From Candidatus Iainarchaeum sp. (GTDB taxonomy: Archaea; Iainarchaeota; Iainarchaeia; Iainarchaeales; UBA10219), in contig JAGVWE010000007.1 of the NCBI GenBank assembly GCA_018304425.1, positions 25,804 to 89,803 on the forward strand: a stretch of DNA of 64,000 nt, read 5' to 3'. This document shows positions 1 to 64,000 of this stretch, one piece after another. How positions within the stretch are numbered: the first letter of the stretch is position 1; every line of letters begins with the position of its first letter. A program made the translations under genes and the position numbers. The notes under the pieces are model-generated. The model made no database searches. It was not told where the DNA came from and saw nothing but the letters and a program-made list of their open reading frames with translations.

Positions 1-2
1 AG

Positions 3-818
3 CTGGGCAAGAGTTTCCGCGTGAACCCCTTGAAGGCAGTCATGCCTGCCGTGCAAGCCTCGCTGGAACGACAGGGCTTCGGGCTCGAGCCGCTCTCCTT
101 TTCCCCGGAAGCGTTCCGGGTGCCGGGGGAAAACATTGAGCTTGGCAAGACTCCGGAGTATGCCCTGGGCTCGATTGCCGTGCAGGAAGCGAGTTCCATG
201 GTTCCAGCGCTCGTCCTGGCCCCGCAGCCCGGCCAACTCGTGCTGGACGCCTGTGCCGCGCCGGGCAGCAAGACCTCGCAAATGGCGGCGCTCATGGAGA
301 ACCAGGGCGGCATCCTGGCCTTGGACGTCAACCGGGAACGCGTGAAGTCCTTGAAGTTCACCCTGGGCCGGCTGGGCGTGGCGAATACCGTGGTTGCCTT
401 GAACGATGCCACTAAAACCGCGTTTCCCGCCTTGTTTGACCGGGTTTTACTGGATGCCCCGTGCTCGTCCGAGGGCCTGGTCCGCAAGCGCCTGGATGCC
501 TTAAAGGGCTGGAGCCCCCGCCTCGTGGAATACAAGGCCAGGCTCCAAAAAAAGCTCATCCTGAAAGCCTTTGACGCGTTAAAGGAGGGCGGGCAACTGG
601 TTTACTCGACGTGCACGCTTTCCCCAGAGGAAAACGAGGAAGTGGTGCAGTTCCTACTCGCCGAGCGGCCCGCGGCCGGGTTGTTGTCGGTGAGGCTTCC
701 CGGGTTCCGGTTTCGTCCCGGCCTCTTGGAGGGCCTGGAGGCGTGCGCGCGCGTCTTGCCCCAGGACAACGACTCGGAAGCCTTTTTCGTGGCGCGCCTC
801 GGGAAGGGAAAAGCATGA
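3..818 (+). CDS. RsmB/NOP2 family RNA m5C methyltransferase (5' end outside window)
   Basis: Motifs DACAAPGSKT, DAPCS and YSTCT; frame is open back to the window edge (KSFRVNPLK). Confidence 0.92.
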   Translation: MGKSFRVNPLKAVMPAVQASLERQGFGLEPLSFSPEAFRVPGENIELGKTPEYALGSIAVQEASSMVPALVLAPQPGQLVLDACAAPGSKTSQMAALMENQGGILALDVNRERVKSLKFTLGRLGVANTVVALNDATKTAFPALFDRVLLDAPCSSEGLVRKRLDALKGWSPRLVEYKARLQKKLILKAFDALKEGGQLVYSTCTLSPEENEEVVQFLLAERPAAGLLSVRLPGFRFRPGLLEGLEACARVLPQDNDSEAFFVARLGKGKA

Positions 819-1105
819 CCTTTGAACCCGTGTCGGACGCCGAAGCCCGTCGGCTGGTGAATGCCTTGGCCCAACAATTCGGCGAAGGCATGCGCGGGTT
901 CTTCGAGGGAAAAGTGTTTTTCGCGCGCGGCAACCACGCGTGGCTCGCGACTAGGGAATGCATGGAACTTATTCGGTCCTGCCGCGGCGTGAACGTCCAA
1001 CAGCCGGGGTTGCTGGCGTTGGTGGACGTGAAGGCGTGCACGCCGTCCAGGGAACTCGCCGGCCTGCTGCAGGCCGTTTCACCTGGTTTAGGCAGATTTG
1101 TTTAA
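815..1105 (+). CDS. Small protein coupled to the NOP2 gene, possibly NIP7/pre-PUA-like
   Basis: ATGA overlap with the upstream stop; starts MTFEPVSDAEARRL. Confidence 0.6.
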   Translation: MTFEPVSDAEARRLVNALAQQFGEGMRGFFEGKVFFARGNHAWLATRECMELIRSCRGVNVQQPGLLALVDVKACTPSRELAGLLQAVSPGLGRFV

Positions 1106-1965
1106 GCGGATGGGCTCCTTGTTGGATGCCCGGCCTCTTGCGGCCGTGAACCGGTTACCGGGTGCGTGGCGGGCAGCCGGGTCACGCACAGGGATTGCAC
1201 GTACAGGTGGCTACTGGGCTGCTCCTGCCATTCATTGCGGAGTTCGGCGTGGAGGCCCTGCGAGGCGAACGCCTGCCTAATGTTGCTGTCGCTCATGAGT
1301 TCGGGGCGAATGACTTCGATGTAGGCGCGTCCGTCAGGTGTCAGTATCTGGTTCAGTAAACCGGCCAGGTACTTGGGGTGCAGGGTCTGCGTTTCGCCGG
1401 CATGGCAGACGACGAAGTGGAATGTTTTGCCTTGTTTCACAAATCTAGAGATGAGCCGCTCAATGCGTCCCACGCGATAATCGTCAAGTTCCTTGAATGG
1501 ATATATGGCCTGCTTTGGGGCCTTGGGAGTCGGGCGGGCCACTCTTTCACGTGGAAGCGGCGGCCTGCGCAGGCCCGTTGCGGTGACCTCCACGGTGTCT
1601 TTGAACAAGGTCTTGATGCCGCGGGCGAGAATTGCGTTTCCGGCGCTGAGCTCGAGCACCCGCACCTGCTCTGTTTCAGGGATTTCGGTCTGCTTTTTCC
1701 CGACTTCGGTTCCAAGGTCGGTTCTGAAGACTTCCACGAATTTCCGCCGGCCGCTGTGCGTGTAATAGGCTAGATTTCGTCTCCCACGTATGCCGACCAG
1801 GTCCTGCCTGCGCGCCCGCTGGAACATCCGGGCTTCTGACGTCCGGCCGCTGAGCCTTCCGCGTATTTTGATTCCAAGGGTCTTCAGCCGGGTTCGGGTT
1901 CCCTGTGCGGCCCTTTGCAGTGTTTCCATTAAGCGGCGCATAGCTACCCTAGATATGGGCGCCAT
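1102..1965 (-). CDS. Arg-rich N-terminus plus class I SAM methyltransferase-like domain
   Basis: 287-aa ORF; VLELSAGNA motif I-like segment; LNQILTPDG. Confidence 0.6.
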   Translation of the reverse strand: MAPISRVAMRRLMETLQRAAQGTRTRLKTLGIKIRGRLSGRTSEARMFQRARRQDLVGIRGRRNLAYYTHSGRRKFVEVFRTDLGTEVGKKQTEIPETEQVRVLELSAGNAILARGIKTLFKDTVEVTATGLRRPPLPRERVARPTPKAPKQAIYPFKELDDYRVGRIERLISRFVKQGKTFHFVVCHAGETQTLHPKYLAGLLNQILTPDGRAYIEVIRPELMSDSNIRQAFASQGLHAELRNEWQEQPSSHLYVQSLCVTRLPATHPVTGSRPQEAGHPTRSPSA

Positions 1966-1990
1966 GGAAGAATAAAAGCTTTATGGGGAG

Positions 1991-2065
1991 TGGGCAGGGG
2001 CGGATTTGAACCGCCGACCTCTCCGTTATCAGCGGAGTGCTCCAACCAGACTAAGCTACCCGCCC
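1991..2065 (-). tRNA. tRNA-Ile(GAT)
   Basis: Full cloverleaf; anticodon arm CTCCG-CTGATAA-CGGAG; T loop TTCAAAT. Confidence 0.96.
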
Positions 2066-2145
2066 AAGGGGCTGACAAGCCGGATTCCACCTAATTCGGT
2101 AGGAAAACCTTTATATGCCTTTTCAGCGCCCTTACTGTAGGCTTT

Positions 2146-2311
2146 AGCCCCATCGTCTAGTGGCCAAGGATACAGGGCTTTGAACCCGCCCTTTTCTTTC
2201 TTTGAAAGAAAGAAAAGTGCAGGGTGCCCAAAAGAAAGAAACGGCTCTTTTGGTGTGCCTTCAATGTGGGGAAGATACCCTGGGACAGGAGTTCGAATCT
2301 CCTTGGGGCTA
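2146..2311 (+). tRNA. tRNA-Gln(TTG) with 93-nt intron (2184-2276) at 37/38
   Basis: A1-U72 acceptor AGCCCCA/TGGGGCT; bulge-helix-bulge with central helix CTTT/GAAG and bulges GA|A and AT|A. Confidence 0.93.
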
Positions 2312-2386
2312 TCCGCTCACGCGGCGGATGGGCGCGCATACGTCGGCCCATCTGCGATGGGCCATAAATAGTCTCGTGGTGCAACA

Positions 2387-2575
2387 ATGGGTTTCCTGGA
2401 TTTCCTGAAAAAAAAGGGCGGGCAACCAGCCGGCGGAGAAGGCCTCGCCGAAGGCAAGTACGCCGAGGCCTGCACGCTCTGTGGGAAAGCCCCCACCGAC
2501 AAGAAGTGGATGGCCCAGTTCTTCCACAAGAAATGCTTCCGCAAGATGAAGAAAGCCGGGAAAGGAATGATATAG
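2387..2575 (+). CDS. Small putative zinc-binding protein (62 aa)
   Basis: CTLC...HKKC; upstream CATAAATA box. Confidence 0.75.
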   Translation: MGFLDFLKKKGGQPAGGEGLAEGKYAEACTLCGKAPTDKKWMAQFFHKKCFRKMKKAGKGMI

Positions 2576-2611
2576 CGCAGCGTTGCGAATGAAAAACAAG
2601 ATGGGCAAAAA

Positions 2612-3229
2612 ATGACGCACGATGCAAGAAAGCACTGGGAGAGTATTTATCAAGCGAAAAAATCCGATGAATTGAGTTGGCATCAGGAGAAACCCGAAAC
2701 ATCGCTTAAGTTGATTGTTGAAACCGGGTTGGGAAGGGATGCCGGCATAATCGACGTGGGGGCAGGAGACTCAAAGCTGGTGGACAATCTTCTTGACCTC
2801 GGTTTTAAGAACATAACCGTCTTGGATGTTTCCCCAACTGCATTGGAGCGGGCGAAGAAAAGGCTAGGAAGCAGGGCGGTCAGCGTTAAATGGGTGGCCT
2901 CTGATTTGAGGGAATTTGAAACAGGCGATAGCTACGACCTTTGGCATGATAGAGCAGTTCTCCATTTCTTGACCAACGAAGAAGACATTAATCGCTATGT
3001 GGAAGTCGTGAGACGGGTCTTGAAACCAGGGGGTTACTTGATTGTCTCGGCCTTCTCATGGAGGGGGCCAACGAGGTGCAGTGGGCTGGACACACGGCAA
3101 TACTCCGAGGCCTCCATGGAAAAGTTGTTCAACGATTTTGAGCGCATAAAAAGCTTTGAAGAGGAGCATGTAACCCCCTGGGGGGCCGGCCAGATTTTCC
3201 TTTGGAGCGTGTTCAGGAAAAAGGGATGA
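2612..3229 (+). CDS. Class I SAM-dependent methyltransferase (lower GC, accessory)
   Basis: IIDVGAGDS and YDLWHDRAVLHFL. Confidence 0.9.
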   Translation: MTHDARKHWESIYQAKKSDELSWHQEKPETSLKLIVETGLGRDAGIIDVGAGDSKLVDNLLDLGFKNITVLDVSPTALERAKKRLGSRAVSVKWVASDLREFETGDSYDLWHDRAVLHFLTNEEDINRYVEVVRRVLKPGGYLIVSAFSWRGPTRCSGLDTRQYSEASMEKLFNDFERIKSFEEEHVTPWGAGQIFLWSVFRKKG

Positions 3230-3266
3230 AACCGGATGGAGGGCGTCAATAGGGTGACTGAACCGA

Positions 3267-3287
3267 GCCGGCAAGGGAATGATTTAA
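3267..3287 (+). repeat. Remnant copy of the 3' end of gene 2387-2575 (AGKGMI-stop)
   Basis: GCCGGCAAGGGAATGATTTAA vs GCCGGGAAAGGAATGATATAG (2555-2575); 4 differences, all silent third positions. Confidence 0.75.
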
Positions 3288-3311
3288 ATAGTGGGAAAGG
3301 CTAATTCTTTT

Positions 3312-3929
3312 GTGACCCGGAAACCGAAGACGCCGAGGCGTGCCGCGTTCGTTCTAAGCAACAAGACCAAGCGCTTGCCGTTGCCGGTTTTCACGCCACA
3401 CGAATTAGAGCACCGGATAAAGTTGCAGAAGCTTTTGAGCCCAGTCCAGTTATCGGAGCTCCGCACGCTTCCCGTGACGGTTTCCACCAACGTGTTTCGT
3501 CACGCGCTGCCCACCCTGGAACGAGTGCTTCAAACCCATGGAATGAGCGAAGCCCAGATTCGGGCCGCCGTGCAAGCCGCGCCCTGGGATGCCTTGCGGC
3601 GGATGGGCGGCCGGCATGAGCTCGTGGAAGGCAACCTGACCGGCTTGCTGGCTATTCGTCGTCTCCTCAACGGCCAGGCGTTCCCGGACTTCATCCGGTT
3701 CGCGGCGGCCTCCCCCGGTAGCATTTCTTCCCTCGTAACAGTCATTGAAGCGCATAGGGAAAGGGTTTCGCTGGACGAAGCAAAGGCCCTCCTTGTGGCC
3801 GATTACACGGATGTAGCGAGCATGGAACGCGGGCTTGGGTTGCTCCGGCAGCGGGCCGCTGAAAGAGCCGCGAAGCAACGGGAAAGCCGCGGCCCCAGTC
3901 AGCCGCGCATGTTCCGCGCGCACGCCTGA
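3312..3929 (+). CDS. Hypothetical protein with basic N-terminus
   Basis: Long ORF; GTG 3312 fits the TTTAAATA box at 3283-3290 better than 3291. Confidence 0.6.
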   Translation: MTRKPKTPRRAAFVLSNKTKRLPLPVFTPHELEHRIKLQKLLSPVQLSELRTLPVTVSTNVFRHALPTLERVLQTHGMSEAQIRAAVQAAPWDALRRMGGRHELVEGNLTGLLAIRRLLNGQAFPDFIRFAAASPGSISSLVTVIEAHRERVSLDEAKALLVADYTDVASMERGLGLLRQRAAERAAKQRESRGPSQPRMFRAHA

Positions 3930-3945
3930 TTTCTCCGGGCTTTCC

Positions 3946-5304
3946 TCAGCCCAACAACGCAATCTGCACGTCCATGACATTGGTCTTCGTGTAGCCCGTC
4001 ATCACGAGGTCCCCGAGTTTCGCGAAGAAGGCGTGCGAGTCGTTGTCGTCCAGGAACTTTTTCCAGTCCAGGCCCAGCGCATGGGCGCGGGCCAGCGTGG
4101 AAGTCGTGGCAATCGCTCCGGCCGCGTCGCTGGTTCCGTCGATGCCGTCGGTTCCAATCGAGCACAGCAAGGCGTTTTCGAGTTCACTCAATTCCTCGCA
4201 GCCGCCCAACACGAGTTCCAGGTTCCGCCCACCCCTGCCCTTTCCCTTCACCTTCACCGTGGTCTCGCCGGCCGCCAACAAGGCCAGCGGCCGGAACTTG
4301 TGCTGCCGGGCGGCCAGCTTCAACCCGCTGGCCAGCTTCCAGCCCGCGTTCCGCGCTTCGCCGGCCAGTTTGTCGCTGAAGACCAGGCAGTGGATGCCGA
4401 GCTCGGAAGCCCGTTTCTTCAAGGCATTCAAGGCCACGGCGTTGTTCAGGATGACCAGGTTGTGCACGCTCCGGAAGCACTTGTCCTTTTTCTTGGGCGT
4501 GTCCCCGGTTTTTTTCCGGATGCCCTCCACCAGGTGCCGCTTGGCCGTGGCCGGACAGTTGTCCCACAAGCCATGGTTTTTGAGGACCAGGACAGCCGAG
4601 GCAAACGTGCATTCATCGGGGGCCGTGGGGCCGGAAGCGATGACGTCCAACGCGTCCCCGATGACGTCGGAGACGAGGAGGCACAGCAGGGTGGCCGGGG
4701 CCGCGGCCTTCGCCAATTGGCCGCCCTTCACCCTGGAAAGGTGCTTGCGCACGCAATTGAGTTCCCGGATGTTCGCCCCCGCTTTCAGCAGCCGGGAGGT
4801 GAGTTCCTGTTCGTCTTTCAGGGACACGCCTTCCGCCGGCAACGGGAGCAGGGCGCTGCCTCCCCCCGAGACCAGGCAGAGGATGAGGTCCTTTTCGCCC
4901 GCGCTTTTGGCGAGGTCGAAGATTTTTTTCGCGCCCTCGACCCCTCGCTGGTCCGGAAGCGGGTGCGCGGCCACGTTGACCTCGATTTTTTTGGTGGGCA
5001 CGGCTTCCACCGTGTTCACGACGCCGCCGGAAATCCAGTCCCCCAGGACTTCCTCGACTACCAGGGCCATCAAGCCCGAGGCCTTGCCGAAGCCGATGAC
5101 GTACACGTGTTCGAAGGCCTTGAGGTCGAAGGACTTGTTGCGGACGCGCAACCGCGAGCCGCTGAGCTTCAGTTCCCGGTGCAGGGCCCGTTTCACGTCG
5201 ATTTCCTCGAACACGGCTTCCAGGAGTTCCAGGCACTGGCCGCGCAGCCTTGCCTCGGAACTCTCGCCCTTGACCAGTCCGGCGGCGTTTTCAATCAGCG
5301 GCAT
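3946..5304 (-). CDS. Glycerate 2-kinase (MOFRL family)
   Basis: GFGKAS, SGGGSAL, GETTV, GGRNLE, GTDGIDG, TNVMD. Confidence 0.93.
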   Translation of the reverse strand: MPLIENAAGLVKGESSEARLRGQCLELLEAVFEEIDVKRALHRELKLSGSRLRVRNKSFDLKAFEHVYVIGFGKASGLMALVVEEVLGDWISGGVVNTVEAVPTKKIEVNVAAHPLPDQRGVEGAKKIFDLAKSAGEKDLILCLVSGGGSALLPLPAEGVSLKDEQELTSRLLKAGANIRELNCVRKHLSRVKGGQLAKAAAPATLLCLLVSDVIGDALDVIASGPTAPDECTFASAVLVLKNHGLWDNCPATAKRHLVEGIRKKTGDTPKKKDKCFRSVHNLVILNNAVALNALKKRASELGIHCLVFSDKLAGEARNAGWKLASGLKLAARQHKFRPLALLAAGETTVKVKGKGRGGRNLELVLGGCEELSELENALLCSIGTDGIDGTSDAAGAIATTSTLARAHALGLDWKKFLDDNDSHAFFAKLGDLVMTGYTKTNVMDVQIALLG

Positions 5305-5658
5305 TCATTTTCGCCCATAGCGGTCGGAAAACCGTTTTTCATCGTGTTCCAGGAACTTCCCAAAGGAAACCTCCAACACGCGTACGGGGTTTTTGCCGGC
5401 ACTCAACCGGTGCCTTTGGCCGCGCCGGATGAACACCTGCTTTCCCCTGGCGGCCCGCATTTTCCTGCCATTCACCTGGATGGTGCCCTGCCCGTCCAAG
5501 ACCACCCAGTACTCGTCGCGCCTGCGATGCGATTGCAGGGAAAGCGCTTGCCCGGGCTTCACGGAAATGATTTTGACCGTGCACTCCACGTTCAAGGCCA
5601 GGAGCTCGAATTTCCCCCAAGGCCGTTGAACGGTTTTGACGCGTGGCTTGCCTTTCAT
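5305..5658 (-). CDS. Phosphomannose isomerase type II C-terminal cupin protein
   Basis: RPWG, LSLQSH...E.WVV, R.SDRYGR. Confidence 0.88.
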   Translation of the reverse strand: MKGKPRVKTVQRPWGKFELLALNVECTVKIISVKPGQALSLQSHRRRDEYWVVLDGQGTIQVNGRKMRAARGKQVFIRRGQRHRLSAGKNPVRVLEVSFGKFLEHDEKRFSDRYGRK

Positions 5659-6536
5659 CACTTGAATCCCCATTTTTTGAGCAGCCTGGGAATGACGATG
5701 AGGAAGTCCGAGGCAATGAACGTATAGCCCTTGACGGCGTGCAAGATGTCTCCGGCCCTCCCATTGAGGTAAGCGGCTGCGCAGGCAACGTCGAGGAGGC
5801 CGTTCTTGCTTGCCGCGAGGCCCAGGCAGATTCCAGCCAGGACATCCCCGGTTCCGCCCACGGTCATGCCCGCGTTCCCGGTCTTGTTGACTTTCGTGGT
5901 CTTGCCGTCGGACACGACGTCAAACCTTCCCTTCAACAGCACCACGCACCGGTGCTTTTTCGCGGCAGCCTCCACGGCCTTGATTTGCTTGGAGAGCTCC
6001 TTGGGCAGCTTCTTGCCCGTGAATGCCTCGAATTCCTTCGCGTGCGGGGTAATCAGGGCAGGGCCCTTGAACTTCAAGCCCTTGGCGGCCTTCAAGGCAT
6101 CCGCGTCCACGATAAGCGGTTTCCTGATTTTGGGGAGCACCCTGCGCACGAAGGACCTGGTTTCCGGGTCGAGGCCCATGCCAGGCCCGATTAAGACGGC
6201 GTCCGCCTTGGCCGCCTCGGCCAGCACTTCCCGGACATGCCTTTCACCAAGGTGGCTGCCGCGCAACTTCAAGGTGATGAGGTCCGGAGAAAACGAGTTG
6301 ATGACCCAGGCCACTTTCTCAGGCGCCATGACCCTGACCAAGTCGATGCCGGTCCGCAGCGAAGCCAGGGCCGCCTGCGCTCCCAATGCGGGTGCGCCCA
6401 CCAGTTCATTGCAGCCGCCCACCACCAGGGCCACGCCGTTCTCCCCCTTGTGGGAGTCGGGGCGTCTCTTCCGGGCGCACCGAACCACGTCCGCCGGACT
6501 GCACAACCACACCATCTGCGAACCGGGCTTCGTCAT
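5658..6536 (-). CDS. nnrD: ADP-dependent NAD(P)H-hydrate dehydratase
   Basis: HKGENG, IGPGMG, VDADAL, TPHAKEF, GGTGDVLAG. Confidence 0.93.
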   Translation of the reverse strand: MTKPGSQMVWLCSPADVVRCARKRRPDSHKGENGVALVVGGCNELVGAPALGAQAALASLRTGIDLVRVMAPEKVAWVINSFSPDLITLKLRGSHLGERHVREVLAEAAKADAVLIGPGMGLDPETRSFVRRVLPKIRKPLIVDADALKAAKGLKFKGPALITPHAKEFEAFTGKKLPKELSKQIKAVEAAAKKHRCVVLLKGRFDVVSDGKTTKVNKTGNAGMTVGGTGDVLAGICLGLAASKNGLLDVACAAAYLNGRAGDILHAVKGYTFIASDFLIVIPRLLKKWGFK

Positions 6537-8440
6537 TTCCTTCCCGTCCTGGCCTCGATCTCCTTTTTCAGCAGGCCCGAAACCATGCTTCCCGGGATTT
6601 TCCCCCGCGCTTCCCGCATGACTTCCCCCATCACGGCCTGGAATGATTGCATGCCTTTCTCCTTAATAATTCCTTCGTTGCGGGCCACGATTTTCTGCAC
6701 AATGGCCAGGGCTTCCACGTCGCTGGCCCGGGAGGCACCGGCCTCCGCCATGATTTCCTCGAACGGAGCCGCCGGCTTTTTCGCCCACGCCCCCAGCACG
6801 CCCAGCACGGCTTCCTTCACCAGCACGCCCTCTTTTTGCGCTGACAGCACGCGTTCCACCATTTCCCGGGAAACGTTGTCCACGTCCACGCCCTCGCGCT
6901 TGAGCTTGGTCAGCCCCTCCAACAACAGCACGGCCGTCGAAGTGGGCTCGAAGCCCCGCTTCACGAGGTCCGCGAAAAACCGGGCCTCGTTGCTGAGCTT
7001 CATCTCGTTGGCCAGCTTCTCGCCGAGCTTCAATTCCTTGGAGTAAAACCGAAGCCGTTCCTCGGCGCTCTGTGGCAGGTTCTTCCGCAGCCCTTCCACG
7101 CGCGCGGCATCCGTTTTCACGGTCGGCAAATCGGTTTCAGGGTACATCCGCGCCGCACCCGGCAGGGGCCGCAGGTACTCGTTGTTGCCGTCGGGCAGCG
7201 GCCCCCTCGTCTCTGGGGGAACGCCTTTCAGCGCCTGCCTGCAGCGCTCGACCAGGATTTTCATGGCTTCTTCGGCCTTGCCGGGTTCCTCGCAGACCAG
7301 CACAAAGGCATCCAAGGCATCCTCGCGCAGGCCCAGTTGCCGGGAAAGGCCTTTCACGTCGGCCTCGGTCAAGCCATAGTTGGGCAGTTCATCCGAGTGC
7401 AGCAAGCCCGCTATGCCGAGCCTAGCCTTCAGGTAGCCGGCCAGTTCCTTTCCGAAGCGCCGGCCGGGCTGGACTTCCCGGCCCAGGATTCCCTTGAAGC
7501 CCTTGAGCCGGAGGCCCAGCACTTTTTTTCCCTGCCGCACGCCGTCCGCGAAGAACTTGCACGCCGAACCTTCGGCCAACGCACTCACGTCCAAGGCATT
7601 GGGCACCAAATCGGCTTCCTTCACCCGCTTCAGGAGTTCGCCCCGGATTTCCAGCAAGGCCGCCTGCCGCTGCGCTTCCCTTCGCACGAACTCGTCCAGC
7701 AAGTCGAGTTCCTGCACGCCCTTCAATTCCACGCGCGTCCCCCCCCGGATGCTCACGTTGACGTCCTGCCGGATGGTGCCGAGGCCGCGCCGCGCCTTGC
7801 CCGTGAGCCGCAGGAGTTCCCCGATTTTTAGGGCCACTTTCTTGGCGTCCTCCGGGGAATGGATGTCAGGCAGCGTCGCAATCTCGATGAGGGGAATGCC
7901 CTGCCGGTCCAGCCGGTAGACGACTTCCTTGTCGCCGCGCACCACGGGCCTTGCCGCGTCCTCTTCGAGGACAATGGTGTCGATGCCGAGGCATTTCCCG
8001 TTGAAGTCCAGGCAGCCGTTGGTGGCGATGAGGGCCGTCCGCTGGAAGGAACTGGTAGTTGAACCATCCACCACCATCTTCCGCATGACGTAGATGTTGT
8101 CCACGAGGTGGGCTTTCAGGAGCAGCGCCACTTCCAGGACGGTGTCAAAGGCCTCCGCGTTGAAGGGCCGCACCGGTTCCTCGTCGGTTTCCACGAGGCA
8201 CGTGGTGTCGGAATAGGCCTGGTAGGCAAAGGTCTGCCCCTTCTGGTAGGCTTCGAGTGCCGCGGGGTCGTATTCACCCAGCTCGGACATGACCGGCCGA
8301 ATCCTTCGTTTCACGAGGATGTCGGGCGCGTCCTCACGCATGACGCTGGGACAGTTGCAGAACAGTTTCCGCGTGTTGAGCTGCTGGTGGCATTCGAGGC
8401 CGCATTTGAGGCCCAAGGCCAGGTAATCGAGGTCCGGCAT
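6533..8440 (-). CDS. gatE: Glu-tRNA(Gln) amidotransferase subunit E
   Basis: GLECHQQL, RGLGTIRQDVNVSI, RPLPGAARMYPETD. Confidence 0.97.
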   Translation of the reverse strand: MPDLDYLALGLKCGLECHQQLNTRKLFCNCPSVMREDAPDILVKRRIRPVMSELGEYDPAALEAYQKGQTFAYQAYSDTTCLVETDEEPVRPFNAEAFDTVLEVALLLKAHLVDNIYVMRKMVVDGSTTSSFQRTALIATNGCLDFNGKCLGIDTIVLEEDAARPVVRGDKEVVYRLDRQGIPLIEIATLPDIHSPEDAKKVALKIGELLRLTGKARRGLGTIRQDVNVSIRGGTRVELKGVQELDLLDEFVRREAQRQAALLEIRGELLKRVKEADLVPNALDVSALAEGSACKFFADGVRQGKKVLGLRLKGFKGILGREVQPGRRFGKELAGYLKARLGIAGLLHSDELPNYGLTEADVKGLSRQLGLREDALDAFVLVCEEPGKAEEAMKILVERCRQALKGVPPETRGPLPDGNNEYLRPLPGAARMYPETDLPTVKTDAARVEGLRKNLPQSAEERLRFYSKELKLGEKLANEMKLSNEARFFADLVKRGFEPTSTAVLLLEGLTKLKREGVDVDNVSREMVERVLSAQKEGVLVKEAVLGVLGAWAKKPAAPFEEIMAEAGASRASDVEALAIVQKIVARNEGIIKEKGMQSFQAVMGEVMREARGKIPGSMVSGLLKKEIEARTGRK

Positions 8441-8577
8441 GCAATCACTAATTCACTTCCGCGAAAAGGTTTATAATGTCTTTCAACGCCTTTTGCCGGG
8501 CTTCAGGCGCGCGCACTGGTTGCGGCTTATGAAAGCGAATTTCCCTTCCGGCGGGCCCCTGCCCTTGCTCGGGCCCT

Positions 8578-9456
8578 TCACTCGAAGTAGGCCATGGTTT
8601 CCTCGCGTATCTGGTCGGCGAGTTCCGCGTCCCGCACGACCTGCACTTTGATTGAAACCGGTTTTTCGTGCAGGAATTCCAGCAGCCAGCCCAGGTCGAA
8701 TTCCTTCAGGTTGCTGGCCGAATTGAGTTTGTAGAGCATTTCCTCCCGGGCCTGGGTCGGGAAATAGGCCCTGGCCACGTAGTCCCCGACCACTAGGACG
8801 TCGGAGTCCAGCGCGACCAAGGCGTTGTACCGGAGTTTCACGGAAGCCCCAAGGTGTTCCGCCATTTTCGCGAGCGCGTTCCCATGGCATTGGTCCATCA
8901 TGCCGCCGGAGTTGACGAGGATGTAGCATTCGGTGCGCGAAACCAGCCGCGCCAGGCGGTGGAGTTCCTCCCGGGACAGGCCGATGAGCGAGTAGACGTG
9001 CTTCCAGTGGAAGACAGAGGGCTTGCCGGCTTCGTTGGGGTATTCGAAGTAGTTGAACAAGAGGAACCGGTAAAAGTCGAGGATGGTTTCGAAGCCGTAC
9101 TTGGCGTAGTCTTGCCGCGGCATTTCAGCGTTCTCCTGGAAAGGGTTTTCATTCAACGATTTTTCGAGGCTGGAAACCAGGTTCCGGAGGTTCTTCAGCC
9201 ACCGGGGGCTCAAGGCATACTTGCGGTCGGTGCAGGAGAGGATGCCCTCGGCCGCCATTTGCCGCAACGATTTGTGGATGGCCTGGTAGCTTACCTCGAC
9301 GCCGTGCCGGGACTTCAGCTTGGAGTACACCTGCGTGAGCGTCAGCGGCCAGTCCAGGGAGAGCACGGACACGATGGCGTCGCGCGTGGACTTGGGTTGA
9401 ACCGTTGGAACAGCCGTTCCCAGGCTCACCGGCTGGTATTGAGTCACGAGATCCAT
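8578..9456 (-). CDS. Winged-helix transcription regulator-like protein
   Basis: WPLTLTQVYSKL...VSYQAIHKSL wHTH; start reset to MDLVT because the longer ORF runs into the tRNA. Confidence 0.75.
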   Translation of the reverse strand: MDLVTQYQPVSLGTAVPTVQPKSTRDAIVSVLSLDWPLTLTQVYSKLKSRHGVEVSYQAIHKSLRQMAAEGILSCTDRKYALSPRWLKNLRNLVSSLEKSLNENPFQENAEMPRQDYAKYGFETILDFYRFLLFNYFEYPNEAGKPSVFHWKHVYSLIGLSREELHRLARLVSRTECYILVNSGGMMDQCHGNALAKMAEHLGASVKLRYNALVALDSDVLVVGDYVARAYFPTQAREEMLYKLNSASNLKEFDLGWLLEFLHEKPVSIKVQVVRDAELADQIREETMAYFE

Positions 9457-9482
9457 GCTTTTCCTTGCCTCGCCCGTGGGAG

Positions 9483-9553
9483 CTGCCAGAGTCGGATTCG
9501 AACCGGCATCACCTGAGTAACAGTCAGGCATCCTTCCATTGGACTATCTGGCT
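9483..9553 (-). tRNA. Atypical tRNA-Asn(GTT)-like gene (A1:A72 and a T-stem mismatch)
   Basis: CCTGA-CTGTTAC-TCAGG anticodon arm; GGTTCGAATCC; GCCAGA/TCTGGC acceptor; G73. Confidence 0.7.
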
Positions 9554-9582
9554 TTGAGCCGGTTATCATGGCATTATACCTT

Positions 9583-9611
9583 ACTTCGACCTTTTATTTA
9601 ATCACTTCGAC
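9583..9611. promoter_or_regulatory. Direct repeat ACTTCGAC x2 at 21-bp spacing around a minus-strand TATA box; putative operator
   Basis: Copies at 9583-9590 and 9604-9611 in the divergent tRNA/Lrp intergenic region. Confidence 0.5.
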
Positions 9612-9676
9612 AAATTTTACGTCATTTTCACGCTTAAGTGATGTATTTATAACATAATTGTAGTCATTTATTCGGT

Positions 9677-10120
9677 ATGCTGGACAAAAAGGATGCAATT
9701 ATCCTGGACAGCCTGCGCCAGAACAGCCGCAAAACCGTCAAGGAAATCGGCCGCGAAACCGGCATTCCCCGCACCACGGTTTTCGAGCGCATCAAGCGCA
9801 TGGAGCACAACCAGGTCATCAAAGGCTATTCCGTGAAACCCGATTACGAGAAAATCGGCTTTCCCACCACGGCCTTCACCATGGTCGCCCACAACGGTTC
9901 GGCCGGCGTATCCCAGAAGTCCGTGGCCAAGGAAATCGCGAAACTCCCCGGAGTCTATGAAGTGCAAATAATTGCCGGAGAATGGGACATGCTCGTCAAG
10001 GTGCGTGGCAGGTCCTTGGAATCCATCGGTGACCTAGTAGTGGGAAGGATGCGGGACATTACGGGCATTGCCAGGACGCTGACCTACTCCGTTTTCTACA
10101 CCATCCGCGAAGACTGCTGA
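9677..10120 (+). CDS. Lrp/AsnC family transcriptional regulator
   Basis: LDKKDAIILDSL HTH; IIAGEWDMLVKV. Confidence 0.93.
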   Translation: MLDKKDAIILDSLRQNSRKTVKEIGRETGIPRTTVFERIKRMEHNQVIKGYSVKPDYEKIGFPTTAFTMVAHNGSAGVSQKSVAKEIAKLPGVYEVQIIAGEWDMLVKVRGRSLESIGDLVVGRMRDITGIARTLTYSVFYTIREDC

Positions 10121-10144
10121 CGGTTGAAAACGCTCCCGGTTCCC

Positions 10145-11470
10145 TTACTCCGGCTCAAAGCAGTCGATGCGGCTCGAGGCCGTGATTTCGCCGCGCAGGT
10201 TCTCAGGCACTTTTTTCACGGCTTCCTCGCGCTTGAAGTTGCCCAGCAACCACGCCAGCTTCACGAAAGCGGTTTCGGGCAGCAGGTCTTCCGCGAAAAC
10301 GACGCCAATCTCGGAGAGCCGCCGCAGGTTCGTGTAGACGTACGGGTGCACGCGGCCATACAGGCATTGGGCGGTCATCACCACCACGCAGCCGGATGCA
10401 ATCAGTTTCTTGAGCGCCTCGTAATTGGGCAGGTTTTCCGGGGTGTTGGTGGGCATGTGTCCCATCCCAGTTCCCTCTACAACGAGGCCTTTGAACCCGT
10501 GCTCCAAGTAGAACAGGATTTCCTCGGGGTGCATGTTGGGGTGCGACTTGAGCAGCCCGACCTTTTCCTCGAACCCGTCCTTCACCGTGAACGGCTTTTT
10601 CTTGTCCACCCTGGGATAGTCCTTTTTCAGGTACTCGACCCTTCGCTCGTTGAAGTGCACGCGGGCAATCGGCTGGTCGTTGACCGCCTTGAAGGCATCC
10701 CGTCGGGAGGTATGCATCTTCCGCGCCTTCGTTCCCGGCAGAACCACGCAGGCCTGGTCATCCGAGGTCTCATGCATGCAAATGGCCACTCCCGCGAAAT
10801 CCGTTTGCTTGATGAATTCGGCCGCGCACAGGAGGTTGATGGCGGCATCACTCGAACCCCGGTCCGAGCTCCGCTGGCTGCCCACTAGGAGCACGGGCAC
10901 CGGCGGGTTTTCGAGGGCAAACGACAGCGCGGCCGAGGTATAGGTTAGGGTATCCGTGCCATGGCCCAGGATGATTCCCTTGGCGCCGTCCCGGATGGCG
11001 GCCTGGATGGCTTGGACCATGAGTTTGTAGTGCGAGAACCGCATGTCCTCCGACATCAGGTTGGCCACGTGCCTGGGCTCGAAGTTCGCGACCCGCGTGA
11101 GTTCCGGGAACATGGCAATCAGGTCCTCGGTCGAAAACGAGGCATACACCCCGCCCGTGGAATAGTTGACGCGGCTGGCAATGGTTCCCCCCGTGTGCAG
11201 GACCACGATTTTCGGGAGGGAAACATCCATTTTCAGGGCCTGGCTTTTCACGCCCGCCTTCGCGGAGGGTTCCCCGGTCTTCTTCAACTCCATGCCGGCT
11301 TCCACGCGCACGCCCATGTTGTAGCCGGTGTGGAGCTTGAGGGAAAGCGTTTCAGGGTCGGCCGATGGAAGGACGTGGCCCCGGAACGACTGCCCGTTCT
11401 TCGCCAACTCGACGAAGTCGCCTTCCTGGACCCCGGATTTCCGGAGCAATTCCCGGTAATCGGCTTTCAT
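10145..11470 (-). CDS. gatD: Glu-tRNA(Gln) amidotransferase subunit D
   Basis: HTGGTIASRV, HGTDT, SQRSSDRGSSD, KMHTSRRDAF; start MKADY. Confidence 0.96.
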   Translation of the reverse strand: MKADYRELLRKSGVQEGDFVELAKNGQSFRGHVLPSADPETLSLKLHTGYNMGVRVEAGMELKKTGEPSAKAGVKSQALKMDVSLPKIVVLHTGGTIASRVNYSTGGVYASFSTEDLIAMFPELTRVANFEPRHVANLMSEDMRFSHYKLMVQAIQAAIRDGAKGIILGHGTDTLTYTSAALSFALENPPVPVLLVGSQRSSDRGSSDAAINLLCAAEFIKQTDFAGVAICMHETSDDQACVVLPGTKARKMHTSRRDAFKAVNDQPIARVHFNERRVEYLKKDYPRVDKKKPFTVKDGFEEKVGLLKSHPNMHPEEILFYLEHGFKGLVVEGTGMGHMPTNTPENLPNYEALKKLIASGCVVVMTAQCLYGRVHPYVYTNLRRLSEIGVVFAEDLLPETAFVKLAWLLGNFKREEAVKKVPENLRGEITASSRIDCFEPE

Positions 11471-11524
11471 AGCGTTAATTACAGCTGAACGGTTTTTAAG
11501 CCATTCCCAGCCGAATTTTTGACG

Positions 11525-12208
11525 ATGCGATTTGTTTCCCTGTTTTCCGGCGGCAAGGACTCGACCTATGCGCTCTACTGGGCATTGCGGGAAGGCCACC
11601 AGCTGGCCAGCCTCCTCACCATCCGTTCTTCCTATGCCGAGTCCTACATGTATCATTTGCCCAACATCCACCTGACGGAGGTCGCGGCCGAGGCCATGGG
11701 CTTTCCCCTCGTGGTCGCGGAAACCAGCGCCGGCAAGGAAGCCGAGCTCCAGGTCCTGGAGGACTCCCTGGCCGACCTCAAGGAAAGCCAGGGCATCGAG
11801 GCCGTGGTCTCCGGGGCCTTTGCCTCCCGCTACCAGAAGGAACGCGTGGACCGGATATGCGAAAAGCTCGGCCTTGAAAGCCTGGCGCCCCTCTGGGGCC
11901 GCGACGGCGAAGACCTCTTGAACGACATGCTGGCCGCAGGCTTCAAGTTCATGCTCGTCGCCGTGGCCGCGCAGGGCCTGGACGAGAAATGGCTGGGCCG
12001 GCTCATCGACGAAAAAGCGGTTTCCGACCTCAAAGCCCTGCACGAAAAATACCAGGTGAGCCTGGTGGGGGAGGGCGGCGAATTCGAGTCCCTCGTGGTT
12101 GACTGCCCGCTCTTCCGGAAAAAAATCGAAGTCGTTTCCGCGGAAAAAAAGTGGGACGGCTGCCGTGGCGAACTCGCCATCAAGGAAACCAGGCTCGCCC
12201 CAAAATAA
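11525..12208 (+). CDS. dph6: Diphthine-ammonia ligase
   Basis: LFSGGKDS, SYMYH, GEGGEFES. Confidence 0.92.
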   Translation: MRFVSLFSGGKDSTYALYWALREGHQLASLLTIRSSYAESYMYHLPNIHLTEVAAEAMGFPLVVAETSAGKEAELQVLEDSLADLKESQGIEAVVSGAFASRYQKERVDRICEKLGLESLAPLWGRDGEDLLNDMLAAGFKFMLVAVAAQGLDEKWLGRLIDEKAVSDLKALHEKYQVSLVGEGGEFESLVVDCPLFRKKIEVVSAEKKWDGCRGELAIKETRLAPK

Positions 12209-12222
12209 TCAAATGCATGGAG

Positions 12223-13188
12223 TCAAAGGCATTGCTCGAGAGGTTCCTCGGCCCACACGCTGGCACGGCTCCAGTCCCTAATCGTTTCCTCGCCGAGCCT
12301 TGGCTCCCAGGCCAGCTTGCATTCGTAGTCGAACTCGCAGCCCTCGCAGAGGAATTCCTGGAGGCACGTTTCCGCTTCCAGCCGGTCCCGGCCCTGGACC
12401 GTGGCCTTGCACCGCCCCTCCCCCGGCTGGCCAGAAGCCTTCACCAGGAATTCTTCGACGGCCTTTCCCGCGTCCCCGCCCCGGGCTTCCAGCCGAACCC
12501 GGTAGTTGCCGGCCTCCCGTATCTCGAGGGGCAGCGACAAGCCGGTCTCCCCGGCCGGCGCTATTTCCCCCACTTCCCGGTTGACGGGCCCCGAGTGGAG
12601 GGCTTCGACCGGTTTCCCGTCAAGGACTGAAAGCCGGTAAACCCTGGCCGAAACGATGACGTCAGAAGCCTTTGCCTGCCCGGCATTCTTCACCTTGAAA
12701 GAGACCAGCGGCGAATCGACGCCCAACTCCATTTCGCGCGGCGCGCGCACGCCGGCCAGCTCGAGTTGCGCGGGTTTCCTTCCAAGGTAAGCAGTGCAGA
12801 GGTTGAGGCCCTGTTCTTCGACGCAGCGGAAGCCCACTTCCAGCAAGGCATCGCGTTCCACCTGCAGCCTCCGCTCGTCCGCGGCCACGAGGCAGCCCGG
12901 GCCGATGTTCTGCCGCGGGCAACACCGCAGGACATCCATGCAGCGGAAGTTCACGGACCGGGTCATGGAATCCAGGGCATCGGCCAAAACCATTTCGCCT
13001 TGCCGGAACTCCACGTTCTTTGAAAAAACCTTTCCATTGAGGCCCTCGGCGGCGTCCAGCGATTCCAGCAGCGCGTGCTGGAGCGGGGCCCTGGGCGCGA
13101 AGCCCGGCAAAATATAGGCAAAGAAAATCCACAGCAGGGCCAGGGCCGCAACCGCGACCGTCAAAAGCTTGAAGGGGGATTCGGCCAT
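12223..13188 (-). CDS. Membrane-anchored Cys-containing protein with CARDB/Ig-like domain
   Basis: N-terminal TM helix; VSFKVKNAG...GEIAPAGE. Confidence 0.7.
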   Translation of the reverse strand: MAESPFKLLTVAVAALALLWIFFAYILPGFAPRAPLQHALLESLDAAEGLNGKVFSKNVEFRQGEMVLADALDSMTRSVNFRCMDVLRCCPRQNIGPGCLVAADERRLQVERDALLEVGFRCVEEQGLNLCTAYLGRKPAQLELAGVRAPREMELGVDSPLVSFKVKNAGQAKASDVIVSARVYRLSVLDGKPVEALHSGPVNREVGEIAPAGETGLSLPLEIREAGNYRVRLEARGGDAGKAVEEFLVKASGQPGEGRCKATVQGRDRLEAETCLQEFLCEGCEFDYECKLAWEPRLGEETIRDWSRASVWAEEPLEQCL

Positions 13189-13192
13189 GGCC

Positions 13193-13432
13193 TCACCTCG
13201 CGAACGTGGCCCGCACGTGCCATTTCAGCAGCCACTCGAAGATTTTTTTCAGCACCAGCAACCCCACGAACAGGTAAAGCAAGGACGTTACGTCTCCCGT
13301 CAGCAAAAAATAGCGCCGGAAGTAATCCGCCCACACCTCGAGCCGGAACAGGAACCAGACCACAACGCCCAGGGCCAGCAACACCAGCAACAGCTTTTCC
13401 GCCAAATCCAGCCAAGCCAGCAGCCGCCGCAC
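13193..13432 (-). CDS. Small two-TM membrane protein
   Basis: Hydrophobic 79-aa ORF co-oriented with its neighbours. Confidence 0.65.
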   Translation of the reverse strand: MRRLLAWLDLAEKLLLVLLALGVVVWFLFRLEVWADYFRRYFLLTGDVTSLLYLFVGLLVLKKIFEWLLKWHVRATFAR

Positions 13433-13476
13433 GTCAAAGACCCCTTAAACTATGGTTTGACGGCTTAATAAACGTT

Positions 13477-15354
13477 TCAGGCGCTGTCATCGCCTTTCCC
13501 ACTTTCCTGGGTTTTCTGCGCCTTCTGCCGGGCAAACATGTCCCGGATTTCCTTGGTGGAAGTGGCTTCCTCGGCCTTCTTGTCCGTGCGGAAGGAAACC
13601 AGGCGCGGGAATCGCAACGCGTATCCCGGCTTGCCGGCTTCCCGGCCGCAGGCATGCACCGGGCTGCGCGTGATTTCGTCGGCGCGCACCTCGATGACGT
13701 GCACGGGCTCGGTCCACACGTCGGGTTCAAGGCCGGACTCCACGCGCGCGGGCTTCCGGTTGGCCTTGATTTTCTTCAAGCGCTCCTCCCATTCCGCGAG
13801 CTGGGCCTCGCTCAAGCCCGTGCCAATCTTGGCGATGCTTTCAAAGCAATCCCTTTCCCCATTGTAGGCGGCGGCCAGCAAGGCCCCCAACCCGAACCGG
13901 GTGCGGATGCCCTTCCCCTTGAAGTAACCGATGACCGCCAAATCCACGGAGTCCTGCAACTCGCCCTTGTAACTGCGCTTCAGTTTTATCCACGCGAACT
14001 TCCTCGCACCCGCGATGTACTTCGCGTCCAGGTCCTTTGCGACGATGCCTTCCAGGCCCTGCTCGATGCACCGCGTGAAGAAAGCGTCCACGGCTTCCGG
14101 CTCCTTCGTCACTATCATCGGCGTCACGTCCAGCACCCCGCCCCTTTCCACGATTCGCTCCAGGGTTTTCCTGCGCTCCCGGAACGGCAAGGGCATGAGG
14201 TTTTTTCCGTCCACCATCATGACGTCAAAGGCGAACAACTTCAGCGGCAGCTCCTCGGAAGCCCTTTCGATGCCGTGCTTGCGCTTCCGCTGGATGGTCA
14301 CCTGGAAGGGGAAGAACTCCCCGGTTTCCTCGTTCACCGCCAGGGCCTCCCCCTCGATGATGGCAGTCCGGGCCTTCAAGTGGGTTTTGACGCCTTCAAT
14401 GACTTCGGGGAACATGGGTGTTACATTCTCGCTGCGGCGGCTGAAGATGCTTACCTCGTCTTCCCTCTTGTGCACCTGCAGCCGGAAACCGTCGAACTTT
14501 CCCTCCACCATGCATTCCCCGAGCTTTTCCACGATTTCTCCCGCTGAAGGCAGCCGCTCGGCCAGGGTGGGCCGGATGGGCACGCCAGGCGTCAGCTCCA
14601 CGGCATCCAGTCCCTTGAGGCCCTTTTCCTTGAGCAACCGCGCGATGTCCCCCAAATCCGAGTGAATGTTGTACTTTTCCTCGATGCGTTCCCGCAGCAG
14701 CTGCCGCACGCGCCGCTCGAACTCCTCTCCCCGCTTTTCCTCTTTTTTTTCCTTGAGCTCGGCCTCGATTTTTTCGGCGGCCCGCTTCTCCTTTGCCAAA
14801 AATTCTTTCGAGTAAACGACGGCCAAGGCGTCCATCAAGGTGGGGTCGCCGATGCCCAGCCGCATGGCCCCCAACGGAATCCTTGTGACGAATTTGGCTT
14901 CCAAGGGAGAGGCGCTGTTCAGGAGCTCGGCCAGCAGCTTGAGCTTCTGCTCCTGGCTACCGTGGCCCGAGGCCTTCGCGATGCGCAAAAAGTTGTCGTA
15001 CACCTTTTCGACGGACAGTTTTTCGCGGAAGAGACTTTGCTGCCGCTTTTTTTCCGCGATTTCCTGGGCCACCAGGCCGAGGTCGCCGAGTTTCTGGAAC
15101 CGCTTCCCGACTTCCTCCCGCGCGTACCCAGAAGTCATGGCCAGGGCCTCTTCCACGAGCTTCTCCCCCAAGCCGATGTCATAGCCCTTGAAGCCCGGGG
15201 CAATCTGGCCCTGGCACAGGTAAATGACCTTGGAGACAACGGCGGCATCGGTCTCCCGCTCCCGCAGGAGCCCCCCCAGCAGGGAAGTCATCTCCAGGCG
15301 CGAGGCAGCGGCCTCGATTCGCTCCCAGTAACCGGCCAATTTCCCGAATTCCAT
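13477..15354 (-). CDS. lig: ATP-dependent DNA ligase
   Basis: EGKFDGFR, EGIVAK, WIKLK, ALRFPR. Confidence 0.96.
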   Translation of the reverse strand: MEFGKLAGYWERIEAAASRLEMTSLLGGLLRERETDAAVVSKVIYLCQGQIAPGFKGYDIGLGEKLVEEALAMTSGYAREEVGKRFQKLGDLGLVAQEIAEKKRQQSLFREKLSVEKVYDNFLRIAKASGHGSQEQKLKLLAELLNSASPLEAKFVTRIPLGAMRLGIGDPTLMDALAVVYSKEFLAKEKRAAEKIEAELKEKKEEKRGEEFERRVRQLLRERIEEKYNIHSDLGDIARLLKEKGLKGLDAVELTPGVPIRPTLAERLPSAGEIVEKLGECMVEGKFDGFRLQVHKREDEVSIFSRRSENVTPMFPEVIEGVKTHLKARTAIIEGEALAVNEETGEFFPFQVTIQRKRKHGIERASEELPLKLFAFDVMMVDGKNLMPLPFRERRKTLERIVERGGVLDVTPMIVTKEPEAVDAFFTRCIEQGLEGIVAKDLDAKYIAGARKFAWIKLKRSYKGELQDSVDLAVIGYFKGKGIRTRFGLGALLAAAYNGERDCFESIAKIGTGLSEAQLAEWEERLKKIKANRKPARVESGLEPDVWTEPVHVIEVRADEITRSPVHACGREAGKPGYALRFPRLVSFRTDKKAEEATSTKEIRDMFARQKAQKTQESGKGDDSA

Positions 15355-15468
15355 GCCATCATAGGGAGTCAATGGCCTTAAAACCCTTGTTCCCAGCCTT
15401 TCCAGGCCCCCAACAGGGAAATATTTAAATGGCCGAACTCCCTATATTCTGCCGTTCCAGGGACTTGC

Positions 15469-16115
15469 ATGGCGAAACCAGGTGCATCGGCCGAAGACGG
15501 GGGCGGCAGCACTTCCACGGGCATCCAAGAATTGGCACCTTTCTGGGGGGCGGTTTCCCCAAGGGAGCCGTGGTCCTCGTGGCCGGTTCCTCGGGCAGCG
15601 GCAAGACCATTTTCTCGTTCAACTGGCTGTTCGACGGCGCCCGCAAGGGCGAGAACGGCGTCTACGTCACCTTCACCGAGCCCCTGTTCAAGTCCGTGAA
15701 AAACCTGGAAGTCATGGACTTCTACGACCGCAAGCTCATCGAAGACGAGACCATCAAGATCCTGGACATCCGCGACCTCTACGCCGAGCAAGGCTTCGAC
15801 GCCCAGCGCATCCTGGACACCGTGGAACGGCAGGTCAAGGAAACCAACGCCAAACGCCTCTGCATCGATTCCGTGACCGCGATCGCCTACAACCTGGACG
15901 ACAAGGCGAAGACCCGGAAATTCATTTTCGTGGACTCGCTGTCCACGATGCTGATTTACAACCGGCCGGACGTCTTCGCGCGGTTCATCCACAGCGTGCT
16001 CGTGAAAATCCGGCTGAACTCCATCAGCGGCCTGCTGTTGTTCATTGAAACGCAGGCGGACCGGGAAGTCCGCGCCGAAATCGCACAGTTGTGCGACAAG
16101 GTCCTGCGGGTCTAG
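15469..16115 (+). pseudogene. KaiC/RAD55-like ATPase, frameshifted and apparently chimeric
   Basis: STGIQEL continues in another frame as TFLGGGFPKG...GSSGSGKT (1-nt loss near 15535); abrupt switch at KFIF|VDSLSTMLIYN. Confidence 0.7.
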
Positions 16116-16121
16116 GGGCTT

Positions 16122-16514
16122 TCACCAGCCGTCTGTTTTGAGGTTTTTCACGCGGTCGAAATGTTTGCGGTTGTTGGTGACCAAGATGGCCTCATGGCAT
16201 ACTGCGATGGCCGCAATCATGAGGTCCAGTACTTCGAGGCGGTTCCCCTTGCGGATGAATTCTGCGTCGAGTAGGGCGACCTGTTCGGCGGCATCAACTT
16301 CGAAGGGAAGCGGTTGTAGCGAGGCCAGGAATTTCCTCGCAAGGTCGAGGCTGGCAGGCGTGCCATACAGCCGCTCTCCAACCAGCACTTCGTATATGTT
16401 GATGCAGGTAGTGGCGATTTCCTTGTCCTGCTCCGGTAGTTGCCGTAATTTTGCGGTCGCAGCCTCTTTTCCGCGAAGATAGGCGATGATGCAATCGGAG
16501 TCAAGGATTATCAT
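16122..16514 (-). CDS. vapC: PIN-domain toxin
   Basis: IILDSD, DLMIAAIA, LVTNNRKHF. Confidence 0.92.
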   Translation of the reverse strand: MIILDSDCIIAYLRGKEAATAKLRQLPEQDKEIATTCINIYEVLVGERLYGTPASLDLARKFLASLQPLPFEVDAAEQVALLDAEFIRKGNRLEVLDLMIAAIAVCHEAILVTNNRKHFDRVKNLKTDGW

Positions 16515-16755
16515 GCATTCTCGCCTGTCGTTTCCAGAATGATGCCGTCGAGTCTTTCCTCAGTCGCCTGTACAAGGCCAGCCGCTTTTCGGCTTCCTCA
16601 TCGGTCATCGGGATGCTGCCGAAATACTTCATGAGGTCGGGTTGTTCCTTTTCCGCCAGCCGCTCGAGCAGGTCGCTGAAGCTCTCGCCTTCGTGCTTGG
16701 CCCTGATGAGCTTCTCATAGACCTTGCCCTTGATGGTAAGGGTTTTGAAGACCAT
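16501..16755 (-). CDS. vapB: VapB-type antitoxin
   Basis: KTLTIKGKVYEKL...ESFSDLLERL; overlaps the toxin start. Confidence 0.88.
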   Translation of the reverse strand: MVFKTLTIKGKVYEKLIRAKHEGESFSDLLERLAEKEQPDLMKYFGSIPMTDEEAEKRLALYRRLRKDSTASFWKRQARMHDNP

Positions 16756-16889
16756 GCTATGTTTAAGGTTAAACATATATTTAATCCTTGCTTCCATCCT
16801 TTTAAGCAACAAACTATTTTTAAGGCAATTGTCGTAATATTGGTGTGTTCGGAGAGTAGATTAATATAGCCATAAAGCAATATAGCTAT

Positions 16890-17138
16890 ATGGCTACAAC
16901 TACGTTGCGGGTGCAACTGCCGGAGGAAAAAGCCAGAAAGGTGCGGGAGCAAGCCATGAAACGCTTCGGTTATTCGAAAGGGGCCATCAGCAAGGCGCTC
17001 AATGTGGCCTTGGATGAATGGTTGGGGAAGGCGAAACCAGCCAAACCGCCTATCACGGCCAAGGACTTGTTAGGGCGGCTGAGTGGCGTAAAGGAGTCCT
17101 CCGTGGAACTCCAGCACAAGGCTCGTGACTATTGGTAG
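16890..17138 (+). CDS. Ribbon-helix-helix antitoxin
   Basis: RFGYSKGAISKAL, SSVELQH; directly upstream of a PIN gene. Confidence 0.82.
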   Translation: MATTTLRVQLPEEKARKVREQAMKRFGYSKGAISKALNVALDEWLGKAKPAKPPITAKDLLGRLSGVKESSVELQHKARDYW

Positions 17139-17146
17139 GCTGTGCC

Positions 17147-17551
17147 ATGTATTTGCTGGACACCAACATTTTTTTGGAAATCCTCCTCGATGGCGCACGC
17201 GCCACCGAATGCCTGCGCCTGCTCTCCCTTTTGCAGGGCGAACGGCTGTCTGCGGTTGTTTCGAAGTTCGCGGTTTATTCGATTTGCCTGATTCTTTTCA
17301 GGAAAAAACAACCCGATCTGGCCCGGGATTTCCTGGCCTATCTGGATTCCCTTCCAACCCTGCAAATCCATGGGACCTCCCTTGAGGAGGATGCCGAAGC
17401 CTTCGCCAGCGCGGAGAAATTTGGCCTTGACTTTGACGACGGCCTGCAGTTTACGGTTGCCAAGCGCTTGAGCGTGGAAGCCATCGTCTCCTTTGACCGG
17501 GACTTCGACAAGACCCCCTTGAAGCGCCTGGAGCCAAGTCAAATCCTTTGA
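17147..17551 (+). CDS. vapC: PIN-domain toxin
   Basis: YLLDTNIFLE, LDFDDGLQ, IVSFDRDFD. Confidence 0.9.
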   Translation: MYLLDTNIFLEILLDGARATECLRLLSLLQGERLSAVVSKFAVYSICLILFRKKQPDLARDFLAYLDSLPTLQIHGTSLEEDAEAFASAEKFGLDFDDGLQFTVAKRLSVEAIVSFDRDFDKTPLKRLEPSQIL

Positions 17552-17565
17552 CGAGAACCGCTGTT

Positions 17566-17730
17566 TCACTCGGCTTCCGTTTCCTGTCGTCTGACCCGAA
17601 GGAAGATGCCCGCCGCAATCAGGGCCGCGAGCGCCATCGTGAGTTCGTCGTACTCGGGGATGACGTTGAGGGTGTTGCGGCTGCCGAAGGCGCTGGTCGT
17701 GGTTGGACGGGAAAACCGCTCGTTTCCCAT
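17566..17730 (-). repeat. Orphan PEF-CTERM-like tail, copy 5 (possible 54-aa ORF)
   Basis: Translates MGNERFSRPTTTSAFGSRNTLNVIPEYDELTMALAALIAAGIFLRVRRQETEAE. Confidence 0.85.
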
Positions 17731-18149
17731 ATCGTCAGTAAAACATTTGGCGGTGAAATATGACAGTCGAATATTCTGTTGAGCCCTGGTACGCGCTTGA
17801 AATGCCTGGCGTTCCCGGTCAACAGGGTTTCCCGGGCTTGGAGGGCAATGGCCGCAATCATGCAGTCCTGTGGTTCGATGGGTTGGCCGGTTTGCCAGAG
17901 TCCTTGCTGGATTTCGCCTGCCTCGTTTGCGGCTTGGGCATCCAATGGCAGGGCAGGCAGGGAGGAAAAGAGTTCGCGGACGCGTTGCCTTTCTTCTTTT
18001 CCGGCGCGGTGGAGGCTTTGAATGACTTCAAACACGGTGATAGCCGTCGTCAGCAACGGTTCGCCTTTTCGCTTCAACTCCTCCGCCTTGGCGGCCGCAC
18101 CCTTTTCTCCCCTGATAAGGTCAATGACGTAGCTGGTGTCAAGAATCAT
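17619..18149 (-). CDS. vapC: PIN-domain toxin that has lost its native stop (read-through tail)
   Basis: MILDTSYVID, DCMIAAIA, LLTGNARHFKRVPGL, then unrelated sequence. Confidence 0.8.
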   Translation of the reverse strand: MILDTSYVIDLIRGEKGAAAKAEELKRKGEPLLTTAITVFEVIQSLHRAGKEERQRVRELFSSLPALPLDAQAANEAGEIQQGLWQTGQPIEPQDCMIAAIALQARETLLTGNARHFKRVPGLNRIFDCHISPPNVLLTIWETSGFPVQPRPAPSAAATPSTSSPSTTNSRWRSRP

Positions 18150-18382
18150 GGACGGAAGCCTTCCATGAGGGCGCGACTCCGCGCCAGGCCGGTGGCTCTC
18201 GACGCTTGCACGGCTTCCTCCACCGTTGCCGTGGTCTTCTTGGACAGTATGCCCGCGAATTTCGTCAAATCCGTTTTGTTGGTGAGCCTGCAAATCACTT
18301 GGCTGAAGCTCTCCCGCGCTTTTTTGCTGGAGGCCAGGCGCTTATAGGCGTCCACCGTAATCGAAATCGTTTTCGTTGCCAA
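18146..18382 (-). CDS. vapB: VapB-type antitoxin
   Basis: TKTISITVDAYKRL...ESFSQVI; TTG start after GGTGGGAG. Confidence 0.87.
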   Translation of the reverse strand: MATKTISITVDAYKRLASSKKARESFSQVICRLTNKTDLTKFAGILSKKTTATVEEAVQASRATGLARSRALMEGFRP

Positions 18383-18458
18383 TCTCCCACCTACACATAC
18401 ATACACATACGTGTATTTAAGGCTTTGGCTGGAAAAGTGGTCGCCCTCGTTTATGCCA

Positions 18459-18560
18459 TTAAACGGTTTTCCCGCGTTCCATGCGCCTAATCCATCCGAA
18501 GGCGAGCGCGGCCAGTAGTACGGTCAAGGCCAGCGTGTAGTCCTCGTATTCTGGGTTCAC
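18459..18560 (-). repeat. Orphan PEF-CTERM-like tail, copy 4
   Basis: Translates VNPEYEDYTLALTVLLAALAFGWIRRMERGKTV-stop. Confidence 0.8.
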
Positions 18561-18565
18561 CTCGG

Positions 18566-19345
18566 TTAATGCTTTTTCAGCCCATTTTTTTGAATCCGTT
18601 CTTCAATTTCTTTTTTCACTTGGGGAAAGGAAGGCAGCGGGCCGCCAACCAGCCCACCCAAGTCCCGTTCCCAACTGCCTTTTTTTTCGTCCACTTTGGC
18701 CCAGAAACCGTCTGGCGTGAACCGGAGCCCGGCATGCGCCATTTTCCTGCTTATGAGCCCCGGTTCGGCGGGCACGCCTCTTCGTTTCAGCAGGTGCCAG
18801 AGGTCGTAGACGTCCCTGGCCTTGTTTCTTTCATGGATTGCCCTGATTTTTTCGGCAAGGATTTCTTTTTCGTCCATGGCAAACAGATTGAATGGCCGGA
18901 TCTCCCGATAAATCGGGGCATACGGAAACGTTTGAACGGGCAGCAGCACGCGTTCCCTCAAGCTGATGTTGACGGCAAGGGAGGTTAGGCTTTCCTTGCT
19001 GCCGTCGTAAAGCGGCCCCCTTGCCTGCACGTAAACGTTTGTGCTCCTTTCAAACGCTTCCACGGTTGCCTTCGCCTTTACGTCCAGCAAGCTGAAAAGG
19101 CCGGGTAACCGCGTAAAGAAATTTTTTGGCTTGAAGCCTTTTCCAGCCGTGAAGTCGAGGTCTTCGCTGAAACGGTCCAACTTGTACGCCTTGTATAGGC
19201 AGGTTCCGCCTTTAAAGACGAGCTTGCTCCCGAACTCCCGGTAAATGTTTATCAAGGCCAGGTCCTGCAGGTAATCCAATTCCGTGAGCCGGAGGCTGAG
19301 GCCCTTGAATTTTGCGACGGCCTGCAGTTCTTCACGCTTGAGCAT
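18566..19345 (-). CDS. AbiEii-family nucleotidyltransferase toxin (type IV TA)
   Basis: FKGGTCL, RFSEDLDF, AEKIRA, KARDVYDL. Confidence 0.92.
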   Translation of the reverse strand: MLKREELQAVAKFKGLSLRLTELDYLQDLALINIYREFGSKLVFKGGTCLYKAYKLDRFSEDLDFTAGKGFKPKNFFTRLPGLFSLLDVKAKATVEAFERSTNVYVQARGPLYDGSKESLTSLAVNISLRERVLLPVQTFPYAPIYREIRPFNLFAMDEKEILAEKIRAIHERNKARDVYDLWHLLKRRGVPAEPGLISRKMAHAGLRFTPDGFWAKVDEKKGSWERDLGGLVGGPLPSFPQVKKEIEERIQKNGLKKH

Positions 19346-19919
19346 GCAGCGCCTCCCGCAATTTTTTGGCCCAGCCCCTCGCCTTTTTCGCGTGAAGCAA
19401 AAGCCTGTCCCTGTTGATTTTCCGCTTGTTGTTTTTTATGATGTCCACGGCCTCGGCCAAAGACATTTTCCTGGTCGCCAAGGCGTCCACGATTGCTTTT
19501 TCTTTCTCGGCCAAGAAGATTTCCCGGCCCTGGTAGGTCGTCCGCTGGAAGCCGGTGAAGGCGGTTTCCTTGATTTTGATGAATTCAATCCGGGCGTTCC
19601 CATAGGAAACGATTTTTTTCTTCCTCTTCCGGGTCGTGATTACATGGATGGTGAACGGCAGTTGCTCCGTCAATTTATGGTAGTTTAACGCCGCCCAGCA
19701 CGAGATATAACTTGGCCAGACGATCCATGACGCCACGAGGAATGAATCCGTTTCCAGCGTGTACTTGCCCTTCTCGATTTCGTGGAGGACGCCCGCCTTT
19801 TTCAGCCGGTGTGCGACGAGGTACGCGTAATCAATGCCTTTATGGAGCGTGTCGGCGAGGTCCCTGGCCGTAAAAACCGGGTACGGCTTTAATGCCTCCA
19901 GCTCCTTCTTTTTTATCAT
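19332..19919 (-). CDS. AbiEi-family antitoxin / transcriptional regulator
   Basis: EKGKY, PSYISCWAALNYHKLTEQLP, AEKEKAIVD. Confidence 0.88.
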   Translation of the reverse strand: MIKKKELEALKPYPVFTARDLADTLHKGIDYAYLVAHRLKKAGVLHEIEKGKYTLETDSFLVASWIVWPSYISCWAALNYHKLTEQLPFTIHVITTRKRKKKIVSYGNARIEFIKIKETAFTGFQRTTYQGREIFLAEKEKAIVDALATRKMSLAEAVDIIKNNKRKINRDRLLLHAKKARGWAKKLREALHAQA

Positions 19920-19947
19920 TCCACCAACCTTATCAAAACTGATATGA

Positions 19948-20523
19948 TTAGCCGCCCAACAATTTATAAGGCTTTTCGCTGGTGTTGCCGCCTAATCCCT
20001 GCAAACGCCATGGCCGCCAGGATAACGGCCAGCGCCATCGTGAGTTCGTCGTATTCGGGGATGACGTTGAGCGTGTTGTGGCTGCCGAAGGCGCTGGTCG
20101 TGGTTGGACGGGAAAACCGCTCGTTTCCCATATCGTCAGTAAAACATTTGGCGGTGAAATATGACAGTCGAATATTCTCTTGGCGTTCCTGGTCAACAGG
20201 ATTTCACGGGCTTGAAGGGCAATGGCCGCAATCATGCAGTCTTGTGGTTCGATGGGTTGGCCGCTTTGCCAGAGCCCTTGCTGGATTTCGCCTGCCTCAT
20301 TCGCGGCTTGGGCATCCAATGGCAGGGCGGGCAGCGAGGAAAAAAGTTCTTGGACGCGTTGTTTTTCTTCTTTTCGGGCACGGTGCAGGCTTTGAACTAC
20401 TTCGAACACCGTGACGGCCGTCGTCAGCAACGGTTCGCCTTTCTTCTTCAATTCCTCGGCTTTGGTGACCGCACCCTTTTCCCCCCGAATCAGGTCAATG
20501 ACATAGGTGGTGTCAAGAATCAT
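19948..20523 (-). CDS. vapC: PIN-domain toxin, paralog of 17619-18149, C-terminally deleted and read through
   Basis: MILDTTYVID...LLTRNAK; the HFKRVPGL segment is missing. Confidence 0.7.
   Translation of the reverse strand: MILDTTYVIDLIRGEKGAVTKAEELKKKGEPLLTTAVTVFEVVQSLHRARKEEKQRVQELFSSLPALPLDAQAANEAGEIQQGLWQSGQPIEPQDCMIAAIALQAREILLTRNAKRIFDCHISPPNVLLTIWETSGFPVQPRPAPSAATTRSTSSPNTTNSRWRWPLSWRPWRLQGLGGNTSEKPYKLLGG
19964..20131 (-). repeat. Orphan PEF-CTERM-like tail, copy 3 (possible 55-aa ORF)
   Basis: Translates ...TTTSAFGSHNTLNVIPEYDELTMALAVILAAMAFAGIRRQHQRKAL-stop. Confidence 0.85.
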
Positions 20524-20756
20524 TGTTGGAGGCCTTCCATTAGGGCGCGACTGCGTGCCAGGCCGGCAGCCCTTGACGCTTGCACGGCCTTTTCCATGGT
20601 GGCCGCGGTTTTCTTGGACAAGATGCCCGCGAATTTCGTCAAATCCGTTTTGTTGGTGAGCCTGCAAATGACTTGGCTGAAGCTTTCCCGTTCCATTTTA
20701 CTAGAAGCCAGGCGCTTGTAGGCGTCCACCGTAATCGAAATGGTTTTCGTCGCCAA
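20520..20756 (-). CDS. vapB: VapB-type antitoxin, paralog of 18146-18382
   Basis: Near-identical protein sequence. Confidence 0.87.
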   Translation of the reverse strand: MATKTISITVDAYKRLASSKMERESFSQVICRLTNKTDLTKFAGILSKKTAATMEKAVQASRAAGLARSRALMEGLQQ

Positions 20757-20847
20757 AGCTATCACCTACACATACATACACATACGTGTATTTAAGGATT
20801 TGGTTGAAACCGCCTTCTCTGCCCAGTCTGCCCGGTTTGCCCAGGCC

Positions 20848-21066
20848 TCACCGGTCTTTCCCGCGTTCCCTGCGCCGGATGTGCGCGAACGCCATCGCCA
20901 CCAGGGCCACGGCTAGCAGCAGGGTTAGGTCATCGTACTCGGGGATGACGTTGAGGGTGTTGGGGCTGCAGGCGCTCGTCGTGGTGTAGAGGTCGTCGGC
21001 CACCACGCGGATGTAATAGTCGCCGCTGGTGATGTCGCAGTTCCAGGCGTACACGCAGTTGATGTC
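20848..21066 (-). repeat. Orphan C-terminal fragment of the surface protein, copy 2
   Basis: DINCVYAWNCDITSGDYYIRVVADD...ACSPNTLNVIPEYDDL-TM-RRR aligns with the end of the 1270-aa ORF. Confidence 0.9.
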
Positions 21067-21092
21067 TTGAGGTCGCAGACGGGTGGAGACCA

Positions 21093-22469
21093 TCAGCCGA
21101 ATGTTTCTTCAAGATCCTTCAAGTCATAGAGGTCGGCGTTTTTTTCGTCGATCTTTTTTTCCTTGAATGATTTCGCGAATAGGCAATACCGTTCCGTTCT
21201 GTGCTCTTTGAACCAGCTTACTTTTTCCGCTTTTTGTTTGAGTTTTCGCAGCAGGCTCTCGGCATCGACTTTTTCTTTCCACTTGCATTCGCAGAAGAGT
21301 GCGCTTTTTTTTGCCTTGCTAAGGCCCACGATGTCTATTTCTTCGCCTTTATCCCACCAGCTGCCGATGAGGTAGTCCTTGAAGGCGGCATTTTTGGACA
21401 GCCGGTCTCGGCACACCTCTTCGAACCCTTTGCCGATGAAGGCGTTCAGTTCGGGCTCTATTTTCTCGTTTAAGAGGTTTTTCTGCTTGCGTTGTTCTAC
21501 GTAATCCATGTTTTCAAACACGAAGCGGAACCAGAAGCGGAAGAAAGGGTCTTTCAGTTTGTAGATGCCTTTCCTCGATTTTTCCTTTCGCTCAGTAATG
21601 GGCACGGCACGCTCGACGAGGTCAAGGTCAATCAATACGCCAAGGTATTTGTTTACGGTGCCTTTTTCCAGGCCCGTGTCGTTGACGATGCGCCCGATGC
21701 CGGTGTTGCCCTTTGCGATGGCGGCCACGATGGAAAAATAGTTTCTCGGCTCGTCCAGTTCCTCCCGCAGCACGAACATCGGGTCCCGGAACAGGAAGGA
21801 CTGCTTTTCCAGGATTTTTTCCCCGATATTGGAAACCAGCGTTTTCGTGTAATCAAATTCAAGCAGGTAGGCAGGGGTGCCACCGAGCACCGCGTAGTAA
21901 CTGATTTGTTTTTTGATGTCCATCGTTTTCGGGAAGAAATGGCGGGCTTCGCTGAAATCAAGGGGGTCAAGCTTCATTTGATGTGTTCGCCTCCCGTAGA
22001 GGGGACTCTTATAGCCGAGGAGTTTTTCCATCATGGAGACGCTGGAGCCGCATAAGACGAAGAGGCAGGGCATGTGTTGGAGTGCCTTATCCCAGTGGTC
22101 TTGCAGAATGGAGGGCAGCGAGGGGTTAGCTTGTACGAAGTAAGGGAACTCGTCCAGGAATACGGCGAACGGTTTTTGCTTCAGTTTTTCGGCGAAGTAG
22201 GAGAAAACGGAGTCGAAGTTGCCAAAGGGCCTTGAATTCAGTTGTTCATCGTTGAAAAACTCGGCGCAGGCCCTGCTGATATGCTCCAATTGCTTGTGTT
22301 CGGATTCCTGCCGGCCCAGCAGGTAAACAGCGGGATGATTTTTTGTGAATTCCCTTAGTAACTCGGTTTTGCCGATTCTACGTCTGCCGTATACTACGGC
22401 TAGCACTGGCTTTTTTGCCGACCAAAGCGTTTCAAGCAACTGTAGTTCCTTCACCCGGTTGTAAAACAT
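21093..22469 (-). CDS. Archaeal AAA+ ATPase with wHTH and C-terminal PD-(D/E)XK-like (DUF234-type) domain
   Basis: YGRRRIGKT, LDEFPY, SPLYGRRT, EIDIV...ECKW. Confidence 0.9.
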   Translation of the reverse strand: MFYNRVKELQLLETLWSAKKPVLAVVYGRRRIGKTELLREFTKNHPAVYLLGRQESEHKQLEHISRACAEFFNDEQLNSRPFGNFDSVFSYFAEKLKQKPFAVFLDEFPYFVQANPSLPSILQDHWDKALQHMPCLFVLCGSSVSMMEKLLGYKSPLYGRRTHQMKLDPLDFSEARHFFPKTMDIKKQISYYAVLGGTPAYLLEFDYTKTLVSNIGEKILEKQSFLFRDPMFVLREELDEPRNYFSIVAAIAKGNTGIGRIVNDTGLEKGTVNKYLGVLIDLDLVERAVPITERKEKSRKGIYKLKDPFFRFWFRFVFENMDYVEQRKQKNLLNEKIEPELNAFIGKGFEEVCRDRLSKNAAFKDYLIGSWWDKGEEIDIVGLSKAKKSALFCECKWKEKVDAESLLRKLKQKAEKVSWFKEHRTERYCLFAKSFKEKKIDEKNADLYDLKDLEETFG

Positions 22470-22512
22470 AGTAAACTCTAAAGTATACTACTTATGAGAA
22501 TACTATTTAAAC

Positions 22513-25500
22513 CTATGGTTTGGCCGCCCGTCGCACGCGCAGGAAGATGCCTGCCGCGATCAGGGCCGCGAGCGCCATCGTGATTTCGTCGTACTCGGGG
22601 ATGACGTTGAGGGTGTTGGGGCTGCAGGCGTTGGTTTTGGTGAACCCGTCGTCGGCTTCGACGCGGAGGTAGTAGTTGCCTATCGTTACGTCGCAGGTCC
22701 AGGAATAGAGGCAGCTGGTGTCATCCGGGTTGCAGGCCGCCGTGGTCTGGCTGATGTTGCCGATGATGAGGTTGGTGTTGTTGGCGCAGGTGCTGGCGTC
22801 CGTGCCGTAATAAATGCTGAAGTTGACGTCGTCGAGGTCGGCATCGTCGGCTGTCCATGTAATGTCGTAGGGGGTTGGAACGGTGCAGCTCTGCCCGCTG
22901 CCCGTGGGCGCCACGCTGCTCACGGCCGGCGCATCGTTGGCGCTGATGAGGACGCTGCCGGACTGCTGCTTGATTTGCTTCTTGTTGAGGACACTGTTCC
23001 AGATGAAGACTGAGTCTAAGTCTATATGTGCAAAACCAAGATTATCTAATCTTTGCCCAAATATGATTTTTTGGTCTTCATCACTCATCGTGGTATTACC
23101 CGAACTGGCCCTAAGAACGCCATTAACATACAATCTTCCGCCAACAGTAGTATTCGCCGTCCCTGCGACATGTATCCAGGTATTTTGAGGGAGTGTATCT
23201 ACTGCAGTCAACAAGTTAGCGGTGCCCGACGCACCATATACTAAAACAATATCCTGAGGGAAAGCATCAGCAGCGGTTCTAAAATCGAAAGGTGCAGGAA
23301 AGTTATTATTCGTTGATCCATTTTTTTCGACCATGGGATTATATACTGCAGATTGTGCTCTTACCCAATATGCTACAGTAAATGCCGTGCTAAGACTAGA
23401 AGTCAAATCTGCAATCTCGACTTTGTCATCTACCCCATCAAATTTCAAGTCAGTGTATTCAGCCGGTGTCATAGGGGTGTTCGTGTCCCATCTCGGGCCG
23501 GAAAGCAGTTCCCCATGCTTGTTGCCAGACGTTGCATCCCAGGCCCGGATGGCGTTGCTGTCGTCTTTGTTGAAGTTCCACGCGCTGACCAGCCCGCTTT
23601 CCGTGCCCATTAGTTGTTTGGGCGTGCTGTCTTGTCCAATGTTCTTGGCTTTGTCGTAGACGTTGACGTCGATGAAGTAGTTTTGGTCTGCGAGGCCAGC
23701 GGGGTTCCAGTCGTAGAAGCATAGCACGTTCTGGTCGAAGAAGTAACGGGGTTCGCTGGCGTAACTGGTTCCGCCGGGCGCACTGCAGTTGGCGTCGTTG
23801 GTGGGGTTGCGGGCGAGTTGGGCGAGGTTGACGTCGGCAGCGAATTTGCCTGACGTGTTGAAGTCGGCCGCGTAGAGGCTCGCGTAGAGGCTTGCATAGA
23901 GTTCGTCTTCTTCGCGGAAGTTGCCACTAGCTGGGAGGGGAGCGTAGGAAGTGTCTCTCACCGTGAACTTGACGAGGATGTTGCCGTCCGTTTTCTGGTA
24001 GTGCGAGCCGCCTTCCGGCCAAAGCAGGTTGGCGTCCGGTCCGTTCGTGGTATGCGTGCCACAGTAGTTGTTGCAGCGGTTTATGTAGCCGCTTTCTTGG
24101 TGGATGAAACAGGTGTTGCCGCCCGAGCATTGCCCGGAAGCAGTGCAGGCCGGGTTGCAGCCCCATTGGTTGATGAAGTCCGTGGGCCAGGCGGACGTGA
24201 TGTTGGCGGTGGTGGCCGCAATGTTGAAGTCGATGTCAGCATAGTAGGTGGCTACGCCTAATGTGCCGGTACTGATATTGCAGGGCGCGAACAGGAGGTT
24301 GAAGTCGTACTCGGTGCCGCCCGTGTAGCTGCCGGCACAGGTGATGTTCGCGGTGTTGTCGGGGGCGCTCGAATAGGTGCGTGAACAGCCGGTGGGTAGC
24401 AGGGGCGCGCTGACGAGGGCAAACGTTTTGTAGGGGATGTCGGGGGAGTCAATTAGGGGGTCGTTGCAGGTGTAACCGACTTGTTGGGGCGCCGGTACGA
24501 GGGGCGTGGCATGGTTGCCGCGTATGGGGGTGAGGAGCGATGTCGCATAGTGGGGCTCGATTTTGAAGCCTAGGTTGCCGCTGACATTGGGCATGACTTT
24601 GAGTCTCACGAGGTATTGGTGGGTGTTGGTGTCCGTGGTTGTCAGGTTGAAGGTGAAGTTGGAGTCGGGACTGCAGGCCATGTTGTTGCCGTCTCCGGCG
24701 CGGCCCACGAGGTCGCTGGGGCAGGTGGCGGGCGCGTTGGCGCCGTTGAGGTCAATGCTCGCGTAGAGGACGGCCGCGTTCCAGTCATCAATCCAGTCCA
24801 TGGGGTACATGCGCCACGCGCCTCCCGAGGTCCCGCCGTCGGCTGAAAGGTTGAGGTCTTCGGCCTGGATGTCGGTTGTTCTGGGATGGTTTGCCCAGCG
24901 GCAGGGTTTGACGGTGATTCTTCCAGCGTACGGGGTGCCGCCGGCCAAAGTAGTAGTGGCGTTGCCGTCGTCTCCAACGTAATTGGTGTCGGTGAGCGTC
25001 CAGTGGGGGTTGCGGAGGCCGGCCGTGTTGCCCGTGGTTCCAAACCAGCCGTTGGGGCTGAGGGGGCTGTCAATGAAGTCAACGATTTCCCAGCGGGGAA
25101 GGTTGAGGTCGATGGGCTCCCACAGTGCCCCCCCGAGTATGGGGTCTGAGAAGCATTTGTTGCCCGCGAAGGCGGTGGAATTGTTTGGTACGTAGCTAAT
25201 GGGTTTGCCTTGTCTTACGCCTGCGTCCACGTTGTGGTCGCCGTACGGCGAATCCCATTTTCCGACGGCGCCCGCCGAATAGCGCAAGCCAAAGTTGTTG
25301 TCGATGCTGCGGTGGATGTTGCTCATGATGTTGTAGTCGATGACGTAATTGGTGTCCAGGATGAAGGCCGTGTCGGGCGTGCAGTAGGGGAGTTCCCCGT
25401 TGGTGTCGATTTCGCCGTTATTGGCGTTTCCGGCGTACACCATGCCTCCCATGCTGGTGTGGCTGACGAGGGAGCGGGTGCCGTTCTCGACTTTGACGCA

Positions 25501-26325
25501 GTTGATGTTGTTGCCGGTCAATTCGAGTCCATGGTAGATGGCGTTCACGTTCCAGTCATCGATGAAGTCCAGGGTGTAGGGTTGGGCACCGCAGTTGCCG
25601 AGGTTGCTCTGGTCGTAAAAACGCACGTCCAGGCGCTGGGGGTGGTTCACGAACCGGCATGGAATGGCGGTAGTCCATTTCCCCGCGCATCCGATGATTC
25701 CCCCGGGGCACATCGGGGGCGGGGTGCCACAGGCTGTGCAAGTATTCGGGTTGGGGCAAATCAGTCGTTCGGCGAGGTAGCTGGTGGTGGGGGTCGTGGA
25801 GGTGCAACCGCATCCTTGTCCGGGGGGAACGCAGGCACCGAACGCGGTCTTGGCGCCGCCGATGCAGGCGCCGCCTCCGAGGTTAGCCGTCGTGTTGACC
25901 GCCCATCGGGGCCCGACTCCGGACTTGTTCTCGTCGTTGATGCATTGCCAGCCGACTTCATAGGCCAAGGTCTTGCTGGGGCCGTTTCCACAACTCCAGA
26001 TTGCGTTGAAGCTGGGACATGTTTCGATGCTGATGTTCTCGTCGTAGCTGGGATCAAGCCCCAGGGCTTCGGTCATTTCGAGTTCGAAGGCCCCGGCCGC
26101 GCGTTGGGTTAAGGGTCCAAGGCCTTGGTCTAGGCCGGGGGCATAGGCGTCGATGGGAGTGCAGGAGTCAACTCCTCCCGCCGTCGTCGCACACGGGGTT
26201 CCGGCGCCTCCCGAGTTCGGGCCGCCCCAAGTCAATTCCATGGCGTGTCCGGTGAGGATGGCGGATAGGGCCAGGGCGAGCGCCACCAGCGTCCATCCGG
26301 TCGGCCATCGGATCTGTTTACCCAT
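22513..26325 (-). CDS. Large Cys/Thr/Asn-rich cell-surface protein with LamG-like domain and PEF-CTERM-like sorting signal
   Basis: Signal peptide; LKFDGVDD...WIHVAGT...LYVNG LamG pattern; VIPEY-TM-RVRR tail. Confidence 0.88.
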   Translation of the reverse strand: MGKQIRWPTGWTLVALALALSAILTGHAMELTWGGPNSGGAGTPCATTAGGVDSCTPIDAYAPGLDQGLGPLTQRAAGAFELEMTEALGLDPSYDENISIETCPSFNAIWSCGNGPSKTLAYEVGWQCINDENKSGVGPRWAVNTTANLGGGACIGGAKTAFGACVPPGQGCGCTSTTPTTSYLAERLICPNPNTCTACGTPPPMCPGGIIGCAGKWTTAIPCRFVNHPQRLDVRFYDQSNLGNCGAQPYTLDFIDDWNVNAIYHGLELTGNNINCVKVENGTRSLVSHTSMGGMVYAGNANNGEIDTNGELPYCTPDTAFILDTNYVIDYNIMSNIHRSIDNNFGLRYSAGAVGKWDSPYGDHNVDAGVRQGKPISYVPNNSTAFAGNKCFSDPILGGALWEPIDLNLPRWEIVDFIDSPLSPNGWFGTTGNTAGLRNPHWTLTDTNYVGDDGNATTTLAGGTPYAGRITVKPCRWANHPRTTDIQAEDLNLSADGGTSGGAWRMYPMDWIDDWNAAVLYASIDLNGANAPATCPSDLVGRAGDGNNMACSPDSNFTFNLTTTDTNTHQYLVRLKVMPNVSGNLGFKIEPHYATSLLTPIRGNHATPLVPAPQQVGYTCNDPLIDSPDIPYKTFALVSAPLLPTGCSRTYSSAPDNTANITCAGSYTGGTEYDFNLLFAPCNISTGTLGVATYYADIDFNIAATTANITSAWPTDFINQWGCNPACTASGQCSGGNTCFIHQESGYINRCNNYCGTHTTNGPDANLLWPEGGSHYQKTDGNILVKFTVRDTSYAPLPASGNFREEDELYASLYASLYAADFNTSGKFAADVNLAQLARNPTNDANCSAPGGTSYASEPRYFFDQNVLCFYDWNPAGLADQNYFIDVNVYDKAKNIGQDSTPKQLMGTESGLVSAWNFNKDDSNAIRAWDATSGNKHGELLSGPRWDTNTPMTPAEYTDLKFDGVDDKVEIADLTSSLSTAFTVAYWVRAQSAVYNPMVEKNGSTNNNFPAPFDFRTAADAFPQDIVLVYGASGTANLLTAVDTLPQNTWIHVAGTANTTVGGRLYVNGVLRASSGNTTMSDEDQKIIFGQRLDNLGFAHIDLDSVFIWNSVLNKKQIKQQSGSVLISANDAPAVSSVAPTGSGQSCTVPTPYDITWTADDADLDDVNFSIYYGTDASTCANNTNLIIGNISQTTAACNPDDTSCLYSWTCDVTIGNYYLRVEADDGFTKTNACSPNTLNVIPEYDEITMALAALIAAGIFLRVRRAAKP

Positions 26326-26433
26326 CCATTCCCCTCAATTCAACCCCTATACTAATAGTGTTTGTCTAATATAATACGGATAGGATTAAATTGTTTGCCT
26401 TTAAAAGCATTTCCGGCACCCAATGGTTTCAGG

Positions 26434-26506
26434 GGGCGTGTAGTCTAGTCTGGTAGGATACCAGCTTTGGGAGCTGGCGACCTCGGTTCAAATCCGGGCA
26501 CGCCCA
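26434..26506 (+). tRNA. tRNA-Pro(TGG), intron-less
   Basis: Full cloverleaf; CCAGC-TTTGGGA-GCTGG; upstream TTTAAAA box. Confidence 0.96.
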
Positions 26507-26615
26507 TCCTTTTAAAGCCGCTTTTTTTCTTGGCTGGGCTGGGGGAGCCGCTTCTAGTGCCAAGCCTGCTTTGTCTATCAGGGCAGGGCCTGCACGAAGA
26601 TTATTATGCCTGGTG

Positions 26616-27821
26616 TTAAAACCGGATGGCGGGTTCTTTTTCCGTGAGCCATTCTTGGAGGTTCTTGTTTTCTATTTCGATGTTTTCTTCGGTGCTTTTG
26701 CTTGTCTTTCCGGGGTAGAGGATGGTTGCTTTCAGGGCCTTGTTTTTTTTGCAGAATTCCATCAGGCCTTCCTTTTCCCTTTTTGGCAGGTTTTCGGAGT
26801 AACAAACGTTTATCGGCAACAGGCTCGTTTTTTTCTTTGCGACGAAATCGACTTCCCCGGCGTTTTTCCAGTAATAGGCCTCGAATCCCCGGTGCTTGAG
26901 TTCGATTGCAACTGCTGCCTCGGCAAGCCTGCCCCTGTCTTCGGTGAATGACTTTGAAGCGTATTGCTGCATTCCCAAGTCAAAGGCAAAGACCTTTCTG
27001 GGCTTTGAAAGGGATTCCTTTAGGGAGAACGAAAAGAACGGGACCTGGAAAACCAGGAAGGAGGCTTCCAGGTAACCCAGGAACTGTCTTATCGTGTCGT
27101 ACGACAAGCCAAGGGCGACCCGCATTTTTTTCAGGCTTACTTGTTTTCCGGAGTTCGTCAACAGGTAAAACGCAAGGTTTCGTAAAGCCGCAGGGTCTCT
27201 CACGTCATGCCGCGTAATTATGTCTTTAATCAAGGCGAGTTCGAAATAGGACTCCAACAATTTTTCTTTTTTTTCGGGGTGCAAGGCGACTTCAGGGTAG
27301 CCCCCAATCTTGAGGTAGGCGTTAAGGCCTTTCTTGGTTACGCGCTGAAACTCGCTGAAAGAAAAAGGCAGTACTTGAAAACCAATCCCCCTTCCACCCA
27401 AAGAAGTCGCAAACTCGCTGCTCAAGAGCTTTGCGGAAGAACCCGTGACTATTACCTGGCACTGCCGTGTGTCGACGGCCCTTCGGACCCATTTCTCCCA
27501 TCCCTCGACTAATTGCACTTCATCGAAGACAAGGGTGTCTTTCGCCTTCAAGCCGTCTGCAAAAGCGTCCAGTAAATCGGTGTTCAACGAGCCCACAAGC
27601 TTCGGGTCTTCCAGGTTGACGTACCGTGTCAACGTGTTCTCCGGCATTTTTTTCAGAAGCCTTCGGGCGACAACGGATTTCCCTGAACGCCTGGGGCCAT
27701 ACAAGAAAACGACGTTGCGACTGCCCACGAAGGGCAGTATGTCATCTTCAACGTCTCTTTTGAAGGTAGTCTCTTTGACGGCCCATTTTTCCAGAAGCTC
27801 GCCTAATTCCCTTGAAAGCAT
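26616..27821 (-). CDS. AAA_14/DUF4143-type ATPase
   Basis: GPRRSGKS, FDEVQ, TGSS, GGYPE, EVDFV. Confidence 0.9.
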   Translation of the reverse strand: MLSRELGELLEKWAVKETTFKRDVEDDILPFVGSRNVVFLYGPRRSGKSVVARRLLKKMPENTLTRYVNLEDPKLVGSLNTDLLDAFADGLKAKDTLVFDEVQLVEGWEKWVRRAVDTRQCQVIVTGSSAKLLSSEFATSLGGRGIGFQVLPFSFSEFQRVTKKGLNAYLKIGGYPEVALHPEKKEKLLESYFELALIKDIITRHDVRDPAALRNLAFYLLTNSGKQVSLKKMRVALGLSYDTIRQFLGYLEASFLVFQVPFFSFSLKESLSKPRKVFAFDLGMQQYASKSFTEDRGRLAEAAVAIELKHRGFEAYYWKNAGEVDFVAKKKTSLLPINVCYSENLPKREKEGLMEFCKKNKALKATILYPGKTSKSTEENIEIENKNLQEWLTEKEPAIRF

Positions 27822-27850
27822 GAAAAACCGGTGCGCAAACGAATATATAA

Positions 27851-27874
27851 AGGGTTACGTTACAACGTAACCCT
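27851..27874. promoter_or_regulatory. Perfect 11-bp inverted repeat between TATA-like boxes upstream of the ATPase; putative operator
   Basis: AGGGTTACGTT-AC-AACGTAACCCT. Confidence 0.6.
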
Positions 27875-27938
27875 ATATAAAGGCTCAAAAAACGCTGTTG
27901 GCGGGTTTAAACCCCCAAACAGGATGTAAGCCGGGCCA

Positions 27939-28107
27939 GGCCTATGCAACGCATAGGCCGTTTCCCCGAAGACTTTGTCTTCGGGGCCTCGTCTCCCAAC
28001 AGGGAGACAAGGTCGCAGGCCTTTTGTAAAAAGGCGTGCGAGGCGAAGCCGAGCCAGTTCCATGCCGTGCATGGAACCTTTTCGCAGGCCTTTTGTAAAA
28101 AGGCCTT
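27939..28107 (+). repeat. Cluster of about 7 consecutive hairpins (REP-like element or structured leader)
   Basis: GGCCTATGC/GCATAGGCC, CCCCGAAGAC/GTCTTCGGGG, GTCTCCC/GGGAGAC, GTTCCATGC/GCATGGAAC, and two copies of TCGCAGGCCTTTTGTAAAAAGGC. Confidence 0.75.
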
Positions 28108-28230
28108 GGGCGTGTAGTCTAGTCTGGTAGGATACCAGCTTTGGGAAAGCCTTTTTTGCTTGCGCAAAAAACCCTTGGGAAAAGGGCTTCCAGCGTGCTG
28201 GCGACCTCGGTTCAAATCCGGGCACGCCCA
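28108..28230 (+). tRNA. tRNA-Pro(TGG), second copy, with 50-nt intron (28146-28195)
   Basis: Exons identical to 26434-26506 except nt 38; BHB geometry at 37/38 with one mismatch. Confidence 0.85.
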
Positions 28231-28269
28231 TCATAGTATAGTTCCAATCAGCTTGTCCTTGTGGGTAGC

Positions 28270-29529
28270 TTACCTTTCAAGGAGCCATTTCCAGGCAGGC
28301 GTCACCCTTGTCTTGCCGATTCGGGTTTCTTGGTCATACGTTATGATGATGCCTTTCCTGCCGCCAAATCGTTGGATGGCTTCCTCTAGGCCCCTGGTTT
28401 CGCGTTTCTTGTTTTCTTCGGTGAGCGTGTGGCACACCTGTATGCAGGCATCCTTGGTTAGGAAGTCGCATTCAAATCCGTTCTTGTAATAGTTTATTTC
28501 AGTGTTGCCACGGCGGAACAATTCCGTGAACACAATGTTTTCCAGTATTCTGCCGGGGTCTTTTTCGGTGTTGTAGTAGTTGATGAAGCCATGGTCGCAG
28601 ACATAGGCCTTTTTCAGGTAGGCCGATTCCTTTTTGAAGGATTTTTGTTTTGCATTGACAAAGAAGCAAAAGTATGCGTCTTCAAGGCATTTCGAGTATT
28701 TCTGTATAACGGAGGTGCTGGATTTGTAGCCACTGCTTTTCGCAAAGTTGTTGAATTTGTTCATTGAGTACTCGGAAGCATATTGCCTCGTGAGGTTCTT
28801 CATGAGCAACCGCATCAGTTCGATGTTCTCTACCTTGAACCGCTCGACGATGTCCTGGAATAGCGTGGTTTTGAAGTATTGGTCGATGAACTCCAGCTTC
28901 TTTTCCAGCACTATTTCCGGGAACCCACTCAGGTGCATGAACTCGTCAAACGCTTTTTTTACGGCTGCTTTGGTTCCATTGAACTCCCAATTCCTGCCCG
29001 GGCGGATGCCCCGTATTCCAAGGAATTCCTTGAATGACAAGGGCATCACTTGAATGGGATAGTCCCGTCCCCTCACGGCAGTGGCGATTTCCTTGCTTAA
29101 AAGCCTCGAATTGGAGCCGGTGACATAAACCCGATAAGCTTCGTCGTTCACGCGCCTGACGAATTTTTCCCAGCCCGCCACATTCTGGATTTCGTCAAAA
29201 AAAAGCAGGGGTCTTTTGTCCGGGTAAAGCTCGCCATAAGCTTCCAGTGCCAGCCCCAGCTGGCTGGCTTTCATTTCCGAAATCCGTTCGTCCTCGAAAT
29301 TAAGGTAGAGAAAATCAACCAAATCCAAACCCTTTTTCAGGTGTTCCTGCATGATCTGGTAAAGCATGTAGGTTTTGCCGGCCCTCCTGGGACCAAGGAT
29401 TACGAAAACCTTGTTGACCTCCTTGAATTCAGGCACTTCGACGTCTCTCTCGAATGCCTTCGGCAGCCCCCTTGAATGAAAACCCGCAATGGCTTCCTTG
29501 ACGGCTTTCTTTATCTCGACATCCAGCAT
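28270..29529 (-). CDS. AAA_14/DUF4143-type ATPase
   Basis: GPRRAGKT, FDEIQ, TGSN, GFPE, ECDF. Confidence 0.9.
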   Translation of the reverse strand: MLDVEIKKAVKEAIAGFHSRGLPKAFERDVEVPEFKEVNKVFVILGPRRAGKTYMLYQIMQEHLKKGLDLVDFLYLNFEDERISEMKASQLGLALEAYGELYPDKRPLLFFDEIQNVAGWEKFVRRVNDEAYRVYVTGSNSRLLSKEIATAVRGRDYPIQVMPLSFKEFLGIRGIRPGRNWEFNGTKAAVKKAFDEFMHLSGFPEIVLEKKLEFIDQYFKTTLFQDIVERFKVENIELMRLLMKNLTRQYASEYSMNKFNNFAKSSGYKSSTSVIQKYSKCLEDAYFCFFVNAKQKSFKKESAYLKKAYVCDHGFINYYNTEKDPGRILENIVFTELFRRGNTEINYYKNGFECDFLTKDACIQVCHTLTEENKKRETRGLEEAIQRFGGRKGIIITYDQETRIGKTRVTPAWKWLLER

Positions 29530-29652
29530 ACTATACTAGCCCCCCAACAGCTATTTAAATCTTTCTTTTAAAAGAAAGAATTATGGCAAAATTGTTCTCT
29601 TAAAAGAATGCTTTTGCCTGCGGCCATTAGTCTGGCCCGGCAGGCTGCCCCA

Positions 29653-29694
29653 CTTTGGGAGCTGGCGACCTCGGTTCAAATCCGGGCACGCCCA
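29653..29694 (+). repeat. 3' half remnant of tRNA-Pro(TGG) (att-like direct repeat)
   Basis: 42 bp identical to 26465-26506; 5' half replaced. Confidence 0.9.
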
Positions 29695-29714
29695 TTCGCC
29701 TTCTATTTTCCCTC

Positions 29715-30839
29715 TTAGCCGATGACCACGCCCAGCCACAAGCCAACCAAATAGGTTACGGTGGCCGCGCCCAGGCCAACCAGCGTCATTTCGAGGCCGC
29801 TGCGGAAAAACGAGCGAAGCGTCACCAGGGTGCGCAACGCGCCCGCCAGGAACAGGGCCAGGCACGTGAAAGCAATCGAGGCCGGCAAGGCCGAGGGCAG
29901 GGGCAGCAACGCGAAGGGCAGGACCGGGACCATTCCGGCCACGGCGAACGCGAAACCCGTGTAGGCGGCAAGGCGCCTGGGAGAATCGAAACTGGCTTCG
30001 CCAATGCCTTGTTGTTCGGTCAGCAGGGCCTTCACGAACTCCGCGGGGGAACGCGCCAACCGCTCGGTGACGGTGCGCGCCTCTGCCTCCGTGAAGCCCT
30101 TGGCCAGGTACGCGCGCCGCAACTGTTCTTTCTTGTCCTCCAAGGCAAAGGCAATGGCCTCGCGTTGGAGGCCCGCGCGGGACTCAAACACTTCCTGCTC
30201 GGCTTTCACCGAAATGTAGTTGGACGCGGCCATCGAGACCGCGCCGGCAATCAGTCCCGCGGTTCCCGCGATGAGGACCGGCGCGGTTGCCTGGCTGGCG
30301 CCTGCAACGCCGGCCACCAGGGCCAGCGTGCTTCCCAGGCCGTCGTTCGCGCCGAGAATCATGCTCCGCAAGACGCCTGCCGAACGCCCGGTTTCCTGCA
30401 ACTGGTCGAACAACTCGACTTCGTGGCTGACTTCCTCGGGCAGCAACTGCTTGAAGAGGGCCTGCGCGCGCTCGTCCTTCCACCGGCTGGCCTGGTCCTT
30501 GTACCTGGCGATGCCATCCACTTCCGCCTTGTGCAGCAAGGGCAGCACCGCGCGTACACCAGCCAGGCGCGCAAGCAGGGCGAGGACCTGGTGCTCAACC
30601 ATCCGCTGGCGCGCGGGCACGGCCTGCCTTAGTTCGTCCAAGAGCTCTCGCCAGTGGCCGGCATGCTTTTCCTCGAAAGACGCCAGGGAACGCAGCAGCG
30701 CGGCCCGCGCCGCGTCCTTGTCCATGGCGGCCAGGGCCTCGTACAGCCACTGGCTGGACACCTCGTCCACGTAATTGGCTTGGAGTTCGCGCACGTCCCG
30801 CGCACGCCATTCAAAGGCATTGGCTGCAGCCATAACCAT
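29715..30839 (-). CDS. VIT1/CCC1 transporter with N-terminal rubrerythrin/ferritin-like domain
   Basis: EEKHA, EEVSHE, ILGANDGL, AGAVSMAASNYIS. Confidence 0.9.
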   Translation of the reverse strand: MVMAAANAFEWRARDVRELQANYVDEVSSQWLYEALAAMDKDAARAALLRSLASFEEKHAGHWRELLDELRQAVPARQRMVEHQVLALLARLAGVRAVLPLLHKAEVDGIARYKDQASRWKDERAQALFKQLLPEEVSHEVELFDQLQETGRSAGVLRSMILGANDGLGSTLALVAGVAGASQATAPVLIAGTAGLIAGAVSMAASNYISVKAEQEVFESRAGLQREAIAFALEDKKEQLRRAYLAKGFTEAEARTVTERLARSPAEFVKALLTEQQGIGEASFDSPRRLAAYTGFAFAVAGMVPVLPFALLPLPSALPASIAFTCLALFLAGALRTLVTLRSFFRSGLEMTLVGLGAATVTYLVGLWLGVVIG

Positions 30840-30907
30840 GCCTGTGCCCCGAACAGAATAAATAAAGCGGGGTTATAAAGTTTTCCCTGGCTAAAATCGT
30901 GGGGCCA

Positions 30908-30980
30908 GGGGAGGTAGTCTAGTCTGGCAGGATACCAGCTTGGGGTGCTGGCGACCCGAGTTCAAATCTCGGCCTCCCCA
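30908..30980 (+). tRNA. tRNA-Pro(GGG)
   Basis: Full cloverleaf; CCAGC-TTGGGGT-GCTGG. Confidence 0.96.
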
Positions 30981-31103
30981 CTGACCGCCACAGCCGGTCA
31001 ACGTCTGTGGACTTTCCCGTGCCGCTTCGCGTCACGGGAAGAGGCCTGCCTTTGGGCAGGCCCCAAGTTGCAGCAAACCTTTAAATACTCCTGTGGATAT
31101 AAG

Positions 31104-31163
31104 TAGTATGATGAACCTGCAAAGAAGGCGATGTATTCCAGGCCGGTTCCACTGATTTCACTA
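31104..31163 (+). ncRNA. Candidate C/D box sRNA
   Basis: Box C ATGATGA 31108, box D CTGA 31152, TAGT/ACTA ends, TTTAAATA box at 31080; internal D'/C' boxes degenerate. Confidence 0.45.
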
Positions 31164-31174
31164 GCCATCGCCCC

Positions 31175-31933
31175 AAATTTTTCTGCATCGGTTTCATCGG
31201 CTTCGGCCGCCTTGCCTCCGCGCTGGCTGCCGGGCTCCTCTCTGCCGGCTGGCCTGCGCGCCTGATTTCCGCGTGCACGCGGCGCAACGCTCGGACCATT
31301 GCCGGTGTGCGTTGCACCCGTGATTGGGCGTCCACGCTCCGGAACGCGCGCGTCGTCATCCTCGCGGTCAAGCCGAAGGACGCCGAAGCCGCGCTCACGC
31401 AGGCCCGGCCGCACTTCGCCCGCGACACGCTGCTGGTTTCCGTGGTCACCGGGGTTTCCCTGAAAAACCTGCAGTCTTTTTTCGGCTTGAAGCGAGTCGC
31501 GTACGCCATGCCGAACGTGGCCGCGCGCGAAAATTGTTCGCTTACTGCGCTGTGCTTCAGCCGCGCGTGCACGCGCCAGGACAAGCGCAGGGTGCAGGAA
31601 ATATTCGGCCTGCTCGGCGAGACCCTCTCGCTTTCTGAGCGTGACTTCATGGCTTTCATGTACGCCGACGCTTGCGGCATTGCTATCGTCTCCTATCTCG
31701 TGCAGGCGCTCTTCCTTTCGTTCAACGATTTGGGTCTATCGGAAAAACTTTCGCTGCGCGTCACGCGCGCGCTGCTCCGCGGCACGGCCTCGCTTGCGGA
31801 CACCTGGTCGTTCGAGGAGATAATCGGAATGGTGAAGACTAAGCGCGGCTACACCGAGCGGTTGCTGCAAGCCCTGGACCAGCAACGCGTCGCCAAAGGA
31901 ATTCGGCGCGCGTACGAAAAGGTGGGCCGATGA
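31175..31933 (+). CDS. proC: Pyrroline-5-carboxylate reductase; no in-frame start codon before the Rossmann motif
   Basis: IGFIGFGRLA, ILAVKP, SVVTGV, AMPN; in-frame stop at 31112; coupled to proA. Confidence 0.75.
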   Translation, partial: KFFCIGFIGFGRLASALAAGLLSAGWPARLISACTRRNARTIAGVRCTRDWASTLRNARVVILAVKPKDAEAALTQARPHFARDTLLVSVVTGVSLKNLQSFFGLKRVAYAMPNVAARENCSLTALCFSRACTRQDKRRVQEIFGLLGETLSLSERDFMAFMYADACGIAIVSYLVQALFLSFNDLGLSEKLSLRVTRALLRGTASLADTWSFEEIIGMVKTKRGYTERLLQALDQQRVAKGIRRAYEKVGR

Positions 31934-33192
31934 CCTCCATGAAATCGTTGGCCGCTGGGGCGCGCACCGCGCAGTCCGAACTGGCCGCGTCCACTTCCAC
32001 GCAACGCGCGAAAGCCCTGCGCTGGATGGCCAAGGCCGTGCGGAAATCCGGGAACCGGGTCCTGGCCGCCAACCGCAAGGACCTGGCCCGTGCCCGCGTA
32101 AAAGGCGTTTCCGAGGCGTTCCTTGACCGATTACGGCTTAGCGACCGGCGGCTGGAAGAGGCCGTTCAGGCGGTCGAAGAGTTTAGTCGTCGCGAGGATT
32201 TGCTCGGTGAAACCATCGAGGCATGGACGACTTCCGCCGGCCTCCGCATCCGCAAAGTGCGCGTGCCCCTCGGCGTGGTGCTGTTGGTGTTCGAAGCCCG
32301 GCCCCTCGTGTGCCTGGAAGCCGCCATGCTCGCGTTGAAGGCAGGCAACGCCCTCCTGCTCCGCCCCTCCCGCGACGCGGAGAATTCCTGCCGCGAACTC
32401 ATTGCCTGCGTTCGTTCCGCGCTGAAGCATGCCGGCCTGTCCGCCGACTGCGTGGCCCTCGTGCCTCCCGTCGGCGGCAAGCGGAGGCTGCACGAGCTGC
32501 TTGCCTTGCATGGCCTCATCGACGTCGTCATCCCCCGCGGCGGGGCTTCGTTCATCGACTGGGTGCGCTCGCACGCGAAAATCCCGGTCATCGAGACCGG
32601 TGCGGGCAACTGCCACGTCTACGTCGACGCGTCCGCAGACGCATCCGCAAATCTCCGGCAGGCGCTTGCCATCCTCGTGAACGCGAAAACCTCGCGTCCC
32701 TCGGTGTGCAACGCGGCCGAGAAACTGCTCGTGCACAAAGCCATTGCCAGAAAGTTCCTGCCGGTGGCCGTGGCCGCGTTGCGCGAGCGCGGCGTGCGCG
32801 TGCATGGCTGTGAGCGCTCCCGCAAACTCGTGAAGGGGCTTTTGCGTGCCACCGAGGCCGACTGGTTCAAGGAATATCTTGGCCTGGAAATCGCGGTCAA
32901 GGTGGTTGACTCGGTCGACGAAGCCATTGCGCACATCAACCGTTATTCCACGCACCACTCGGAGGCCATCTGCGCGAAGGACCGGAAGGCACTCCGCCGG
33001 TTCCTCGCTGGCGTGGATTCGGCCGCGGTTTACGCCAATGCCAGCACGCGGTTTTCGGATGGGGGTTGTTTCGGCTTCGGCGGGGAAATCGGCATCAGCA
33101 CGCAGAAGCTGCACGCCCGTGGCCCCATGGCCGAGCGGGAGTTGACGTCCTACAAGTACGTGGTGGAAGGCAAGGGCCAGGTGAGGACATGA
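31930..33192 (+). CDS. proA: Gamma-glutamyl phosphate reductase
   Basis: IPRGG, RPSVCNAAE, NASTRFSDG, STQKLHARGP. Confidence 0.96.
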   Translation: MTSMKSLAAGARTAQSELAASTSTQRAKALRWMAKAVRKSGNRVLAANRKDLARARVKGVSEAFLDRLRLSDRRLEEAVQAVEEFSRREDLLGETIEAWTTSAGLRIRKVRVPLGVVLLVFEARPLVCLEAAMLALKAGNALLLRPSRDAENSCRELIACVRSALKHAGLSADCVALVPPVGGKRRLHELLALHGLIDVVIPRGGASFIDWVRSHAKIPVIETGAGNCHVYVDASADASANLRQALAILVNAKTSRPSVCNAAEKLLVHKAIARKFLPVAVAALRERGVRVHGCERSRKLVKGLLRATEADWFKEYLGLEIAVKVVDSVDEAIAHINRYSTHHSEAICAKDRKALRRFLAGVDSAAVYANASTRFSDGGCFGFGGEIGISTQKLHARGPMAERELTSYKYVVEGKGQVRT

Positions 33193-34019
33193 CTGAAAAC
33201 CTGTTCGCGGGCACGAAGCGGCTGCTGGTGAAGATTGGCACCAATGCCTTGCTGAAGGACAATGCCCCGGACCGGAGGGCCATGAAGGACTTGGCGCGCG
33301 CGCTTTCCGCGCTGCGGAGGCGCGGCATCCAGTGCGCCCTGGTGTCCAGTGGAGCCATCGGCTTCGGCTGTGAGCGGCTCTACCTCACCCGCAGCACGCT
33401 TAGCCTGGCGCTCCAGCAGGCCTGTGCCGCCGTCGGCCAGGTGGAGTTGATGGCCGAGTACGCGCGCGCCTTCCAGGCCTTCAACCAGCGCATGGCCCAG
33501 GTGCTGGTTTCGGGCGAGAATTTCCGTTCCCCGCAGGCCCTGGCCAACCTGCGCGCCACGGTGGAAGCCTTGTTTGGCCTCAACACCATTCCGGTCTTCA
33601 ACGAGAACGACGCGGTCTCGGTCGCCGAACTCGATAGTGGCAAGCTGTTCTCGGACAACGATGGCCTCACGGCCTTGGTGGCCCTGCACCTGGGTTTCGA
33701 TGGCGTCGTCTTCATCTCGGATGTCGGCGGCCTCTACGAGCGGGGAGCGGGTGGAAACGGCTTTGGGGTGCTGGTCAGGGAAGTGGGGGACGTGTCCGTG
33801 CTCGACTTTTCCGGCCGCGTCGTGGGGGCCAATGGCAAGGGCGGCCTTGCCTCCAAGCTGGCGGCCACCCGGCGGCTCACCGAGCAAGGCATCCCGGTGG
33901 CGCTCGTCAAGAAGGAGAAGGACGCGCTGGACAAGGTCTTCGCGGGCCGCGCCCATGGCACGCTTTTTATGCCTAAGCCGGGAATGCTGGGCGGGGGAGA
34001 AAACCGTGGCAATGATTGA
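33189..34019 (+). CDS. proB: Glutamate 5-kinase (no PUA domain)
   Basis: VKIGT, VSSGAI, AAVGQ, NENDAV, DNDGL. Confidence 0.94.
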   Translation: MTENLFAGTKRLLVKIGTNALLKDNAPDRRAMKDLARALSALRRRGIQCALVSSGAIGFGCERLYLTRSTLSLALQQACAAVGQVELMAEYARAFQAFNQRMAQVLVSGENFRSPQALANLRATVEALFGLNTIPVFNENDAVSVAELDSGKLFSDNDGLTALVALHLGFDGVVFISDVGGLYERGAGGNGFGVLVREVGDVSVLDFSGRVVGANGKGGLASKLAATRRLTEQGIPVALVKKEKDALDKVFAGRAHGTLFMPKPGMLGGGENRGND

Positions 34020-34338
34020 CGACTTCCTGAAACTCGACATCCGTGTCGGAAAGGTCATCCAGGTGGAGGAGGCCCCGGACCTCCGGAAGCCGGTCTACAA
34101 GCTGACGATCGACTTCGGCGCGGAAATCGGCGTGAAGCGTTCCCTGGCAGGGGTTCCGCCCAACTACAAAAAGGAGGCCTTGCTCAACCAGCTCGTGCTC
34201 GCGGTAGTGAATTTCCCGCCGCGGCAGATGGGCAAGCACCTCTCAGAAGTGCTCACCTTGGGCGTGGACGACGCCGAGGGGAAGTGCGTGCTCATCAAGC
34301 CCGATTGGGACGTGTTTTTGGGCTCGCGGCTGCACTAG
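34012..34338 (+). CDS. csaA: CsaA/tRNA-binding OB-fold protein
   Basis: FLKLDIRVG, VVNFPPRQ, SEVLTLG. Confidence 0.9.
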   Translation: MIDDFLKLDIRVGKVIQVEEAPDLRKPVYKLTIDFGAEIGVKRSLAGVPPNYKKEALLNQLVLAVVNFPPRQMGKHLSEVLTLGVDDAEGKCVLIKPDWDVFLGSRLH

Positions 34339-34350
34339 GCCCTGTGTCGG

Positions 34351-34629
34351 CTACTGGTAGGCATGGTTGTGGTGGTCGAAGTCTACGAAGAGAACGAATT
34401 TGATCGCCTTGTCATATTTGAACGTCAGCACAAAGTGCTTGTCGATGTGCACGCGTTGTTCTCCCTTGCGCCCGTGCCGCAGGTGCTTGTAGCGTTCGAT
34501 GGCGGATTCGTCCGAGTTGACGATTTCCTGGATTTTCTTCATCACGATTTCGTACCTGTGGCGGTCGCGCCTGAAAAGCCTGTCAAGGATGGATTTCAGT
34601 TCAGGGGAAAAGTCGTGGGCTAGCGGCAT
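34351..34629 (-). CDS. RelE/YafQ-like toxin
   Basis: YKHLR...RVHIDKHFVL...DFDHH. Confidence 0.85.
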   Translation of the reverse strand: MPLAHDFSPELKSILDRLFRRDRHRYEIVMKKIQEIVNSDESAIERYKHLRHGRKGEQRVHIDKHFVLTFKYDKAIKFVLFVDFDHHNHAYQ

Positions 34630-34893
34630 TTACTTACCTTCGATTTCCTTGCGCAGCTCTTCGATGCTCGTGGGCCGGTAGCCAGGTTTCCTGGCTTGCT
34701 TGTAGTACTCGCGCTGGATTCGGTCCAGCTTCTTCAAATAGCTCGGCTTCACCTTGCGTTCAACCTCGTCTTCGCCGTACATTTCCGCGAACTTGTTAAT
34801 CGCCTCGCTCTTGTCCTTGAGCCCGTACTTGGCCTTGACGACCATCAGCACCCGGTTCGTGTACTCGTTCAGCGAGACCCTGGCGTCCACCAT
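34630..34893 (-). CDS. Antitoxin (DUF2683-like)
   Basis: NRVLMVVKAKYGLKDKSEAI; palindrome TGTGTATTCGGTGTACACA upstream. Confidence 0.82.
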   Translation of the reverse strand: MVDARVSLNEYTNRVLMVVKAKYGLKDKSEAINKFAEMYGEDEVERKVKPSYLKKLDRIQREYYKQARKPGYRPTSIEELRKEIEGK

Positions 34894-35099
34894 GCATGCA
34901 CCTCCTGTGTATTCGGTGTACACATGGGGTGCATAGGGTTTAGTTAAGGCTTTCGGCTGCATGCGGGTAAAGTAGGCAACGGAATTAATTTAACTATTTC
35001 GTTGATTGTCGTAATAAATGGCTTTTTGGGGGTCTGGGGGGTCCCGGGCAGCAGGGTTCCCAAGGTTTAAATAACTGGCTTCCCATATATGGTGCGTTC

Positions 35100-36554
35100 A
35101 TGGCCGAAAAAAAGCCTGCCGAAAGGGATGCTTTGCTGGGCATTGGCGTTAAGAAAGCCCAGGACTTCGTGGAATGGTATTCCCAGGTCGTGCTCAAGGC
35201 CGAGCTCGCCGACTACGCTCCCGTCAAGGGCTTCATGGTCATCCGGCCGCGGGGCTACGCGGTGTGGGAAAACATCCAGGCCCACTTCAACCAGTGCATC
35301 AAGGCCTTGGGCGTGCAAAATGCGTACTTCCCGTTGCTGATTCCGGAGAGCTTCTTCAGGCGCGAGGCCGAGCACGCGCAGGGCTTCGCCCCCGAGCTCG
35401 CCTGGATCGAGAAAAAGGAGGGCGAGGAACGCGTGGCCATCCGCCCCACGAGCGAGACCATCATGTATGATTCCTACGCGAAGTGGATCAGGTCCTACCG
35501 CGACCTGCCCCTGCGTATCAACCAGTGGTGCAACGTGCTCCGCTGGGAAGTCAGCCAGACCAAGATTTTCTTGCGGACGCGGGAGTTCCTCTGGCAGGAA
35601 GGCCACTGCGTGTACGAGTCGAAAGAGGACTGCGACCGGGAAGTCCAGCTGATGCTGGAGGAATATCGGAAACTATGCGAGGACGTGCTGGCCATCCCGG
35701 TGCTGACCGGTTACAAGTCGAAGGCCGAGACCTTCGCCGGCGCGCTTTACACCACGACCTTGGAGGCGCTGATGCCGGACGGGAAGGCCCTGCAGTTGGG
35801 CACCTCCCACAACCTGGGCCAGGGCTTCGCGAAAGCGTTCGGCATCGAGTTCCTGGGCCGCGACGAGGAAAAGCACGTGCCCTGGCAGTCTTCCTGGGGT
35901 TTTTCCACGCGCCTGATTGGGGCCCTGGTGATGGTGCACGGGGACGACAAGGGCTTAATCCTGCCGCCCCGCATCGCCTCGGTGAAGGCCGTGGTCGTGC
36001 CCATCGTCTTTGACAAGGGCCGCGAGGCCGTGCTGGCGAAGGCCAGGGAGCTGGCACAGGCGCTCAGCAAAGCCGGCATAGCCTGCCACTTGGATGACCG
36101 CGACGAGTACTCCGCGGGCTGGAAGTTCAACGAATGGGAACTGAAAGGGGTTCCCCTTCGCGTCGAGGTGGGCCCGAAGGACGTCGAAAAAAAGCAGTGC
36201 GTCCTGGTGCGCCGTGACACCGGGGAAAAGGCGTTCGTCAAGGAAACCGATCTGGTGCAGGAAGCGGGGCGGCTCTTGGACGCCGTCCAGGCAGGCCTCT
36301 TGGCGCGCGCGAAGAAGTTCCGCGACGAGAACACCGTGGAAGCCAAGTCGTACGCGGACTTCCAGAAGGCCATCGAGGCGCGCAAGCTGGTGAAGGCCTT
36401 TTTCTGCGAGCAGGAAGCCTGCGAGAAGAAAATCAAGGAAGAGACGACCGCGACCAGCCGCTGCATTCCCTTCAACCAATCGGGTGCCGGCGGAAAATGC
36501 GTCAAATGCGGCAGCCCGGCCAAGCGGTGGGCGTACTTCGCGAAGAACTACTGA
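35100..36554 (+). CDS. proS: Proline-tRNA ligase (archaeal/eukaryal type)
   Basis: IRPTSET, RTREFLWQEGH, GTSHNLGQ, C-terminal FAKNY. Confidence 0.97.
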   Translation: MAEKKPAERDALLGIGVKKAQDFVEWYSQVVLKAELADYAPVKGFMVIRPRGYAVWENIQAHFNQCIKALGVQNAYFPLLIPESFFRREAEHAQGFAPELAWIEKKEGEERVAIRPTSETIMYDSYAKWIRSYRDLPLRINQWCNVLRWEVSQTKIFLRTREFLWQEGHCVYESKEDCDREVQLMLEEYRKLCEDVLAIPVLTGYKSKAETFAGALYTTTLEALMPDGKALQLGTSHNLGQGFAKAFGIEFLGRDEEKHVPWQSSWGFSTRLIGALVMVHGDDKGLILPPRIASVKAVVVPIVFDKGREAVLAKARELAQALSKAGIACHLDDRDEYSAGWKFNEWELKGVPLRVEVGPKDVEKKQCVLVRRDTGEKAFVKETDLVQEAGRLLDAVQAGLLARAKKFRDENTVEAKSYADFQKAIEARKLVKAFFCEQEACEKKIKEETTATSRCIPFNQSGAGGKCVKCGSPAKRWAYFAKNY

Positions 36555-36579
36555 TTTACCGCTGCGGTTCGGCACGCGT

Positions 36580-36837
36580 TCACGGATACGGTGAGCGGTT
36601 GGCAATCAGGCCCTCGTGCTTCGTGGCCGGCACTTTTTTCTTTATGTGGATTTTGGAGACGAAGACAACAAATAGGAGAAGCCCCAGGCCCGCCGAATAG
36701 ATAAGCCATTCCCGATAAATAAATTCTCCTTGGGGGCCGGTGAATGTCCCGGTTGCAAGGGCGGCGATGCCAGCTGTCGCCAGCACCAAGCCATTCAATC
36801 CGAGCAAGAGGCCCGTGATTTTTTTTGCCATTCCCAT
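36580..36837 (-). CDS. Small two-TM protein ending NRSPYP
   Basis: 85-aa hydrophobic ORF. Confidence 0.6.
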   Translation of the reverse strand: MGMAKKITGLLLGLNGLVLATAGIAALATGTFTGPQGEFIYREWLIYSAGLGLLLFVVFVSKIHIKKKVPATKHEGLIANRSPYP

Positions 36838-36874
36838 GATACGTTGTTAAGCGGATTCGCTTATAATTATAGGC

Positions 36875-37180
36875 ATGGCCTCAAACCGATTGAAGGGGGC
36901 TTTTAAGAATGGATACGACTTCTTGGACGCCCTGTCTCTGGTTGGGGACTACTTGGAGGAACCGGGTGAACTCACTCGCTGCCTCGAGGAAGTCGGCGAC
37001 AAGCGGAAGAAAGCGCTTGAGAGAGAATGGAAAAACGCCGAACTCGTCAGCAAACACCGCACCATTCTCACGTCGTGGTCGGAGGACGACCGCTATGCGG
37101 ACGACAGATTTTACCAGAAAAAGCTCCTTGAATGCTATGATGTGAACCGGAAGTTGCGTCGGGCCATGGGCCTGCCCTAG
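36875..37180 (+). CDS. Hypothetical protein, paralog of 38079-38372
   Basis: Shared TSWSEDDRY.DDRFYQKKL.ECYD...AMGLP. Confidence 0.75.
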   Translation: MASNRLKGAFKNGYDFLDALSLVGDYLEEPGELTRCLEEVGDKRKKALEREWKNAELVSKHRTILTSWSEDDRYADDRFYQKKLLECYDVNRKLRRAMGLP

Positions 37181-37185
37181 CGGGT

Positions 37186-37449
37186 TCAAAAGAACTGCCG
37201 GTACCATCGCTCGTATTCCTTGTGCGTGCCGACAAAGTAGAACCTGGCTTGTTTCGGCGTTTCAAACACGCGGTACGCGATGCGATGCTGTCCGACTTCG
37301 TCGACGAAATAGTTGGCCCCTCGCTTCAGGTGCCGCTTGAACGGTTGTTCCAGGATTTTCGCAATCTTCTTGGCCACTCTTTCCTTCAACTCGTTGTCAA
37401 GCCGGTTGAAATGGACGGGCCAATTTTCGTCGAATGCTGCCGCATACAT
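37186..37449 (-). CDS. RelE-like toxin
   Basis: KRHLK...VGQHRIAY...FVGTHKEYERW. Confidence 0.82.
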   Translation of the reverse strand: MYAAAFDENWPVHFNRLDNELKERVAKKIAKILEQPFKRHLKRGANYFVDEVGQHRIAYRVFETPKQARFYFVGTHKEYERWYRQFF

Positions 37450-37454
37450 GCGCG

Positions 37455-37700
37455 TTATCCCTTCAGGTGTTTGGCATGAGCGCCGAGTGCCTGTTCGGGA
37501 GTGAGCAGCCTTCTTTTCCCTTCGCTTATTTCCTTGTCAATGGCATCCAGTTTCCGGTTCACGAGGGTTTCCTCGTCCAGGTACTCGTTTCCAAAGTGGA
37601 CGATGGCCAGCCGGATGGCCTCGGATTGCGTGTTGGCATACCCGTCCTGGACCATGGTTTCCAGGATTTGCTTGGTCTTACCTCGTAAAGCTACGTTCAT
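37455..37700 (-). CDS. RHH antitoxin
   Basis: GYANTQSEAIRLA; upstream of the toxin. Confidence 0.82.
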   Translation of the reverse strand: MNVALRGKTKQILETMVQDGYANTQSEAIRLAIVHFGNEYLDEETLVNRKLDAIDKEISEGKRRLLTPEQALGAHAKHLKG

Positions 37701-37794
37701 GGCGAAAACCAGTATAACCTATATGCCTCCCTTACGCTTTAAATAGGTTCTGTTTTTGCGTCAAATCGGTACCTACTGTCTTAGGGCAAGCGGT

Positions 37795-38067
37795 TCACGG
37801 ATAGGGTGAGCGGTTGATTGACATTCCTTCGCAACGCATGGGTGCGCGAGGCGTTGTTTGTGGGGTGCCAGTTGGCCTGGCAAAGAGCGCCCAAACCAGC
37901 ACCAGCCAGAAGACGGCTAGCTGGGGTAACAGGCGGAGGAACCGTTCGCTACCCGTTGAGCCAGTGAAGAGGGCAGATAGTGCAATTGCGTGGTAAACCA
38001 TGAATTCCAGGCCAAACAGGGCTGCCAGAACCTTTTCATGGAATTTCATATTGACTTGTTGCCGCAA
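37795..38067 (-). CDS. Small two-TM protein ending NRSPYP
   Basis: Hydrophobic ORF; start may be MKFHEK. Confidence 0.6.
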   Translation of the reverse strand: MRQQVNMKFHEKVLAALFGLEFMVYHAIALSALFTGSTGSERFLRLLPQLAVFWLVLVWALFARPTGTPQTTPRAPMRCEGMSINRSPYP

Positions 38068-38078
38068 ACAGAATAAAT

Positions 38079-38372
38079 ATGGATGCCAAAAAAGTGAAAG
38101 GCTTGTTGCAACTTGGCACGGTTAAAAAGATAATCGATTTCTTCATGGAGCCGCTGAAAAGAGAAAATGAGGCATTGAATGCTTGCCTGAAAGAAGTCGG
38201 TGAGAAACGTGACAAGGCATTAGCCAAGCGGGCACAGTTCAAACCCGGCAAAACCTACCTGACGTCGTGGTCGGAGGACGACCGCTATGTGGACGACAGA
38301 TTTTACCAGAAAAAGCTGACCGAATGCTACGATAAAAATACGCGGTCGCGGAAGGCCATGGGCTTGCCTTGA
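38079..38372 (+). CDS. Hypothetical protein, paralog of 36875-37180
   Basis: 55/56-bp identity between 38262-38317 and 37070-37125. Confidence 0.75.
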   Translation: MDAKKVKGLLQLGTVKKIIDFFMEPLKRENEALNACLKEVGEKRDKALAKRAQFKPGKTYLTSWSEDDRYVDDRFYQKKLTECYDKNTRSRKAMGLP

Positions 38373-38382
38373 CTTCCCGCTG

Positions 38383-38844
38383 TCAGCACACCCCGCACGG
38401 CGGTTCCGTGAACAGGCTCAGATACCATTCCTCGACCGGCTCGTCCACGAGCTTGACGGCATGCGGCCGCAGGAACGCGAACCCGTGTTCCCCATACAAT
38501 TTCTTGGCGGCTTCGTTGCTTTGCCGGACCAGCAGCGTTATTTCCTTGAACCCCTGCTGCTTGATGAAGTCCATGGCAAACTGGAGGAGTGCATGCGCGT
38601 TTCCCTTGCCACGGAATCCCTCGCGGACCACCAAGCCGTTGATGCGCGCGCGGGCCATGTTCAGGGCTTCGACTTCGATGAAGCCGATGAGTTGCCCGCC
38701 CTCGACCTGCTTGAACAGGAACAGTTTTTTTCCGGCCAGCCGCTGCCGGAGCTTGTCCAGGGTGGCTTCGGTGTAGGGAAACTCCTTGCGGATGAGGCTG
38801 CTGATGAGTTCCAGGTCCGTGTCCGCTGCCGGTTGAATCGTCAT
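38383..38844 (-). CDS. GNAT family N-acetyltransferase
   Basis: FRGKGNA, NEAAKKLY...GF. Confidence 0.9.
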   Translation of the reverse strand: MTIQPAADTDLELISSLIRKEFPYTEATLDKLRQRLAGKKLFLFKQVEGGQLIGFIEVEALNMARARINGLVVREGFRGKGNAHALLQFAMDFIKQQGFKEITLLVRQSNEAAKKLYGEHGFAFLRPHAVKLVDEPVEEWYLSLFTEPPCGVC

Positions 38845-38855
38845 AGGCTTCCCCC

Positions 38856-39536
38856 TTACCGCTTGGCCCGCAGGAACTCCTCGATTTCCTGGCTGGAGAC
38901 CGCGCAGCCCCCGAACTTGAGGGCGAACAAGGCGGCTTCCAGGGCCTGGCGGTTGCGCGGCAGCACCTCCTCGAAGTAGCCGCGCTCGTAGGCCAGCGCG
39001 ATGAGTTCCACGGACCTTACCACTCTGATGTCCGAAAGCAATTTAATGAATTCCTTGAGCCTCCCCTCGTTGAGCTTGATGTCCTGCTGGTGCTTGTAGG
39101 CCACGTAGTTCTGCAGCCTCCAGGGGTCCTCGATGAGCATGCGGGTGGTTCGCTCGTCGATGGCGACCATGTGGGCGCGGAGGTTCTTGCACAGGGCCAG
39201 GGTCTCGGCCTCGCCTTTCTGGATGATGGTCAAAGGCTTTCCCTTCGCGAAGAACAGGGTGTTCGCGCTGTCCAGGATTTTCCCGGTCAACTGCTTGACG
39301 GCCGCGTTGCCTGGAATGATTTCAATCCAGCCCTCGTCGACGGCCTGCTGGATGCGCAGCGCGCCCAACTCGAACCGCTTGATGTGCAGCGGCCGTTCCA
39401 CGGTTTCCGCGTACACCGACTGGGGGATGACGAAGGAAACCGCTCCCTCCTGGCCGAGCCCCTTCAGCAGGCGGGTCAGGCACTTCTCGGAAATCGAGAT
39501 AATCGTCGAGGAATCGAAGACCAGTTTCTGCGCCAT
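38856..39536 (-). CDS. PIN-like domain protein
   Basis: VFDSSTII, GEAETLAL, IDERTTR. Confidence 0.75.
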   Translation of the reverse strand: MAQKLVFDSSTIISISEKCLTRLLKGLGQEGAVSFVIPQSVYAETVERPLHIKRFELGALRIQQAVDEGWIEIIPGNAAVKQLTGKILDSANTLFFAKGKPLTIIQKGEAETLALCKNLRAHMVAIDERTTRMLIEDPWRLQNYVAYKHQQDIKLNEGRLKEFIKLLSDIRVVRSVELIALAYERGYFEEVLPRNRQALEAALFALKFGGCAVSSQEIEEFLRAKR

Positions 39537-39540
39537 GCTC

Positions 39541-40095
39541 TCACTCGAACATTTCCCGCAACGGTTTCAGCCTCGCCGCGATGCCGAAGGTGATGCCTTC
39601 CTCGTCGTGCATGCGCGTCCAGCCAATGTAGTTCTGCACGTCCTCTTTTTCCGCCCCCGTCAGGTCCACGGCCTGGCTGAGGCTCAAGCCCAGGCCATAG
39701 GCGGCGGAAGCCATCTTGAGGCGCGCCTTTTCCTCCATGCTGATGGCGTACCGCCCGAACTCGTGGTCGACTTCCGAGACCACTTCGATGATGGTGTCCA
39801 GGCTCTTGCCGAACTCCTTGGGCTTGCCGCGCGCCAGGCTGTAGGCCGCCAAATCCAGTTCGCGCAGGATTTTGGCCTTGATGGCCGTCCACTGGTGGTC
39901 GATGACGATGTGCCGCTTGGAGACCAGCTTGTTCAAGGAATAGCCGATGAGGGCCAGGTTGGCGTAGCCCCGGTCGTTCACCATGGCCGCGCGCTGGAGG
40001 CAGGCCTCGCTGCTCTCCTTCAATGCAATCGTGTCCTCTATCTGGAACGCCGTCCGCAAGTGCTTGACTTTCTGTTCAAGGTCCCGCAATGCCAT
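39541..40095 (-). CDS. Hypothetical protein with C-terminal HTH
   Basis: GLSLSQAVDLTG; directly upstream of the PIN-like gene. Confidence 0.7.
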   Translation of the reverse strand: MALRDLEQKVKHLRTAFQIEDTIALKESSEACLQRAAMVNDRGYANLALIGYSLNKLVSKRHIVIDHQWTAIKAKILRELDLAAYSLARGKPKEFGKSLDTIIEVVSEVDHEFGRYAISMEEKARLKMASAAYGLGLSLSQAVDLTGAEKEDVQNYIGWTRMHDEEGITFGIAARLKPLREMFE

Positions 40096-40172
40096 GTCCT
40101 TCCCCCACCACTAACGCAGTCCAAGAATTTAAGGGTTGCGGCCCAACGGTTTAACGGATCAGCCGTCAAGGG

Positions 40173-40892
40173 TCAAGGCGCCCGGGCGCGCCGGAAACGC
40201 ATGTTGGTTGGGCGCCTTCTACCCAGTTGCGTGGGCGCGGGCGCAAGCTGGGACCGCAGGAATTGCCGTTGCAGGCTTTGCGCAAGGCGCCGCGCCAGCG
40301 AGACCTCCTTGGCGGGAAACTTGGGCGGGCGAAGGTAGCCCCGCCAGCGCCAGGCCGTGAACCCAAGCTTGCCGGGTTTCGTCTGCTGCCAGCGATGGCG
40401 GAAGGCTTCGCCGCGCTTGTTCTGGCGCAGGAAATGGAGGTTGCCTTTTCCGTCCACGAAGAAAATGGGGTGATAGTTTGCCACGACGCCTGGATGCATC
40501 CAGTCCCTTGGATAGTGGCCCTCGAACTTCGTGTCCAGGATGCCGGCATGGCCCATGATGTGGCTGGCGTGCGCATACGCTTCCTGGATTGCTTCCGCTA
40601 CCTTCGTGCGGGTGTTGGCTGCAAACATTCCGGCTGTACTGGCCATGAAGAGAAGAGGGAACCCAGCCTCTGGTGGTACGCCCCCTCCAACCAGGCCACC
40701 GGTTACCCCAATGATGCTCGTGGCCCCCAGTTCGGCGATTCCACGCACGCGTCGTTGTGCCGGAATGTCCGTGATGAATTCCCTGAGGGCCGGGCTCAGG
40801 TGCTGGAAGGGCACGACCACTTCTTTCTGGTGCAGGAGGCGGTCAGGGTTCTGTTCAACCGGTTCCCTGGCCTTGCGCTTGAGCCACGCCAT
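40173..40892 (-). CDS. Hypothetical Arg-rich protein with hydrophobic Gly-rich segment
   Basis: Start MAWLKRKAR lies downstream of a TAATAAA box. Confidence 0.6.
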   Translation of the reverse strand: MAWLKRKAREPVEQNPDRLLHQKEVVVPFQHLSPALREFITDIPAQRRVRGIAELGATSIIGVTGGLVGGGVPPEAGFPLLFMASTAGMFAANTRTKVAEAIQEAYAHASHIMGHAGILDTKFEGHYPRDWMHPGVVANYHPIFFVDGKGNLHFLRQNKRGEAFRHRWQQTKPGKLGFTAWRWRGYLRPPKFPAKEVSLARRLAQSLQRQFLRSQLAPAPTQLGRRRPTNMRFRRARAP

Positions 40893-40930
40893 GAAACAAT
40901 ACACGCTGGCGGACTTTATTAGGTTTGCGC

Positions 40931-41674
40931 TCAGGGAGGCTTGCCGGGGCGTTCCGATAGCGCGGCCTTCGGCCCTGGAAACTGGCCCACGCGCTTGAGC
41001 ACCGAGTCGAAGACGCCGAGGAGGAGCCGGGCTTCCTTGCGTTCCAGGGGGGTTCTGGCGAGCAGGGCCTTGAACACGGCCAAAGCGTAGTCCTTGTTCC
41101 GGATTTTTTCCCCGCAATGAATGAGGTCCAGCCACTTTTGGATGAGTTCTTCCTTGACGCGCTTGCGCAGGAAACCCTTGTGCACCCGGGTGCCGCGCGC
41201 CAGCGCGGCCTCGTACAAGACGATGGCCACGGCGTGGGAGAGGTTGAGCGTGGGATAGGCGCGGTCAGCGGGAATGGTCAGGGTCAAATCGCATTGCTTG
41301 AGTTGCTCGTTGGTCAAGCCGATGCGCTCGCACCCGAACACGAAGCCGTACACGCTGTCGGTTGTCCTGTGCCTGGCCATGAACGCGCGCACGGGCAACG
41401 GGCTGCGCAAAATCTGCATGCGGTCCTGGGTCTTCGCGCTCGTTGCAACCGCGACGTCGACTCCTCGGAGGGCTTCCTGCAGGGAGTCCACGACCCTCGC
41501 TTTTTGGAGGACGGGAAAACCGTGCATGGCCCGCGCCTTGGCTTCGTCGCCGAGCGCGTCCGCTTTGGGGTTGACGAGCGTCAAGTCCTTGCAGCGGAAG
41601 TTCTTCATGGCCCGTGCCACGGCGCCGAGGTTGCCCGCGTTCTCGGGCTCCACGAGGATGACTCTGGCTTTCAA
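40931..41674 (-). CDS. trmJ: TrmJ/SPOUT tRNA methyltransferase
   Basis: NLGAVARAMKNF, VFGCERIGL, YPTLNLSHA. Confidence 0.9.
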   Translation of the reverse strand: MKARVILVEPENAGNLGAVARAMKNFRCKDLTLVNPKADALGDEAKARAMHGFPVLQKARVVDSLQEALRGVDVAVATSAKTQDRMQILRSPLPVRAFMARHRTTDSVYGFVFGCERIGLTNEQLKQCDLTLTIPADRAYPTLNLSHAVAIVLYEAALARGTRVHKGFLRKRVKEELIQKWLDLIHCGEKIRNKDYALAVFKALLARTPLERKEARLLLGVFDSVLKRVGQFPGPKAALSERPGKPP

Positions 41675-41752
41675 GGCGTTCCCCCTTTCAAGGCGTTTCC
41701 CTTCCCTTAAATAGGCGTTAACTATATATTCGGGTAATCATTATTCTAATGG

Positions 41753-43078
41753 ATGCAAAAGAATTTATTGCTTTTATTGGCCGCTATAAGCCTTTTCTCG
41801 CTGGTTTATGGGGTTGTTTCCTCGGGGGAAGCCGTCAAGTTCGTCACCGAGGAAAACCGGTTCCTGCACGACAACGAGGAAGCCAAGCAACCCAATTACC
41901 GGATTCTCCACGCCAAGGAACACTACTGGGTCATCCCCGTGGTCGTGGACGAGGAGCCCACCACCTATTTCGCGGTCGGCACCGTCGAAAAAAAGCTGGT
42001 CGCGGACAAGTTCGTGAACCGTCAGCTCTTCAAGACCGCGGACGTGCTGCGGGAGTTCCTCCTCGAAAAGGAGCGCGCCTCCAAGAACCCGCAAGTGAAA
42101 TGGATTGTCACGGGCAGCTATGCCCGCATCTTCGAGAGCCTGGCGCGGATGCTGTCCGATGAGGCCTTCGAGTTGAACACCATTGCCTCGACCGCCAATG
42201 ACCCCAAGGTCTCGGACGAGATTTCCTCGCTCAAGGCCTCGCTGGCCGTGATGAGCGACCTGGCGGAAAACGTGTCCGCGCAAATCGACGAGGCTGCTTC
42301 CTTTGAATCGGATTTCACCACCCAGCCGGACACCGCGAAAACCGATGAGTTCAAGAAAAAGTTTGACGCCGTGTTCGGCTACCTGTTCCAGCTTGAGGAC
42401 AAGGCCCTGGAATACCGTTCCCGCGTCAGCGAGTTGAAGCGGCAAATTTCGGTTTCCGATGCGGAGGCCGACGCGAAGTCCTACATGATCAAGCTCGCCG
42501 AGCCCCCCCAGAACTTCAACGAGATAGGCAACATGGCGATTGCGGGCACGGGGTTGAAGGACGTCGTGGACAAAATCTTCGTGCGCGTGAACTCGCGGCT
42601 GGACAACTTTCTCAACGAGTTCGGGGTGCGCCAGGAGATGAGCAAGGCCTATCTCCTGCTGTACGGTGCGAGCCCCGAGGCGGCCAAGCTCGGCAACTAC
42701 AAGGACCTGCGTTCGGCGGTAAACTACGTGTTAACGCCCGAGAACAAGGCGGTTTGGGCGGACCAGGCCGGGGTCCTCAAACTCGAGGAAAACTGGCGGA
42801 ACGCCGAAAACGCGTACAAGAAAGGCGACTACGTGAAGGCCCAAATCTATGCCGGGGAGGCAGTCAAGCTCATCAAGGGCATCCAGAAGAAGGGCGTGCT
42901 CGTGGTCCAGCAGCCGCCCCTGCTCAGCGACCAGTTGCTGCAGCAAGCCATCATGGCCTTGGCTGGCCTGCTGGTCCTCGTCTTCCTGTTGAAAAACCGT
43001 GAAAAGATCGGGGGCTTTTTCAGGCCCGAGCAAAACCAGTCCGGGGAAAGGCTTGAACTGGGGTGGAAGAATGAATAA
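41753..43078 (+). CDS. Secreted, membrane-anchored helical protein
   Basis: Signal peptide, coiled-coil-like core, C-terminal TM. Confidence 0.8.
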   Translation: MQKNLLLLLAAISLFSLVYGVVSSGEAVKFVTEENRFLHDNEEAKQPNYRILHAKEHYWVIPVVVDEEPTTYFAVGTVEKKLVADKFVNRQLFKTADVLREFLLEKERASKNPQVKWIVTGSYARIFESLARMLSDEAFELNTIASTANDPKVSDEISSLKASLAVMSDLAENVSAQIDEAASFESDFTTQPDTAKTDEFKKKFDAVFGYLFQLEDKALEYRSRVSELKRQISVSDAEADAKSYMIKLAEPPQNFNEIGNMAIAGTGLKDVVDKIFVRVNSRLDNFLNEFGVRQEMSKAYLLLYGASPEAAKLGNYKDLRSAVNYVLTPENKAVWADQAGVLKLEENWRNAENAYKKGDYVKAQIYAGEAVKLIKGIQKKGVLVVQQPPLLSDQLLQQAIMALAGLLVLVFLLKNREKIGGFFRPEQNQSGERLELGWKNE

Positions 43079-44069
43079 GGCCCTGGGCCTGCTGGCCTTG
43101 TTGGCCTTGCTGGTCGCTGCCGTAGGCCCAGCCGTTGCCGCGGTGCCGGCCGTGGTCATCGAACCAAAGTCCGGCGCGGATTTCGTGACCCTCTATCCCT
43201 TGGAAGTCAGTGACTTCGTGGTCAACGTCGAAAACAACGAGCAGCGGCCCGTGGAAGGCCTCTCGTTCATGGTGTCAACCGGCCCCGAACTCGTGTTGAC
43301 CTTGGACGGCAAGGAGTTGCGGGACAAAAACTTTTTCGTGCCCCGACTTGAATCCGGTGAACGGAAGTCCTTTGAAGTCCGGGTGAAAGCCGTTTCCCCC
43401 GCCGACAAGGCCTTGTTGCGCGTGAATTACGGCGTGGAAAGGTACACGCACTCGGTTTCCACTTTCGTGGAAGTGCAGCCCAACCCATTGATGGTGAACG
43501 CGCGGCTGGGCAAGTCCGTGGTGGGCCCGGGCGAGGAGACCAGCGTCTTCCTGGACCTGGTCAACAACGGGAAGCAGGTGCTGTCCGGCGTGCAAGCCGA
43601 ACTCGGCCTGCCGGAAGGGTTTTCCGCGTCCAACCGCTCGTATGCCTTGCAGGACCTGAACCCAGCCCAATCCGTGCTTAACCGGGAGTTCAAGGTCAGG
43701 GCCGGGGAGGATGCCTTGGGCGTGAAGACCCTGGTCGTGCGCGTCGACTACGCGGATGAACGGGGCATGCATTCCCTCGAAAAATCCTTTGAAATCGTGG
43801 TCGAGCAACGCGACAAATACCTCTTGATGTTCCTCGCCGTCCTCTTCGTCTTCGCCGTCCTCAGCCTCATCTTCCAGGGCAGGGAAAAACGGCACAAAAT
43901 CGTAGCACATGGCGGACAGGCTCCGGGCGCGCACCCCGCCGGGCACGGCGTCCACGCGGAAGCCCACGACGCCCATGCAGGGGCAGGCGAGCACGCGAGC
44001 CACGCCCCAATCAAGCGGAAGAAAATCCTGCCCCACCAGAAACCGTTCCAGGAAAAGCGGAAAAGGTAA
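43071..44069 (+). CDS. S-layer-associated/Ig-fold membrane protein with His-rich tail
   Basis: Signal peptide, two Ig-like repeats, TM, His/Ala-rich tail. Confidence 0.78.
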   Translation: MNKALGLLALLALLVAAVGPAVAAVPAVVIEPKSGADFVTLYPLEVSDFVVNVENNEQRPVEGLSFMVSTGPELVLTLDGKELRDKNFFVPRLESGERKSFEVRVKAVSPADKALLRVNYGVERYTHSVSTFVEVQPNPLMVNARLGKSVVGPGEETSVFLDLVNNGKQVLSGVQAELGLPEGFSASNRSYALQDLNPAQSVLNREFKVRAGEDALGVKTLVVRVDYADERGMHSLEKSFEIVVEQRDKYLLMFLAVLFVFAVLSLIFQGREKRHKIVAHGGQAPGAHPAGHGVHAEAHDAHAGAGEHASHAPIKRKKILPHQKPFQEKRKR

Positions 44070-44071
44070 GC

Positions 44072-44749
44072 CTATTTTTTCCGGAAGACGAAAACCAGGG
44101 TCTCGCGCGCGTACGTTTTTCCGTGCATGCGCCCCCTCTTTCGGCGCTTCGCGAATTTCTCGAGCTTGAACGTCTTGTCGAATTCCCTGAGGACGTCGGC
44201 GCGCGAGAACAGCGCGGAGCCCACGCCCGTGAACGGGTCCATGACTTGGTTGCCGTGCTTTCGCGGGAGCCTTCCATAAAAACCATCCTCTTTCGAGGCC
44301 AGTGAGAGCGCGTACACGGCTCCGGGCTTGAGGACGCGGCAGAGCTCGGTGCGGTATTTCCGGCGTGCGCTGGCCTTGGCCTGGTGCTTGTAACAGTAGA
44401 TGTCCACGGCGTAGTCGAAAAACCCGTCGGGGTAGGGCCACTTTCGGGTCACATCTCCCACGCGGGCAACGATTTTGCCCTTGCGCTTTCGTTTTTTGGC
44501 GTGGGCCTTGATTTCTTGGATAAGTTCGGGTACGAAGTCCACTGCGTGGGCTTCAAACCCCTTGGAGGCCAGGTAAAAGGAGTTGCGGCCGCGCCCACAG
44601 CCCAGGTCGAGGGACCGCAAACCCCTGTAATCCCTGGTTTTAAGGGCTTTCAAGCCCAGGGGCACGAGGGAGCTGGGCCGCGTCTTGTATGAGGAGGGGA
44701 TGCCCTTGCGGGCGTACTCCTGCTGCCACTGTCTAGGCGTGGATTTCAA
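44072..44749 (-). CDS. Class I SAM-dependent methyltransferase
   Basis: LDLGCGRGRN, VLKPG; probable TTG start. Confidence 0.85.
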   Translation of the reverse strand: MKSTPRQWQQEYARKGIPSSYKTRPSSLVPLGLKALKTRDYRGLRSLDLGCGRGRNSFYLASKGFEAHAVDFVPELIQEIKAHAKKRKRKGKIVARVGDVTRKWPYPDGFFDYAVDIYCYKHQAKASARRKYRTELCRVLKPGAVYALSLASKEDGFYGRLPRKHGNQVMDPFTGVGSALFSRADVLREFDKTFKLEKFAKRRKRGRMHGKTYARETLVFVFRKK

Positions 44750-45803
44750 GGATGTCACCGTTTTGCAGCTCGTAGTCATTCGCCACCCGCATGCCGGGGA
44801 ACTTCGCGGAGCCCCACACCCGCACGAAGCGGAGGTTTTGCGCGAGTTCCTTGTGCAGCTGGTTCGCGACATCCTGCACCGTGCTGCCATGCTTCATGCC
44901 CATGGGCGTGCTAAGGTCGGCCTCCGCGCCCGGCTTCTTGGTGTAGATGAGGATCATGTCGATGGCTTCGAAGACCTTTTCCCGCAGCTTTTCGTAGTCC
45001 GTGTCCTGGTAGGTGTTGAACACGAAGGCCTTCTTGTACATCAGCCGGTCGTCGATGGCCTTTGCAAGCTGTGCAAGGCTCGTCAGGGGCTCGTTGAGGA
45101 TGACCTCGGAGTTGGCGTAGCCGGCCGACCGCAGGAAGCCCTGGACCTGTTCGAAAGGGATTTTCAGGAACTGCTTGCCTGCGATGGTGATTCCCGCGAA
45201 CTGGGAGTGCTTGACTTCGACGTCGGGCTTGGACTCGTTGAGGAGGATGTGGGCCTTTTCCAGTTCCCGCCGCACGAGGGCCTCCTCTTCCGGGACGGTA
45301 GCGCAGATGATGACGGCGTCCGCGTTCCGGACAATGGACAGCAGCTGGATGCCGTTCGCCTTCCCCTCCGCCGAGCCTTCGACGAGTGCGGGAATTTCCA
45401 CCAGCTGCACCCAGGAACCCTTGTAGGGCATCATGCCCACGGTCGGTTCCTTCGTGGTGAACGGATAAGGGGCCACTTCGACTTCCGCCTTGGTCAGGTT
45501 CTTGAGCAGCGTGCTCTTCCCGGTGTTGGGAGTTCCGACGAGACAGACCTGGGCCAGGCCCTCCTTCTTGACGTTGATGCTGGCCTTTCCCGAGGTCTTC
45601 TTGGCCTGCTCCTTCTGCTGTTCTATCTGCGCCTTGACTTGCGCGATTTTCCGCGTGAGTTCCCGGAGGAGGTTCTCCGTGCCCTTGTGCTTGGGGGCAG
45701 CGGTCTTCATCTCCTGGAGGGCCACGAGCTTGTCCATCAGGGTGGTGGCTTCGTCGTACTTCTGCTGGGCTTTGAAGTACTCGGGGCCTGCATTGACCGG
45801 CAT
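44733..45803 (-). CDS. DRG/OBG family GTPase with TGS domain
   Basis: PKHKGTE, GTPNTGKS, YPFTT, RVWGSAKFPG. Confidence 0.93.
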   Translation of the reverse strand: MPVNAGPEYFKAQQKYDEATTLMDKLVALQEMKTAAPKHKGTENLLRELTRKIAQVKAQIEQQKEQAKKTSGKASINVKKEGLAQVCLVGTPNTGKSTLLKNLTKAEVEVAPYPFTTKEPTVGMMPYKGSWVQLVEIPALVEGSAEGKANGIQLLSIVRNADAVIICATVPEEEALVRRELEKAHILLNESKPDVEVKHSQFAGITIAGKQFLKIPFEQVQGFLRSAGYANSEVILNEPLTSLAQLAKAIDDRLMYKKAFVFNTYQDTDYEKLREKVFEAIDMILIYTKKPGAEADLSTPMGMKHGSTVQDVANQLHKELAQNLRFVRVWGSAKFPGMRVANDYELQNGDILEIHA

Positions 45804-45861
45804 AGGCAGGATTGGGAGAAAAAAGGGATATAAACTAAAGCCCTTCGCCTCCAACAAGGGT

Positions 45862-46227
45862 ATGCTGTTGGCGCTCAGGCTCAACGACTACCTCGCCTTG
45901 TTGGCCGTCAACTTCCTGGTGAACGCGTTTTTCGTCTATTACGCGGCCCAATGGACCGGAATCCGGGGCAACTCGTATGCCAAGGCCCTGACCGTGGCGG
46001 CCCTTTCCACGCTCTCCCTGGCCGTCGTGGACTTCCTGTTCTTCGAGAAAATCGCGTACGGCTGGCTGTCCTTCGCGGCCTCCCTGCTTGCCTCCCTGTT
46101 CGCCATCGCCTACGTCTACCAAATCAAGGTCGAACAGGCCCTCGTCGTGTGGCTGGTCACCGGTTTCTTCGCCGGCGTCGCCACCTACTTCTTTGGGCTG
46201 GCCGGCCACGTCACGCCCAGCACGTAA
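45862..46227 (+). CDS. Four-TM membrane protein
   Basis: Hydrophobic 121-aa ORF. Confidence 0.75.
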   Translation: MLLALRLNDYLALLAVNFLVNAFFVYYAAQWTGIRGNSYAKALTVAALSTLSLAVVDFLFFEKIAYGWLSFAASLLASLFAIAYVYQIKVEQALVVWLVTGFFAGVATYFFGLAGHVTPST

Positions 46228-46229
46228 AC
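46211..46229 (-). repeat. Remnant copy of the hemK 3' end (FTCWA-stop)
   Basis: TCACGCCCAGCAC is identical at 46211 and 46881; 16/19 identity overall. Confidence 0.7.
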
Positions 46230-46284
46230 CCCCGGCAAAGGCAAAACCATAGGTTTTTATAGAAGTCTGCATAATCTGATTAGT

Positions 46285-46545
46285 ATGAATAAGATGAAAA
46301 CCGTGCAATTGGGTGCCCGGGGCCAACTCGTCATCCCCCAGGAGTTCCGCAAGGACTTGGACCTTAGGGAGGGCGAGACCCTGGTGCTGTTCGAGGTAGC
46401 GAATAAACTGGTCCTCAGAAAGCAGGATGCCGTGCTTGAAGCGCTTGAAGACGACTTGAAGGATTGGTGGAAGGTTTCCATTCCGACCCTCAACAAAGTT
46501 TGGGAAGACGAGCCCGAAGGCCTGTGGGAAAAATACTTGAAGTGA
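46285..46545 (+). CDS. AbrB/MazE-type antitoxin
   Basis: RGQLVIPQEFRKDL. Confidence 0.88.
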   Translation: MNKMKTVQLGARGQLVIPQEFRKDLDLREGETLVLFEVANKLVLRKQDAVLEALEDDLKDWWKVSIPTLNKVWEDEPEGLWEKYLK

Positions 46546-46549
46546 TGGC

Positions 46550-46876
46550 GTGAAGCAAGGCGACGTTGTTTTGGTCCGTTACCCCTACACGAACCTCGTT
46601 GATTACAAGATTCGGCCCGCCGTCATCGTTTCCAACGAAACGTTCAACAAAGCGCACTCCTCCTTTCTCGCCTGCCCCATTACCTCGAAGCCGACGCTTC
46701 CCGAGTATTGCCTTGAGTTGACGCCGGAAAACTTCCATGGGAAACTGGAAACAAGGAGTTTCGTGCGCACGGACAGCATGGCCGCCGTCGAGAAAGAATT
46801 GTGCTTGAAGGAAATAGGGTTCGTCGAGCCCGCCTTCCTGAAAGCCCTCGTCGAAAAAATCGCCAAAAACTTCTGA
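46550..46876 (+). CDS. mazF: PemK/MazF family toxin
   Basis: GDVVLVRYPY...KIRPAVIVS...PITS. Confidence 0.9.
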   Translation: MKQGDVVLVRYPYTNLVDYKIRPAVIVSNETFNKAHSSFLACPITSKPTLPEYCLELTPENFHGKLETRSFVRTDSMAAVEKELCLKEIGFVEPAFLKALVEKIAKNF

Positions 46877-46880
46877 TTGC

Positions 46881-47468
46881 TCACGCCCAGCACCTGAACA
46901 CGAACAATTCCTCGAACGAGACCTTCTTGTGTGCGGCCATTTCATGCCGGATGCCGAGCCGTCCCAGCATTTCCCCGGTTTTTTCGGCGCCATTCAAATC
47001 GTTTTGCAGGAAGTACGCACTGCCGCCAGGCGCCAGAAAAAACTTGAACTGTTCCAGGAACTCGTCAAGGAACTGCCTGCCCTCAACCCCGCCGTCCACG
47101 GCCAGGTCCTCGATGCCCTCGCTGGGGAGGTAGGGCGGGTTGAAGACGATGACGTCGAACCGCTCCCCTTCCGGGATTTCCTCGAACAACTCGGATTCCC
47201 GCACCACCAGCTTGGCCTTGAGCTTCAAGCGCTCGAAGTTCAGCCGCGCGTTCTCCAACGCCTTCGGGTTCACGTCCACGGCCCAGACCTCGCGCGCCCC
47301 CGCCAACGCGGCGTTCACGGCTTGTATCCCGGAACCGGTGCCCATGTCCAGCACCCTGTTGCCGGGCTTCACGTCCACGGCTTCCGCCAGCAAATAGGAG
47401 TCCTCACGCGGCTCATACACGCCTTCTAACACCGCAAGCTCCACGTCCTTGAAGAAGGCCTTGCGCAT
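46881..47468 (-). CDS. hemK: HemK2/MTQ2 family protein methyltransferase
   Basis: VYEPREDS, LDMGTGSG, FNPPY. Confidence 0.92.
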   Translation of the reverse strand: MRKAFFKDVELAVLEGVYEPREDSYLLAEAVDVKPGNRVLDMGTGSGIQAVNAALAGAREVWAVDVNPKALENARLNFERLKLKAKLVVRESELFEEIPEGERFDVIVFNPPYLPSEGIEDLAVDGGVEGRQFLDEFLEQFKFFLAPGGSAYFLQNDLNGAEKTGEMLGRLGIRHEMAAHKKVSFEELFVFRCWA

Positions 47469-47791
47469 CAGTGTCCTCCGTGCCCGCCGCCGTCATGGCC
47501 GGCTCCATGGGAGCCGTGGGTGTCATGACCGGCTGCCGGGGCTCCATGGCCTCCGCCATGACCGGCCCCCCTATGGGCCGCTTCCCGGGGCGCGGCCGGG
47601 GCATTCGCGGTCTTCTCCTGCCAGGATGCGGTGAAGAGGTCAAAGGCCAGGGCCAGGAACAGGATGCCCAGCACGGGAGCCAGCACCTGCAAGCCCATTT
47701 GCTGCACGGCGTTGTTGGAGACCGCGTAGTAGAAGGCAAGCAAGGCCAGTGGAAAAAAAACGATTGCCTTGGACCAGGCCTCTAACGCCAT
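47468..47791 (-). CDS. Two-TM protein with His/Gly-rich C-terminus
   Basis: HRGAGHGGGHG...HGSHGAGHDGGGHGGH. Confidence 0.72.
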   Translation of the reverse strand: MALEAWSKAIVFFPLALLAFYYAVSNNAVQQMGLQVLAPVLGILFLALAFDLFTASWQEKTANAPAAPREAAHRGAGHGGGHGAPAAGHDTHGSHGAGHDGGGHGGH

Positions 47792-47797
47792 TTTCCC

Positions 47798-48970
47798 TCA
47801 TCCCTCGCCTTGCCGGAGGTCCTTGCAGGCCGGGTGGTCGGGCAGGACCTCGCACACGCCTTGCTCGAGGTCGGCCACGTGCACCACGTACTTGCAGTCC
47901 ACGACCGCCAACGGCGTGGACCGGACGTTGTAGGCCAGGCTCCGGCTGAACGACTTGTCGAACTCGCTTTTCGCGGTCGGCGCGCATTCCTCCAAGAGGT
48001 TCATGTCCAGGCCGGCTTTTTGGGCCAGCTTGTCGAGTTCTTCCTTTGAAAGCGGCTGCCCCAGCTTGGACGAGGACTGGCAGGCATACATTTCGGGAAC
48101 CGTTGCAACCCCGTCATTCGTGATGTCGCACAATTTGTTGACGAGCTGCTGGTCCAGTTCGTTGATTTTGCCCTGCAACTGCGAGCAGGCCAGGTAACGC
48201 GCGGCGCGCTCGGCTTCCTCCGCCCCGTACTGGTCAACCAGTTTCCGGGAGTCCGTGGGGATGTACGAGTAAATGAATTCAACCTGGTCGCCGAATTTCT
48301 TCCTCGCTTCGTTGAGGTTGATGCGGTTCATGACGCAGGTGGGGCAGTAGGGGTCGTCGAAGACGAAGACGCGCGGCTTTTGCTCGACAAGGCAGCTCTC
48401 GTCGTTGGGCTGGAGGAAGTACTTGGGGTGCGTGGCCTTGTCCAGGTCTGGTTCAACGACGAGGTAGCGGTCCCCCTTCTGGTCGAAGAACCGCTCGAAG
48501 TTGTCCCTGACTTCCTTGTGCTGCCGGATGTCCTCCGACTTGACGAGGATGATGGGCACTTCTTTGACGTTGTACTCCGCTGTCACTTGCTTGCCGCGCT
48601 CGCTTTCCGCGTCCACTTTTTCCAGGTCATACTTGATGCCTTTCTCGTCCAGGAACTCCAGCATGGTGTGCGAGTCCGAGCAGATGGCGCACTTGCTGGA
48701 ATAAAGCAGGATGACGTCCACTGACCGGATGGGGCCCTGGGACTCGCTGGGCTTGGGCTGCGTCGAGCCAAAGCCGGGCACGACTTCGAGGCCTTGCTGG
48801 GGCTGGGTGACCAGCCGCACCATGTAACCGAAGGCCAGCGCACCCACAATCAGGAGCGCGACCAGGTGCAAGGGCAGCCCATTTTCGGTCTTTCCCTTGC
48901 CGGTCCCCGGGCTCTTCGCCTCCGCCTTGGCGCCTGCCTGGGCTTTCACGGGTTTCTTCTTCGCTGCCAT
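47798..48970 (-). CDS. Membrane-anchored thioredoxin/DsbA-like protein
   Basis: CAIC and DPYCPTC motifs; VRSTP. Confidence 0.82.
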   Translation of the reverse strand: MAAKKKPVKAQAGAKAEAKSPGTGKGKTENGLPLHLVALLIVGALAFGYMVRLVTQPQQGLEVVPGFGSTQPKPSESQGPIRSVDVILLYSSKCAICSDSHTMLEFLDEKGIKYDLEKVDAESERGKQVTAEYNVKEVPIILVKSEDIRQHKEVRDNFERFFDQKGDRYLVVEPDLDKATHPKYFLQPNDESCLVEQKPRVFVFDDPYCPTCVMNRINLNEARKKFGDQVEFIYSYIPTDSRKLVDQYGAEEAERAARYLACSQLQGKINELDQQLVNKLCDITNDGVATVPEMYACQSSSKLGQPLSKEELDKLAQKAGLDMNLLEECAPTAKSEFDKSFSRSLAYNVRSTPLAVVDCKYVVHVADLEQGVCEVLPDHPACKDLRQGEG

Positions 48971-49066
48971 CCAAAAACCATTCCATCCATTCGTGTCGAA
49001 TCAAACAATATACTCATTAAATCAACTGAAACCTTTAATAACATTCAGTTTTCCGAAGGCAAAACC

Positions 49067-49834
49067 ATGTTCGTGGACTCCCACTGCCACTTGGACCAGG
49101 TGCAAGGCCTTGAAGCCCTGGCTTTGCGGGCCCAGGAGGCCGGCGTGGCCCGGATGGTGTCCTGCGCGACTTCCCTGGCCTCCATGGAAGCCCACCTGGC
49201 GCGGTTCAAGGCCCCTGGACCGGTTCTCCCTGCCCTGGGCTTGCATCCCGCGGACCTCGTGGCCTTGGACGATGGAGAAGCCGGTCGGAGCCTGGCCTTC
49301 CTGGAAGCCCACCTCCCGGAAGCCGTTGCCGTCGGCGAAGTCGGCTTGGACTACAAGTACGCGGTTTCAACCGCGCAACGCGCCCGGCAAAACGCGTTTT
49401 TTTCCCGGTTCCTCGCGCTCGCCAAAAAGCACGACAAGCCCTTGAACGTGCACTCGCGGCGCGCCGAGCGGCCGGTGCTGGAACAGCTCATCGCCGAGGG
49501 CGCGCAACGCGTGCTCCTACACTGGTTCACGGGCTCCAGCAAGCTCTGCAAGCTCGCGGCCGCGCAGCAGGGCTACTTCGTCTCCTGTGGGCCCACCCTG
49601 CTCACCAACGAGCTCACGCAAGGGGTTGTGAAGGGCATCCCGCTAGAGAACCTCCTCCTCGAAACCGATGCCCCGGTGCCCTACTCCCTGCCCGACGCCG
49701 CGGCCCCCGAGGCCTCGGAGCCCGCTTGGATTCCCAGGGTGGCCGCGAAAGTGGCCGAACTCCATGGCCTCTCCCTCAAGGAAGTCGAGCGGCAGACTTG
49801 GAAGAATGCGAAAAGCCTGTGGGGGTTCCGCTGA
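49067..49834 (+). CDS. tatD: TatD family nuclease
   Basis: DSHCH, GLHP, GEVGLD, HSR, LLETDAP. Confidence 0.93.
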   Translation: MFVDSHCHLDQVQGLEALALRAQEAGVARMVSCATSLASMEAHLARFKAPGPVLPALGLHPADLVALDDGEAGRSLAFLEAHLPEAVAVGEVGLDYKYAVSTAQRARQNAFFSRFLALAKKHDKPLNVHSRRAERPVLEQLIAEGAQRVLLHWFTGSSKLCKLAAAQQGYFVSCGPTLLTNELTQGVVKGIPLENLLLETDAPVPYSLPDAAAPEASEPAWIPRVAAKVAELHGLSLKEVERQTWKNAKSLWGFR

Positions 49835-49941
49835 CCCTGCCAGCGGGCGGTAGGCTTTTAAACCTGAACCGCGTTAATGGATTTACTTACACCAATTCTT
49901 TTGCTTTTTTGGGGTAGACGGGTGGGCTTGAGGGTGAGTTA

Positions 49942-50508
49942 GTGGAATTCGTTACCTTGTTCCTGTTGGAACTCGTGGGAGCCCTGTTGCTGGGGCACGC
50001 CGCATTGGCCGTGTACAAGCCGGCCGGCGGCCGGGGAAAGGCGTTTGCCGGCCTAGCCGGGGCCAGCCGTGTTTCCCGTGGGCTCGCCGCCGACCCACTG
50101 GCAGTTGATCCCCCCGTGATTCAACCGCATTACAAGACGATTGGCACCAACGGCCACAAGCTCGAGGAAAAGCTGCGGGACATGGCTTCCCTGCAGCGCG
50201 CGTTGGCGGAAAAGGTCTCCATGGCCCATCAGCGGTTGTCGGACGTCGAGCGCGGCCTGGTCCTGCGCGAGGCCCGCGCCGAGGACGCGGTCAACCGGAA
50301 ACTCACCAAGCTCGAGAACTTCCGCGCCAACACGGAAGTCGAACTGCTCGCGTTGAAGGAAATCCTGGACGAGATGAGCAAGTCGGCCGCGGCATCCGAC
50401 ACCGGCAAGTACCGGAAGAAAATCGAGGCAGTGGACAAGAACCTCAAGGACCTGGAAAAGGACCTCCACAAAATCATTTACAACCGCTCCAAGCCGGAGA
50501 GCTCCTGA
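49942..50508 (+). CDS. TM-anchored coiled-coil protein
   Basis: N-terminal TM; heptad-rich remainder. Confidence 0.72.
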   Translation: MEFVTLFLLELVGALLLGHAALAVYKPAGGRGKAFAGLAGASRVSRGLAADPLAVDPPVIQPHYKTIGTNGHKLEEKLRDMASLQRALAEKVSMAHQRLSDVERGLVLREARAEDAVNRKLTKLENFRANTEVELLALKEILDEMSKSAAASDTGKYRKKIEAVDKNLKDLEKDLHKIIYNRSKPESS

Positions 50509-51099
50509 ATGCCTGGCCGCCCAAGAAGCACGGAGATACCCTGCCCGAACTGTTCCAAGAAAGCCTGGTTCGTTGAAGTCTCGCATGACGTGCCCCACTT
50601 CGGCCGAACCCTCTTCACGACCGTGGACTGCCCGCACTGCGGCTTCAGGTTGTCGGACGTGCTTCCCGCGGAATTCCACGACCCGACCTGTTTCACGGCC
50701 GAAGTGAAGAAGCCCAGGGACCTGGAAACGAAAATCATTCGAAGCAGTTCCGGCATCCTGAAAATCTCGAAGCTCGGCGTGTCCGTCGAGCCCGGCAACG
50801 CGGCCGAGGGCTTCATCTCCAACGTCGAGGGCCTGTTGGACCGCGTGGAAGCCGCCTTGAAGGCCATTGCCTTCGATGCCGGCAGCCCGGCCAGGAAGGC
50901 GGCGGAAAAGAAGCTCAAGCAAATCCAGCGCGCCAGGCAGGGCAAGCTCGCCTTCACGGTTACCCTGTCAGATCCCTTCGGCAATTCGGGCATGGTCGGT
51001 TTCCACGTCAAGCAGCGGAAACTGTCGGCCAGCGAAGTCAAGAAACTCCAGACCGGCCTCTCGGTGCTCGAACTGCGGCCGCGCCCGGAAGCGAACTAG
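50509..51099 (+). CDS. ZPR1 zinc-finger protein
   Basis: CPNC, VPHFG, CPHCGF, NVEGLL, DPFGNS. Confidence 0.92.
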   Translation: MPGRPRSTEIPCPNCSKKAWFVEVSHDVPHFGRTLFTTVDCPHCGFRLSDVLPAEFHDPTCFTAEVKKPRDLETKIIRSSSGILKISKLGVSVEPGNAAEGFISNVEGLLDRVEAALKAIAFDAGSPARKAAEKKLKQIQRARQGKLAFTVTLSDPFGNSGMVGFHVKQRKLSASEVKKLQTGLSVLELRPRPEAN

Positions 51100-51785
51100 T
51101 CCTTTTCCTTCTTCTGCCAGGTCTCGCGCTTTTTCTTGTCCGCGGAAAGGTTTCGCACGTGCTTGGCCGCGATGGAGGCCGCCCCGACTACCGGCTCCAG
51201 GTCATCTCCCTTGACCATGAATTCCACGCCCTTGCTTTTCACTTTCAGGGGGCTGCCGTCAACGACTATCCGGTGTTTTTCGTCGAGGGCCTCGAAGAAG
51301 CCCAGCATGGCGTCCACGGCCTTTGCCTCGATGTCGTTGAGCGTGTGCCCCTTGCGCCGGAGGCGGTCCACGTACTCGGAGTTCAAGGAGAAAACAAGGT
51401 TGGCCAGCGAGTGCTCCGTGACCAAATCGTATTTGGCCGCGACATCGGAGGTCTTCTTGCTGTCCCGCAGCTCGCGCAACCGGTTGGTTGGGCCGAGCAC
51501 GGACGCGATGACGAAGGGCCCGGAGTCCTCGCCCCTGCCGGTCTCGTCCACCCCGATGACCATGGAGTCCGCCAGGCCCAGGCCTTCCAACAGCACCTTC
51601 TTGACTTCGGCGTGGTCCCTGCCCTGGATGGTGAGCTTGCCGGTGTGGTAAAGCGTGAGGGTGCTCGCGCCCATCCGGCAGCGGAGTTCCTCGAACTCGT
51701 TCTTGGTTTCCAGGGAGGGGAAGAGCGAGAGGAACTTCTTGATTGGTTCCTTTTCGTGTTTGCCGAAGTTCAGGACCGCCTGCAT
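51096..51785 (-). CDS. Type 2 ribonuclease H with RNase HIII-like N-terminal domain
   Basis: TLYHTGKLTIQG; IGVDETGRG; DSKK; AASIAAK. Confidence 0.85.
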   Translation of the reverse strand: MQAVLNFGKHEKEPIKKFLSLFPSLETKNEFEELRCRMGASTLTLYHTGKLTIQGRDHAEVKKVLLEGLGLADSMVIGVDETGRGEDSGPFVIASVLGPTNRLRELRDSKKTSDVAAKYDLVTEHSLANLVFSLNSEYVDRLRRKGHTLNDIEAKAVDAMLGFFEALDEKHRIVVDGSPLKVKSKGVEFMVKGDDLEPVVGAASIAAKHVRNLSADKKKRETWQKKEKD

Positions 51786-51789
51786 GCCA

Positions 51790-52239
51790 TCAACCGTCGA
51801 GCAGGGCATCCGTCAGGTCGTCCGCGGAATCCTCTTCCAGGCGCTTCTCGAAGTCCTTGCCGTACACCTTCTTCAAGTAGTATTCTTTCATGACTTCCTG
51901 CTGGACCGCGGGCATGCGCTCGATGCGCTTCAAGGCGTCCTGGGGCAGCTTGCCCACCATGCTGCGCGCCTTTTCCGCCTTCAACGCGGCCACATGGCCT
52001 TCGAGTCTGGCGATGAACTGGGTTTTCGCGTTCATGCCCTTCAACTGCGTGTACCTTTCCAGGAGCTTCCGGCGTTGTTCTTCGGGGAACGAGTCCATGA
52101 ATTCCGTGTGCTGGGCCATGGCCTGCTTGGCTTCCAGGATTTTCCGCTCCCTATGCCAGTAAGAGCCGCGGCCGACGAAGAACGCGAAATAGTCGGTCAA
52201 GCCCTTGAAGGGCTTCAAGGCCAGGGGGTTGTCAATCAT
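51790..52239 (-). CDS. Hypothetical protein
   Basis: 149-aa ORF with host-like codon use and an upstream TTATTAA box. Confidence 0.65.
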   Translation of the reverse strand: MIDNPLALKPFKGLTDYFAFFVGRGSYWHRERKILEAKQAMAQHTEFMDSFPEEQRRKLLERYTQLKGMNAKTQFIARLEGHVAALKAEKARSMVGKLPQDALKRIERMPAVQQEVMKEYYLKKVYGKDFEKRLEEDSADDLTDALLDG

Positions 52240-52306
52240 GGTCGCGCCAATACCTTGATGCCTTTCCGATTAATAAGCTTTGTCCGCCAAAAAACCGAAC
52301 CAAGGC

Positions 52307-53251
52307 CTATATCCAGCCCACTCTTTTGAACCAGTAATAGGTGAGGGTCGTGAGCAGGGCCATGGTCACCATGATGTACCAGAAGTTGATTTCCGGTAGG
52401 CCCGGGAAGTTCATGCCCCCTATGCTGGCCAGGAGGTTGGGCACCATGGTGATGCTGACCGCTACGGTCAAGACCTTCATGACGTCATTCGTTGCGTTCG
52501 CGTTCGCCAGCAGGTAGCCTTCCATGGCCCGGTTGTTGACTTCCCGGTACATCTCGATGAGTTCAAGGTCGCGGATGACGTGGTCCTGCACGTCCCGGAA
52601 ATAGGGCAGGGTCTTGGAGCTTATTTCGTCGTACTCGGCCTTGACGACGTTGACCAGGGTTTCCTCCATGGGCCACATGCCTCGCTCCAGTTCATAGAGT
52701 TCGCGCTTGAACTTGAACAGCTTTTTCAGCGTTTCCTTCGAGTAATCGTTGACCGCCAGCTCTTCCAGTTCCACCACGCGCTCGTTGAGCTTTTCCAGCG
52801 CGGGCACATAGTCGTCCACTACCTGGTCAAGCAGCGAGTAAAACAGGAACGAGGCGTCCGAGTGCAGGATTTTCGGCTTTTTTTGGCGGATGCGTTCGGC
52901 GACCGGTTCGAGGTTGACTTCGGCTTTGTGGACGCTGATGACGTAGTCTTTGCCGAGGAAAAAGCTGGCCTGGCTTTTCTTGACTTTCTCGCTTTCGATG
53001 ACGAGGGCGTTCACGATGATGAACAAGTGGCTGCCATAGTCTTCGACTTTTGGCCGGTGCCCGCCGTGCGTCGCGTCCTCTATGGCGAGGTGGTGGAGGT
53101 GCAGGGCCTTGTCCAGGGCCTCGAGTTCGTCGCCGGCCCCATCCCACAAGTCAAGCCAGTAGTTGTAGCCCCGTGGCCGTTCGTTCAAGAACTGGTGGAG
53201 GCTCAACTCGATGACTTCTTCCTCGTTGTAGCCCAGGATGCGGGAGGCCAT
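52307..53251 (-). CDS. corA: CorA family Mg2+ transporter
   Basis: HRPKVEDY, YFRDVQDH, NDVMKVLT, GMNF. Confidence 0.93.
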   Translation of the reverse strand: MASRILGYNEEEVIELSLHQFLNERPRGYNYWLDLWDGAGDELEALDKALHLHHLAIEDATHGGHRPKVEDYGSHLFIIVNALVIESEKVKKSQASFFLGKDYVISVHKAEVNLEPVAERIRQKKPKILHSDASFLFYSLLDQVVDDYVPALEKLNERVVELEELAVNDYSKETLKKLFKFKRELYELERGMWPMEETLVNVVKAEYDEISSKTLPYFRDVQDHVIRDLELIEMYREVNNRAMEGYLLANANATNDVMKVLTVAVSITMVPNLLASIGGMNFPGLPEINFWYIMVTMALLTTLTYYWFKRVGWI

Positions 53252-53316
53252 GCCAGATGACAAGTGCAAGGAGGTTAATAAACCTGCTTAAAAGCCTTTT
53301 GTGGCCTGTTTTAGGC

Positions 53317-53868
53317 ATGTGTTGGCTGGGCTGGGCCTTGCTTGCCTTGCTGGCCTTGGCCGGATGTTCCCAGGCGGGAGCAGGCCAGCCGCCAGGGAAT
53401 GAAGGGAATGCATTGAAGCTGAAAGTGGATGGCTTTGGGGTCGGCGAAGAAATTCCCGCGCGGTTCACCTGCGATGGAGCCGACGAGCGCCCCGACTTTT
53501 CGTGGTCGGAGGCCCCGGAAGGCACGAAGTCATTTGCCTTGTCCGTCATCGACTACGACGTCCCCAAGCAGGCGCGCGCCGACGGAATTTGGGCGCACTG
53601 GCTGGTCAAGGACCTTCCGGCGCGCGTCACGCAAGTCAAGGGAAGGGAAAAACTGCCCGTCGGCGCGGTGGAAGTCGCGAACGACTTCGGGCGCGGCGCG
53701 TGGGGCGGCCCCTGCCCGCCCGACCGAAGGCACAACTATTACTTCCGCGTCTACGCGTTGAAGGTCGAGAAGCTCGGCGGCGTGGACTTGGATGACTTCC
53801 ACGAGCGCGCGAAGGCCCAGTCGCTGGCGGTCGCGGAAGTCGTGGCCAGCTACGAGCGGAAGAAATGA
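53317..53868 (+). CDS. YbhB/YbcL (PEBP) family lipoprotein
   Basis: LAGC lipobox; WAHW; GPCPP...HNYYFRVYAL. Confidence 0.9.
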   Translation: MCWLGWALLALLALAGCSQAGAGQPPGNEGNALKLKVDGFGVGEEIPARFTCDGADERPDFSWSEAPEGTKSFALSVIDYDVPKQARADGIWAHWLVKDLPARVTQVKGREKLPVGAVEVANDFGRGAWGGPCPPDRRHNYYFRVYALKVEKLGGVDLDDFHERAKAQSLAVAEVVASYERKK

Positions 53869-53884
53869 ACCGGGAGGCGTGGAG

Positions 53885-54130
53885 ATGGAACTGTCAACCA
53901 ATTCCCTGATTTTGTGCCTGCGGGCCTTGGACAAGGAGAAACGGGCGCTTGAGGAATCGATTGCCGCCGGCACACTATCCGATGAAGAGGCGGATGCGGC
54001 GGGCCAGGACGTGCTCGACCTGATGAAGGCCCTCGCAGAGGTCGGCACACAATATGAGGCCGCGCGCAAGGCAAACAAGCGCCTCGACCTGCTGCCCGTG
54101 GACGACTTGTTCAAAGCGCTCGAGCGATGA
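53885..54130 (+). CDS. Small helical hypothetical protein
   Basis: GGAGG RBS upstream; starts MELSTNSL. Confidence 0.65.
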   Translation: MELSTNSLILCLRALDKEKRALEESIAAGTLSDEEADAAGQDVLDLMKALAEVGTQYEAARKANKRLDLLPVDDLFKALER

Positions 54131-54189
54131 AGGCCGGGGCGCAAGCGGAGGCCGGAACGTATTTATACAGGTTGAACGCCATTAATCGC

Positions 54190-54596
54190 ATGCGTTGCAT
54201 CGTCAAGGAAAATCTCTTGAAAAACGTCTTACTCCTGGTCTTGTTGGCCGCCTCCTATTCCCGGTCGCGGAATTTCTGGGGCGCACCCGGTTGGCCACCG
54301 ACTTGCCGCTGGCCGGGGACGTGCTGGTCGCCGTTTCCATCATTGCCGTCATCGCCTGCTTTGGAAACTTCGCGTTCACGTACGAGAAGGTCGGCGCCTC
54401 GGTCCGGCACCGCTTGATTGCCCACTTGTTGTCGGGAATCCTGATGTACGTCATTGGCGTTTCCCTGATTTTCACGCATTTCCTGCTGGCCTTCCTGATG
54501 GGCCCCTTCTTCGTCGTGGACCTGGCGCTTGCCCTGCTGTACGTGGCCAGCGTCCTCTACGACTTCTGGGACCTGTTCCGGATGCATGGGCCCTGA
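54190..54596 (+). pseudogene. Membrane protein split by a 1-nt frameshift
   Basis: KNVLLLVLLAASY continues in another frame as FPVAEFL near 54259. Confidence 0.6.
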
Positions 54597-54616
54597 GCGC
54601 CCACGCGGTGGTAGGC

Positions 54617-54880
54617 CTACTTTTTGTGGAACCGCTTCAGCCACTCCTGCTTGAGCCAGGGCATGGTCGCCTGCTGGAGGGGGAACGCGCCGGCGGAGAG
54701 GAGGGCGTTCAGGTAGGGGTCGGGTGCCTTGGTGAGGAGGAGGAAGTAGAGGACGACGAGGAACGTGGCCGTGGAAAGCACCAGGAGCCGGGTCTTGCTG
54801 GTCTCCCAGGCCTTGTCTCCTTCCACGCGCCGGTTGCGCTCCTTGATTCCGTCGAGGGCCCGCCTGGTTTCGGTATCCAT
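54617..54880 (-). CDS. Small membrane protein
   Basis: ERNRRVEGDKAWETS plus a TM segment. Confidence 0.75.
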   Translation of the reverse strand: MDTETRRALDGIKERNRRVEGDKAWETSKTRLLVLSTATFLVVLYFLLLTKAPDPYLNALLSAGAFPLQQATMPWLKQEWLKRFHKK

Positions 54881-54890
54881 GCTTTCACGC

Positions 54891-55013
54891 TCACTTCATG
54901 TACCTTTTCTTTAACTTGGCCAGAGTCAGGGTTTTTGTCTTGCCTGTGTGGATTTCTCGCATTTCCATTTCAATGCCTTTGCTTACCCGCCGCACTTCTT
55001 CTTTGTCGAGCAT
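54891..55013 (-). CDS. 40-aa ORF resembling an antitoxin C-terminal segment
   Basis: GGAGG RBS; EIHTGKTKTLTLAKLKKRY. Confidence 0.4.
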   Translation of the reverse strand: MLDKEEVRRVSKGIEMEMREIHTGKTKTLTLAKLKKRYMK

Positions 55014-55041
55014 TGAGGCCTCCGTAAATCGAATGAAAAGT

Positions 55042-55105
55042 GGCTCAGGGTTGGGTTAACTCATCGTCCCCACGCGGGTCAGAAGGTGTTAACGTCATCA
55101 TCGCC
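55042..55105 (-). ncRNA. C/D box guide sRNA
   Basis: GGCG-ATGATGA-(12 nt)-CTGA-hairpin-ACGATGA-(12 nt)-CTGA-GCC; upstream CTTAAA box. Confidence 0.85.
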
Positions 55106-55143
55106 GTCTGATGTGGTAGGTGGTACCGTTTAAGTTTGTATGG

Positions 55144-56082
55144 TTATGGCCGGTCTTTAGCGGTTGTGGCTCCTTTGGAGGAGATGCCGACCACTTTGAA
55201 TTCGGCTCGCACCTTCTTTTTGGCGAAGGCTTCAACCATGGCTTTTCCGATTTGTCGGCCCTTTTGCTTGGCTTCCGTGAGCGCGAAGACGGTGGGGCCT
55301 GAACCGCTGATGGAGCATCCAAGGGCACCCGCTTCCAGGGCCGCGTTTTTTACCTGGTCGAATCCCGGAATCAGGTGTTTTCTGGCTGGTTCGATGACCG
55401 CGTCGCAAATGGATTCCCCGACCAATCGAATGTTCTTCGTGCAAACCCCGGTCACAATGCCTGCGAGATGGGCGGTGTTCCAGACCATTTTTTCGAGTGC
55501 CACTTGCCTGGGCAGGATGGCCCTTGCCGTCTTGGTCGAAATGCTTAGGTCGGGATGGGTGACAACCGCGTAAGCATGCAGTGAACCCAGCGGGATGACC
55601 TGCAAGGGCTTCATGTTCTTTATGAGCACGAAACCGCCCAGCATGCTGGGCGCAACGTTGTCTGCGTGGAAACCGCTTACGGTGGCCTCGGATTTCAGGC
55701 AAGCCGGCAACAAGGCTCTTTTATCCAGCCTTTTTTCCGCCAACCGGTTTATGGCATACGCCGCCGCCACGGCGCTGGCTGCGCTGCTGCCGAGCCCCGA
55801 GCCAATCGGCAGCCCCTTTTCCAGCGTCAATTCTGCCCCCCAGTCCTTTGCTTGCCTCAGCAATCGCAGGGTCTCCTTTGCCGCAATGCCTGCACAGTTT
55901 TTGTCAACGTCGTAGGGAAGCTTTCCGCCGTCGCCCCTGATTTTGGTGATTCTGATTCCGGGTTCGCTTGACTTTTTGGCGGTGACCCTGTCGCCCAGTT
56001 CTTCCAACGCAAATCCAAGGCAGTCGAACCCGGGGCCGACGTTGGCCACGGTTGCCGGCCCGAAACAAGTTACTTTGTTCAT
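55144..56082 (-). CDS. thrB: Homoserine kinase
   Basis: ANVGPGFD, PIGSGLGSSAAS, HADN, ISGSGPT. Confidence 0.95.
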   Translation of the reverse strand: MNKVTCFGPATVANVGPGFDCLGFALEELGDRVTAKKSSEPGIRITKIRGDGGKLPYDVDKNCAGIAAKETLRLLRQAKDWGAELTLEKGLPIGSGLGSSAASAVAAAYAINRLAEKRLDKRALLPACLKSEATVSGFHADNVAPSMLGGFVLIKNMKPLQVIPLGSLHAYAVVTHPDLSISTKTARAILPRQVALEKMVWNTAHLAGIVTGVCTKNIRLVGESICDAVIEPARKHLIPGFDQVKNAALEAGALGCSISGSGPTVFALTEAKQKGRQIGKAMVEAFAKKKVRAEFKVVGISSKGATTAKDRP

Positions 56083-57350
56083 TTCAATGCCTGCCTGATT
56101 TTGCTGATTGTGGGCGCAATGATCAATGGTTTATTCGCGTACTTGCTTGGCGCGGGTATTCCCTTTGAGTGATAATCCAGCGTGGCTTGCGGGTCTTTCA
56201 AGAGGTTTCCCGTGAGAATGCCCACCACGCTTTCGTCTTTTTTGATTACGCCCTTTTTGACCAATTTCCGGATGCCGGCAACGGTGCACGCGGAAGCGGG
56301 CTCGCATCCGATGCCGCAACCGTCCACGACTGCTTTGGCGTCCATGATTTCCGTTTCCCCGACCTGTTCAACCACGCCTTTCGTGAACTGAATGGTTTTC
56401 ACGGCCTTGGCGTAATTGATGGGGCTTCCAATCCGGATGGCGGTTGCAAGGGTTTCCGGCGCAAGCACCGTTATTTTTTCCTTGAAATCCGTCAAATAGC
56501 TTTGATAAAAGGGGTTGCTGCCCGCCGCCTGAATGACCGCCACCCGGGGAACCCGGTGGATGAGTTTGGATTCCTTTAATTCCGCCAAGGCTTTGCCGAA
56601 GGCCGCCGTATTCCCAAGGTTTCCGCCGGGCACCACAATCCAGTCGGGTGCCTGCCAGCCCCGTTGCTGCAACAACTCGAACACGATGGTTTTTTGTCCC
56701 TCCAAGCGGAACGGGTTCAATGAGTTTAATGGATAGAAACCCAGTTTTGGTGCCAGCTCCTTCACGATGCGCATGGCATCGTCAAAATTTCCATTGATTT
56801 GAATGGTTTTTGCGCCATAGGCAAGCGACTGACTCAGTTTCCCCAAAGCGATTTCGCCCTTTGGAATGAATACGACCGCTTTGAGGCCGCCTAGGGCGGC
56901 GTAAGCCGCCATCGATGCCGCCGTGTTTCCCGTCGAAGCGCAGACCACCGTTTTCGCGTTGAAGAATATTGCCATGCTCGTTCCAACCGTCATGCCCCGG
57001 TCCTTGAAGGAACCGGTCGGGTTTTCGCCCTCGTGCTTGGCCCACACTTTTTCGATTCCACAGTAGTGTGATAATCTTCTGTGGCGGTACTGGCGCGTGT
57101 TTCCCTCTGCTCGGCTAACAACGCATTCAGTTGGCAGGGGCGGTAAGAGTTCCTTAAACCGCCAAACCCCGCTTGAGCGGCCTTGTGCTTCGGCAAGGCG
57201 CTCGTCAAATAATTGCCTGGACAAGCGCTGCCGGTTCTTTTGCGGGCTCAACGAAACCTCCAATAAGCCCCCACAATCGCACACCCATCGGGTTCTCGTG
57301 CTTGCATGGGACTTCCCGCATTCGATGCAAACAAGCCGGATTCCCTTCAT
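56079..57350 (-). CDS. thrC: Threonine synthase
   Basis: NPTGSFKDRG, ASTGNT, PGGNLGN, CEPASA. Confidence 0.95.
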   Translation of the reverse strand: MKGIRLVCIECGKSHASTRTRWVCDCGGLLEVSLSPQKNRQRLSRQLFDERLAEAQGRSSGVWRFKELLPPLPTECVVSRAEGNTRQYRHRRLSHYCGIEKVWAKHEGENPTGSFKDRGMTVGTSMAIFFNAKTVVCASTGNTAASMAAYAALGGLKAVVFIPKGEIALGKLSQSLAYGAKTIQINGNFDDAMRIVKELAPKLGFYPLNSLNPFRLEGQKTIVFELLQQRGWQAPDWIVVPGGNLGNTAAFGKALAELKESKLIHRVPRVAVIQAAGSNPFYQSYLTDFKEKITVLAPETLATAIRIGSPINYAKAVKTIQFTKGVVEQVGETEIMDAKAVVDGCGIGCEPASACTVAGIRKLVKKGVIKKDESVVGILTGNLLKDPQATLDYHSKGIPAPSKYANKPLIIAPTISKIRQALK

Positions 57351-57405
57351 TGTCACGCCAGCATCGCCATATAGACTAGCGGTATTACCGTTTAAGTTCG
57401 TTTGG
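57351..57405 (-). repeat. Degenerate copy of the C/D sRNA promoter and 5' end
   Basis: AACTTAAACGGTA is identical to 55124-55136; GGCGATGCTGGCGTGACA vs GGCGATGATGACGTTAACA. Confidence 0.65.
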
Positions 57406-57425
57406 GTGGGGTGAGACTTATCGCT

Positions 57426-57593
57426 TCATTTCAGTATCTTGTAGTCCCCGTCGTTCCCGATAATCCGCGTGTAGTGTTCGGTCTGGTCGACCGCGATTTT
57501 GCCGCATTTGCAGGGGCTGAAGGTGCCGCGCAAATCCCCTTCGATGACCTGCTTGCAGTGCGTGCACTTGAGTTTCGTCTTTTTGGGGTTCAT
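57426..57593 (-). CDS. 55-aa zinc-ribbon protein (below the ORF-track cutoff)
   Basis: MNPKKTKLKCTHCKQVIE...CKCGKIAVD. Confidence 0.75.
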   Translation of the reverse strand: MNPKKTKLKCTHCKQVIEGDLRGTFSPCKCGKIAVDQTEHYTRIIGNDGDYKILK

Positions 57594-57607
57594 GTTGCCA
57601 CGCTCCG

Positions 57608-58543
57608 TTACTCGTTTTCCAACGCATGCAGGTATTGTTTCTTGAACCGCCTCACGAGGCGGACGGCCAATGCCCGTGCATTATTGTTGTAATGGCATTT
57701 CTCTAGGGCGTTGAAGTATTGCTGTTTTTCCTTGGTTTTGATGTCTATCATGGCGTAGCCGTGCTTATTGAGGACGAAGTTCATGACGATGCGGGCGGTC
57801 CGGCCGTTGCCGTCCTGAAACGGGTGGATGCGCACGAGTTTCCAATGAGCCCAGGCCGCCAATTCCAGCGGGCACAACTCTTTTTTCAGCTTCTGGTACT
57901 CTTGAAAATAGTTCTTCATGTCGGGAAGGACGTATTGCGGTGGCGTGAGCTCGAACCGGGAACCGCTCACCCTGTTTTGGTGCGTCTTGTATTGGCCGGC
58001 GATTTTCGGCTTGGTGTCCTTGAAGTACATTTTGTGGATTTTCAGCGCGAGGTCCTCGTCCAGGTCACCTGGATGTTCCTTCACGAATTGAAGCGTTCTT
58101 TGCGCGGCCTTCGCTTCCAGCACGTCGTCCAGAGGCTTGTTCGGGGAGATGTTCTCGCTCAGGAGCAGTTCGACTTCTTTGGGGCTCAAGGTCGAGCCTT
58201 CGATGGAGTTGGTGTTGTAAACGAAGGCCATCACGAAGTTCTGGTCGAACTGTTCTCGCACCGAGGGGGTTTGCTTATGGTATCGGCCCCAGAATTCCTT
58301 GTTTATCCGGTCGGCTTCCGTGATTTCATCCGGCGTCAGGTAGTGCCGGCCTTGGGATTTTGTTTGTTCTGTTTCGACTTCTTCCTCGAATTGGGCCATG
58401 AGTGTCTGGAGTCGGGTTTCGGATGGCTTTTCCGTGCCCACGTATTTCCTGACCTGTTTCCTCCGTCCGGCGGCTAACCGGATGTTTTCCGCCAGGTAGT
58501 AGTATACCTTGCCGCCTTTCCGCAGTTTCGTCAGATAGGCCAT
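57608..58543 (-). CDS. Fic family protein
   Basis: HPFQDGNGRTAR; SIEGS inhibitory-type motif. Confidence 0.93.
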   Translation of the reverse strand: MAYLTKLRKGGKVYYYLAENIRLAAGRRKQVRKYVGTEKPSETRLQTLMAQFEEEVETEQTKSQGRHYLTPDEITEADRINKEFWGRYHKQTPSVREQFDQNFVMAFVYNTNSIEGSTLSPKEVELLLSENISPNKPLDDVLEAKAAQRTLQFVKEHPGDLDEDLALKIHKMYFKDTKPKIAGQYKTHQNRVSGSRFELTPPQYVLPDMKNYFQEYQKLKKELCPLELAAWAHWKLVRIHPFQDGNGRTARIVMNFVLNKHGYAMIDIKTKEKQQYFNALEKCHYNNNARALAVRLVRRFKKQYLHALENE

Positions 58544-58549
58544 ATCATG

Positions 58550-58604
58550 GTATTACTCACAAATGTTTAAAAATGGGTGAGTAATACATAGAAATGAGTA
58601 ATAC
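58550..58604. promoter_or_regulatory. Operator-like repeats around the Fic TATA box
   Basis: GTATTACTCA inverted relative to two direct copies of TGAGTAATAC. Confidence 0.65.
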
Positions 58605-58620
58605 AAGGGATGACGCCGTT

Positions 58621-58642
58621 AGGTGTTAACATCATCATCGCC
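58621..58642 (-). repeat. Copy of the C/D sRNA 5' end (box C plus most of guide 1)
   Basis: 21/22 identical to 55084-55105. Confidence 0.85.
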
Positions 58643-58685
58643 TTCTATTACTTACGGCGATACTATTTTATTGGATGGCCCTCGA

Positions 58686-58742
58686 TTAACGGCCTTTCTG
58701 GCCCTGGATAAGGCGGAGGATGACGTCCTCGTAGGTTTCGCC
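58686..58742 (-). pseudogene. C-terminal remnant of an RHH antitoxin
   Basis: GETYEDVILRLIQGQKGR-stop, beginning right after the Fic stop. Confidence 0.55.
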
Positions 58743-59711
58743 TTACATCAGCCGCCTGTTTTTGACTTGCTCAATGAAAGTTTTGTGGCAGAATTTTACA
58801 AAAAACTTTTCCCGCCCTGTTTCAACCGATTTTATCAGTGCTTCAAAATATTTTGAGGTTTCCTTTGAAATATTGAGCAATGGATAATCATTGTCTTGCA
58901 ACACTTTATTGAATAATAGCCTGCACATGCGCTTGTTCCCGTCCTTAAAAGGGTGAATCAGGTAAATCTTCAAGTGAACCAATGCAGCAAGCTCCAGGGG
59001 GTGAATGTTTTGGTTTTGTTCAAGCCATTCAAAAAAACCTTTAAATAATTCCTTGACTTTTTCAGGTGGCGGAGGCCGGTAATTTATTTCTTCGCTTTTG
59101 AGGGTCAAAGGATTATACTTTGCAATGATTCTTTGGTCGTCCCTCAACTGCCCCGGCGTTTTGTCCTCAAAATAAGACATCACTATGCCATGCAGCCTCA
59201 AGGCATCTCTTTCACCGAACTTTATTTTTGGCAAAAAATTGAAGCCGGTAATCATGGAACTTGAAATTATCACCTTGCTATTTAGAATCGGTTCAGCTCT
59301 TTTGTCTCTTATGATTTGAAAAGCGGTTTCAACATCAGAAAATCCAACGTCAACCCCTTCGGTCCGGAGCGTTGTGTAAACAAAATCAATTGCCTGCTTT
59401 TTGTAAAACGATTCTTTCCTGTTTTTGCTTAATTTGTTAAATCTTTCAAAAAAGTTGTCTTTAATGCGTTCAACTTCTGCGAGCTCTTTTCCGGTCAAGA
59501 TAGAAGATTTGTATTTGTCAAGCCTTTTTTTATAAAACCTTTCAAGGGCTTTTTCCTCAAGCTCTTTTTCCTTGATTTTCAACCCTTTTTTTGAAGGCTT
59601 TTCTTTGCCCAAATATAAAGACAGTTTTATTACTTTCCTGCCAAACCTGACGGGCTTTTCCAAATAATAATACTCCTTGCCTTTAACCGTTCTTTTTATC
59701 AGCCCAGCCAT
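58743..59711 (-). CDS. Fic/Doc family protein (very low GC)
   Basis: HPFKDGNKRMCR. Confidence 0.92.
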   Translation of the reverse strand: MAGLIKRTVKGKEYYYLEKPVRFGRKVIKLSLYLGKEKPSKKGLKIKEKELEEKALERFYKKRLDKYKSSILTGKELAEVERIKDNFFERFNKLSKNRKESFYKKQAIDFVYTTLRTEGVDVGFSDVETAFQIIRDKRAEPILNSKVIISSSMITGFNFLPKIKFGERDALRLHGIVMSYFEDKTPGQLRDDQRIIAKYNPLTLKSEEINYRPPPPEKVKELFKGFFEWLEQNQNIHPLELAALVHLKIYLIHPFKDGNKRMCRLLFNKVLQDNDYPLLNISKETSKYFEALIKSVETGREKFFVKFCHKTFIEQVKNRRLM

Positions 59712-59714
59712 AGA

Positions 59715-59756
59715 AAGTTATACCTACAATAGGATTATAAATGTAGTTATAACTTT
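59715..59756. promoter_or_regulatory. 15-bp inverted repeat bracketing the TATA box; putative operator
   Basis: AAAGTTATACCTACA ... TGTAGTTATAACTTT (1 mismatch). Confidence 0.65.
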
Positions 59757-59832
59757 TATCGCTGCAAGTTTGAAATCAATGTAGTGACAACTTGTAAAAT
59801 CCAAACTATGGGAGAACGGCCTTTCCGCAACG

Positions 59833-59856
59833 ACGTCATCATCGCCGTCTGATGTG
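59833..59856 (-). repeat. Copy of the C/D sRNA leader and box C
   Basis: 24 bp identical to 55092-55115; ATATAAA box upstream. Confidence 0.88.
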
Positions 59857-59918
59857 TGCATAGAAACCTTTATATTGGAGAAAGTGCCTAGATATGAGAA
59901 ATATCCTAACGTGATTTC

Positions 59919-60674
59919 ATGAAGCAGTGGGTGGCAGTCGGGCTATTGGTGCTGGTTGTGGTCTTTTCCGGTTGCTTGGATGTGGACAAAGCCCTTAAGA
60001 TCATCAGCGGCGTGAGCGACACGGACGTCAAGCGGATTTCGAGCGCCGTCATCACCTGCGACGCGCCCTACATAAAGTTCGGCGCCAGCTGCTGCCTGGA
60101 CAAGAACGCTAACAAGATTTGCGACGTGGACGAAGGCGCTTCTCCCCCTCCTGTCGCCGAGCCTGCACCCGAACCAGAACCCACGCCCGAACCGGAGCCA
60201 GTCGTGCAGTTCTGTGTGGAACACTTCACCAAAATAGCCGCCAATGCGATGGCCCTGTGCGGCGGCGGCTCCATGGGCAGCGACCCCATCACGGACGCCT
60301 ACGGTTGCCGCGGCGACGCGGGTTACCCGCCCGCCAGCGGCTGCGCGCCGGGAACCACCATGAACAACCTCTACCCGTACGTGGATGGCAGCACGCCGAG
60401 TTATCGTTGCTATGTTTCCCAGCAAATCGGTGCCAGTGCGGCCCCGGCCGGCTGCCCCATCAGCCAAGCCAACACCACCTGCGCGCCCGGCTTCGTGTTT
60501 GACGCTGCGGGTAGCAACCTGACCTGGGGCGGCGGAGGCAGCAGCTGGGGTTGCAACTACACGTGCAAGGAAAGCCCGAACCCCTATGTTTCTAACCCCG
60601 ACTGGCCGTGCGCGAAGCTTGGCTACAAGCCCATCGGCGGGGGCGGCGGCGACACCTGCTGCGCGAAATGGTGA
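59919..60674 (+). CDS. Cys-rich lipoprotein with Pro/Glu linker
   Basis: FSGC lipobox; CCLDKNANKICD; PEPEPTPEPEP. Confidence 0.85.
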   Translation: MKQWVAVGLLVLVVVFSGCLDVDKALKIISGVSDTDVKRISSAVITCDAPYIKFGASCCLDKNANKICDVDEGASPPPVAEPAPEPEPTPEPEPVVQFCVEHFTKIAANAMALCGGGSMGSDPITDAYGCRGDAGYPPASGCAPGTTMNNLYPYVDGSTPSYRCYVSQQIGASAAPAGCPISQANTTCAPGFVFDAAGSNLTWGGGGSSWGCNYTCKESPNPYVSNPDWPCAKLGYKPIGGGGGDTCCAKW

Positions 60675-60699
60675 AAGCTTTTTTGCTTTTTCAAAGGCT

Positions 60700-60985
60700 T
60701 TAGCGCCTTCCCATCTTCTTCAGCAGCTTGACCGCGTCGTCATAGGTTTTCACCTTGACAATATTCTTTAGCCCCAGCCGTTCTTTCGTCACGCGGAGGA
60801 TGGTGCTGTTTTCTTTCACGGCAAGGACGGGGATGCCCAGCTTTTCGCAGGCCAGCATGGGAATTCCTCCCAAGGCATTGTAAGGGCACACCAAGGCAGC
60901 GACATCTTTCGCCAGTAAATCGCTTCTCTTCGCCTTTTTCACGGGCACTGGCTTCGGTGCCTTGTCAAGGCCTTGCAGCTCGTGA
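60700..60985 (-). pseudogene. C-terminal fragment of a DUF3326-like protein
   Basis: GLDKAP...NALGGIPMLA...LAVKENST; upstream part of the ORF looks unrelated; family recalled from memory. Confidence 0.5.
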
Positions 60986-61418
60986 CCGTGAGCGGGGCCA
61001 GCGTGTACGTGACCAAGTGCGGTACCTGTGGAGTAGAGAACTCCACGATGGAGTGTGCGCTGGGCGAAGCTAGGGGGTTCATGTGCCTGCTTTTTGGTGT
61101 GGCTGCCGCGCTTTCGGCTCACGCCTTTTTGGTTCGGGGAAAGCCGTTTTCGTCGACGTAGAAGACGTGCTTGGGATTCTGCGTGCGCGCCTGGTCTTGC
61201 CCGGACGGGGCGAGCTTCACGGTAATCATGCTCTCCGAATAGCACTTGGGGCAGAAATAGTCATGTTTTCATCTCCTTCACGGAATGGTTTTTCGCCATC
61301 CCATCCAAGTAGAAGCTGTCAGCCTTGCGGCGGTTTGGCAACTCGCCTGGCGGGCTTCATCGCCACGCAGTTAAGGCTTGAACTTCTTATTATAGGTAAC
61401 GGGATTGCAATGCCAACC

Positions 61419-63008
61419 TTAGCCAGGTTTCTTCATCTCCAATTCATTGATTGTCCCGTCGCGCACCACGAGCACGCGTTGGGCGATTTTGTGGATGAAG
61501 TAGCGGTCGTGGGAAACCGCGAAGATGGCGCCGTCGTAGTTGAGGAACGCGTTTTCGATGATTTCGCGGGCGTCGATGTCCAAATGATTTGTTGGCTCGT
61601 CGAGCAGCAGCAGATTCGGTTTCTCGATGAGGACTTTCAACAGGTTCAGCCGCGACTTCTCCCCCATGGACAGCTGGGAAATCGGCTTGAACACTTCCGC
61701 GTCTTCGACGAACCCCATCATGGACAGGTTTTGCCTTGTCTTGCCCAAGTCCTTGAGCAAGGCGTATATCTCGTCGTAGAGGGTGGCGTGGGTGCTCAGG
61801 TCCTTGAGTTCCTGGTCGGCGTAGCCGAGCTTTCCCTCCTGGTCTAGGATGACTTCTCCGGAGAGCGCCGGAACCCGTCCTTCGATGGTCTTGAACAGGG
61901 TGGACTTGCCCATTCCGTTCTCCCCGATTAAAATAATGCGTTGGTCTGCTCCCACGTTGAGGTTGATGTGGGAAATCAACGGCTTGTCATAACCCACCGT
62001 CAAGTCCTTCAATTCCAGGACCACGGGGCCGTGGATGGGCGAAGCCTCGAAGCGGGTCTTGAACTGTGACTGGTCCAGGTCGGGTTTTTCGACGACTTCG
62101 CGCTTTTCCAGCAGCCTTTCCCGGTACTGGCCTTGCTTGACCTTGGCGGGGCTCTTGCCGATGCGCGCAATCTTGTCCCTTTGCATGGCGAGGTACTTGT
62201 TCTCAAGGCGGTAAGCCGTCTTCTGGGCTTCGAAGGCGGCTTCCCGGGTCTTCACGTAGTCCGAGTAATTGCCCCGGTACTTGGTCCACTTTCCTTTCTC
62301 TATCTTCAAAATCGTGTCGCACACGCGGTCCAGGAAATACCGGTCATGCGTGACCATGAGCACCGTGCCCTTGAAGGCGCGCAAATAGTTTTCCAGGATT
62401 TCGAGGCGCTTGAAGTCCAAGTGGTTGGTGGGTTCGTCCAACAACAGGAAATCTGCGCCCGAGGAAAGGATTTGCGCGAGGGCGATGATGGCGCGCTGGC
62501 CGGTGGAAAGCGAGCCAATGGACTTCTCGAGCCACGATTCCTGCACTTCCAGCGTGCGCAGCACCGACTTGATTTTGCTGGTGGAGCGCGGTTTTTCCGG
62601 TTCGCCCAGCTTGGCCTGCAGTTCCACGTACCGGTCGGTGAGCTTGCTCAATCGGGCGGCGTTGCCCGGCTGGTGGTTGGCCGGGTCGGCCAATTGCAGC
62701 TCGATGGCCTTCAGCTCCTCCTCGAAATCCCCCTGGTGGTGGATGGGGGCGCTCTCCCCAAGGGTCTGCTGCACCGTCTTGTCCGGGTCGAGGTCGATGT
62801 GCTGGGAAAAGTAAGCGGCTTTGCCGTTGAACTCAATGGAGCCCAGGTAATCCACTTGGCCCAAAATCGCCTGGAGGAACGTGGTCTTCCCCACCCCGTT
62901 CCGCCCAATCAGCCCCACCTTGGAACCGTCCACGATGCCCACGCTCTCGTCCAGCAAGAGCTCGTGTTTGCCGATGGAGATGGTGAGGTGCTTGATGGAC
63001 AGGGCCAT
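61419..63008 (-). CDS. ABC-F family ATPase
   Basis: Two ABC cassettes (GRNGVGKT, GENGMGKS, LDEPTNHLD x2); no TM. Confidence 0.94.
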   Translation of the reverse strand: MALSIKHLTISIGKHELLLDESVGIVDGSKVGLIGRNGVGKTTFLQAILGQVDYLGSIEFNGKAAYFSQHIDLDPDKTVQQTLGESAPIHHQGDFEEELKAIELQLADPANHQPGNAARLSKLTDRYVELQAKLGEPEKPRSTSKIKSVLRTLEVQESWLEKSIGSLSTGQRAIIALAQILSSGADFLLLDEPTNHLDFKRLEILENYLRAFKGTVLMVTHDRYFLDRVCDTILKIEKGKWTKYRGNYSDYVKTREAAFEAQKTAYRLENKYLAMQRDKIARIGKSPAKVKQGQYRERLLEKREVVEKPDLDQSQFKTRFEASPIHGPVVLELKDLTVGYDKPLISHINLNVGADQRIILIGENGMGKSTLFKTIEGRVPALSGEVILDQEGKLGYADQELKDLSTHATLYDEIYALLKDLGKTRQNLSMMGFVEDAEVFKPISQLSMGEKSRLNLLKVLIEKPNLLLLDEPTNHLDIDAREIIENAFLNYDGAIFAVSHDRYFIHKIAQRVLVVRDGTINELEMKKPG

Positions 63009-63040
63009 ATGCAATCCCTTGGGTTAGATGGCAGCCAGGC

Positions 63041-64000
<960 letters not shown>

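Follow-up and report, generated by a model that had tools for sequence, protein, structure and literature searches.

A 64-kb stretch of the genome of a small groundwater archaeon (C7:25804-89803 in genome coordinates, referred to here as the window; genome 1.48 Mb, 92.5% complete) carries accessory genes in packets of one or two, each lying behind duplicated, diverged ends of a neighboring gene, tRNA or small RNA. The cargo consists chiefly of toxin-antitoxin (TA), Fic and ATPase genes. Here we establish how these arrays are built, that they exceed chance expectation, that the remnants are homeologous, that the cargo has spread laterally, and that relatives have empty sites and, in one case, a displaced native copy. 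As the best explanation we tentatively propose, at somewhat less than an even chance, serial end displacement at conserved anchors, in which foreign DNA is captured repeatedly; the recombination involved is probably homologous or homology-facilitated.

Accessory cassettes and their anchors

All six anchor sets of the original prediction were found where it had placed them or within a few bases, and its copy numbers for the surface-protein tail (five), tRNA-Pro (three) and the 5' end of a C/D small RNA (sRNA) (four) were correct. Each of these three arrays retains one intact copy, in line with the claim that one usually survives. The window holds about 12 cassettes. Cassettes are 0.65-2.3 kb long, and cargo and repeat meet at tight boundaries. 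Repeats measure 14-200 bp, and the long ones (up to 200 bp) are 70-97% identical and have no short identical core. GC content is 0.45-0.55 in cassette regions versus 0.60-0.66 in adjacent core genes, with a sharp step at position 29800.

The surface-protein array lies entirely on the minus strand. It is headed by an intact gene for a 1270-aa Laminin_G_3 protein (Pfam; 22513..26325) whose tail, T1, ends in NTLNVIPEYDEITMALAALIAAGIFLRVRRAAKP and a stop codon; its last 120 aa matched none of the curated sorting-signal families. The first cargo is an archaeal ATPase with ATPase_2 and DUF234 domains (21093..22469; Pfam E 1e-28 and 3e-26), followed by T2 (20848..21093), an 81-aa C-terminal fragment of a surface-protein homolog that is 55% identical to T1 over 71 aa, with homology extending well upstream of the tail. 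The second, VapBC-B (20131..20803; Pfam PIN, E 9e-16), has a 27-nt deletion relative to VapBC-A, and its PIN ORF (19948-20667) runs out of frame into the T3 remnant (19964..20131). The third comprises an AbiEi-like gene and an AbiEii nucleotidyltransferase toxin (18566..19919; Pfam AbiEii, E 1e-31), with the T5 remnant (TEVNPEYEDYTLALTVLLAALAFGWIRRMERGKTV and stop; about 18460..18565) immediately 3' of the AbiEii stop codon; a paralogous AbiEi/AbiEii pair occupies C6:67956-69953. The fourth, VapBC-A (17730..18428; PIN ORF 17619-18293; Pfam PIN, E 3e-19), is 88% identical to VapBC-B over 623 bp and is followed by the T4 remnant (17566..17730), which is 95% identical to T1 over 85 bp.

The sequence PEY(D/E), a hydrophobic span, RR and the stop codon are kept in 5/5 tails. 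Of 30 codons compared, T1 and T4 differ silently at 7 and by replacement at 1, and for T2 and T3 there are 13 silent and 6 replacement differences, which supports the earlier proposal that silent changes mark orthologous alleles; the repeat at locus L012 has 11 silent and 8 replacement changes. Judged from their sequences, the remnants resemble alleles with a history as working gene ends more than decaying target-site duplications. T4 is a mosaic whose left arm resembles T3 and whose right arm resembles T1, and T3 one whose left arm resembles T4 and whose right arm is T2-like; this places the crossovers within the conserved NTLNVIPEYDE-coding core.

In the tRNA-Pro array, an intact, intronless tRNA-Pro(UGG) gene (26434..26506, plus strand; ARAGORN, Rfam) precedes ATPase A, an AAA_14 and DUF4143 protein (26616..27821, minus strand). 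A second tRNA-Pro(UGG) gene, whose intron position holds a 50-nt insert (28108..28230, plus; Rfam 51.6 bits, ARAGORN -i), is followed by ATPase B, of the same domain composition (28270..29529, minus), and by a 43-nt tRNA-Pro(UGG) 3' remnant with an intronless anticodon-loop junction (29653..29695, plus). The tRNA copies are 100% identical in their shared parts, including the exons of the first and the intron-bearing copies. ATPases A and B share only 31% identity.

The sRNA array also lies on the minus strand. Its intact anchor (55040..55143) is a C/D-box-like sRNA (about 55040-55110) with its 5' flank, in which C, D', C' and D boxes were recognized by eye; Rfam at the gathering threshold did not report it. 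Between its 5'-end copy (55092-55143) and a diverged copy of the 5' flank (57355..57405; flank-test score 20) lie a thrB-like (GHMP kinase) and a thrC-like (PALP) gene (55144..57356). FicA (57608-58543) and a DUF7695 zinc-ribbon ORF (57426-57593) make up the next cargo (57426..58543), bounded by an sRNA 5' fragment with the C box and the word GTTAACACC (58621..58646). FicB, in a region of 43% GC (58743..59711), precedes a last fragment comprising 5' flank and C box (59825..59856; 24 nt 100% identical). A genome of another family (G040) carries a 77%-identical Fic gene between repeats with a C-box-like word, one copy of which also has GTTAACACC.

Shorter repeats mark two other loci. A Cys-rich ORF of 62 aa ending in KKAGKGMI (2387..2575, plus strand; recognized by coding score and translation), which had no Pfam or NCBIfam match, contributes its last 28 nt (2547-2574, plus) as the intact zinc-tail anchor. 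A class I SAM methyltransferase gene (2612..3229, plus; Pfam Methyltransf_11/25, E 1e-15) separates it from a remnant ending in RAGKGMI (3259..3286, plus; 22/28 nt alike; flank-test score 16), in which the last seven codons and the stop (AGKGMI, stop) are kept with three differences, all silent. At the second locus, MazE-MazF (46285..46876, plus; Pfam) lies between the intact gene for a HemK/PrmC-like methyltransferase (46881..47468, minus; Pfam MTS/PrmA) and a 19-nt hemK-end remnant (46211..46229, minus; 17/19 nt versus 46881-46899), the repeat beginning at the stop codon.

The predicted NRSPYP repeat is real and present in two copies, but these are two whole, diverged, divergently transcribed gene pairs, not a gene and a remnant. 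The first pair (36580..37180) encodes a membrane protein on the minus strand, ending in NRSPYP, and a 101-aa protein on the plus strand, ending in AMGLP; the second (37795..38372) matches it closely in nucleotide sequence over 72 bp (92%) and 24 bp (96%), at the two 3' ends only. Between them lie two small TA-like genes on the minus strand (37186..37700; 87 and 81 aa), the 81-aa product having a weak ParD-like match (E 0.011) below the cut-off.

Repeat excess, cargo spread and empty sites

Self-BLAST of the window (E ≤ 0.01) returned 18 direct pairs and no inverted pairs besides 4 local palindromes. Genome-wide, 62 direct pairs, including tandem repeats inside one large gene, and 2 inverted pairs lay within 10 kb. 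We also applied a flank test to 4334 runs of 1-3 genes, comparing direct repeats with inverted and permuted controls; the counts were 45, 10 and 9, respectively, at scores of at least 16, and 21, 1 and 2 at scores of at least 20. By both measures remnants are more frequent than in the controls, as the original prediction required. At score 15, that of the hemK repeat, the controls reached about half the observed count, and score 16, that of the zinc-protein repeat, falls in a grey zone; these two repeats are weak individually and near noise. Several genome-wide repeats are not cassette scars and correspond to shared promoters, tandem paralogs or paralog ends, and a structured repeat around rpl4-rpl23. 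Detectable repeats accompany roughly one-third of the cargo-family members across the host genome. Contig depth was flat in run X4 (cassette contigs 10.2-11.5, core contigs 9.2-10.3), which contradicts an assembly chimera, the artifact named beforehand as able to refute the arrays.

The cargo has spread laterally. Homologs of ATPase A are 73-84% identical in ten genomes of five other families whose ProRS proteins are 36-67% identical; an eleventh homolog, from a sixth family, is 64% identical versus 60% for ProRS. The spread block covers 26632-27890, that is, the gene and about 65 bp of promoter, and conservation stops there. FicA homologs are up to 78% identical (19 at 67% or more) and occur in at least 13 other families.

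Flanking direct repeats above the null were detected at 8/24 testable ATPase loci in the order, compared with 1/24 in the inverted control and 0/27 for ProRS. In other genomes they consist of a membrane-protein gene end, a tRNA-Leu end or intergenic sequence. The flank test detected repeats at 2/24 Fic loci, and a second copy of the anchor end lay downstream of Fic cassettes at 6/26 loci (0/26 inverted, 1/26 with a shifted word). In 6/29 FicA loci the first operator repeat begins 0-3 nt past the 3' end of a full tRNA gene, four different kinds of tRNA gene being abutted. This precision suggests a site-specific step or strong selection, since illegitimate joins would hardly produce it. Fic, ParE-like and GNAT genes occupy a 2.9-kb island bounded by a 66-bp repeat of a tRNA-Tyr 3' end. 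An ATPase of the AAA_14/DUF4143 or ATPase_2/DUF234 kind at C3:7909-9231 has flanking repeats; none were found at the ATPase at C3:279312. Such ATPases reach nine copies per genome, with many matches near contig ends.

Empty counterparts of filled sites, which the prediction had proposed to seek in relatives, were present. In four order-level genomes (G013, G015, G016 and G027) hemK directly adjoins the GTPase gene, confirming that MazEF was inserted; a different insert occupies the same hemK site in G024. The congeners G037 and G038 capture a displacement. The ATPase site of G038 is empty and its single gene end matches the downstream remnant and flank of G037, in which a diverged allele of foreign origin is joined to the gene and the resident end lies behind the inserted ATPase. 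The alleles switch at a shared word of ~22 nt.

Possible origins of the arrays

Under serial end displacement, the donor would be a small piece of DNA from another Iainarchaeota lineage. It would bring one or two accessory genes that are self-contained and have their own promoter, encoding TA pairs, Fic proteins or AAA+ ATPases that contain a nuclease-like domain, together with a copy of a conserved host sequence: the end of a tRNA or of a C/D sRNA, or a gene's final codons. Recombination within the conserved stretch would fuse the foreign copy to the resident gene, which thereby stays intact, and would push the resident anchor copy behind the cargo. Repeated at one anchor, this would stack cassettes with an older anchor remnant behind each. 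The exchange may be performed by the host homologous recombination machinery rather than a dedicated integrase, acting either by single crossover on small circles excised between flanking repeats or on linear DNA with one homologous and one illegitimate end. Addictive or defensive cargo would favor retention.

This proposal overlaps with the original interpretation, which gained partial support from the homeologous remnants, the empty sites, the G037/G038 displacement, the repeat excess and the lack of a local integrase; the circle junctions that it foresaw were not seen. The contigs of four sequencing runs showed neither circular junctions nor excised alleles, nor any empty-site variant. The same cargo stands behind different anchors, so anchors must switch somehow, and homologous recombination of circles alone cannot achieve this. 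Other observations against end displacement are that repeats were detectable at only 8/24 ATPase and 2/24 (flank) or 6/26 (anchor) Fic loci, that the tRNA-Pro repeats are att-like, and that the NRSPYP locus fits less well.

A possible though less probable explanation is that the cassettes are miniature or decayed integrative elements, placed at tRNA, sRNA and gene-end att sites by a tyrosine integrase; its gene would lie elsewhere or on a plasmid or virus missing from the assembly, or would have been lost in the meantime. Accretion of the CIME type denotes tandem arrays produced at a re-used integration site, and repeated use of one site may have built the arrays in this way. The tRNA-Pro repeats (36-43 bp, 100% identical, beginning in the anticodon loop) resemble classical att sites, and the tRNA-Tyr repeat and the Fic cassettes abutting tRNA ends or followed by a second anchor copy point the same way. 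Homeologous remnants, mosaic tails and the G037/G038 displacement are equally expected from integrase-borne elements with a replacement gene end. Archaeal elements are known to integrate at tRNA genes, at the 3' ends of genes and at intergenic sites, and to form arrays by site re-use (PMC6563490).

Pfam scans revealed no integrase or transposase among 70 window ORFs, and six-frame genome searches with PF00589, PF16795, PF07282, PF00239, PF01797 and PF01609 gave no match in the window, upholding the predicted absence from the 64 kb. The host genome, which is incomplete, has one intact tyrosine recombinase, one dead integrase beside tRNA-Thr, interrupted at contig ends by an IS200-type element, one TnpA of the IS200 type, one DDE transposase and two TnpB-type matches, one clear and one below the cut-off. 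Five relatives with repeat-flanked cassettes have 1-6 PF00589 matches each, all on other contigs. These matches and the dead integrase are compatible with action in trans, whereas no integrase was found in the cassettes of the window or on the cassette contigs of the five relatives, and the sole intact tyrosine recombinase of the host is Xer-like. An integrase also sits poorly with the number of unrelated anchors, at least 10 in a genome of 1.48 Mb; with anchors at the AbiE gene start (C6:67851/69996), the 5' end of the sRNA and the 5' exon of tRNA-Pro, or inside a gene (a 200-bp segment, C1:438520/439416); and with long diverged repeats instead of a short identical core. Cassettes of this size with tight boundaries are not expected to result so consistently from random decay of larger elements.

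We consider it improbable that local tandem or segmental duplication and decay created the repeats, with accessory genes landing later without a repeat-tied capture mechanism. The duplicated material would be surface-protein paralogs, the NRSPYP gene pair, a VapBC-plus-tail unit and tRNA-Pro. The two complete NRSPYP pairs, the upstream homology of T2, the paralog ends and shared promoters among the genome-wide repeats, and the occurrence of VapBC-A with T4 and VapBC-B with T3 as a single unit in two copies agree with duplication. However, cargo is unrelated between cassettes while the tRNA repeats are identical, the G037 foreign end and cargo were inserted at an otherwise single-copy gene end, the hemK, zinc-protein and AbiE (C6) scars of 19-29 bp lie exactly at gene boundaries, and the same laterally transferred ATPase is flanked by unrelated repeats in other genomes.

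A survey lists DUF4143 and DUF234, the C-terminal domains of the ATPases, as PD-(D/E)XK nuclease-like (PMC3424549). Self-movement of such ATPases as homing-type nucleases, copied in with donor flank after cutting conserved sites, with other cassettes riding the same breaks, is very unlikely. In its favor, three window cassettes and C3:7909-9231 are such ATPases with flanking repeats, these loci have repeats more often than Fic loci in the same test, and copy numbers are high; against it, a nuclease activity or target is not known for them, TA and Fic cassettes share the scars without such a gene, and the ATPase at C3:279312 lacks repeats.

Comparison with known systems

Integrons collect promoter-proximal one-gene cassettes, each followed by a recombination site, with TA cargo common and new cassettes displacing old ones. 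The arrays described here resemble them in all these respects, but have no IntI, attI or shared attC-like palindrome; each array has its own anchor sequence and cassettes bring their own promoters. Paquin, Laforest and Lang reportedly described in 1994 a mobile ORF of Allomyces mitochondria that encodes an endonuclease and brings along a replacement C-terminus for atp6. There too a foreign gene end and an ORF are inserted and the resident end is left downstream as a pseudo-copy, although the genome is organellar, the site single and a GIY-YIG endonuclease the proven driver.

Archaeal integrated elements, as described by Krupovic et al. 2019 (PMC6563490), likewise have direct repeats in which a tRNA or the 3'-distal portion of a gene is present twice, supply a replacement stop codon or gene end and form tandem arrays by site re-use. 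They carry their own tyrosine recombinase or casposase, with one defined site per enzyme, whereas the cassettes here are 0.65-2.3 kb without a recombinase and have 5' ends among their anchors.

The integron-like uptake idea is less new than the original prediction implied, since proposals for T6SS and rhs arrays precede it. For the orphan immunity arrays of the Vibrio cholerae T6SS, Kirchberger et al. 2017 (PMC5361080) propose homology-facilitated illegitimate recombination and explicitly liken the arrays to integrons; no integrase is evident. Modules are inserted successively beside a conserved upstream anchor and older ones are shifted downstream, as here; unlike here, the arrays belong to a single functional system under immunity selection in bacterial, naturally competent hosts and, as described there, are without duplicated anchor remnants of tRNA or housekeeping genes. 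For rhs, Jackson et al. 2009 (PMC2935791) propose homologous recombination with circular intermediates, a route also named in the original prediction, by which tips are displaced into arrays. In rhs as here, joining occurs at a conserved stretch near the gene 3' end, alternative ends acquired laterally take the place of the existing one and old ends accumulate downstream. The rhs payload is the tip of a polymorphic toxin gene with its immunity gene, whereas here the displaced piece is a sorting tail or the end of a tRNA, an sRNA or a housekeeping gene, the payload is unrelated (TA, Fic and ATPase genes), and many unrelated anchors occur within a single genome, that of a DPANN host.

Direct copies of gene ends around cargo genes

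The original prediction held that cargo genes lie between direct copies of six anchors, that is, host sequences such as gene ends, tRNAs or sRNA ends, and all six sets were present by window self-BLAST and inspection of the sequence. At E ≤ 0.01, the self-BLAST returned 18 direct pairs and no inverted pairs apart from four local palindromes; no similarity was detected between arrays, in agreement with the claim that the repeats share no core.

The surface-protein gene (22513–26325, minus strand) encodes 1270 residues with a Laminin_G_3 domain and a C-terminal end, NTLNVIPEYDEITMALAALIAAGIFLRVRRAAKP, that runs to the stop codon. Its intact tail (T1) is followed on the minus strand by the remnants T2 (20848–21093, an 81-aa fragment), T3 (19964–20131), T5 (about 18460–18565, directly 3' of the AbiEii stop codon) and T4 (17566–17730), and Pfam identified the cargo between successive tails as, in order, an ATPase_2/DUF234 ATPase (21093–22469), VapBC-B, AbiEi/AbiEii and VapBC-A. 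All five tails keep the (I/N)PEY(D/E) motif, a hydrophobic span of ∼17 residues, an RR cluster and a stop codon within a few codons, with nucleotide divergence among them of up to about 35%. Because no curated sorting-signal family in NCBIfam matched the tail, the label "sorting tail" is putative and describes the PEY-hydrophobic-RR pattern. Within the first 30 codons, T1 and T4 are separated by 7 silent codon changes and 1 replacement, and T2 and T3 by 13 silent changes and 6 replacements. Such a silent bias is expected if each copy diverged mostly as a translated gene end, and not if the distal copies are decaying duplicates; together with the retained features and stop codons, it accords with the view that the remnants come from orthologous alleles rather than from target-site duplication.

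The tails are also mosaic. The left arm of T4 corresponds to T3 and its right arm to T1, the right arm of T3 corresponds to T2, and the switch point is the conserved core of the tails, an NTLNVIPEYDE-coding stretch common to four of them, with a diverged PEYED core in the fifth. A unit consisting of tail right arm, vapB, vapC and core is present twice (VapBC 88% and tail 97% identity), and the insertion of AbiE, together with a tail copy of its own, interrupts one of these two VapBC-tail units. At the VapC-B/T3 junction (20178/20179), VapC-B lacks 27 nt relative to VapC-A, and a contig from sequencing run X6 has 54 extra letters at exactly this position; the 54-letter difference is strain-level variation at a cassette-tail junction. 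Two more PIN-type toxin-antitoxin (TA) loci, with no tail copy detected, lie just past T4 (16122–17551), namely a VapBC at 16122–16812 and a PIN gene with a small upstream ORF at 17132–17551, and thus the TA island extends beyond the tail array. A foreign 3' half of the surface-protein gene was also sought through an internal GC break; the profile was patchy, and this reading was dropped.

The tRNA-Pro(UGG) array consists of an intronless gene (26434–26506), a gene with a 50-nt insert at the intron position (28108–28230; 51.6 bits in Rfam, and found by ARAGORN with introns) and a 43-nt 3' remnant (29653–29695). The shared parts of these copies are 100% identical and form repeats of 36–43 bp, between which lie two AAA_14/DUF4143 ATPase genes, ATPase A (26616–27821) and ATPase B (28270–29529), only 31% identical to each other. 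The stretch between ATPase A and the intron-bearing tRNA-Pro (27846–28104) is rich in hairpins; it contains a palindromic TATA region (27846–27879), several GC-rich hairpins and a 23-bp repeat (28013–28035 and 28082–28104), the last copy of which ends 4 nt before the tRNA. Apparent split tRNAs around cassettes, called by ARAGORN with introns of 345–1814 nt, were rejected as false positives because they lie inside coding regions and vanish without the intron mode.

A C/D-box-like sRNA at about 55040–55110 (minus strand) had its boxes located by motif search and was not reported by Rfam. Its 5' end recurs at 57355–57405, 58621–58646 and 59825–59856, and the copies separate thrB-thrC, FicA (57608–58543) with a small zinc-ribbon ORF, and FicB. 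A fluoride riboswitch (61303–61373, minus strand; 38.8 bits in Rfam) lies upstream of an ORF (60700–61245) that matches only the C-terminal part of DUF3326 and has no CrcB family match.

Three further loci carry short or unusual repeats. The stop codon and last five codons of the hemK-like gene (46881–46899) recur at 46211–46229 with 17 of 19 bases alike, and MazEF sits between the two copies. The Cys-rich ORF at 2387–2575 ends in AGKGMI and a stop codon, and the same seven codons recur behind a methyltransferase gene (3259–3286) with three silent changes and no replacements. At the NRSPYP tail the two predicted repeats are present, but not as an intact gene plus a remnant; the locus holds two complete, diverged and divergently transcribed gene pairs with a small TA-like pair between them, and nucleotide identity between the gene pairs is high only at both 3' ends.

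Among repeat pairs within 10 kb in the whole genome, 62 were direct, including tandem repeats inside one 2811-aa gene, and 2 were inverted; repeats spaced by at least 400 bp occurred at 18 loci outside the window. We then locally aligned the flanks of 4334 runs of 1–3 predicted genes, using inverted and permuted partners as controls. At a score of ≥16 there were 45 direct, 10 inverted and 9 permuted hits, and at ≥20 there were 21, 1 and 2, respectively. Remnants thus exceed both controls, and the phenomenon is real, though not every instance is: chance accounts for ∼1 in 5 hits at score 16 (the zinc-protein tail) and ∼1 in 2 at score 15 (hemK). These two weak repeats gain support from other evidence.

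Elsewhere in the genome (contigs C1–C7), the repeat-flanked cassettes include the Fic gene C1:16418, AbiE at C6:67956 (29 bp of a gene start repeated), the TA-like pair C1:438761 (a 200-bp segment of a radical-SAM gene repeated), the MazE-like pair C3:139594 and another AAA_14 ATPase, C3:7909; no repeat was detectable around other members of the same cargo families in this genome. The radical-SAM/SPASM gene (C1:437910–440790) is seemingly split by the two-gene insert with its 200-bp homeologous repeat, and the upstream 299-aa and downstream 410-aa ORFs may be parts of one former gene. Several strong hits were rejected as cassette scars, among them promoters shared by tandem paralogues, a repeat lying upstream of two tRNAs and a structured repeat of 108 bp around rpl4-rpl23. 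The last (∼108 bp; C3:107486–107593 and 108916–109026, outside the window) flanks rpl4-rpl23 in the ribosomal protein operon, and the hairpin inside it shows paired differences between copies that look compensatory; the repeat could represent a structured RNA instead of a cassette scar.

The assembly comprises 1.48 Mb in 7 contigs (∼58% GC, 92.5% completeness, 1.3% contamination), with the window at C7:25804–89803, and the 17 runs listed for window DNA are labelled as groundwater or soil metagenomes. In run X4, contig depth was the same for cassettes (10.4–11.5) and core genes (9.2–10.3), which argues against arrays stitched together from strain variants; this argument uses the X4 contigs alone and concerns depth. 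The contigs of runs X4, X6, X8 and X10 included none bridging a cassette, no empty site and no circular junction; these are Logan contigs, which break at repeats, and long "joints" with sides of <30 letters were disregarded.

Cargo, scars and empty sites in related genomes

The cargo genes are of foreign origin and mobile. Cassette regions of the window have a GC content of 0.45–0.55 versus 0.60–0.66 in adjoining core genes, and the change at 29800 is abrupt. Homologues of ATPase A with 73–84% identity occur in ten genomes from five other families, whose ProRS, used as a yardstick of host relatedness, is 36–67% identical; an eleventh homologue, from a sixth family, is 64% identical versus 60% for ProRS. 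Nucleotide similarity among these copies covers the gene and about 65 bp upstream, including the palindromic TATA region, and stops before the flanks. ATPase A had no relative in a scan of viral contigs.

Direct repeats that clearly exceeded 100 shuffles flanked 8 of the 24 testable ATPase loci (29 fetched from the order; L012, L014, L020, L021, L025, L033, L038 and L039), as compared with 1 of 24 in the inverted control and none of the 27 testable ProRS control loci (29 fetched). These repeats are unrelated to one another: that of L012 covers about 30 codons at the end of a membrane-protein gene, that of L014 is a tRNA-Leu 3' end, and those of L020, L021 and L025 are intergenic sequence. The repeats of L033 and L039 lie beside a second ATPase gene and may represent a shared promoter instead of a scar. 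A congener comparison for the L021 cassette (genome G089) was set aside, being confounded by a dispersed ∼85-bp repeat in the right flank.

FicA homologues, up to 78% identical and with 19 at ≥67%, occur in at least 13 other families. The same flank test was positive at 2 of 24 FicA loci. The 45 nt abutting the Fic cassette were repeated downstream in 6 of 26 loci, compared with 0 of 26 for inverted copies and 1 of 26 for a control word from 300 nt upstream. FicA-type genes across the order (window 58544–58620, L102–L130) share a 62-nt upstream module in which TATTACTCA, present twice in direct orientation, and an inverted TGAGTAATA are arranged around the TATA box TTTTTAAA. The module is probably an operator-promoter unit, and it marks the left edge of the cassette. 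In 6 of 29 loci the module follows a full tRNA gene (Asp, Tyr, Ser and, three times, Cys), starting at a distance of 0–3 nt from its 3' end. One Fic-flanking repeat, in G040, shares a C-box-like word with the sRNA anchor of the window, and one of its copies also shares GTTAACACC.

The nearest relatives among GTDB representatives belong to the same order and all to other families, so that empty and filled sites were compared for hemK, at the order level, and for one cassette of G037. In G013, G015, G016 and G027 a Trx-like gene, hemK and the GTPase gene follow one another in a conserved order, with hemK directly adjoining the GTPase gene; the 1-kb MazEF stretch is therefore an insertion. At this site G024 carries another ORF, of 141 aa, and a MazEF homologue in G025 has no flanking repeat. 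The site of an ATPase cassette in G037 is empty in its congener G038. The single gene end of G038 aligns with the downstream remnant of G037, and this match takes in the native stop codon and flank. What is joined to the G037 gene today is a diverged allele of 30 or so codons, and a word of about 22 nt at the switch point is common to all three sequences. In G037, a foreign end and cargo were inserted and the resident end was pushed behind them; end displacement is seen here directly. The expected contrast of empty and filled sites is therefore found both at hemK, empty in four relatives, and between G038 and G037. A metagenome-contig scan for the VIT1-like protein beside the tRNA-Pro array gave 3 loci at 57% identity with no shared synteny.

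Recombinases and the route of insertion

Pfam scans of 70 window ORFs detected no integrase and no transposase, and six-frame whole-genome searches with PF00589, PF16795, PF07282, PF00239, PF01797 and PF01609 gave no match inside the window, bearing out the original prediction for these 64 kb. The genome holds one strong, intact 290-aa tyrosine recombinase (C1:397115), which we take to be Xer-like. Its only non-Xer integrase appears split between an N half at the start of C1 (590–1405, within C1:1–1524), adjoining tRNA-Thr(CGU) and an IS200-type TnpA, and a C half at C7:98–319 (within C7:1–600); the halves are probably one IS-disrupted gene at an assembly break. This split suggests that the starts of C1 and C7 adjoin, ∼26 kb upstream of the window. 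The inventory also includes one clear TnpB-type match, one below the cut-off and one DDE transposase. No cassette of the window encodes its own integrase, and none was found on cassette contigs of five relatives. Integrative elements have one defined target site per enzyme; here, at least ten unrelated anchors stand against one intact and one disrupted tyrosine recombinase, although further ones are possible in a genome that is 92.5% complete.

Most of the data are compatible with two readings. We tentatively favor homology-anchored capture, without putting it at even probability. A circle or fragment with cargo and a homeologous anchor copy would recombine within a conserved stretch. This reading is favored by the many unrelated anchors, including 5' ends and internal segments, by repeats of 14–200 bp at 70–100% identity, by the lack of a cassette-borne recombinase here or on the cassette contigs of five relatives, and by how few recombinases the genome encodes. 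Remnants are between 14 and 200 bp long, a spread expected for an illegitimate second junction, yet the Fic cassettes abut tRNA ends within 0–3 nt. The same model has been put forward for rhs tips, as homologous recombination with circular intermediates (PMC2935791), and for Vibrio T6SS immunity arrays, as homology-facilitated illegitimate recombination (PMC5361080).

Insertion by an integrase, acting in trans or since lost, is a possible but less probable route. The att-like tRNA repeats point to it, as do Fic cassettes that abut several different tRNA ends almost exactly, and according to PMC6563490 archaeal elements use tRNA genes and gene 3' ends and stack in tandem. The homeologous ends, the mosaics and the G037/G038 pair do not discriminate between the two routes, because integrase-borne elements also bring replacement ends, and neither explains a change of anchor by a cassette. 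Local duplication with decay, which fits NRSPYP and perhaps T2, and self-mobilizing nuclease-ATPases are together less likely still.

A wider proposal, less likely than not as a whole, is that an analogue of the integron operates without an integrase in Iainarchaeota and perhaps in other DPANN archaea. Selfish or defence cassettes with promoters of their own would move among families, each in physical linkage with a copy of a conserved host sequence (tRNA, C/D sRNA or gene end); ordinary homologous recombination at that sequence would insert the cassette and displace the resident copy, and recombination between the resulting repeats would free circles again. Any conserved sequence could then become an attachment site, and accessory-gene arrays would accumulate at many loci in a 1.5-Mb genome.

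The genomes of DPANN archaea are tiny and contain few recognizable mobile-element enzymes; nonetheless, toxin-antitoxin, Fic and ATPase genes are exchanged among them between families. Should conserved gene, tRNA and sRNA ends be generic docking points of small cassettes, this would explain how accessory and defence genes are gained and stored without integrases. The idea of end displacement would extend from bacterial polymorphic-toxin loci to ordinary genes and to archaea, and annotators would gain a scar, a homeologous gene-end remnant behind a low-GC gene, for dating and tracing gene transfer. The AAA_14/DUF4143 ATPases are flagged as unusually mobile single genes. A limited literature search found no description of the pattern in DPANN archaea.

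Comparison with known systems

In an integron, IntI adjoins the array and a shared attC palindrome follows each cassette; here PF00589, PF16795 and the Pfam scans of 70 window ORFs gave no IntI, and the repeats are copies of each array's own anchor. Judged by the Pfam searches and the window self-BLAST, the cassette arrays are therefore not an integron, having neither IntI nor attC. Integrative elements with a tyrosine recombinase leave direct repeats duplicating a tRNA or gene 3' end, as at tRNA-Pro, the tails and hemK; such elements encode their own integrase, whereas no cassette does so here, and one of their defining features thus fails. Of the transposase, terminal inverted repeats and short fixed-length target duplications of transposons and IS elements, none was found in the window, where the repeats are diverged, 14–200 bp long and without inverted pairs apart from local palindromes. 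Homology-facilitated illegitimate recombination needs one homologous anchor on the incoming DNA, and homeologous copies do flank the cargo. Arrays of the rhs type have a conserved core joining alternative ends, like the tail core and the G037 switch word, and keep displaced resident ends downstream, like the G037 remnant and the five ordered tails. Their variable end is a toxin domain followed by an immunity gene, whereas the ends here are sorting tails, tRNA ends and sRNA ends, and the cargo is VapBC, AbiE, MazEF, Fic and ATPases. The arrays behave like an end-displacement array, from which they differ in the non-toxin ends, the unrelated cargo, the many anchors and the archaeal host.

Follow-up and report, generated by a model that had tools for sequence, protein, structure and literature searches.

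Probably displaced sorting-signal-like tails between toxin-antitoxin and ATPase modules behind a surface-protein gene of a groundwater archaeon

The pile-up of small defence and toxin-antitoxin (TA) modules at a single site, without mobility genes of their own, is poorly explained. A locus of Candidatus Iainarchaeum sp., a tiny groundwater archaeon with a reduced genome, raises the question in a particular form, as copies of the 3' end of a surface-protein gene are found between the modules. We analyzed this locus within a stretch of 64,000 nucleotides (hereafter the window), and we found no description of such an arrangement of surface-gene tails and TA cassettes in the open-access literature. 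Its features are the following:

13477..15372, minus strand: gene for DNA ligase, bounding the variable interval on the left
16122..17551: two further vapBC pairs of the same island, without tails (16890-17551, plus strand; 16122-16746, minus strand)
17566..17703, minus strand: tail T5, helix type as in T1 and the homologue P0001
17704..17777, minus strand: second copy of spacer and stub, before T5
17777..18382, minus strand: vapBC2, 86% identical to vapBC1 over an 809-bp unit
18415..18421, minus strand: TATA-like box of vapBC2
18459..18560, minus strand: tail T4, the shortest and most diverged
18566..19919, minus strand: abiEi (19332-19919) and abiEii (18566-19345), type IV TA system
19964..20104, minus strand: tail T3, with a mosaic A/B helix and its stop inside the next TATA-like box (19964-19970)
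20105..20179, minus strand: spacer before T3, identical to that before T5, with a 13-bp hairpin (intact version), then a 9-codon stub
20179..20765, minus strand: vapBC1 (vapB 20520-20765, vapC from 20520)
20790..20796, minus strand: TATA-like box of vapBC1
20848..21066, minus strand: tail T2, frame opening at an ATG (21093) that overlaps the ATPase stop
21093..22469, minus strand: archaeal AAA ATPase (ATPase_2 and DUF234; PADLOC candidate PDC-S27)
22505..22511, minus strand: TATA-like box of the AAA cassette
22513..22630, minus strand: tail T1, the intact gene end, with a 42-nt run (22589-22630) identical to T2
22513..26325, minus strand: the anchor gene, coding for a 1270-aa surface protein with a hydrophobic N-terminus, a LamG and an Ig-like domain, and a PEY tail
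26434..26506, plus strand: tRNA-Pro(TGG), bounding the variable interval on the right

A sequence-only reading of this DNA had described five tails, each with PEY(D/E), a hydrophobic helix, a basic cluster and a stop. All five are indeed present, each on the minus strand and with a helix hydropathy of 2.28-2.76; their Pro codons lie at 22599, 20943, 20059, 18554, and 17658. The order then proposed (surface gene, AAA ATPase, vapBC, abiEi/abiEii, vapBC, all on the minus strand) is equally correct, and a TATA-like box follows each of T1-T4 (22511, 20796, 19970, and 18421), that of T1 lying one base past the stop and that of T3 containing it. Exactly four such boxes occur on the minus strand of 17400-22600, for a genome background of 0.3 per kb per strand. 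Two further, tail-less vapBC pairs flank the array at 16122-17551. A tail is missing at 21 of the genome's 23 PIN matches, so TA modules also come in unaccompanied by one, a point against the displacement reading given below.

Are the tails copies of a signal shared by many surface proteins, as had been supposed? No further copy was detected in the 1.48 Mb assembly (92.5% complete). A pattern search returned nine raw matches, namely the five tails and four weak or PGF/PGY sequences. T1-T3 and T5 match one another with blastn E values of 1e-17 to 1e-69 (about 1e-4 for T4 against T3), while the best off-locus match has an E value of 0.07, so that chance likeness does not account for the tails; the best off-locus tblastn match (E 0.017) has no PEY. 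As the tail is found only at this locus, its copies are best seen as alleles of one gene's 3' end, and any portability cannot stem from many donor genes. The full-length homologues P0001, P0011, and P0013 each end in their own PEYD tail, the T5 helix being identical to the attached tail of P0001 at 18 of 20 residues and that of T2 to P0011 at 11 of 20. Two other proteins, P0038 and P0040, were removed from the tail clusters because they are unrelated. The search for an archaeosortase gene revealed a family member on another contig (C1:451927-452664), above the cut-off for TIGR04178 (30.9 vs 23); ArtC is its best subfamily match, an assignment that falls below the TIGR03762 cut-off (23.2 vs 100). 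TIGR03024 (PEF-CTERM) gave no match at the tails, whose motif is PEY, in an insensitive search whose control found no genome above cut-off. Compared with PMC5244752 and PMC6098224 on PEF-CTERM and archaeosortase C, the locus is alike in the motif followed by helix and basic cluster and in the presence of an exosortase/archaeosortase gene, and it differs by its PEY motif, by scores below the TIGR03024 and TIGR03762 cut-offs, and by a single apparent full-length substrate in the assembly. An atlas search with T2 provided leads only, with scores up to 0.87 and a PEFG-CTERM cluster among them (0.85).

Within the tails, similarity is unevenly distributed. T1, T2, T3, and T5 share a 30-nt core encoding NTLNVIPEYD (27-30 of 30 nt identical), whereas their helix halves are identical at 22-34 of 48 nt only (46-71%), except for T1/T5 (44/48); in T4, core identity is only 13-14/18. 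The identity step falls at PEYD. Between T1 and T2, shared residues use identical codons in 11/16 cases upstream, 13/14 in the core, and 1/7 downstream, although the synonymous excess of the core (13/14 vs 11/16) is small and the core limits were picked post hoc. Upstream of the Pro codon, tail homology extends over 123 nt in T2, 45 nt in T3, 6 nt in T4, and 45 nt in T5. The two alternating tail types proposed from sequence alone did not hold, as the order of helices is A (T1), B (T2), A/B mosaic (T3), B-like (T4), and A (T5).

Other assemblies provide further combinations, as variant tails known only as proteins. P0052/P0055 (three ENA contigs and one NCBI contig) associate the unchanged 5' half of T5 with a helix half absent from this assembly (best match 63%), P0050/P0054 (two ENA contigs) correspond to T2 with a T5-type patch, and P0053 is a further tail with a different 5' end and helix. 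P0012 bears the junction expected of a T1-T2 circle, but the 42-nt identical run permits an assembly chimera; P0049, with a 23-nt identical run, is also a possible chimera. Sequencing runs were compared for 4 of the 19 listed. In run X18, a divergent population whose cassette pieces are about 80-97% identical, abiEii is connected to a T1-like core, a T3-like core whose ending differs precedes abiEi, and the ending of T2 follows directly on a T3-like helix; these joints come from single low-depth contigs (4.3-8.6x, sides of 31-56 nt) at 80% likeness, and other organisms or repeats may account for them. No tail-to-tail joint was found among the joints shown (15/20) for the same-strain runs X3, X6, and X7, and no circle junction was seen in the reads of the runs examined. 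The proposal that the tail is a portable recombination site thus survives for the junction behaviour of the core (identity step at PEYD, new 5'/3' pairings, X18 joints) and not for portability from many donors. By these comparisons, exchange takes place at the core. The anchor of the surface protein, which was also expected to be swapped, shows no such change, as all seven cluster members reaching the C-terminus (near-identical alleles) end like T1.

The vapBC unit is present twice with the same boundaries, its genes being 82-96% identical per 50 nt and the two units 100% identical over about 120 nt of spacer and 5' part of tail. Relative to L039, another assembly from this strain, where the ends of both vapC genes are normal, the window is 54 nt short at 20179 and 27 nt short at 17777 (the ends of vapC in vapBC1 and vapBC2, respectively), and both truncations are probably assembly slips. 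The final codons of abiEii are unlike those of database alleles. T3 and T5 had been given longer frames, of which the tails hold and the first 27 nt (20131-20105 and 17730-17704) show no tail homology. This stub resembles the N-terminus of full-length P0001, with 5 of 15,000 background peptides scoring equally high (in one of six comparisons), so that T3 and T5 look like an internally collapsed full-length gene; at the DNA level, the T3 spacer is not significantly similar to the region upstream of the surface gene (96 of 500 shuffles). When seven junction stretches were folded, only the vapC spacer surpassed its shuffles (z -3.46, against 0.84 after the ATPase and -0.16 after abiEii). Of the 21 PIN genes that we examined, the other 19 have no such hairpin behind them, and the hairpin finds no support as an inverted gene remnant, as an attC or as a general end of PIN cassettes.

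Searches beyond the strain were largely negative. A protein query found no related locus in metagenome or genome contigs, an alignment query found five distant loci, all without tails, and the DNA pattern identified L039 alone, where Rfam gave one chance match. An orthologous tail array is absent from 196 genomes of the order and, by DNA, from 215 of the class, and the twelve loci with cassette homologues carry no PEY/PEF tail; these are weak tests because the host is the sole genome of its family there. Viral contigs contain neither the tail pattern, nor the hairpin pattern, nor abiEii, and only two marginal 25-residue matches to vapC, so that neither gene has convincing viral relatives.

The best explanation, to which we assign a probability of about 0.6, is C-terminal displacement of the rhs type: homologous recombination would have built and shuffled an array that carries TA and ATPase modules and lies inside an insertion hotspot between lig and tRNA-Pro. 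Insertions would land at the 3' terminus of a single family of surface-protein genes, and an incoming segment would bring the helix half of one tail and the 5' half of another, with a promoter and a TA or ATPase module between them. Such segments, coming from related strains or species, would be added successively behind the gene, each time leaving the older 3' end downstream, T5 being probably the oldest resident end. Older surface-gene bodies would be lost, in T3 and T5 apparently via in-frame internal deletion, while the self-promoted and probably addictive modules would be retained, presumably through selection by TA addiction. The conserved coding core of 30-45 nt would then act as an anchor for general recombination, and modules lying between two cores could undergo duplication, exchange or patching. 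The process would need no recombinase of its own; RadA, the gene of which is present in the genome, would be the likely catalyst, and a change of surface protein anchor would be a near-neutral by-product. The layout, the conserved core and the new pairings of half-tails are observed; the order of events and any circular intermediate we infer. For general recombination, a core of 30-45 nt is short, and our literature search found no archaeal paper setting a minimum length.

The tips of Rhs and CDI polymorphic toxins are toxins that pair with an immunity gene. This pairing is not seen here, the tips being sorting signals and the cargo VapBC, AbiE, and an AAA ATPase. For rhs loci (PMC2935791, Jackson et al. 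2009), homologous recombination was proposed, with circles carrying a tip and intervening genes and no dedicated recombinase. As in our locus, an intact gene is followed by dissociated 3' ends with a conserved core of variable length and a variable tip, and the variable left ends of our tails fit the variable core fragments of that model; unlike in rhs loci, our tip is not a toxin, the intervening genes are self-promoted TA/ATPase units instead of immunity genes, the core is only 30-45 nt long, and the host is archaeal. Displacement in the Vibrio cholerae T6SS (Kirchberger et al. 2017, PMC5361080) similarly involves front entry via a homologous anchor, loss of the old gene, and retention of useful downstream genes, but the genes retained here are TA modules and an ATPase, with a homologous tail between all modules; homology-facilitated illegitimate recombination would give the same ragged junctions. 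The VARTIG loci of Thermococcales (Makarova et al. 2021, PMC8416519) are also headed by a large archaeal surface protein with C-terminal exchange between strains or species, a putative sorting signal, and no nearby integrase, but their downstream genes encode small membrane or Ig proteins, no recombination was found within the loci, and the text of the paper does not use the term toxin-antitoxin. Integrons, including archaeal integrons and CALINs (Ghaly et al. 2022, PMC9668308), share with our locus co-oriented, repeat-separated, TA-rich cassettes of one or two genes. They differ from it in that we found no IntI in the genome (TIGR02249 best 112.6 bits, cut-off 265), in that our separator is coding, and in that no attC-like folding follows each cassette (judged by shuffle z-scores, not by an attC model), the sole hairpin standing after the vapC genes. 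We regard as doubtful the bolder proposal that the coding core is a maintained recombination site, in an integrase-free analogue of integrons where self-promoted TA/defence cassettes, each ending in a translated mini-tail, circulate among related archaea as 1-2 kb circles.

The tails might alternatively be passive scars of tandem full-length surface-gene paralogues, between which TA modules inserted and of which all but the first collapsed by deletion, variants arising by occasional gene conversion rather than by traffic of modules. The sequence-only reading had itself named decayed tandem paralogues as what would count against it, and this is partly what we observe: T3 and T5 look collapsed, with a stub resembling the P0001 N-terminus, and in the relative G049 the corresponding place, between lig and tRNA-Pro, is occupied by a tandem of two intact PEF-tail genes (L175 has another tandem pair). 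Moreover, helix types A and B both end full-length homologues, and the module order is unchanged in L039, which, being the same strain, provides no test of order. However, the T2 stub is not significantly similar to the full-length N-terminus (0.11-0.25), T4 has no stub, PEY is retained at the three distinct right-hand junctions of the window and in P0053, and a single vapBC right junction is paired with three helix halves (T3, T5, and P0052), which makes a static relic rather unlikely in our view.

It is quite improbable that the tails were instead kept because they are translated, the operons ending in a coupled mini-protein (33-81 aa, PEY-helix-basic) that would insert in the membrane and might serve there as a decoy for the sortase or as an accessory TA component. 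In-frame starts lie -1 (T2), +5 (T3/T5), and +5 nt (T4) from the upstream stop (joint chance about 0.002 under a random-position null), and helix, basic cluster and stop are retained in all listed variants, but the offset window was picked post hoc, the T4 start is the motif's Val codon, there is no signal peptide, and the N-terminal parts are unrelated. The 19 runs listed by a DNA-oriented search include no RNA run. We consider very unlikely an accretion of integrase elements that would target and restore the gene's 3' end, as at tRNA genes, before eroding to their TA/ATPase cargo, despite three tyrosine-recombinase matches in the genome and a similar stack at the neighbouring tRNA-Pro(TGG), where a full copy, an intron-bearing copy and a 3' remnant are each separated from the next by an ATPase. 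The nearest recombinase match is about 43 kb away on the same contig and none lies in or near the array, the left ends of the tails differ, the T4 core is diverged, there is no fixed crossover with an identical core, and the viral contigs provide no tail pattern and no convincing relatives of abiEii or vapC.

The tail copies, together with the other combinations in related populations, point to an enzyme-free stacking and swapping of defence genes. For a reduced-genome archaeon, the locus supplies junctions at nucleotide resolution, and variants from populations, that bear on a simple route, gene-tail displacement, and it gives specific predictions testable by PCR. Turnover of the surface protein, plausibly a host-contact or virus-receptor gene, would be tied to the gain of TA modules, and the integrase-free analogue, if true and taken together with similar arrays behind other anchor genes, would represent a general way in which defence islands are built.

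The source genome is archaeal (1.48 Mb, 92.5% complete), with the window on contig C7, and the runs that contain this stretch bear groundwater or soil metagenome labels. On the minus strand, annotation confirms the order proposed in the sequence-only reading: surface gene, AAA ATPase, vapBC, abiEi/abiEii, second vapBC. The five PEY(D/E)-helix-basic-stop tails that it described are also present, one at the surface-gene end (T1) and one after every module (T2-T5), as are the TATA-like boxes following T1-T4, the only four on the minus strand of 17400-22600. In L039, a second assembly from this strain, the modules follow the same order, and 54 + 27 extra bases complete both vapC genes; the truncated vapC ends of the window are thus probably assembly slips at a repeat.

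Features of the array and of related cargo
22513-26325, minus strand: surface gene, 1270 aa, with LamG and Ig-like domain
downstream of the surface gene, minus strand: AAA ATPase (Pfam ATPase_2 + DUF234; PADLOC candidate PDC-S27)
20179 (54 nt) and 17777 (27 nt): gaps at the vapC ends relative to L039, truncating both genes
7271-8500 of locus L087 in related genome G049, strand and position as in the window array: a tandem pair of small, intact PEF-CTERM genes between the DNA ligase gene lig and tRNA-Pro(TGG)

The tail had been read as a signal shared by many surface proteins, a view that the data do not support: scanned in all six frames and by blastn/tblastn, the whole genome yields matches at the array locus alone. 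Full-length homologues in other assemblies carry their own PEYD tails at the C-terminus, that of P0001 agreeing with the T1/T5 helix in 18-19 of 20 residues and that of P0011 with the T2 helix in 11 of 20. Uniqueness to this locus, together with these homologues, argues that all the tails belong to one gene family, as the 3' ends of several of its alleles or paralogues. They resemble PEF-CTERM but fail TIGR03024. The search for an archaeosortase succeeded at family level, as a gene on contig C1 passes the exosortase/archaeosortase signature (best subfamily ArtC, below threshold); ArtC is the PEF-CTERM sortase reported in PMC5244752. A second, weak exosortase-family match is L002 (G000:C3:290181-290582, E 0.23). 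As the tail is removed by cleavage in ArtA systems (PMC6098224), exchanging one such tail for another should be of little consequence.

The ten-codon core NTLNVIPEYD is identical at 27-30 of 30 nt among T1, T2, T3 and T5, and the helix after it at 22-34 of 48 nt, with the exception of T1/T5 (44/48); T4 shares 13-14 of 18 core bases. Where T1 and T2 share residues, codons are identical in 1 of 7 cases downstream of the core, versus 11 of 16 upstream and 13 of 14 within it. The 3' halves thus go back much further than the 5' halves, while the core exceeds the upstream part by a modest margin. A mosaic is seen in T3, which resembles T5 as far as the ninth codon and T2 thereafter. Upstream of the Pro codon, homology extends over 123, 45, 6 and 45 nt in T2, T3, T4 and T5, respectively, and these varying left limits argue that the tails have no fixed crossover. 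The two vapBC units, both preceded by a tail with the same RERGK-type ending, are 82-96% identical per 50 nt within genes and fully identical across ~120 nt that comprise the spacer and the tail 5' part. A 13-bp perfect inverted repeat from the vapC stop (L039 2479-2535, z -3.46) is identical in both units and has no other copy in the genome.

The T3/T5 frame opens with a nine-codon stub like the P0001 N-terminus (5 of 15,000 background peptides equally good, best of 6 comparisons); the likeness of the T2 stub to the N-terminus of a full-length homologue is not significant against such peptides. At least the T3/T5 junction may represent a full-length gene whose body was deleted in frame, then copied along with vapBC. 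Within the surface gene, the LamG core (23030-23480, ~codons 950-1100) has a GC3 of 0.32, versus 0.68-0.90 elsewhere in the gene, between conserved flanks; the flank unit occurs twice in P0001 and three times in P0011 around different cores, and the LamG core looks like a swapped-in passenger domain. Surface-protein alleles P0002, P0003 and P0008 are near-identical apart from short dense patches (~residues 593-612 and 872-885), which suggests patchwise recombination with divergent alleles.

Short proteins searched with a profile (8000 candidates scored) gave 11 matches, including variant tails. P0052/P0055, carried by three ENA contigs and one NCBI contig (source label Ca. Norongarragalinales), join an unchanged T5 5' half to a helix half matching this assembly at 63% at best, which rules out a chimera of the window's five tails. 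P0050/P0054 correspond to T2 carrying a T5-type patch. The claim that the tail is a recombination site is supported as regards these new half combinations, but not as regards a pool of many tail-bearing genes, which the genome lacks. P0012 (T2 5' + T1 3') and P0049 (T3 5' + T5 3') show junctions expected from a circle or deletion, and are possible assembly chimeras given stretches of 42 and 23 identical nt, respectively. P0053 differs in both 5' end and helix; its contig is as long as that of P0047, an abiEii allele (237/250 identical) with a different ending.

Logan contigs of X18, a run from a divergent population, hold cassette pieces ~80-97% identical to the window, in joints resting on single low-depth contigs: a T1-like core joined to abiEii, abiEi preceded by a T3-like core with another ending, the T2 ending continuing from a T3-like helix, and the Ig-like part of the surface gene leading through a diverged stretch to the ATPase promoter. 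If the abiEii record ends at the core, its 47 unaligned bases fit the P0047 end plus the P0053 start (1+30+16), sources that may not be independent of it.

The interval from lig to tRNA-Pro is an insertion hotspot. Among 58 lig-adjacent regions, chosen for contig room and spread from 154 genomes with a lig match, ARAGORN finds tRNA-Pro in 48; in 42 it lies no more than 3.5 kb from the lig start, and its greatest distance is 9.1 kb, compared with 11 kb in the window. None of the 58 carries a tail array. Besides G049, related genome G053 carries here a vapBC ~40% identical to the untailed pair adjoining T5, and G001 an AAA ATPase. Genome-wide, the tail is absent at 21 of 23 PIN matches.

The gene-end/cargo pattern recurs at a tRNA in 26434-30981: a tRNA-Pro(TGG) copy, an AAA_14/DUF4143 ATPase, an intron-bearing TGG copy (28107-28232, intron 50 nt), a second ATPase (both match PADLOC PDC-S01), a tRNA 3' remnant (~29628-29695), a gene which we take to be VIT1-like, and tRNA-Pro(GGG). 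Elsewhere, a KaiC-like ORF (15429-16115), with halves matching separate genome regions and the same sequence in run X3, appears to be the product of an internal deletion or a gene fusion. At 36580-38372, a relBE-like pair (named from sequences) is flanked by two diverged copies of a small-membrane-gene plus hypothetical-gene unit, and at G000:C3:187639-190587 a 66-bp duplication including a tRNA-Tyr 3' end forms a classical att scar around 2.9 kb of cargo.

Tail-to-tail recombinants, which the sequence-only reading anticipated, were not seen in same-strain runs X3, X6 and X7 (15 of 20 joints, in contigs that drop rare variants), and its anchor swap finds no example in the surface-protein cluster, where 7 of 7 members reaching the C-terminus have a T1-like ending. 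Both results count against activity in the strain itself. A static row of collapsed paralogues seems to us rather unlikely. Each of the three junction types has an in-frame start -1 to +5 nt from the stop upstream of it (joint chance ~0.002, window chosen post hoc), so that the tails are possibly translated, and this favours their retention through selection for mini-proteins, an explanation we consider improbable. Site-specific accretion is more doubtful still, as the three tyrosine-recombinase matches in the genome all lie away from the array.

We favour displacement with later exchange at the core, with a probability of roughly 60%. As in the rhs C-terminal displacement model (PMC2935791), whose layout is that of the window array, a core fragment of variable length would enter by homologous recombination with its tip and intervening genes, displacing the old tip downstream; the genome encodes RadA. 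An insertion anchored at one end and ragged at the far one, as PMC5361080 proposes for Vibrio T6SS arrays, predicts the same outcome, and our data fit both. Integrons likewise stack TA cassettes (PMC9668308), but the array is no integron, and no IntI was found in the genome. The closest archaeal parallel is VARTIG (PMC8416519); searches of the open-access literature listed no such arrangement as that of the window. The value of the case lies in its junction evidence at the population level.
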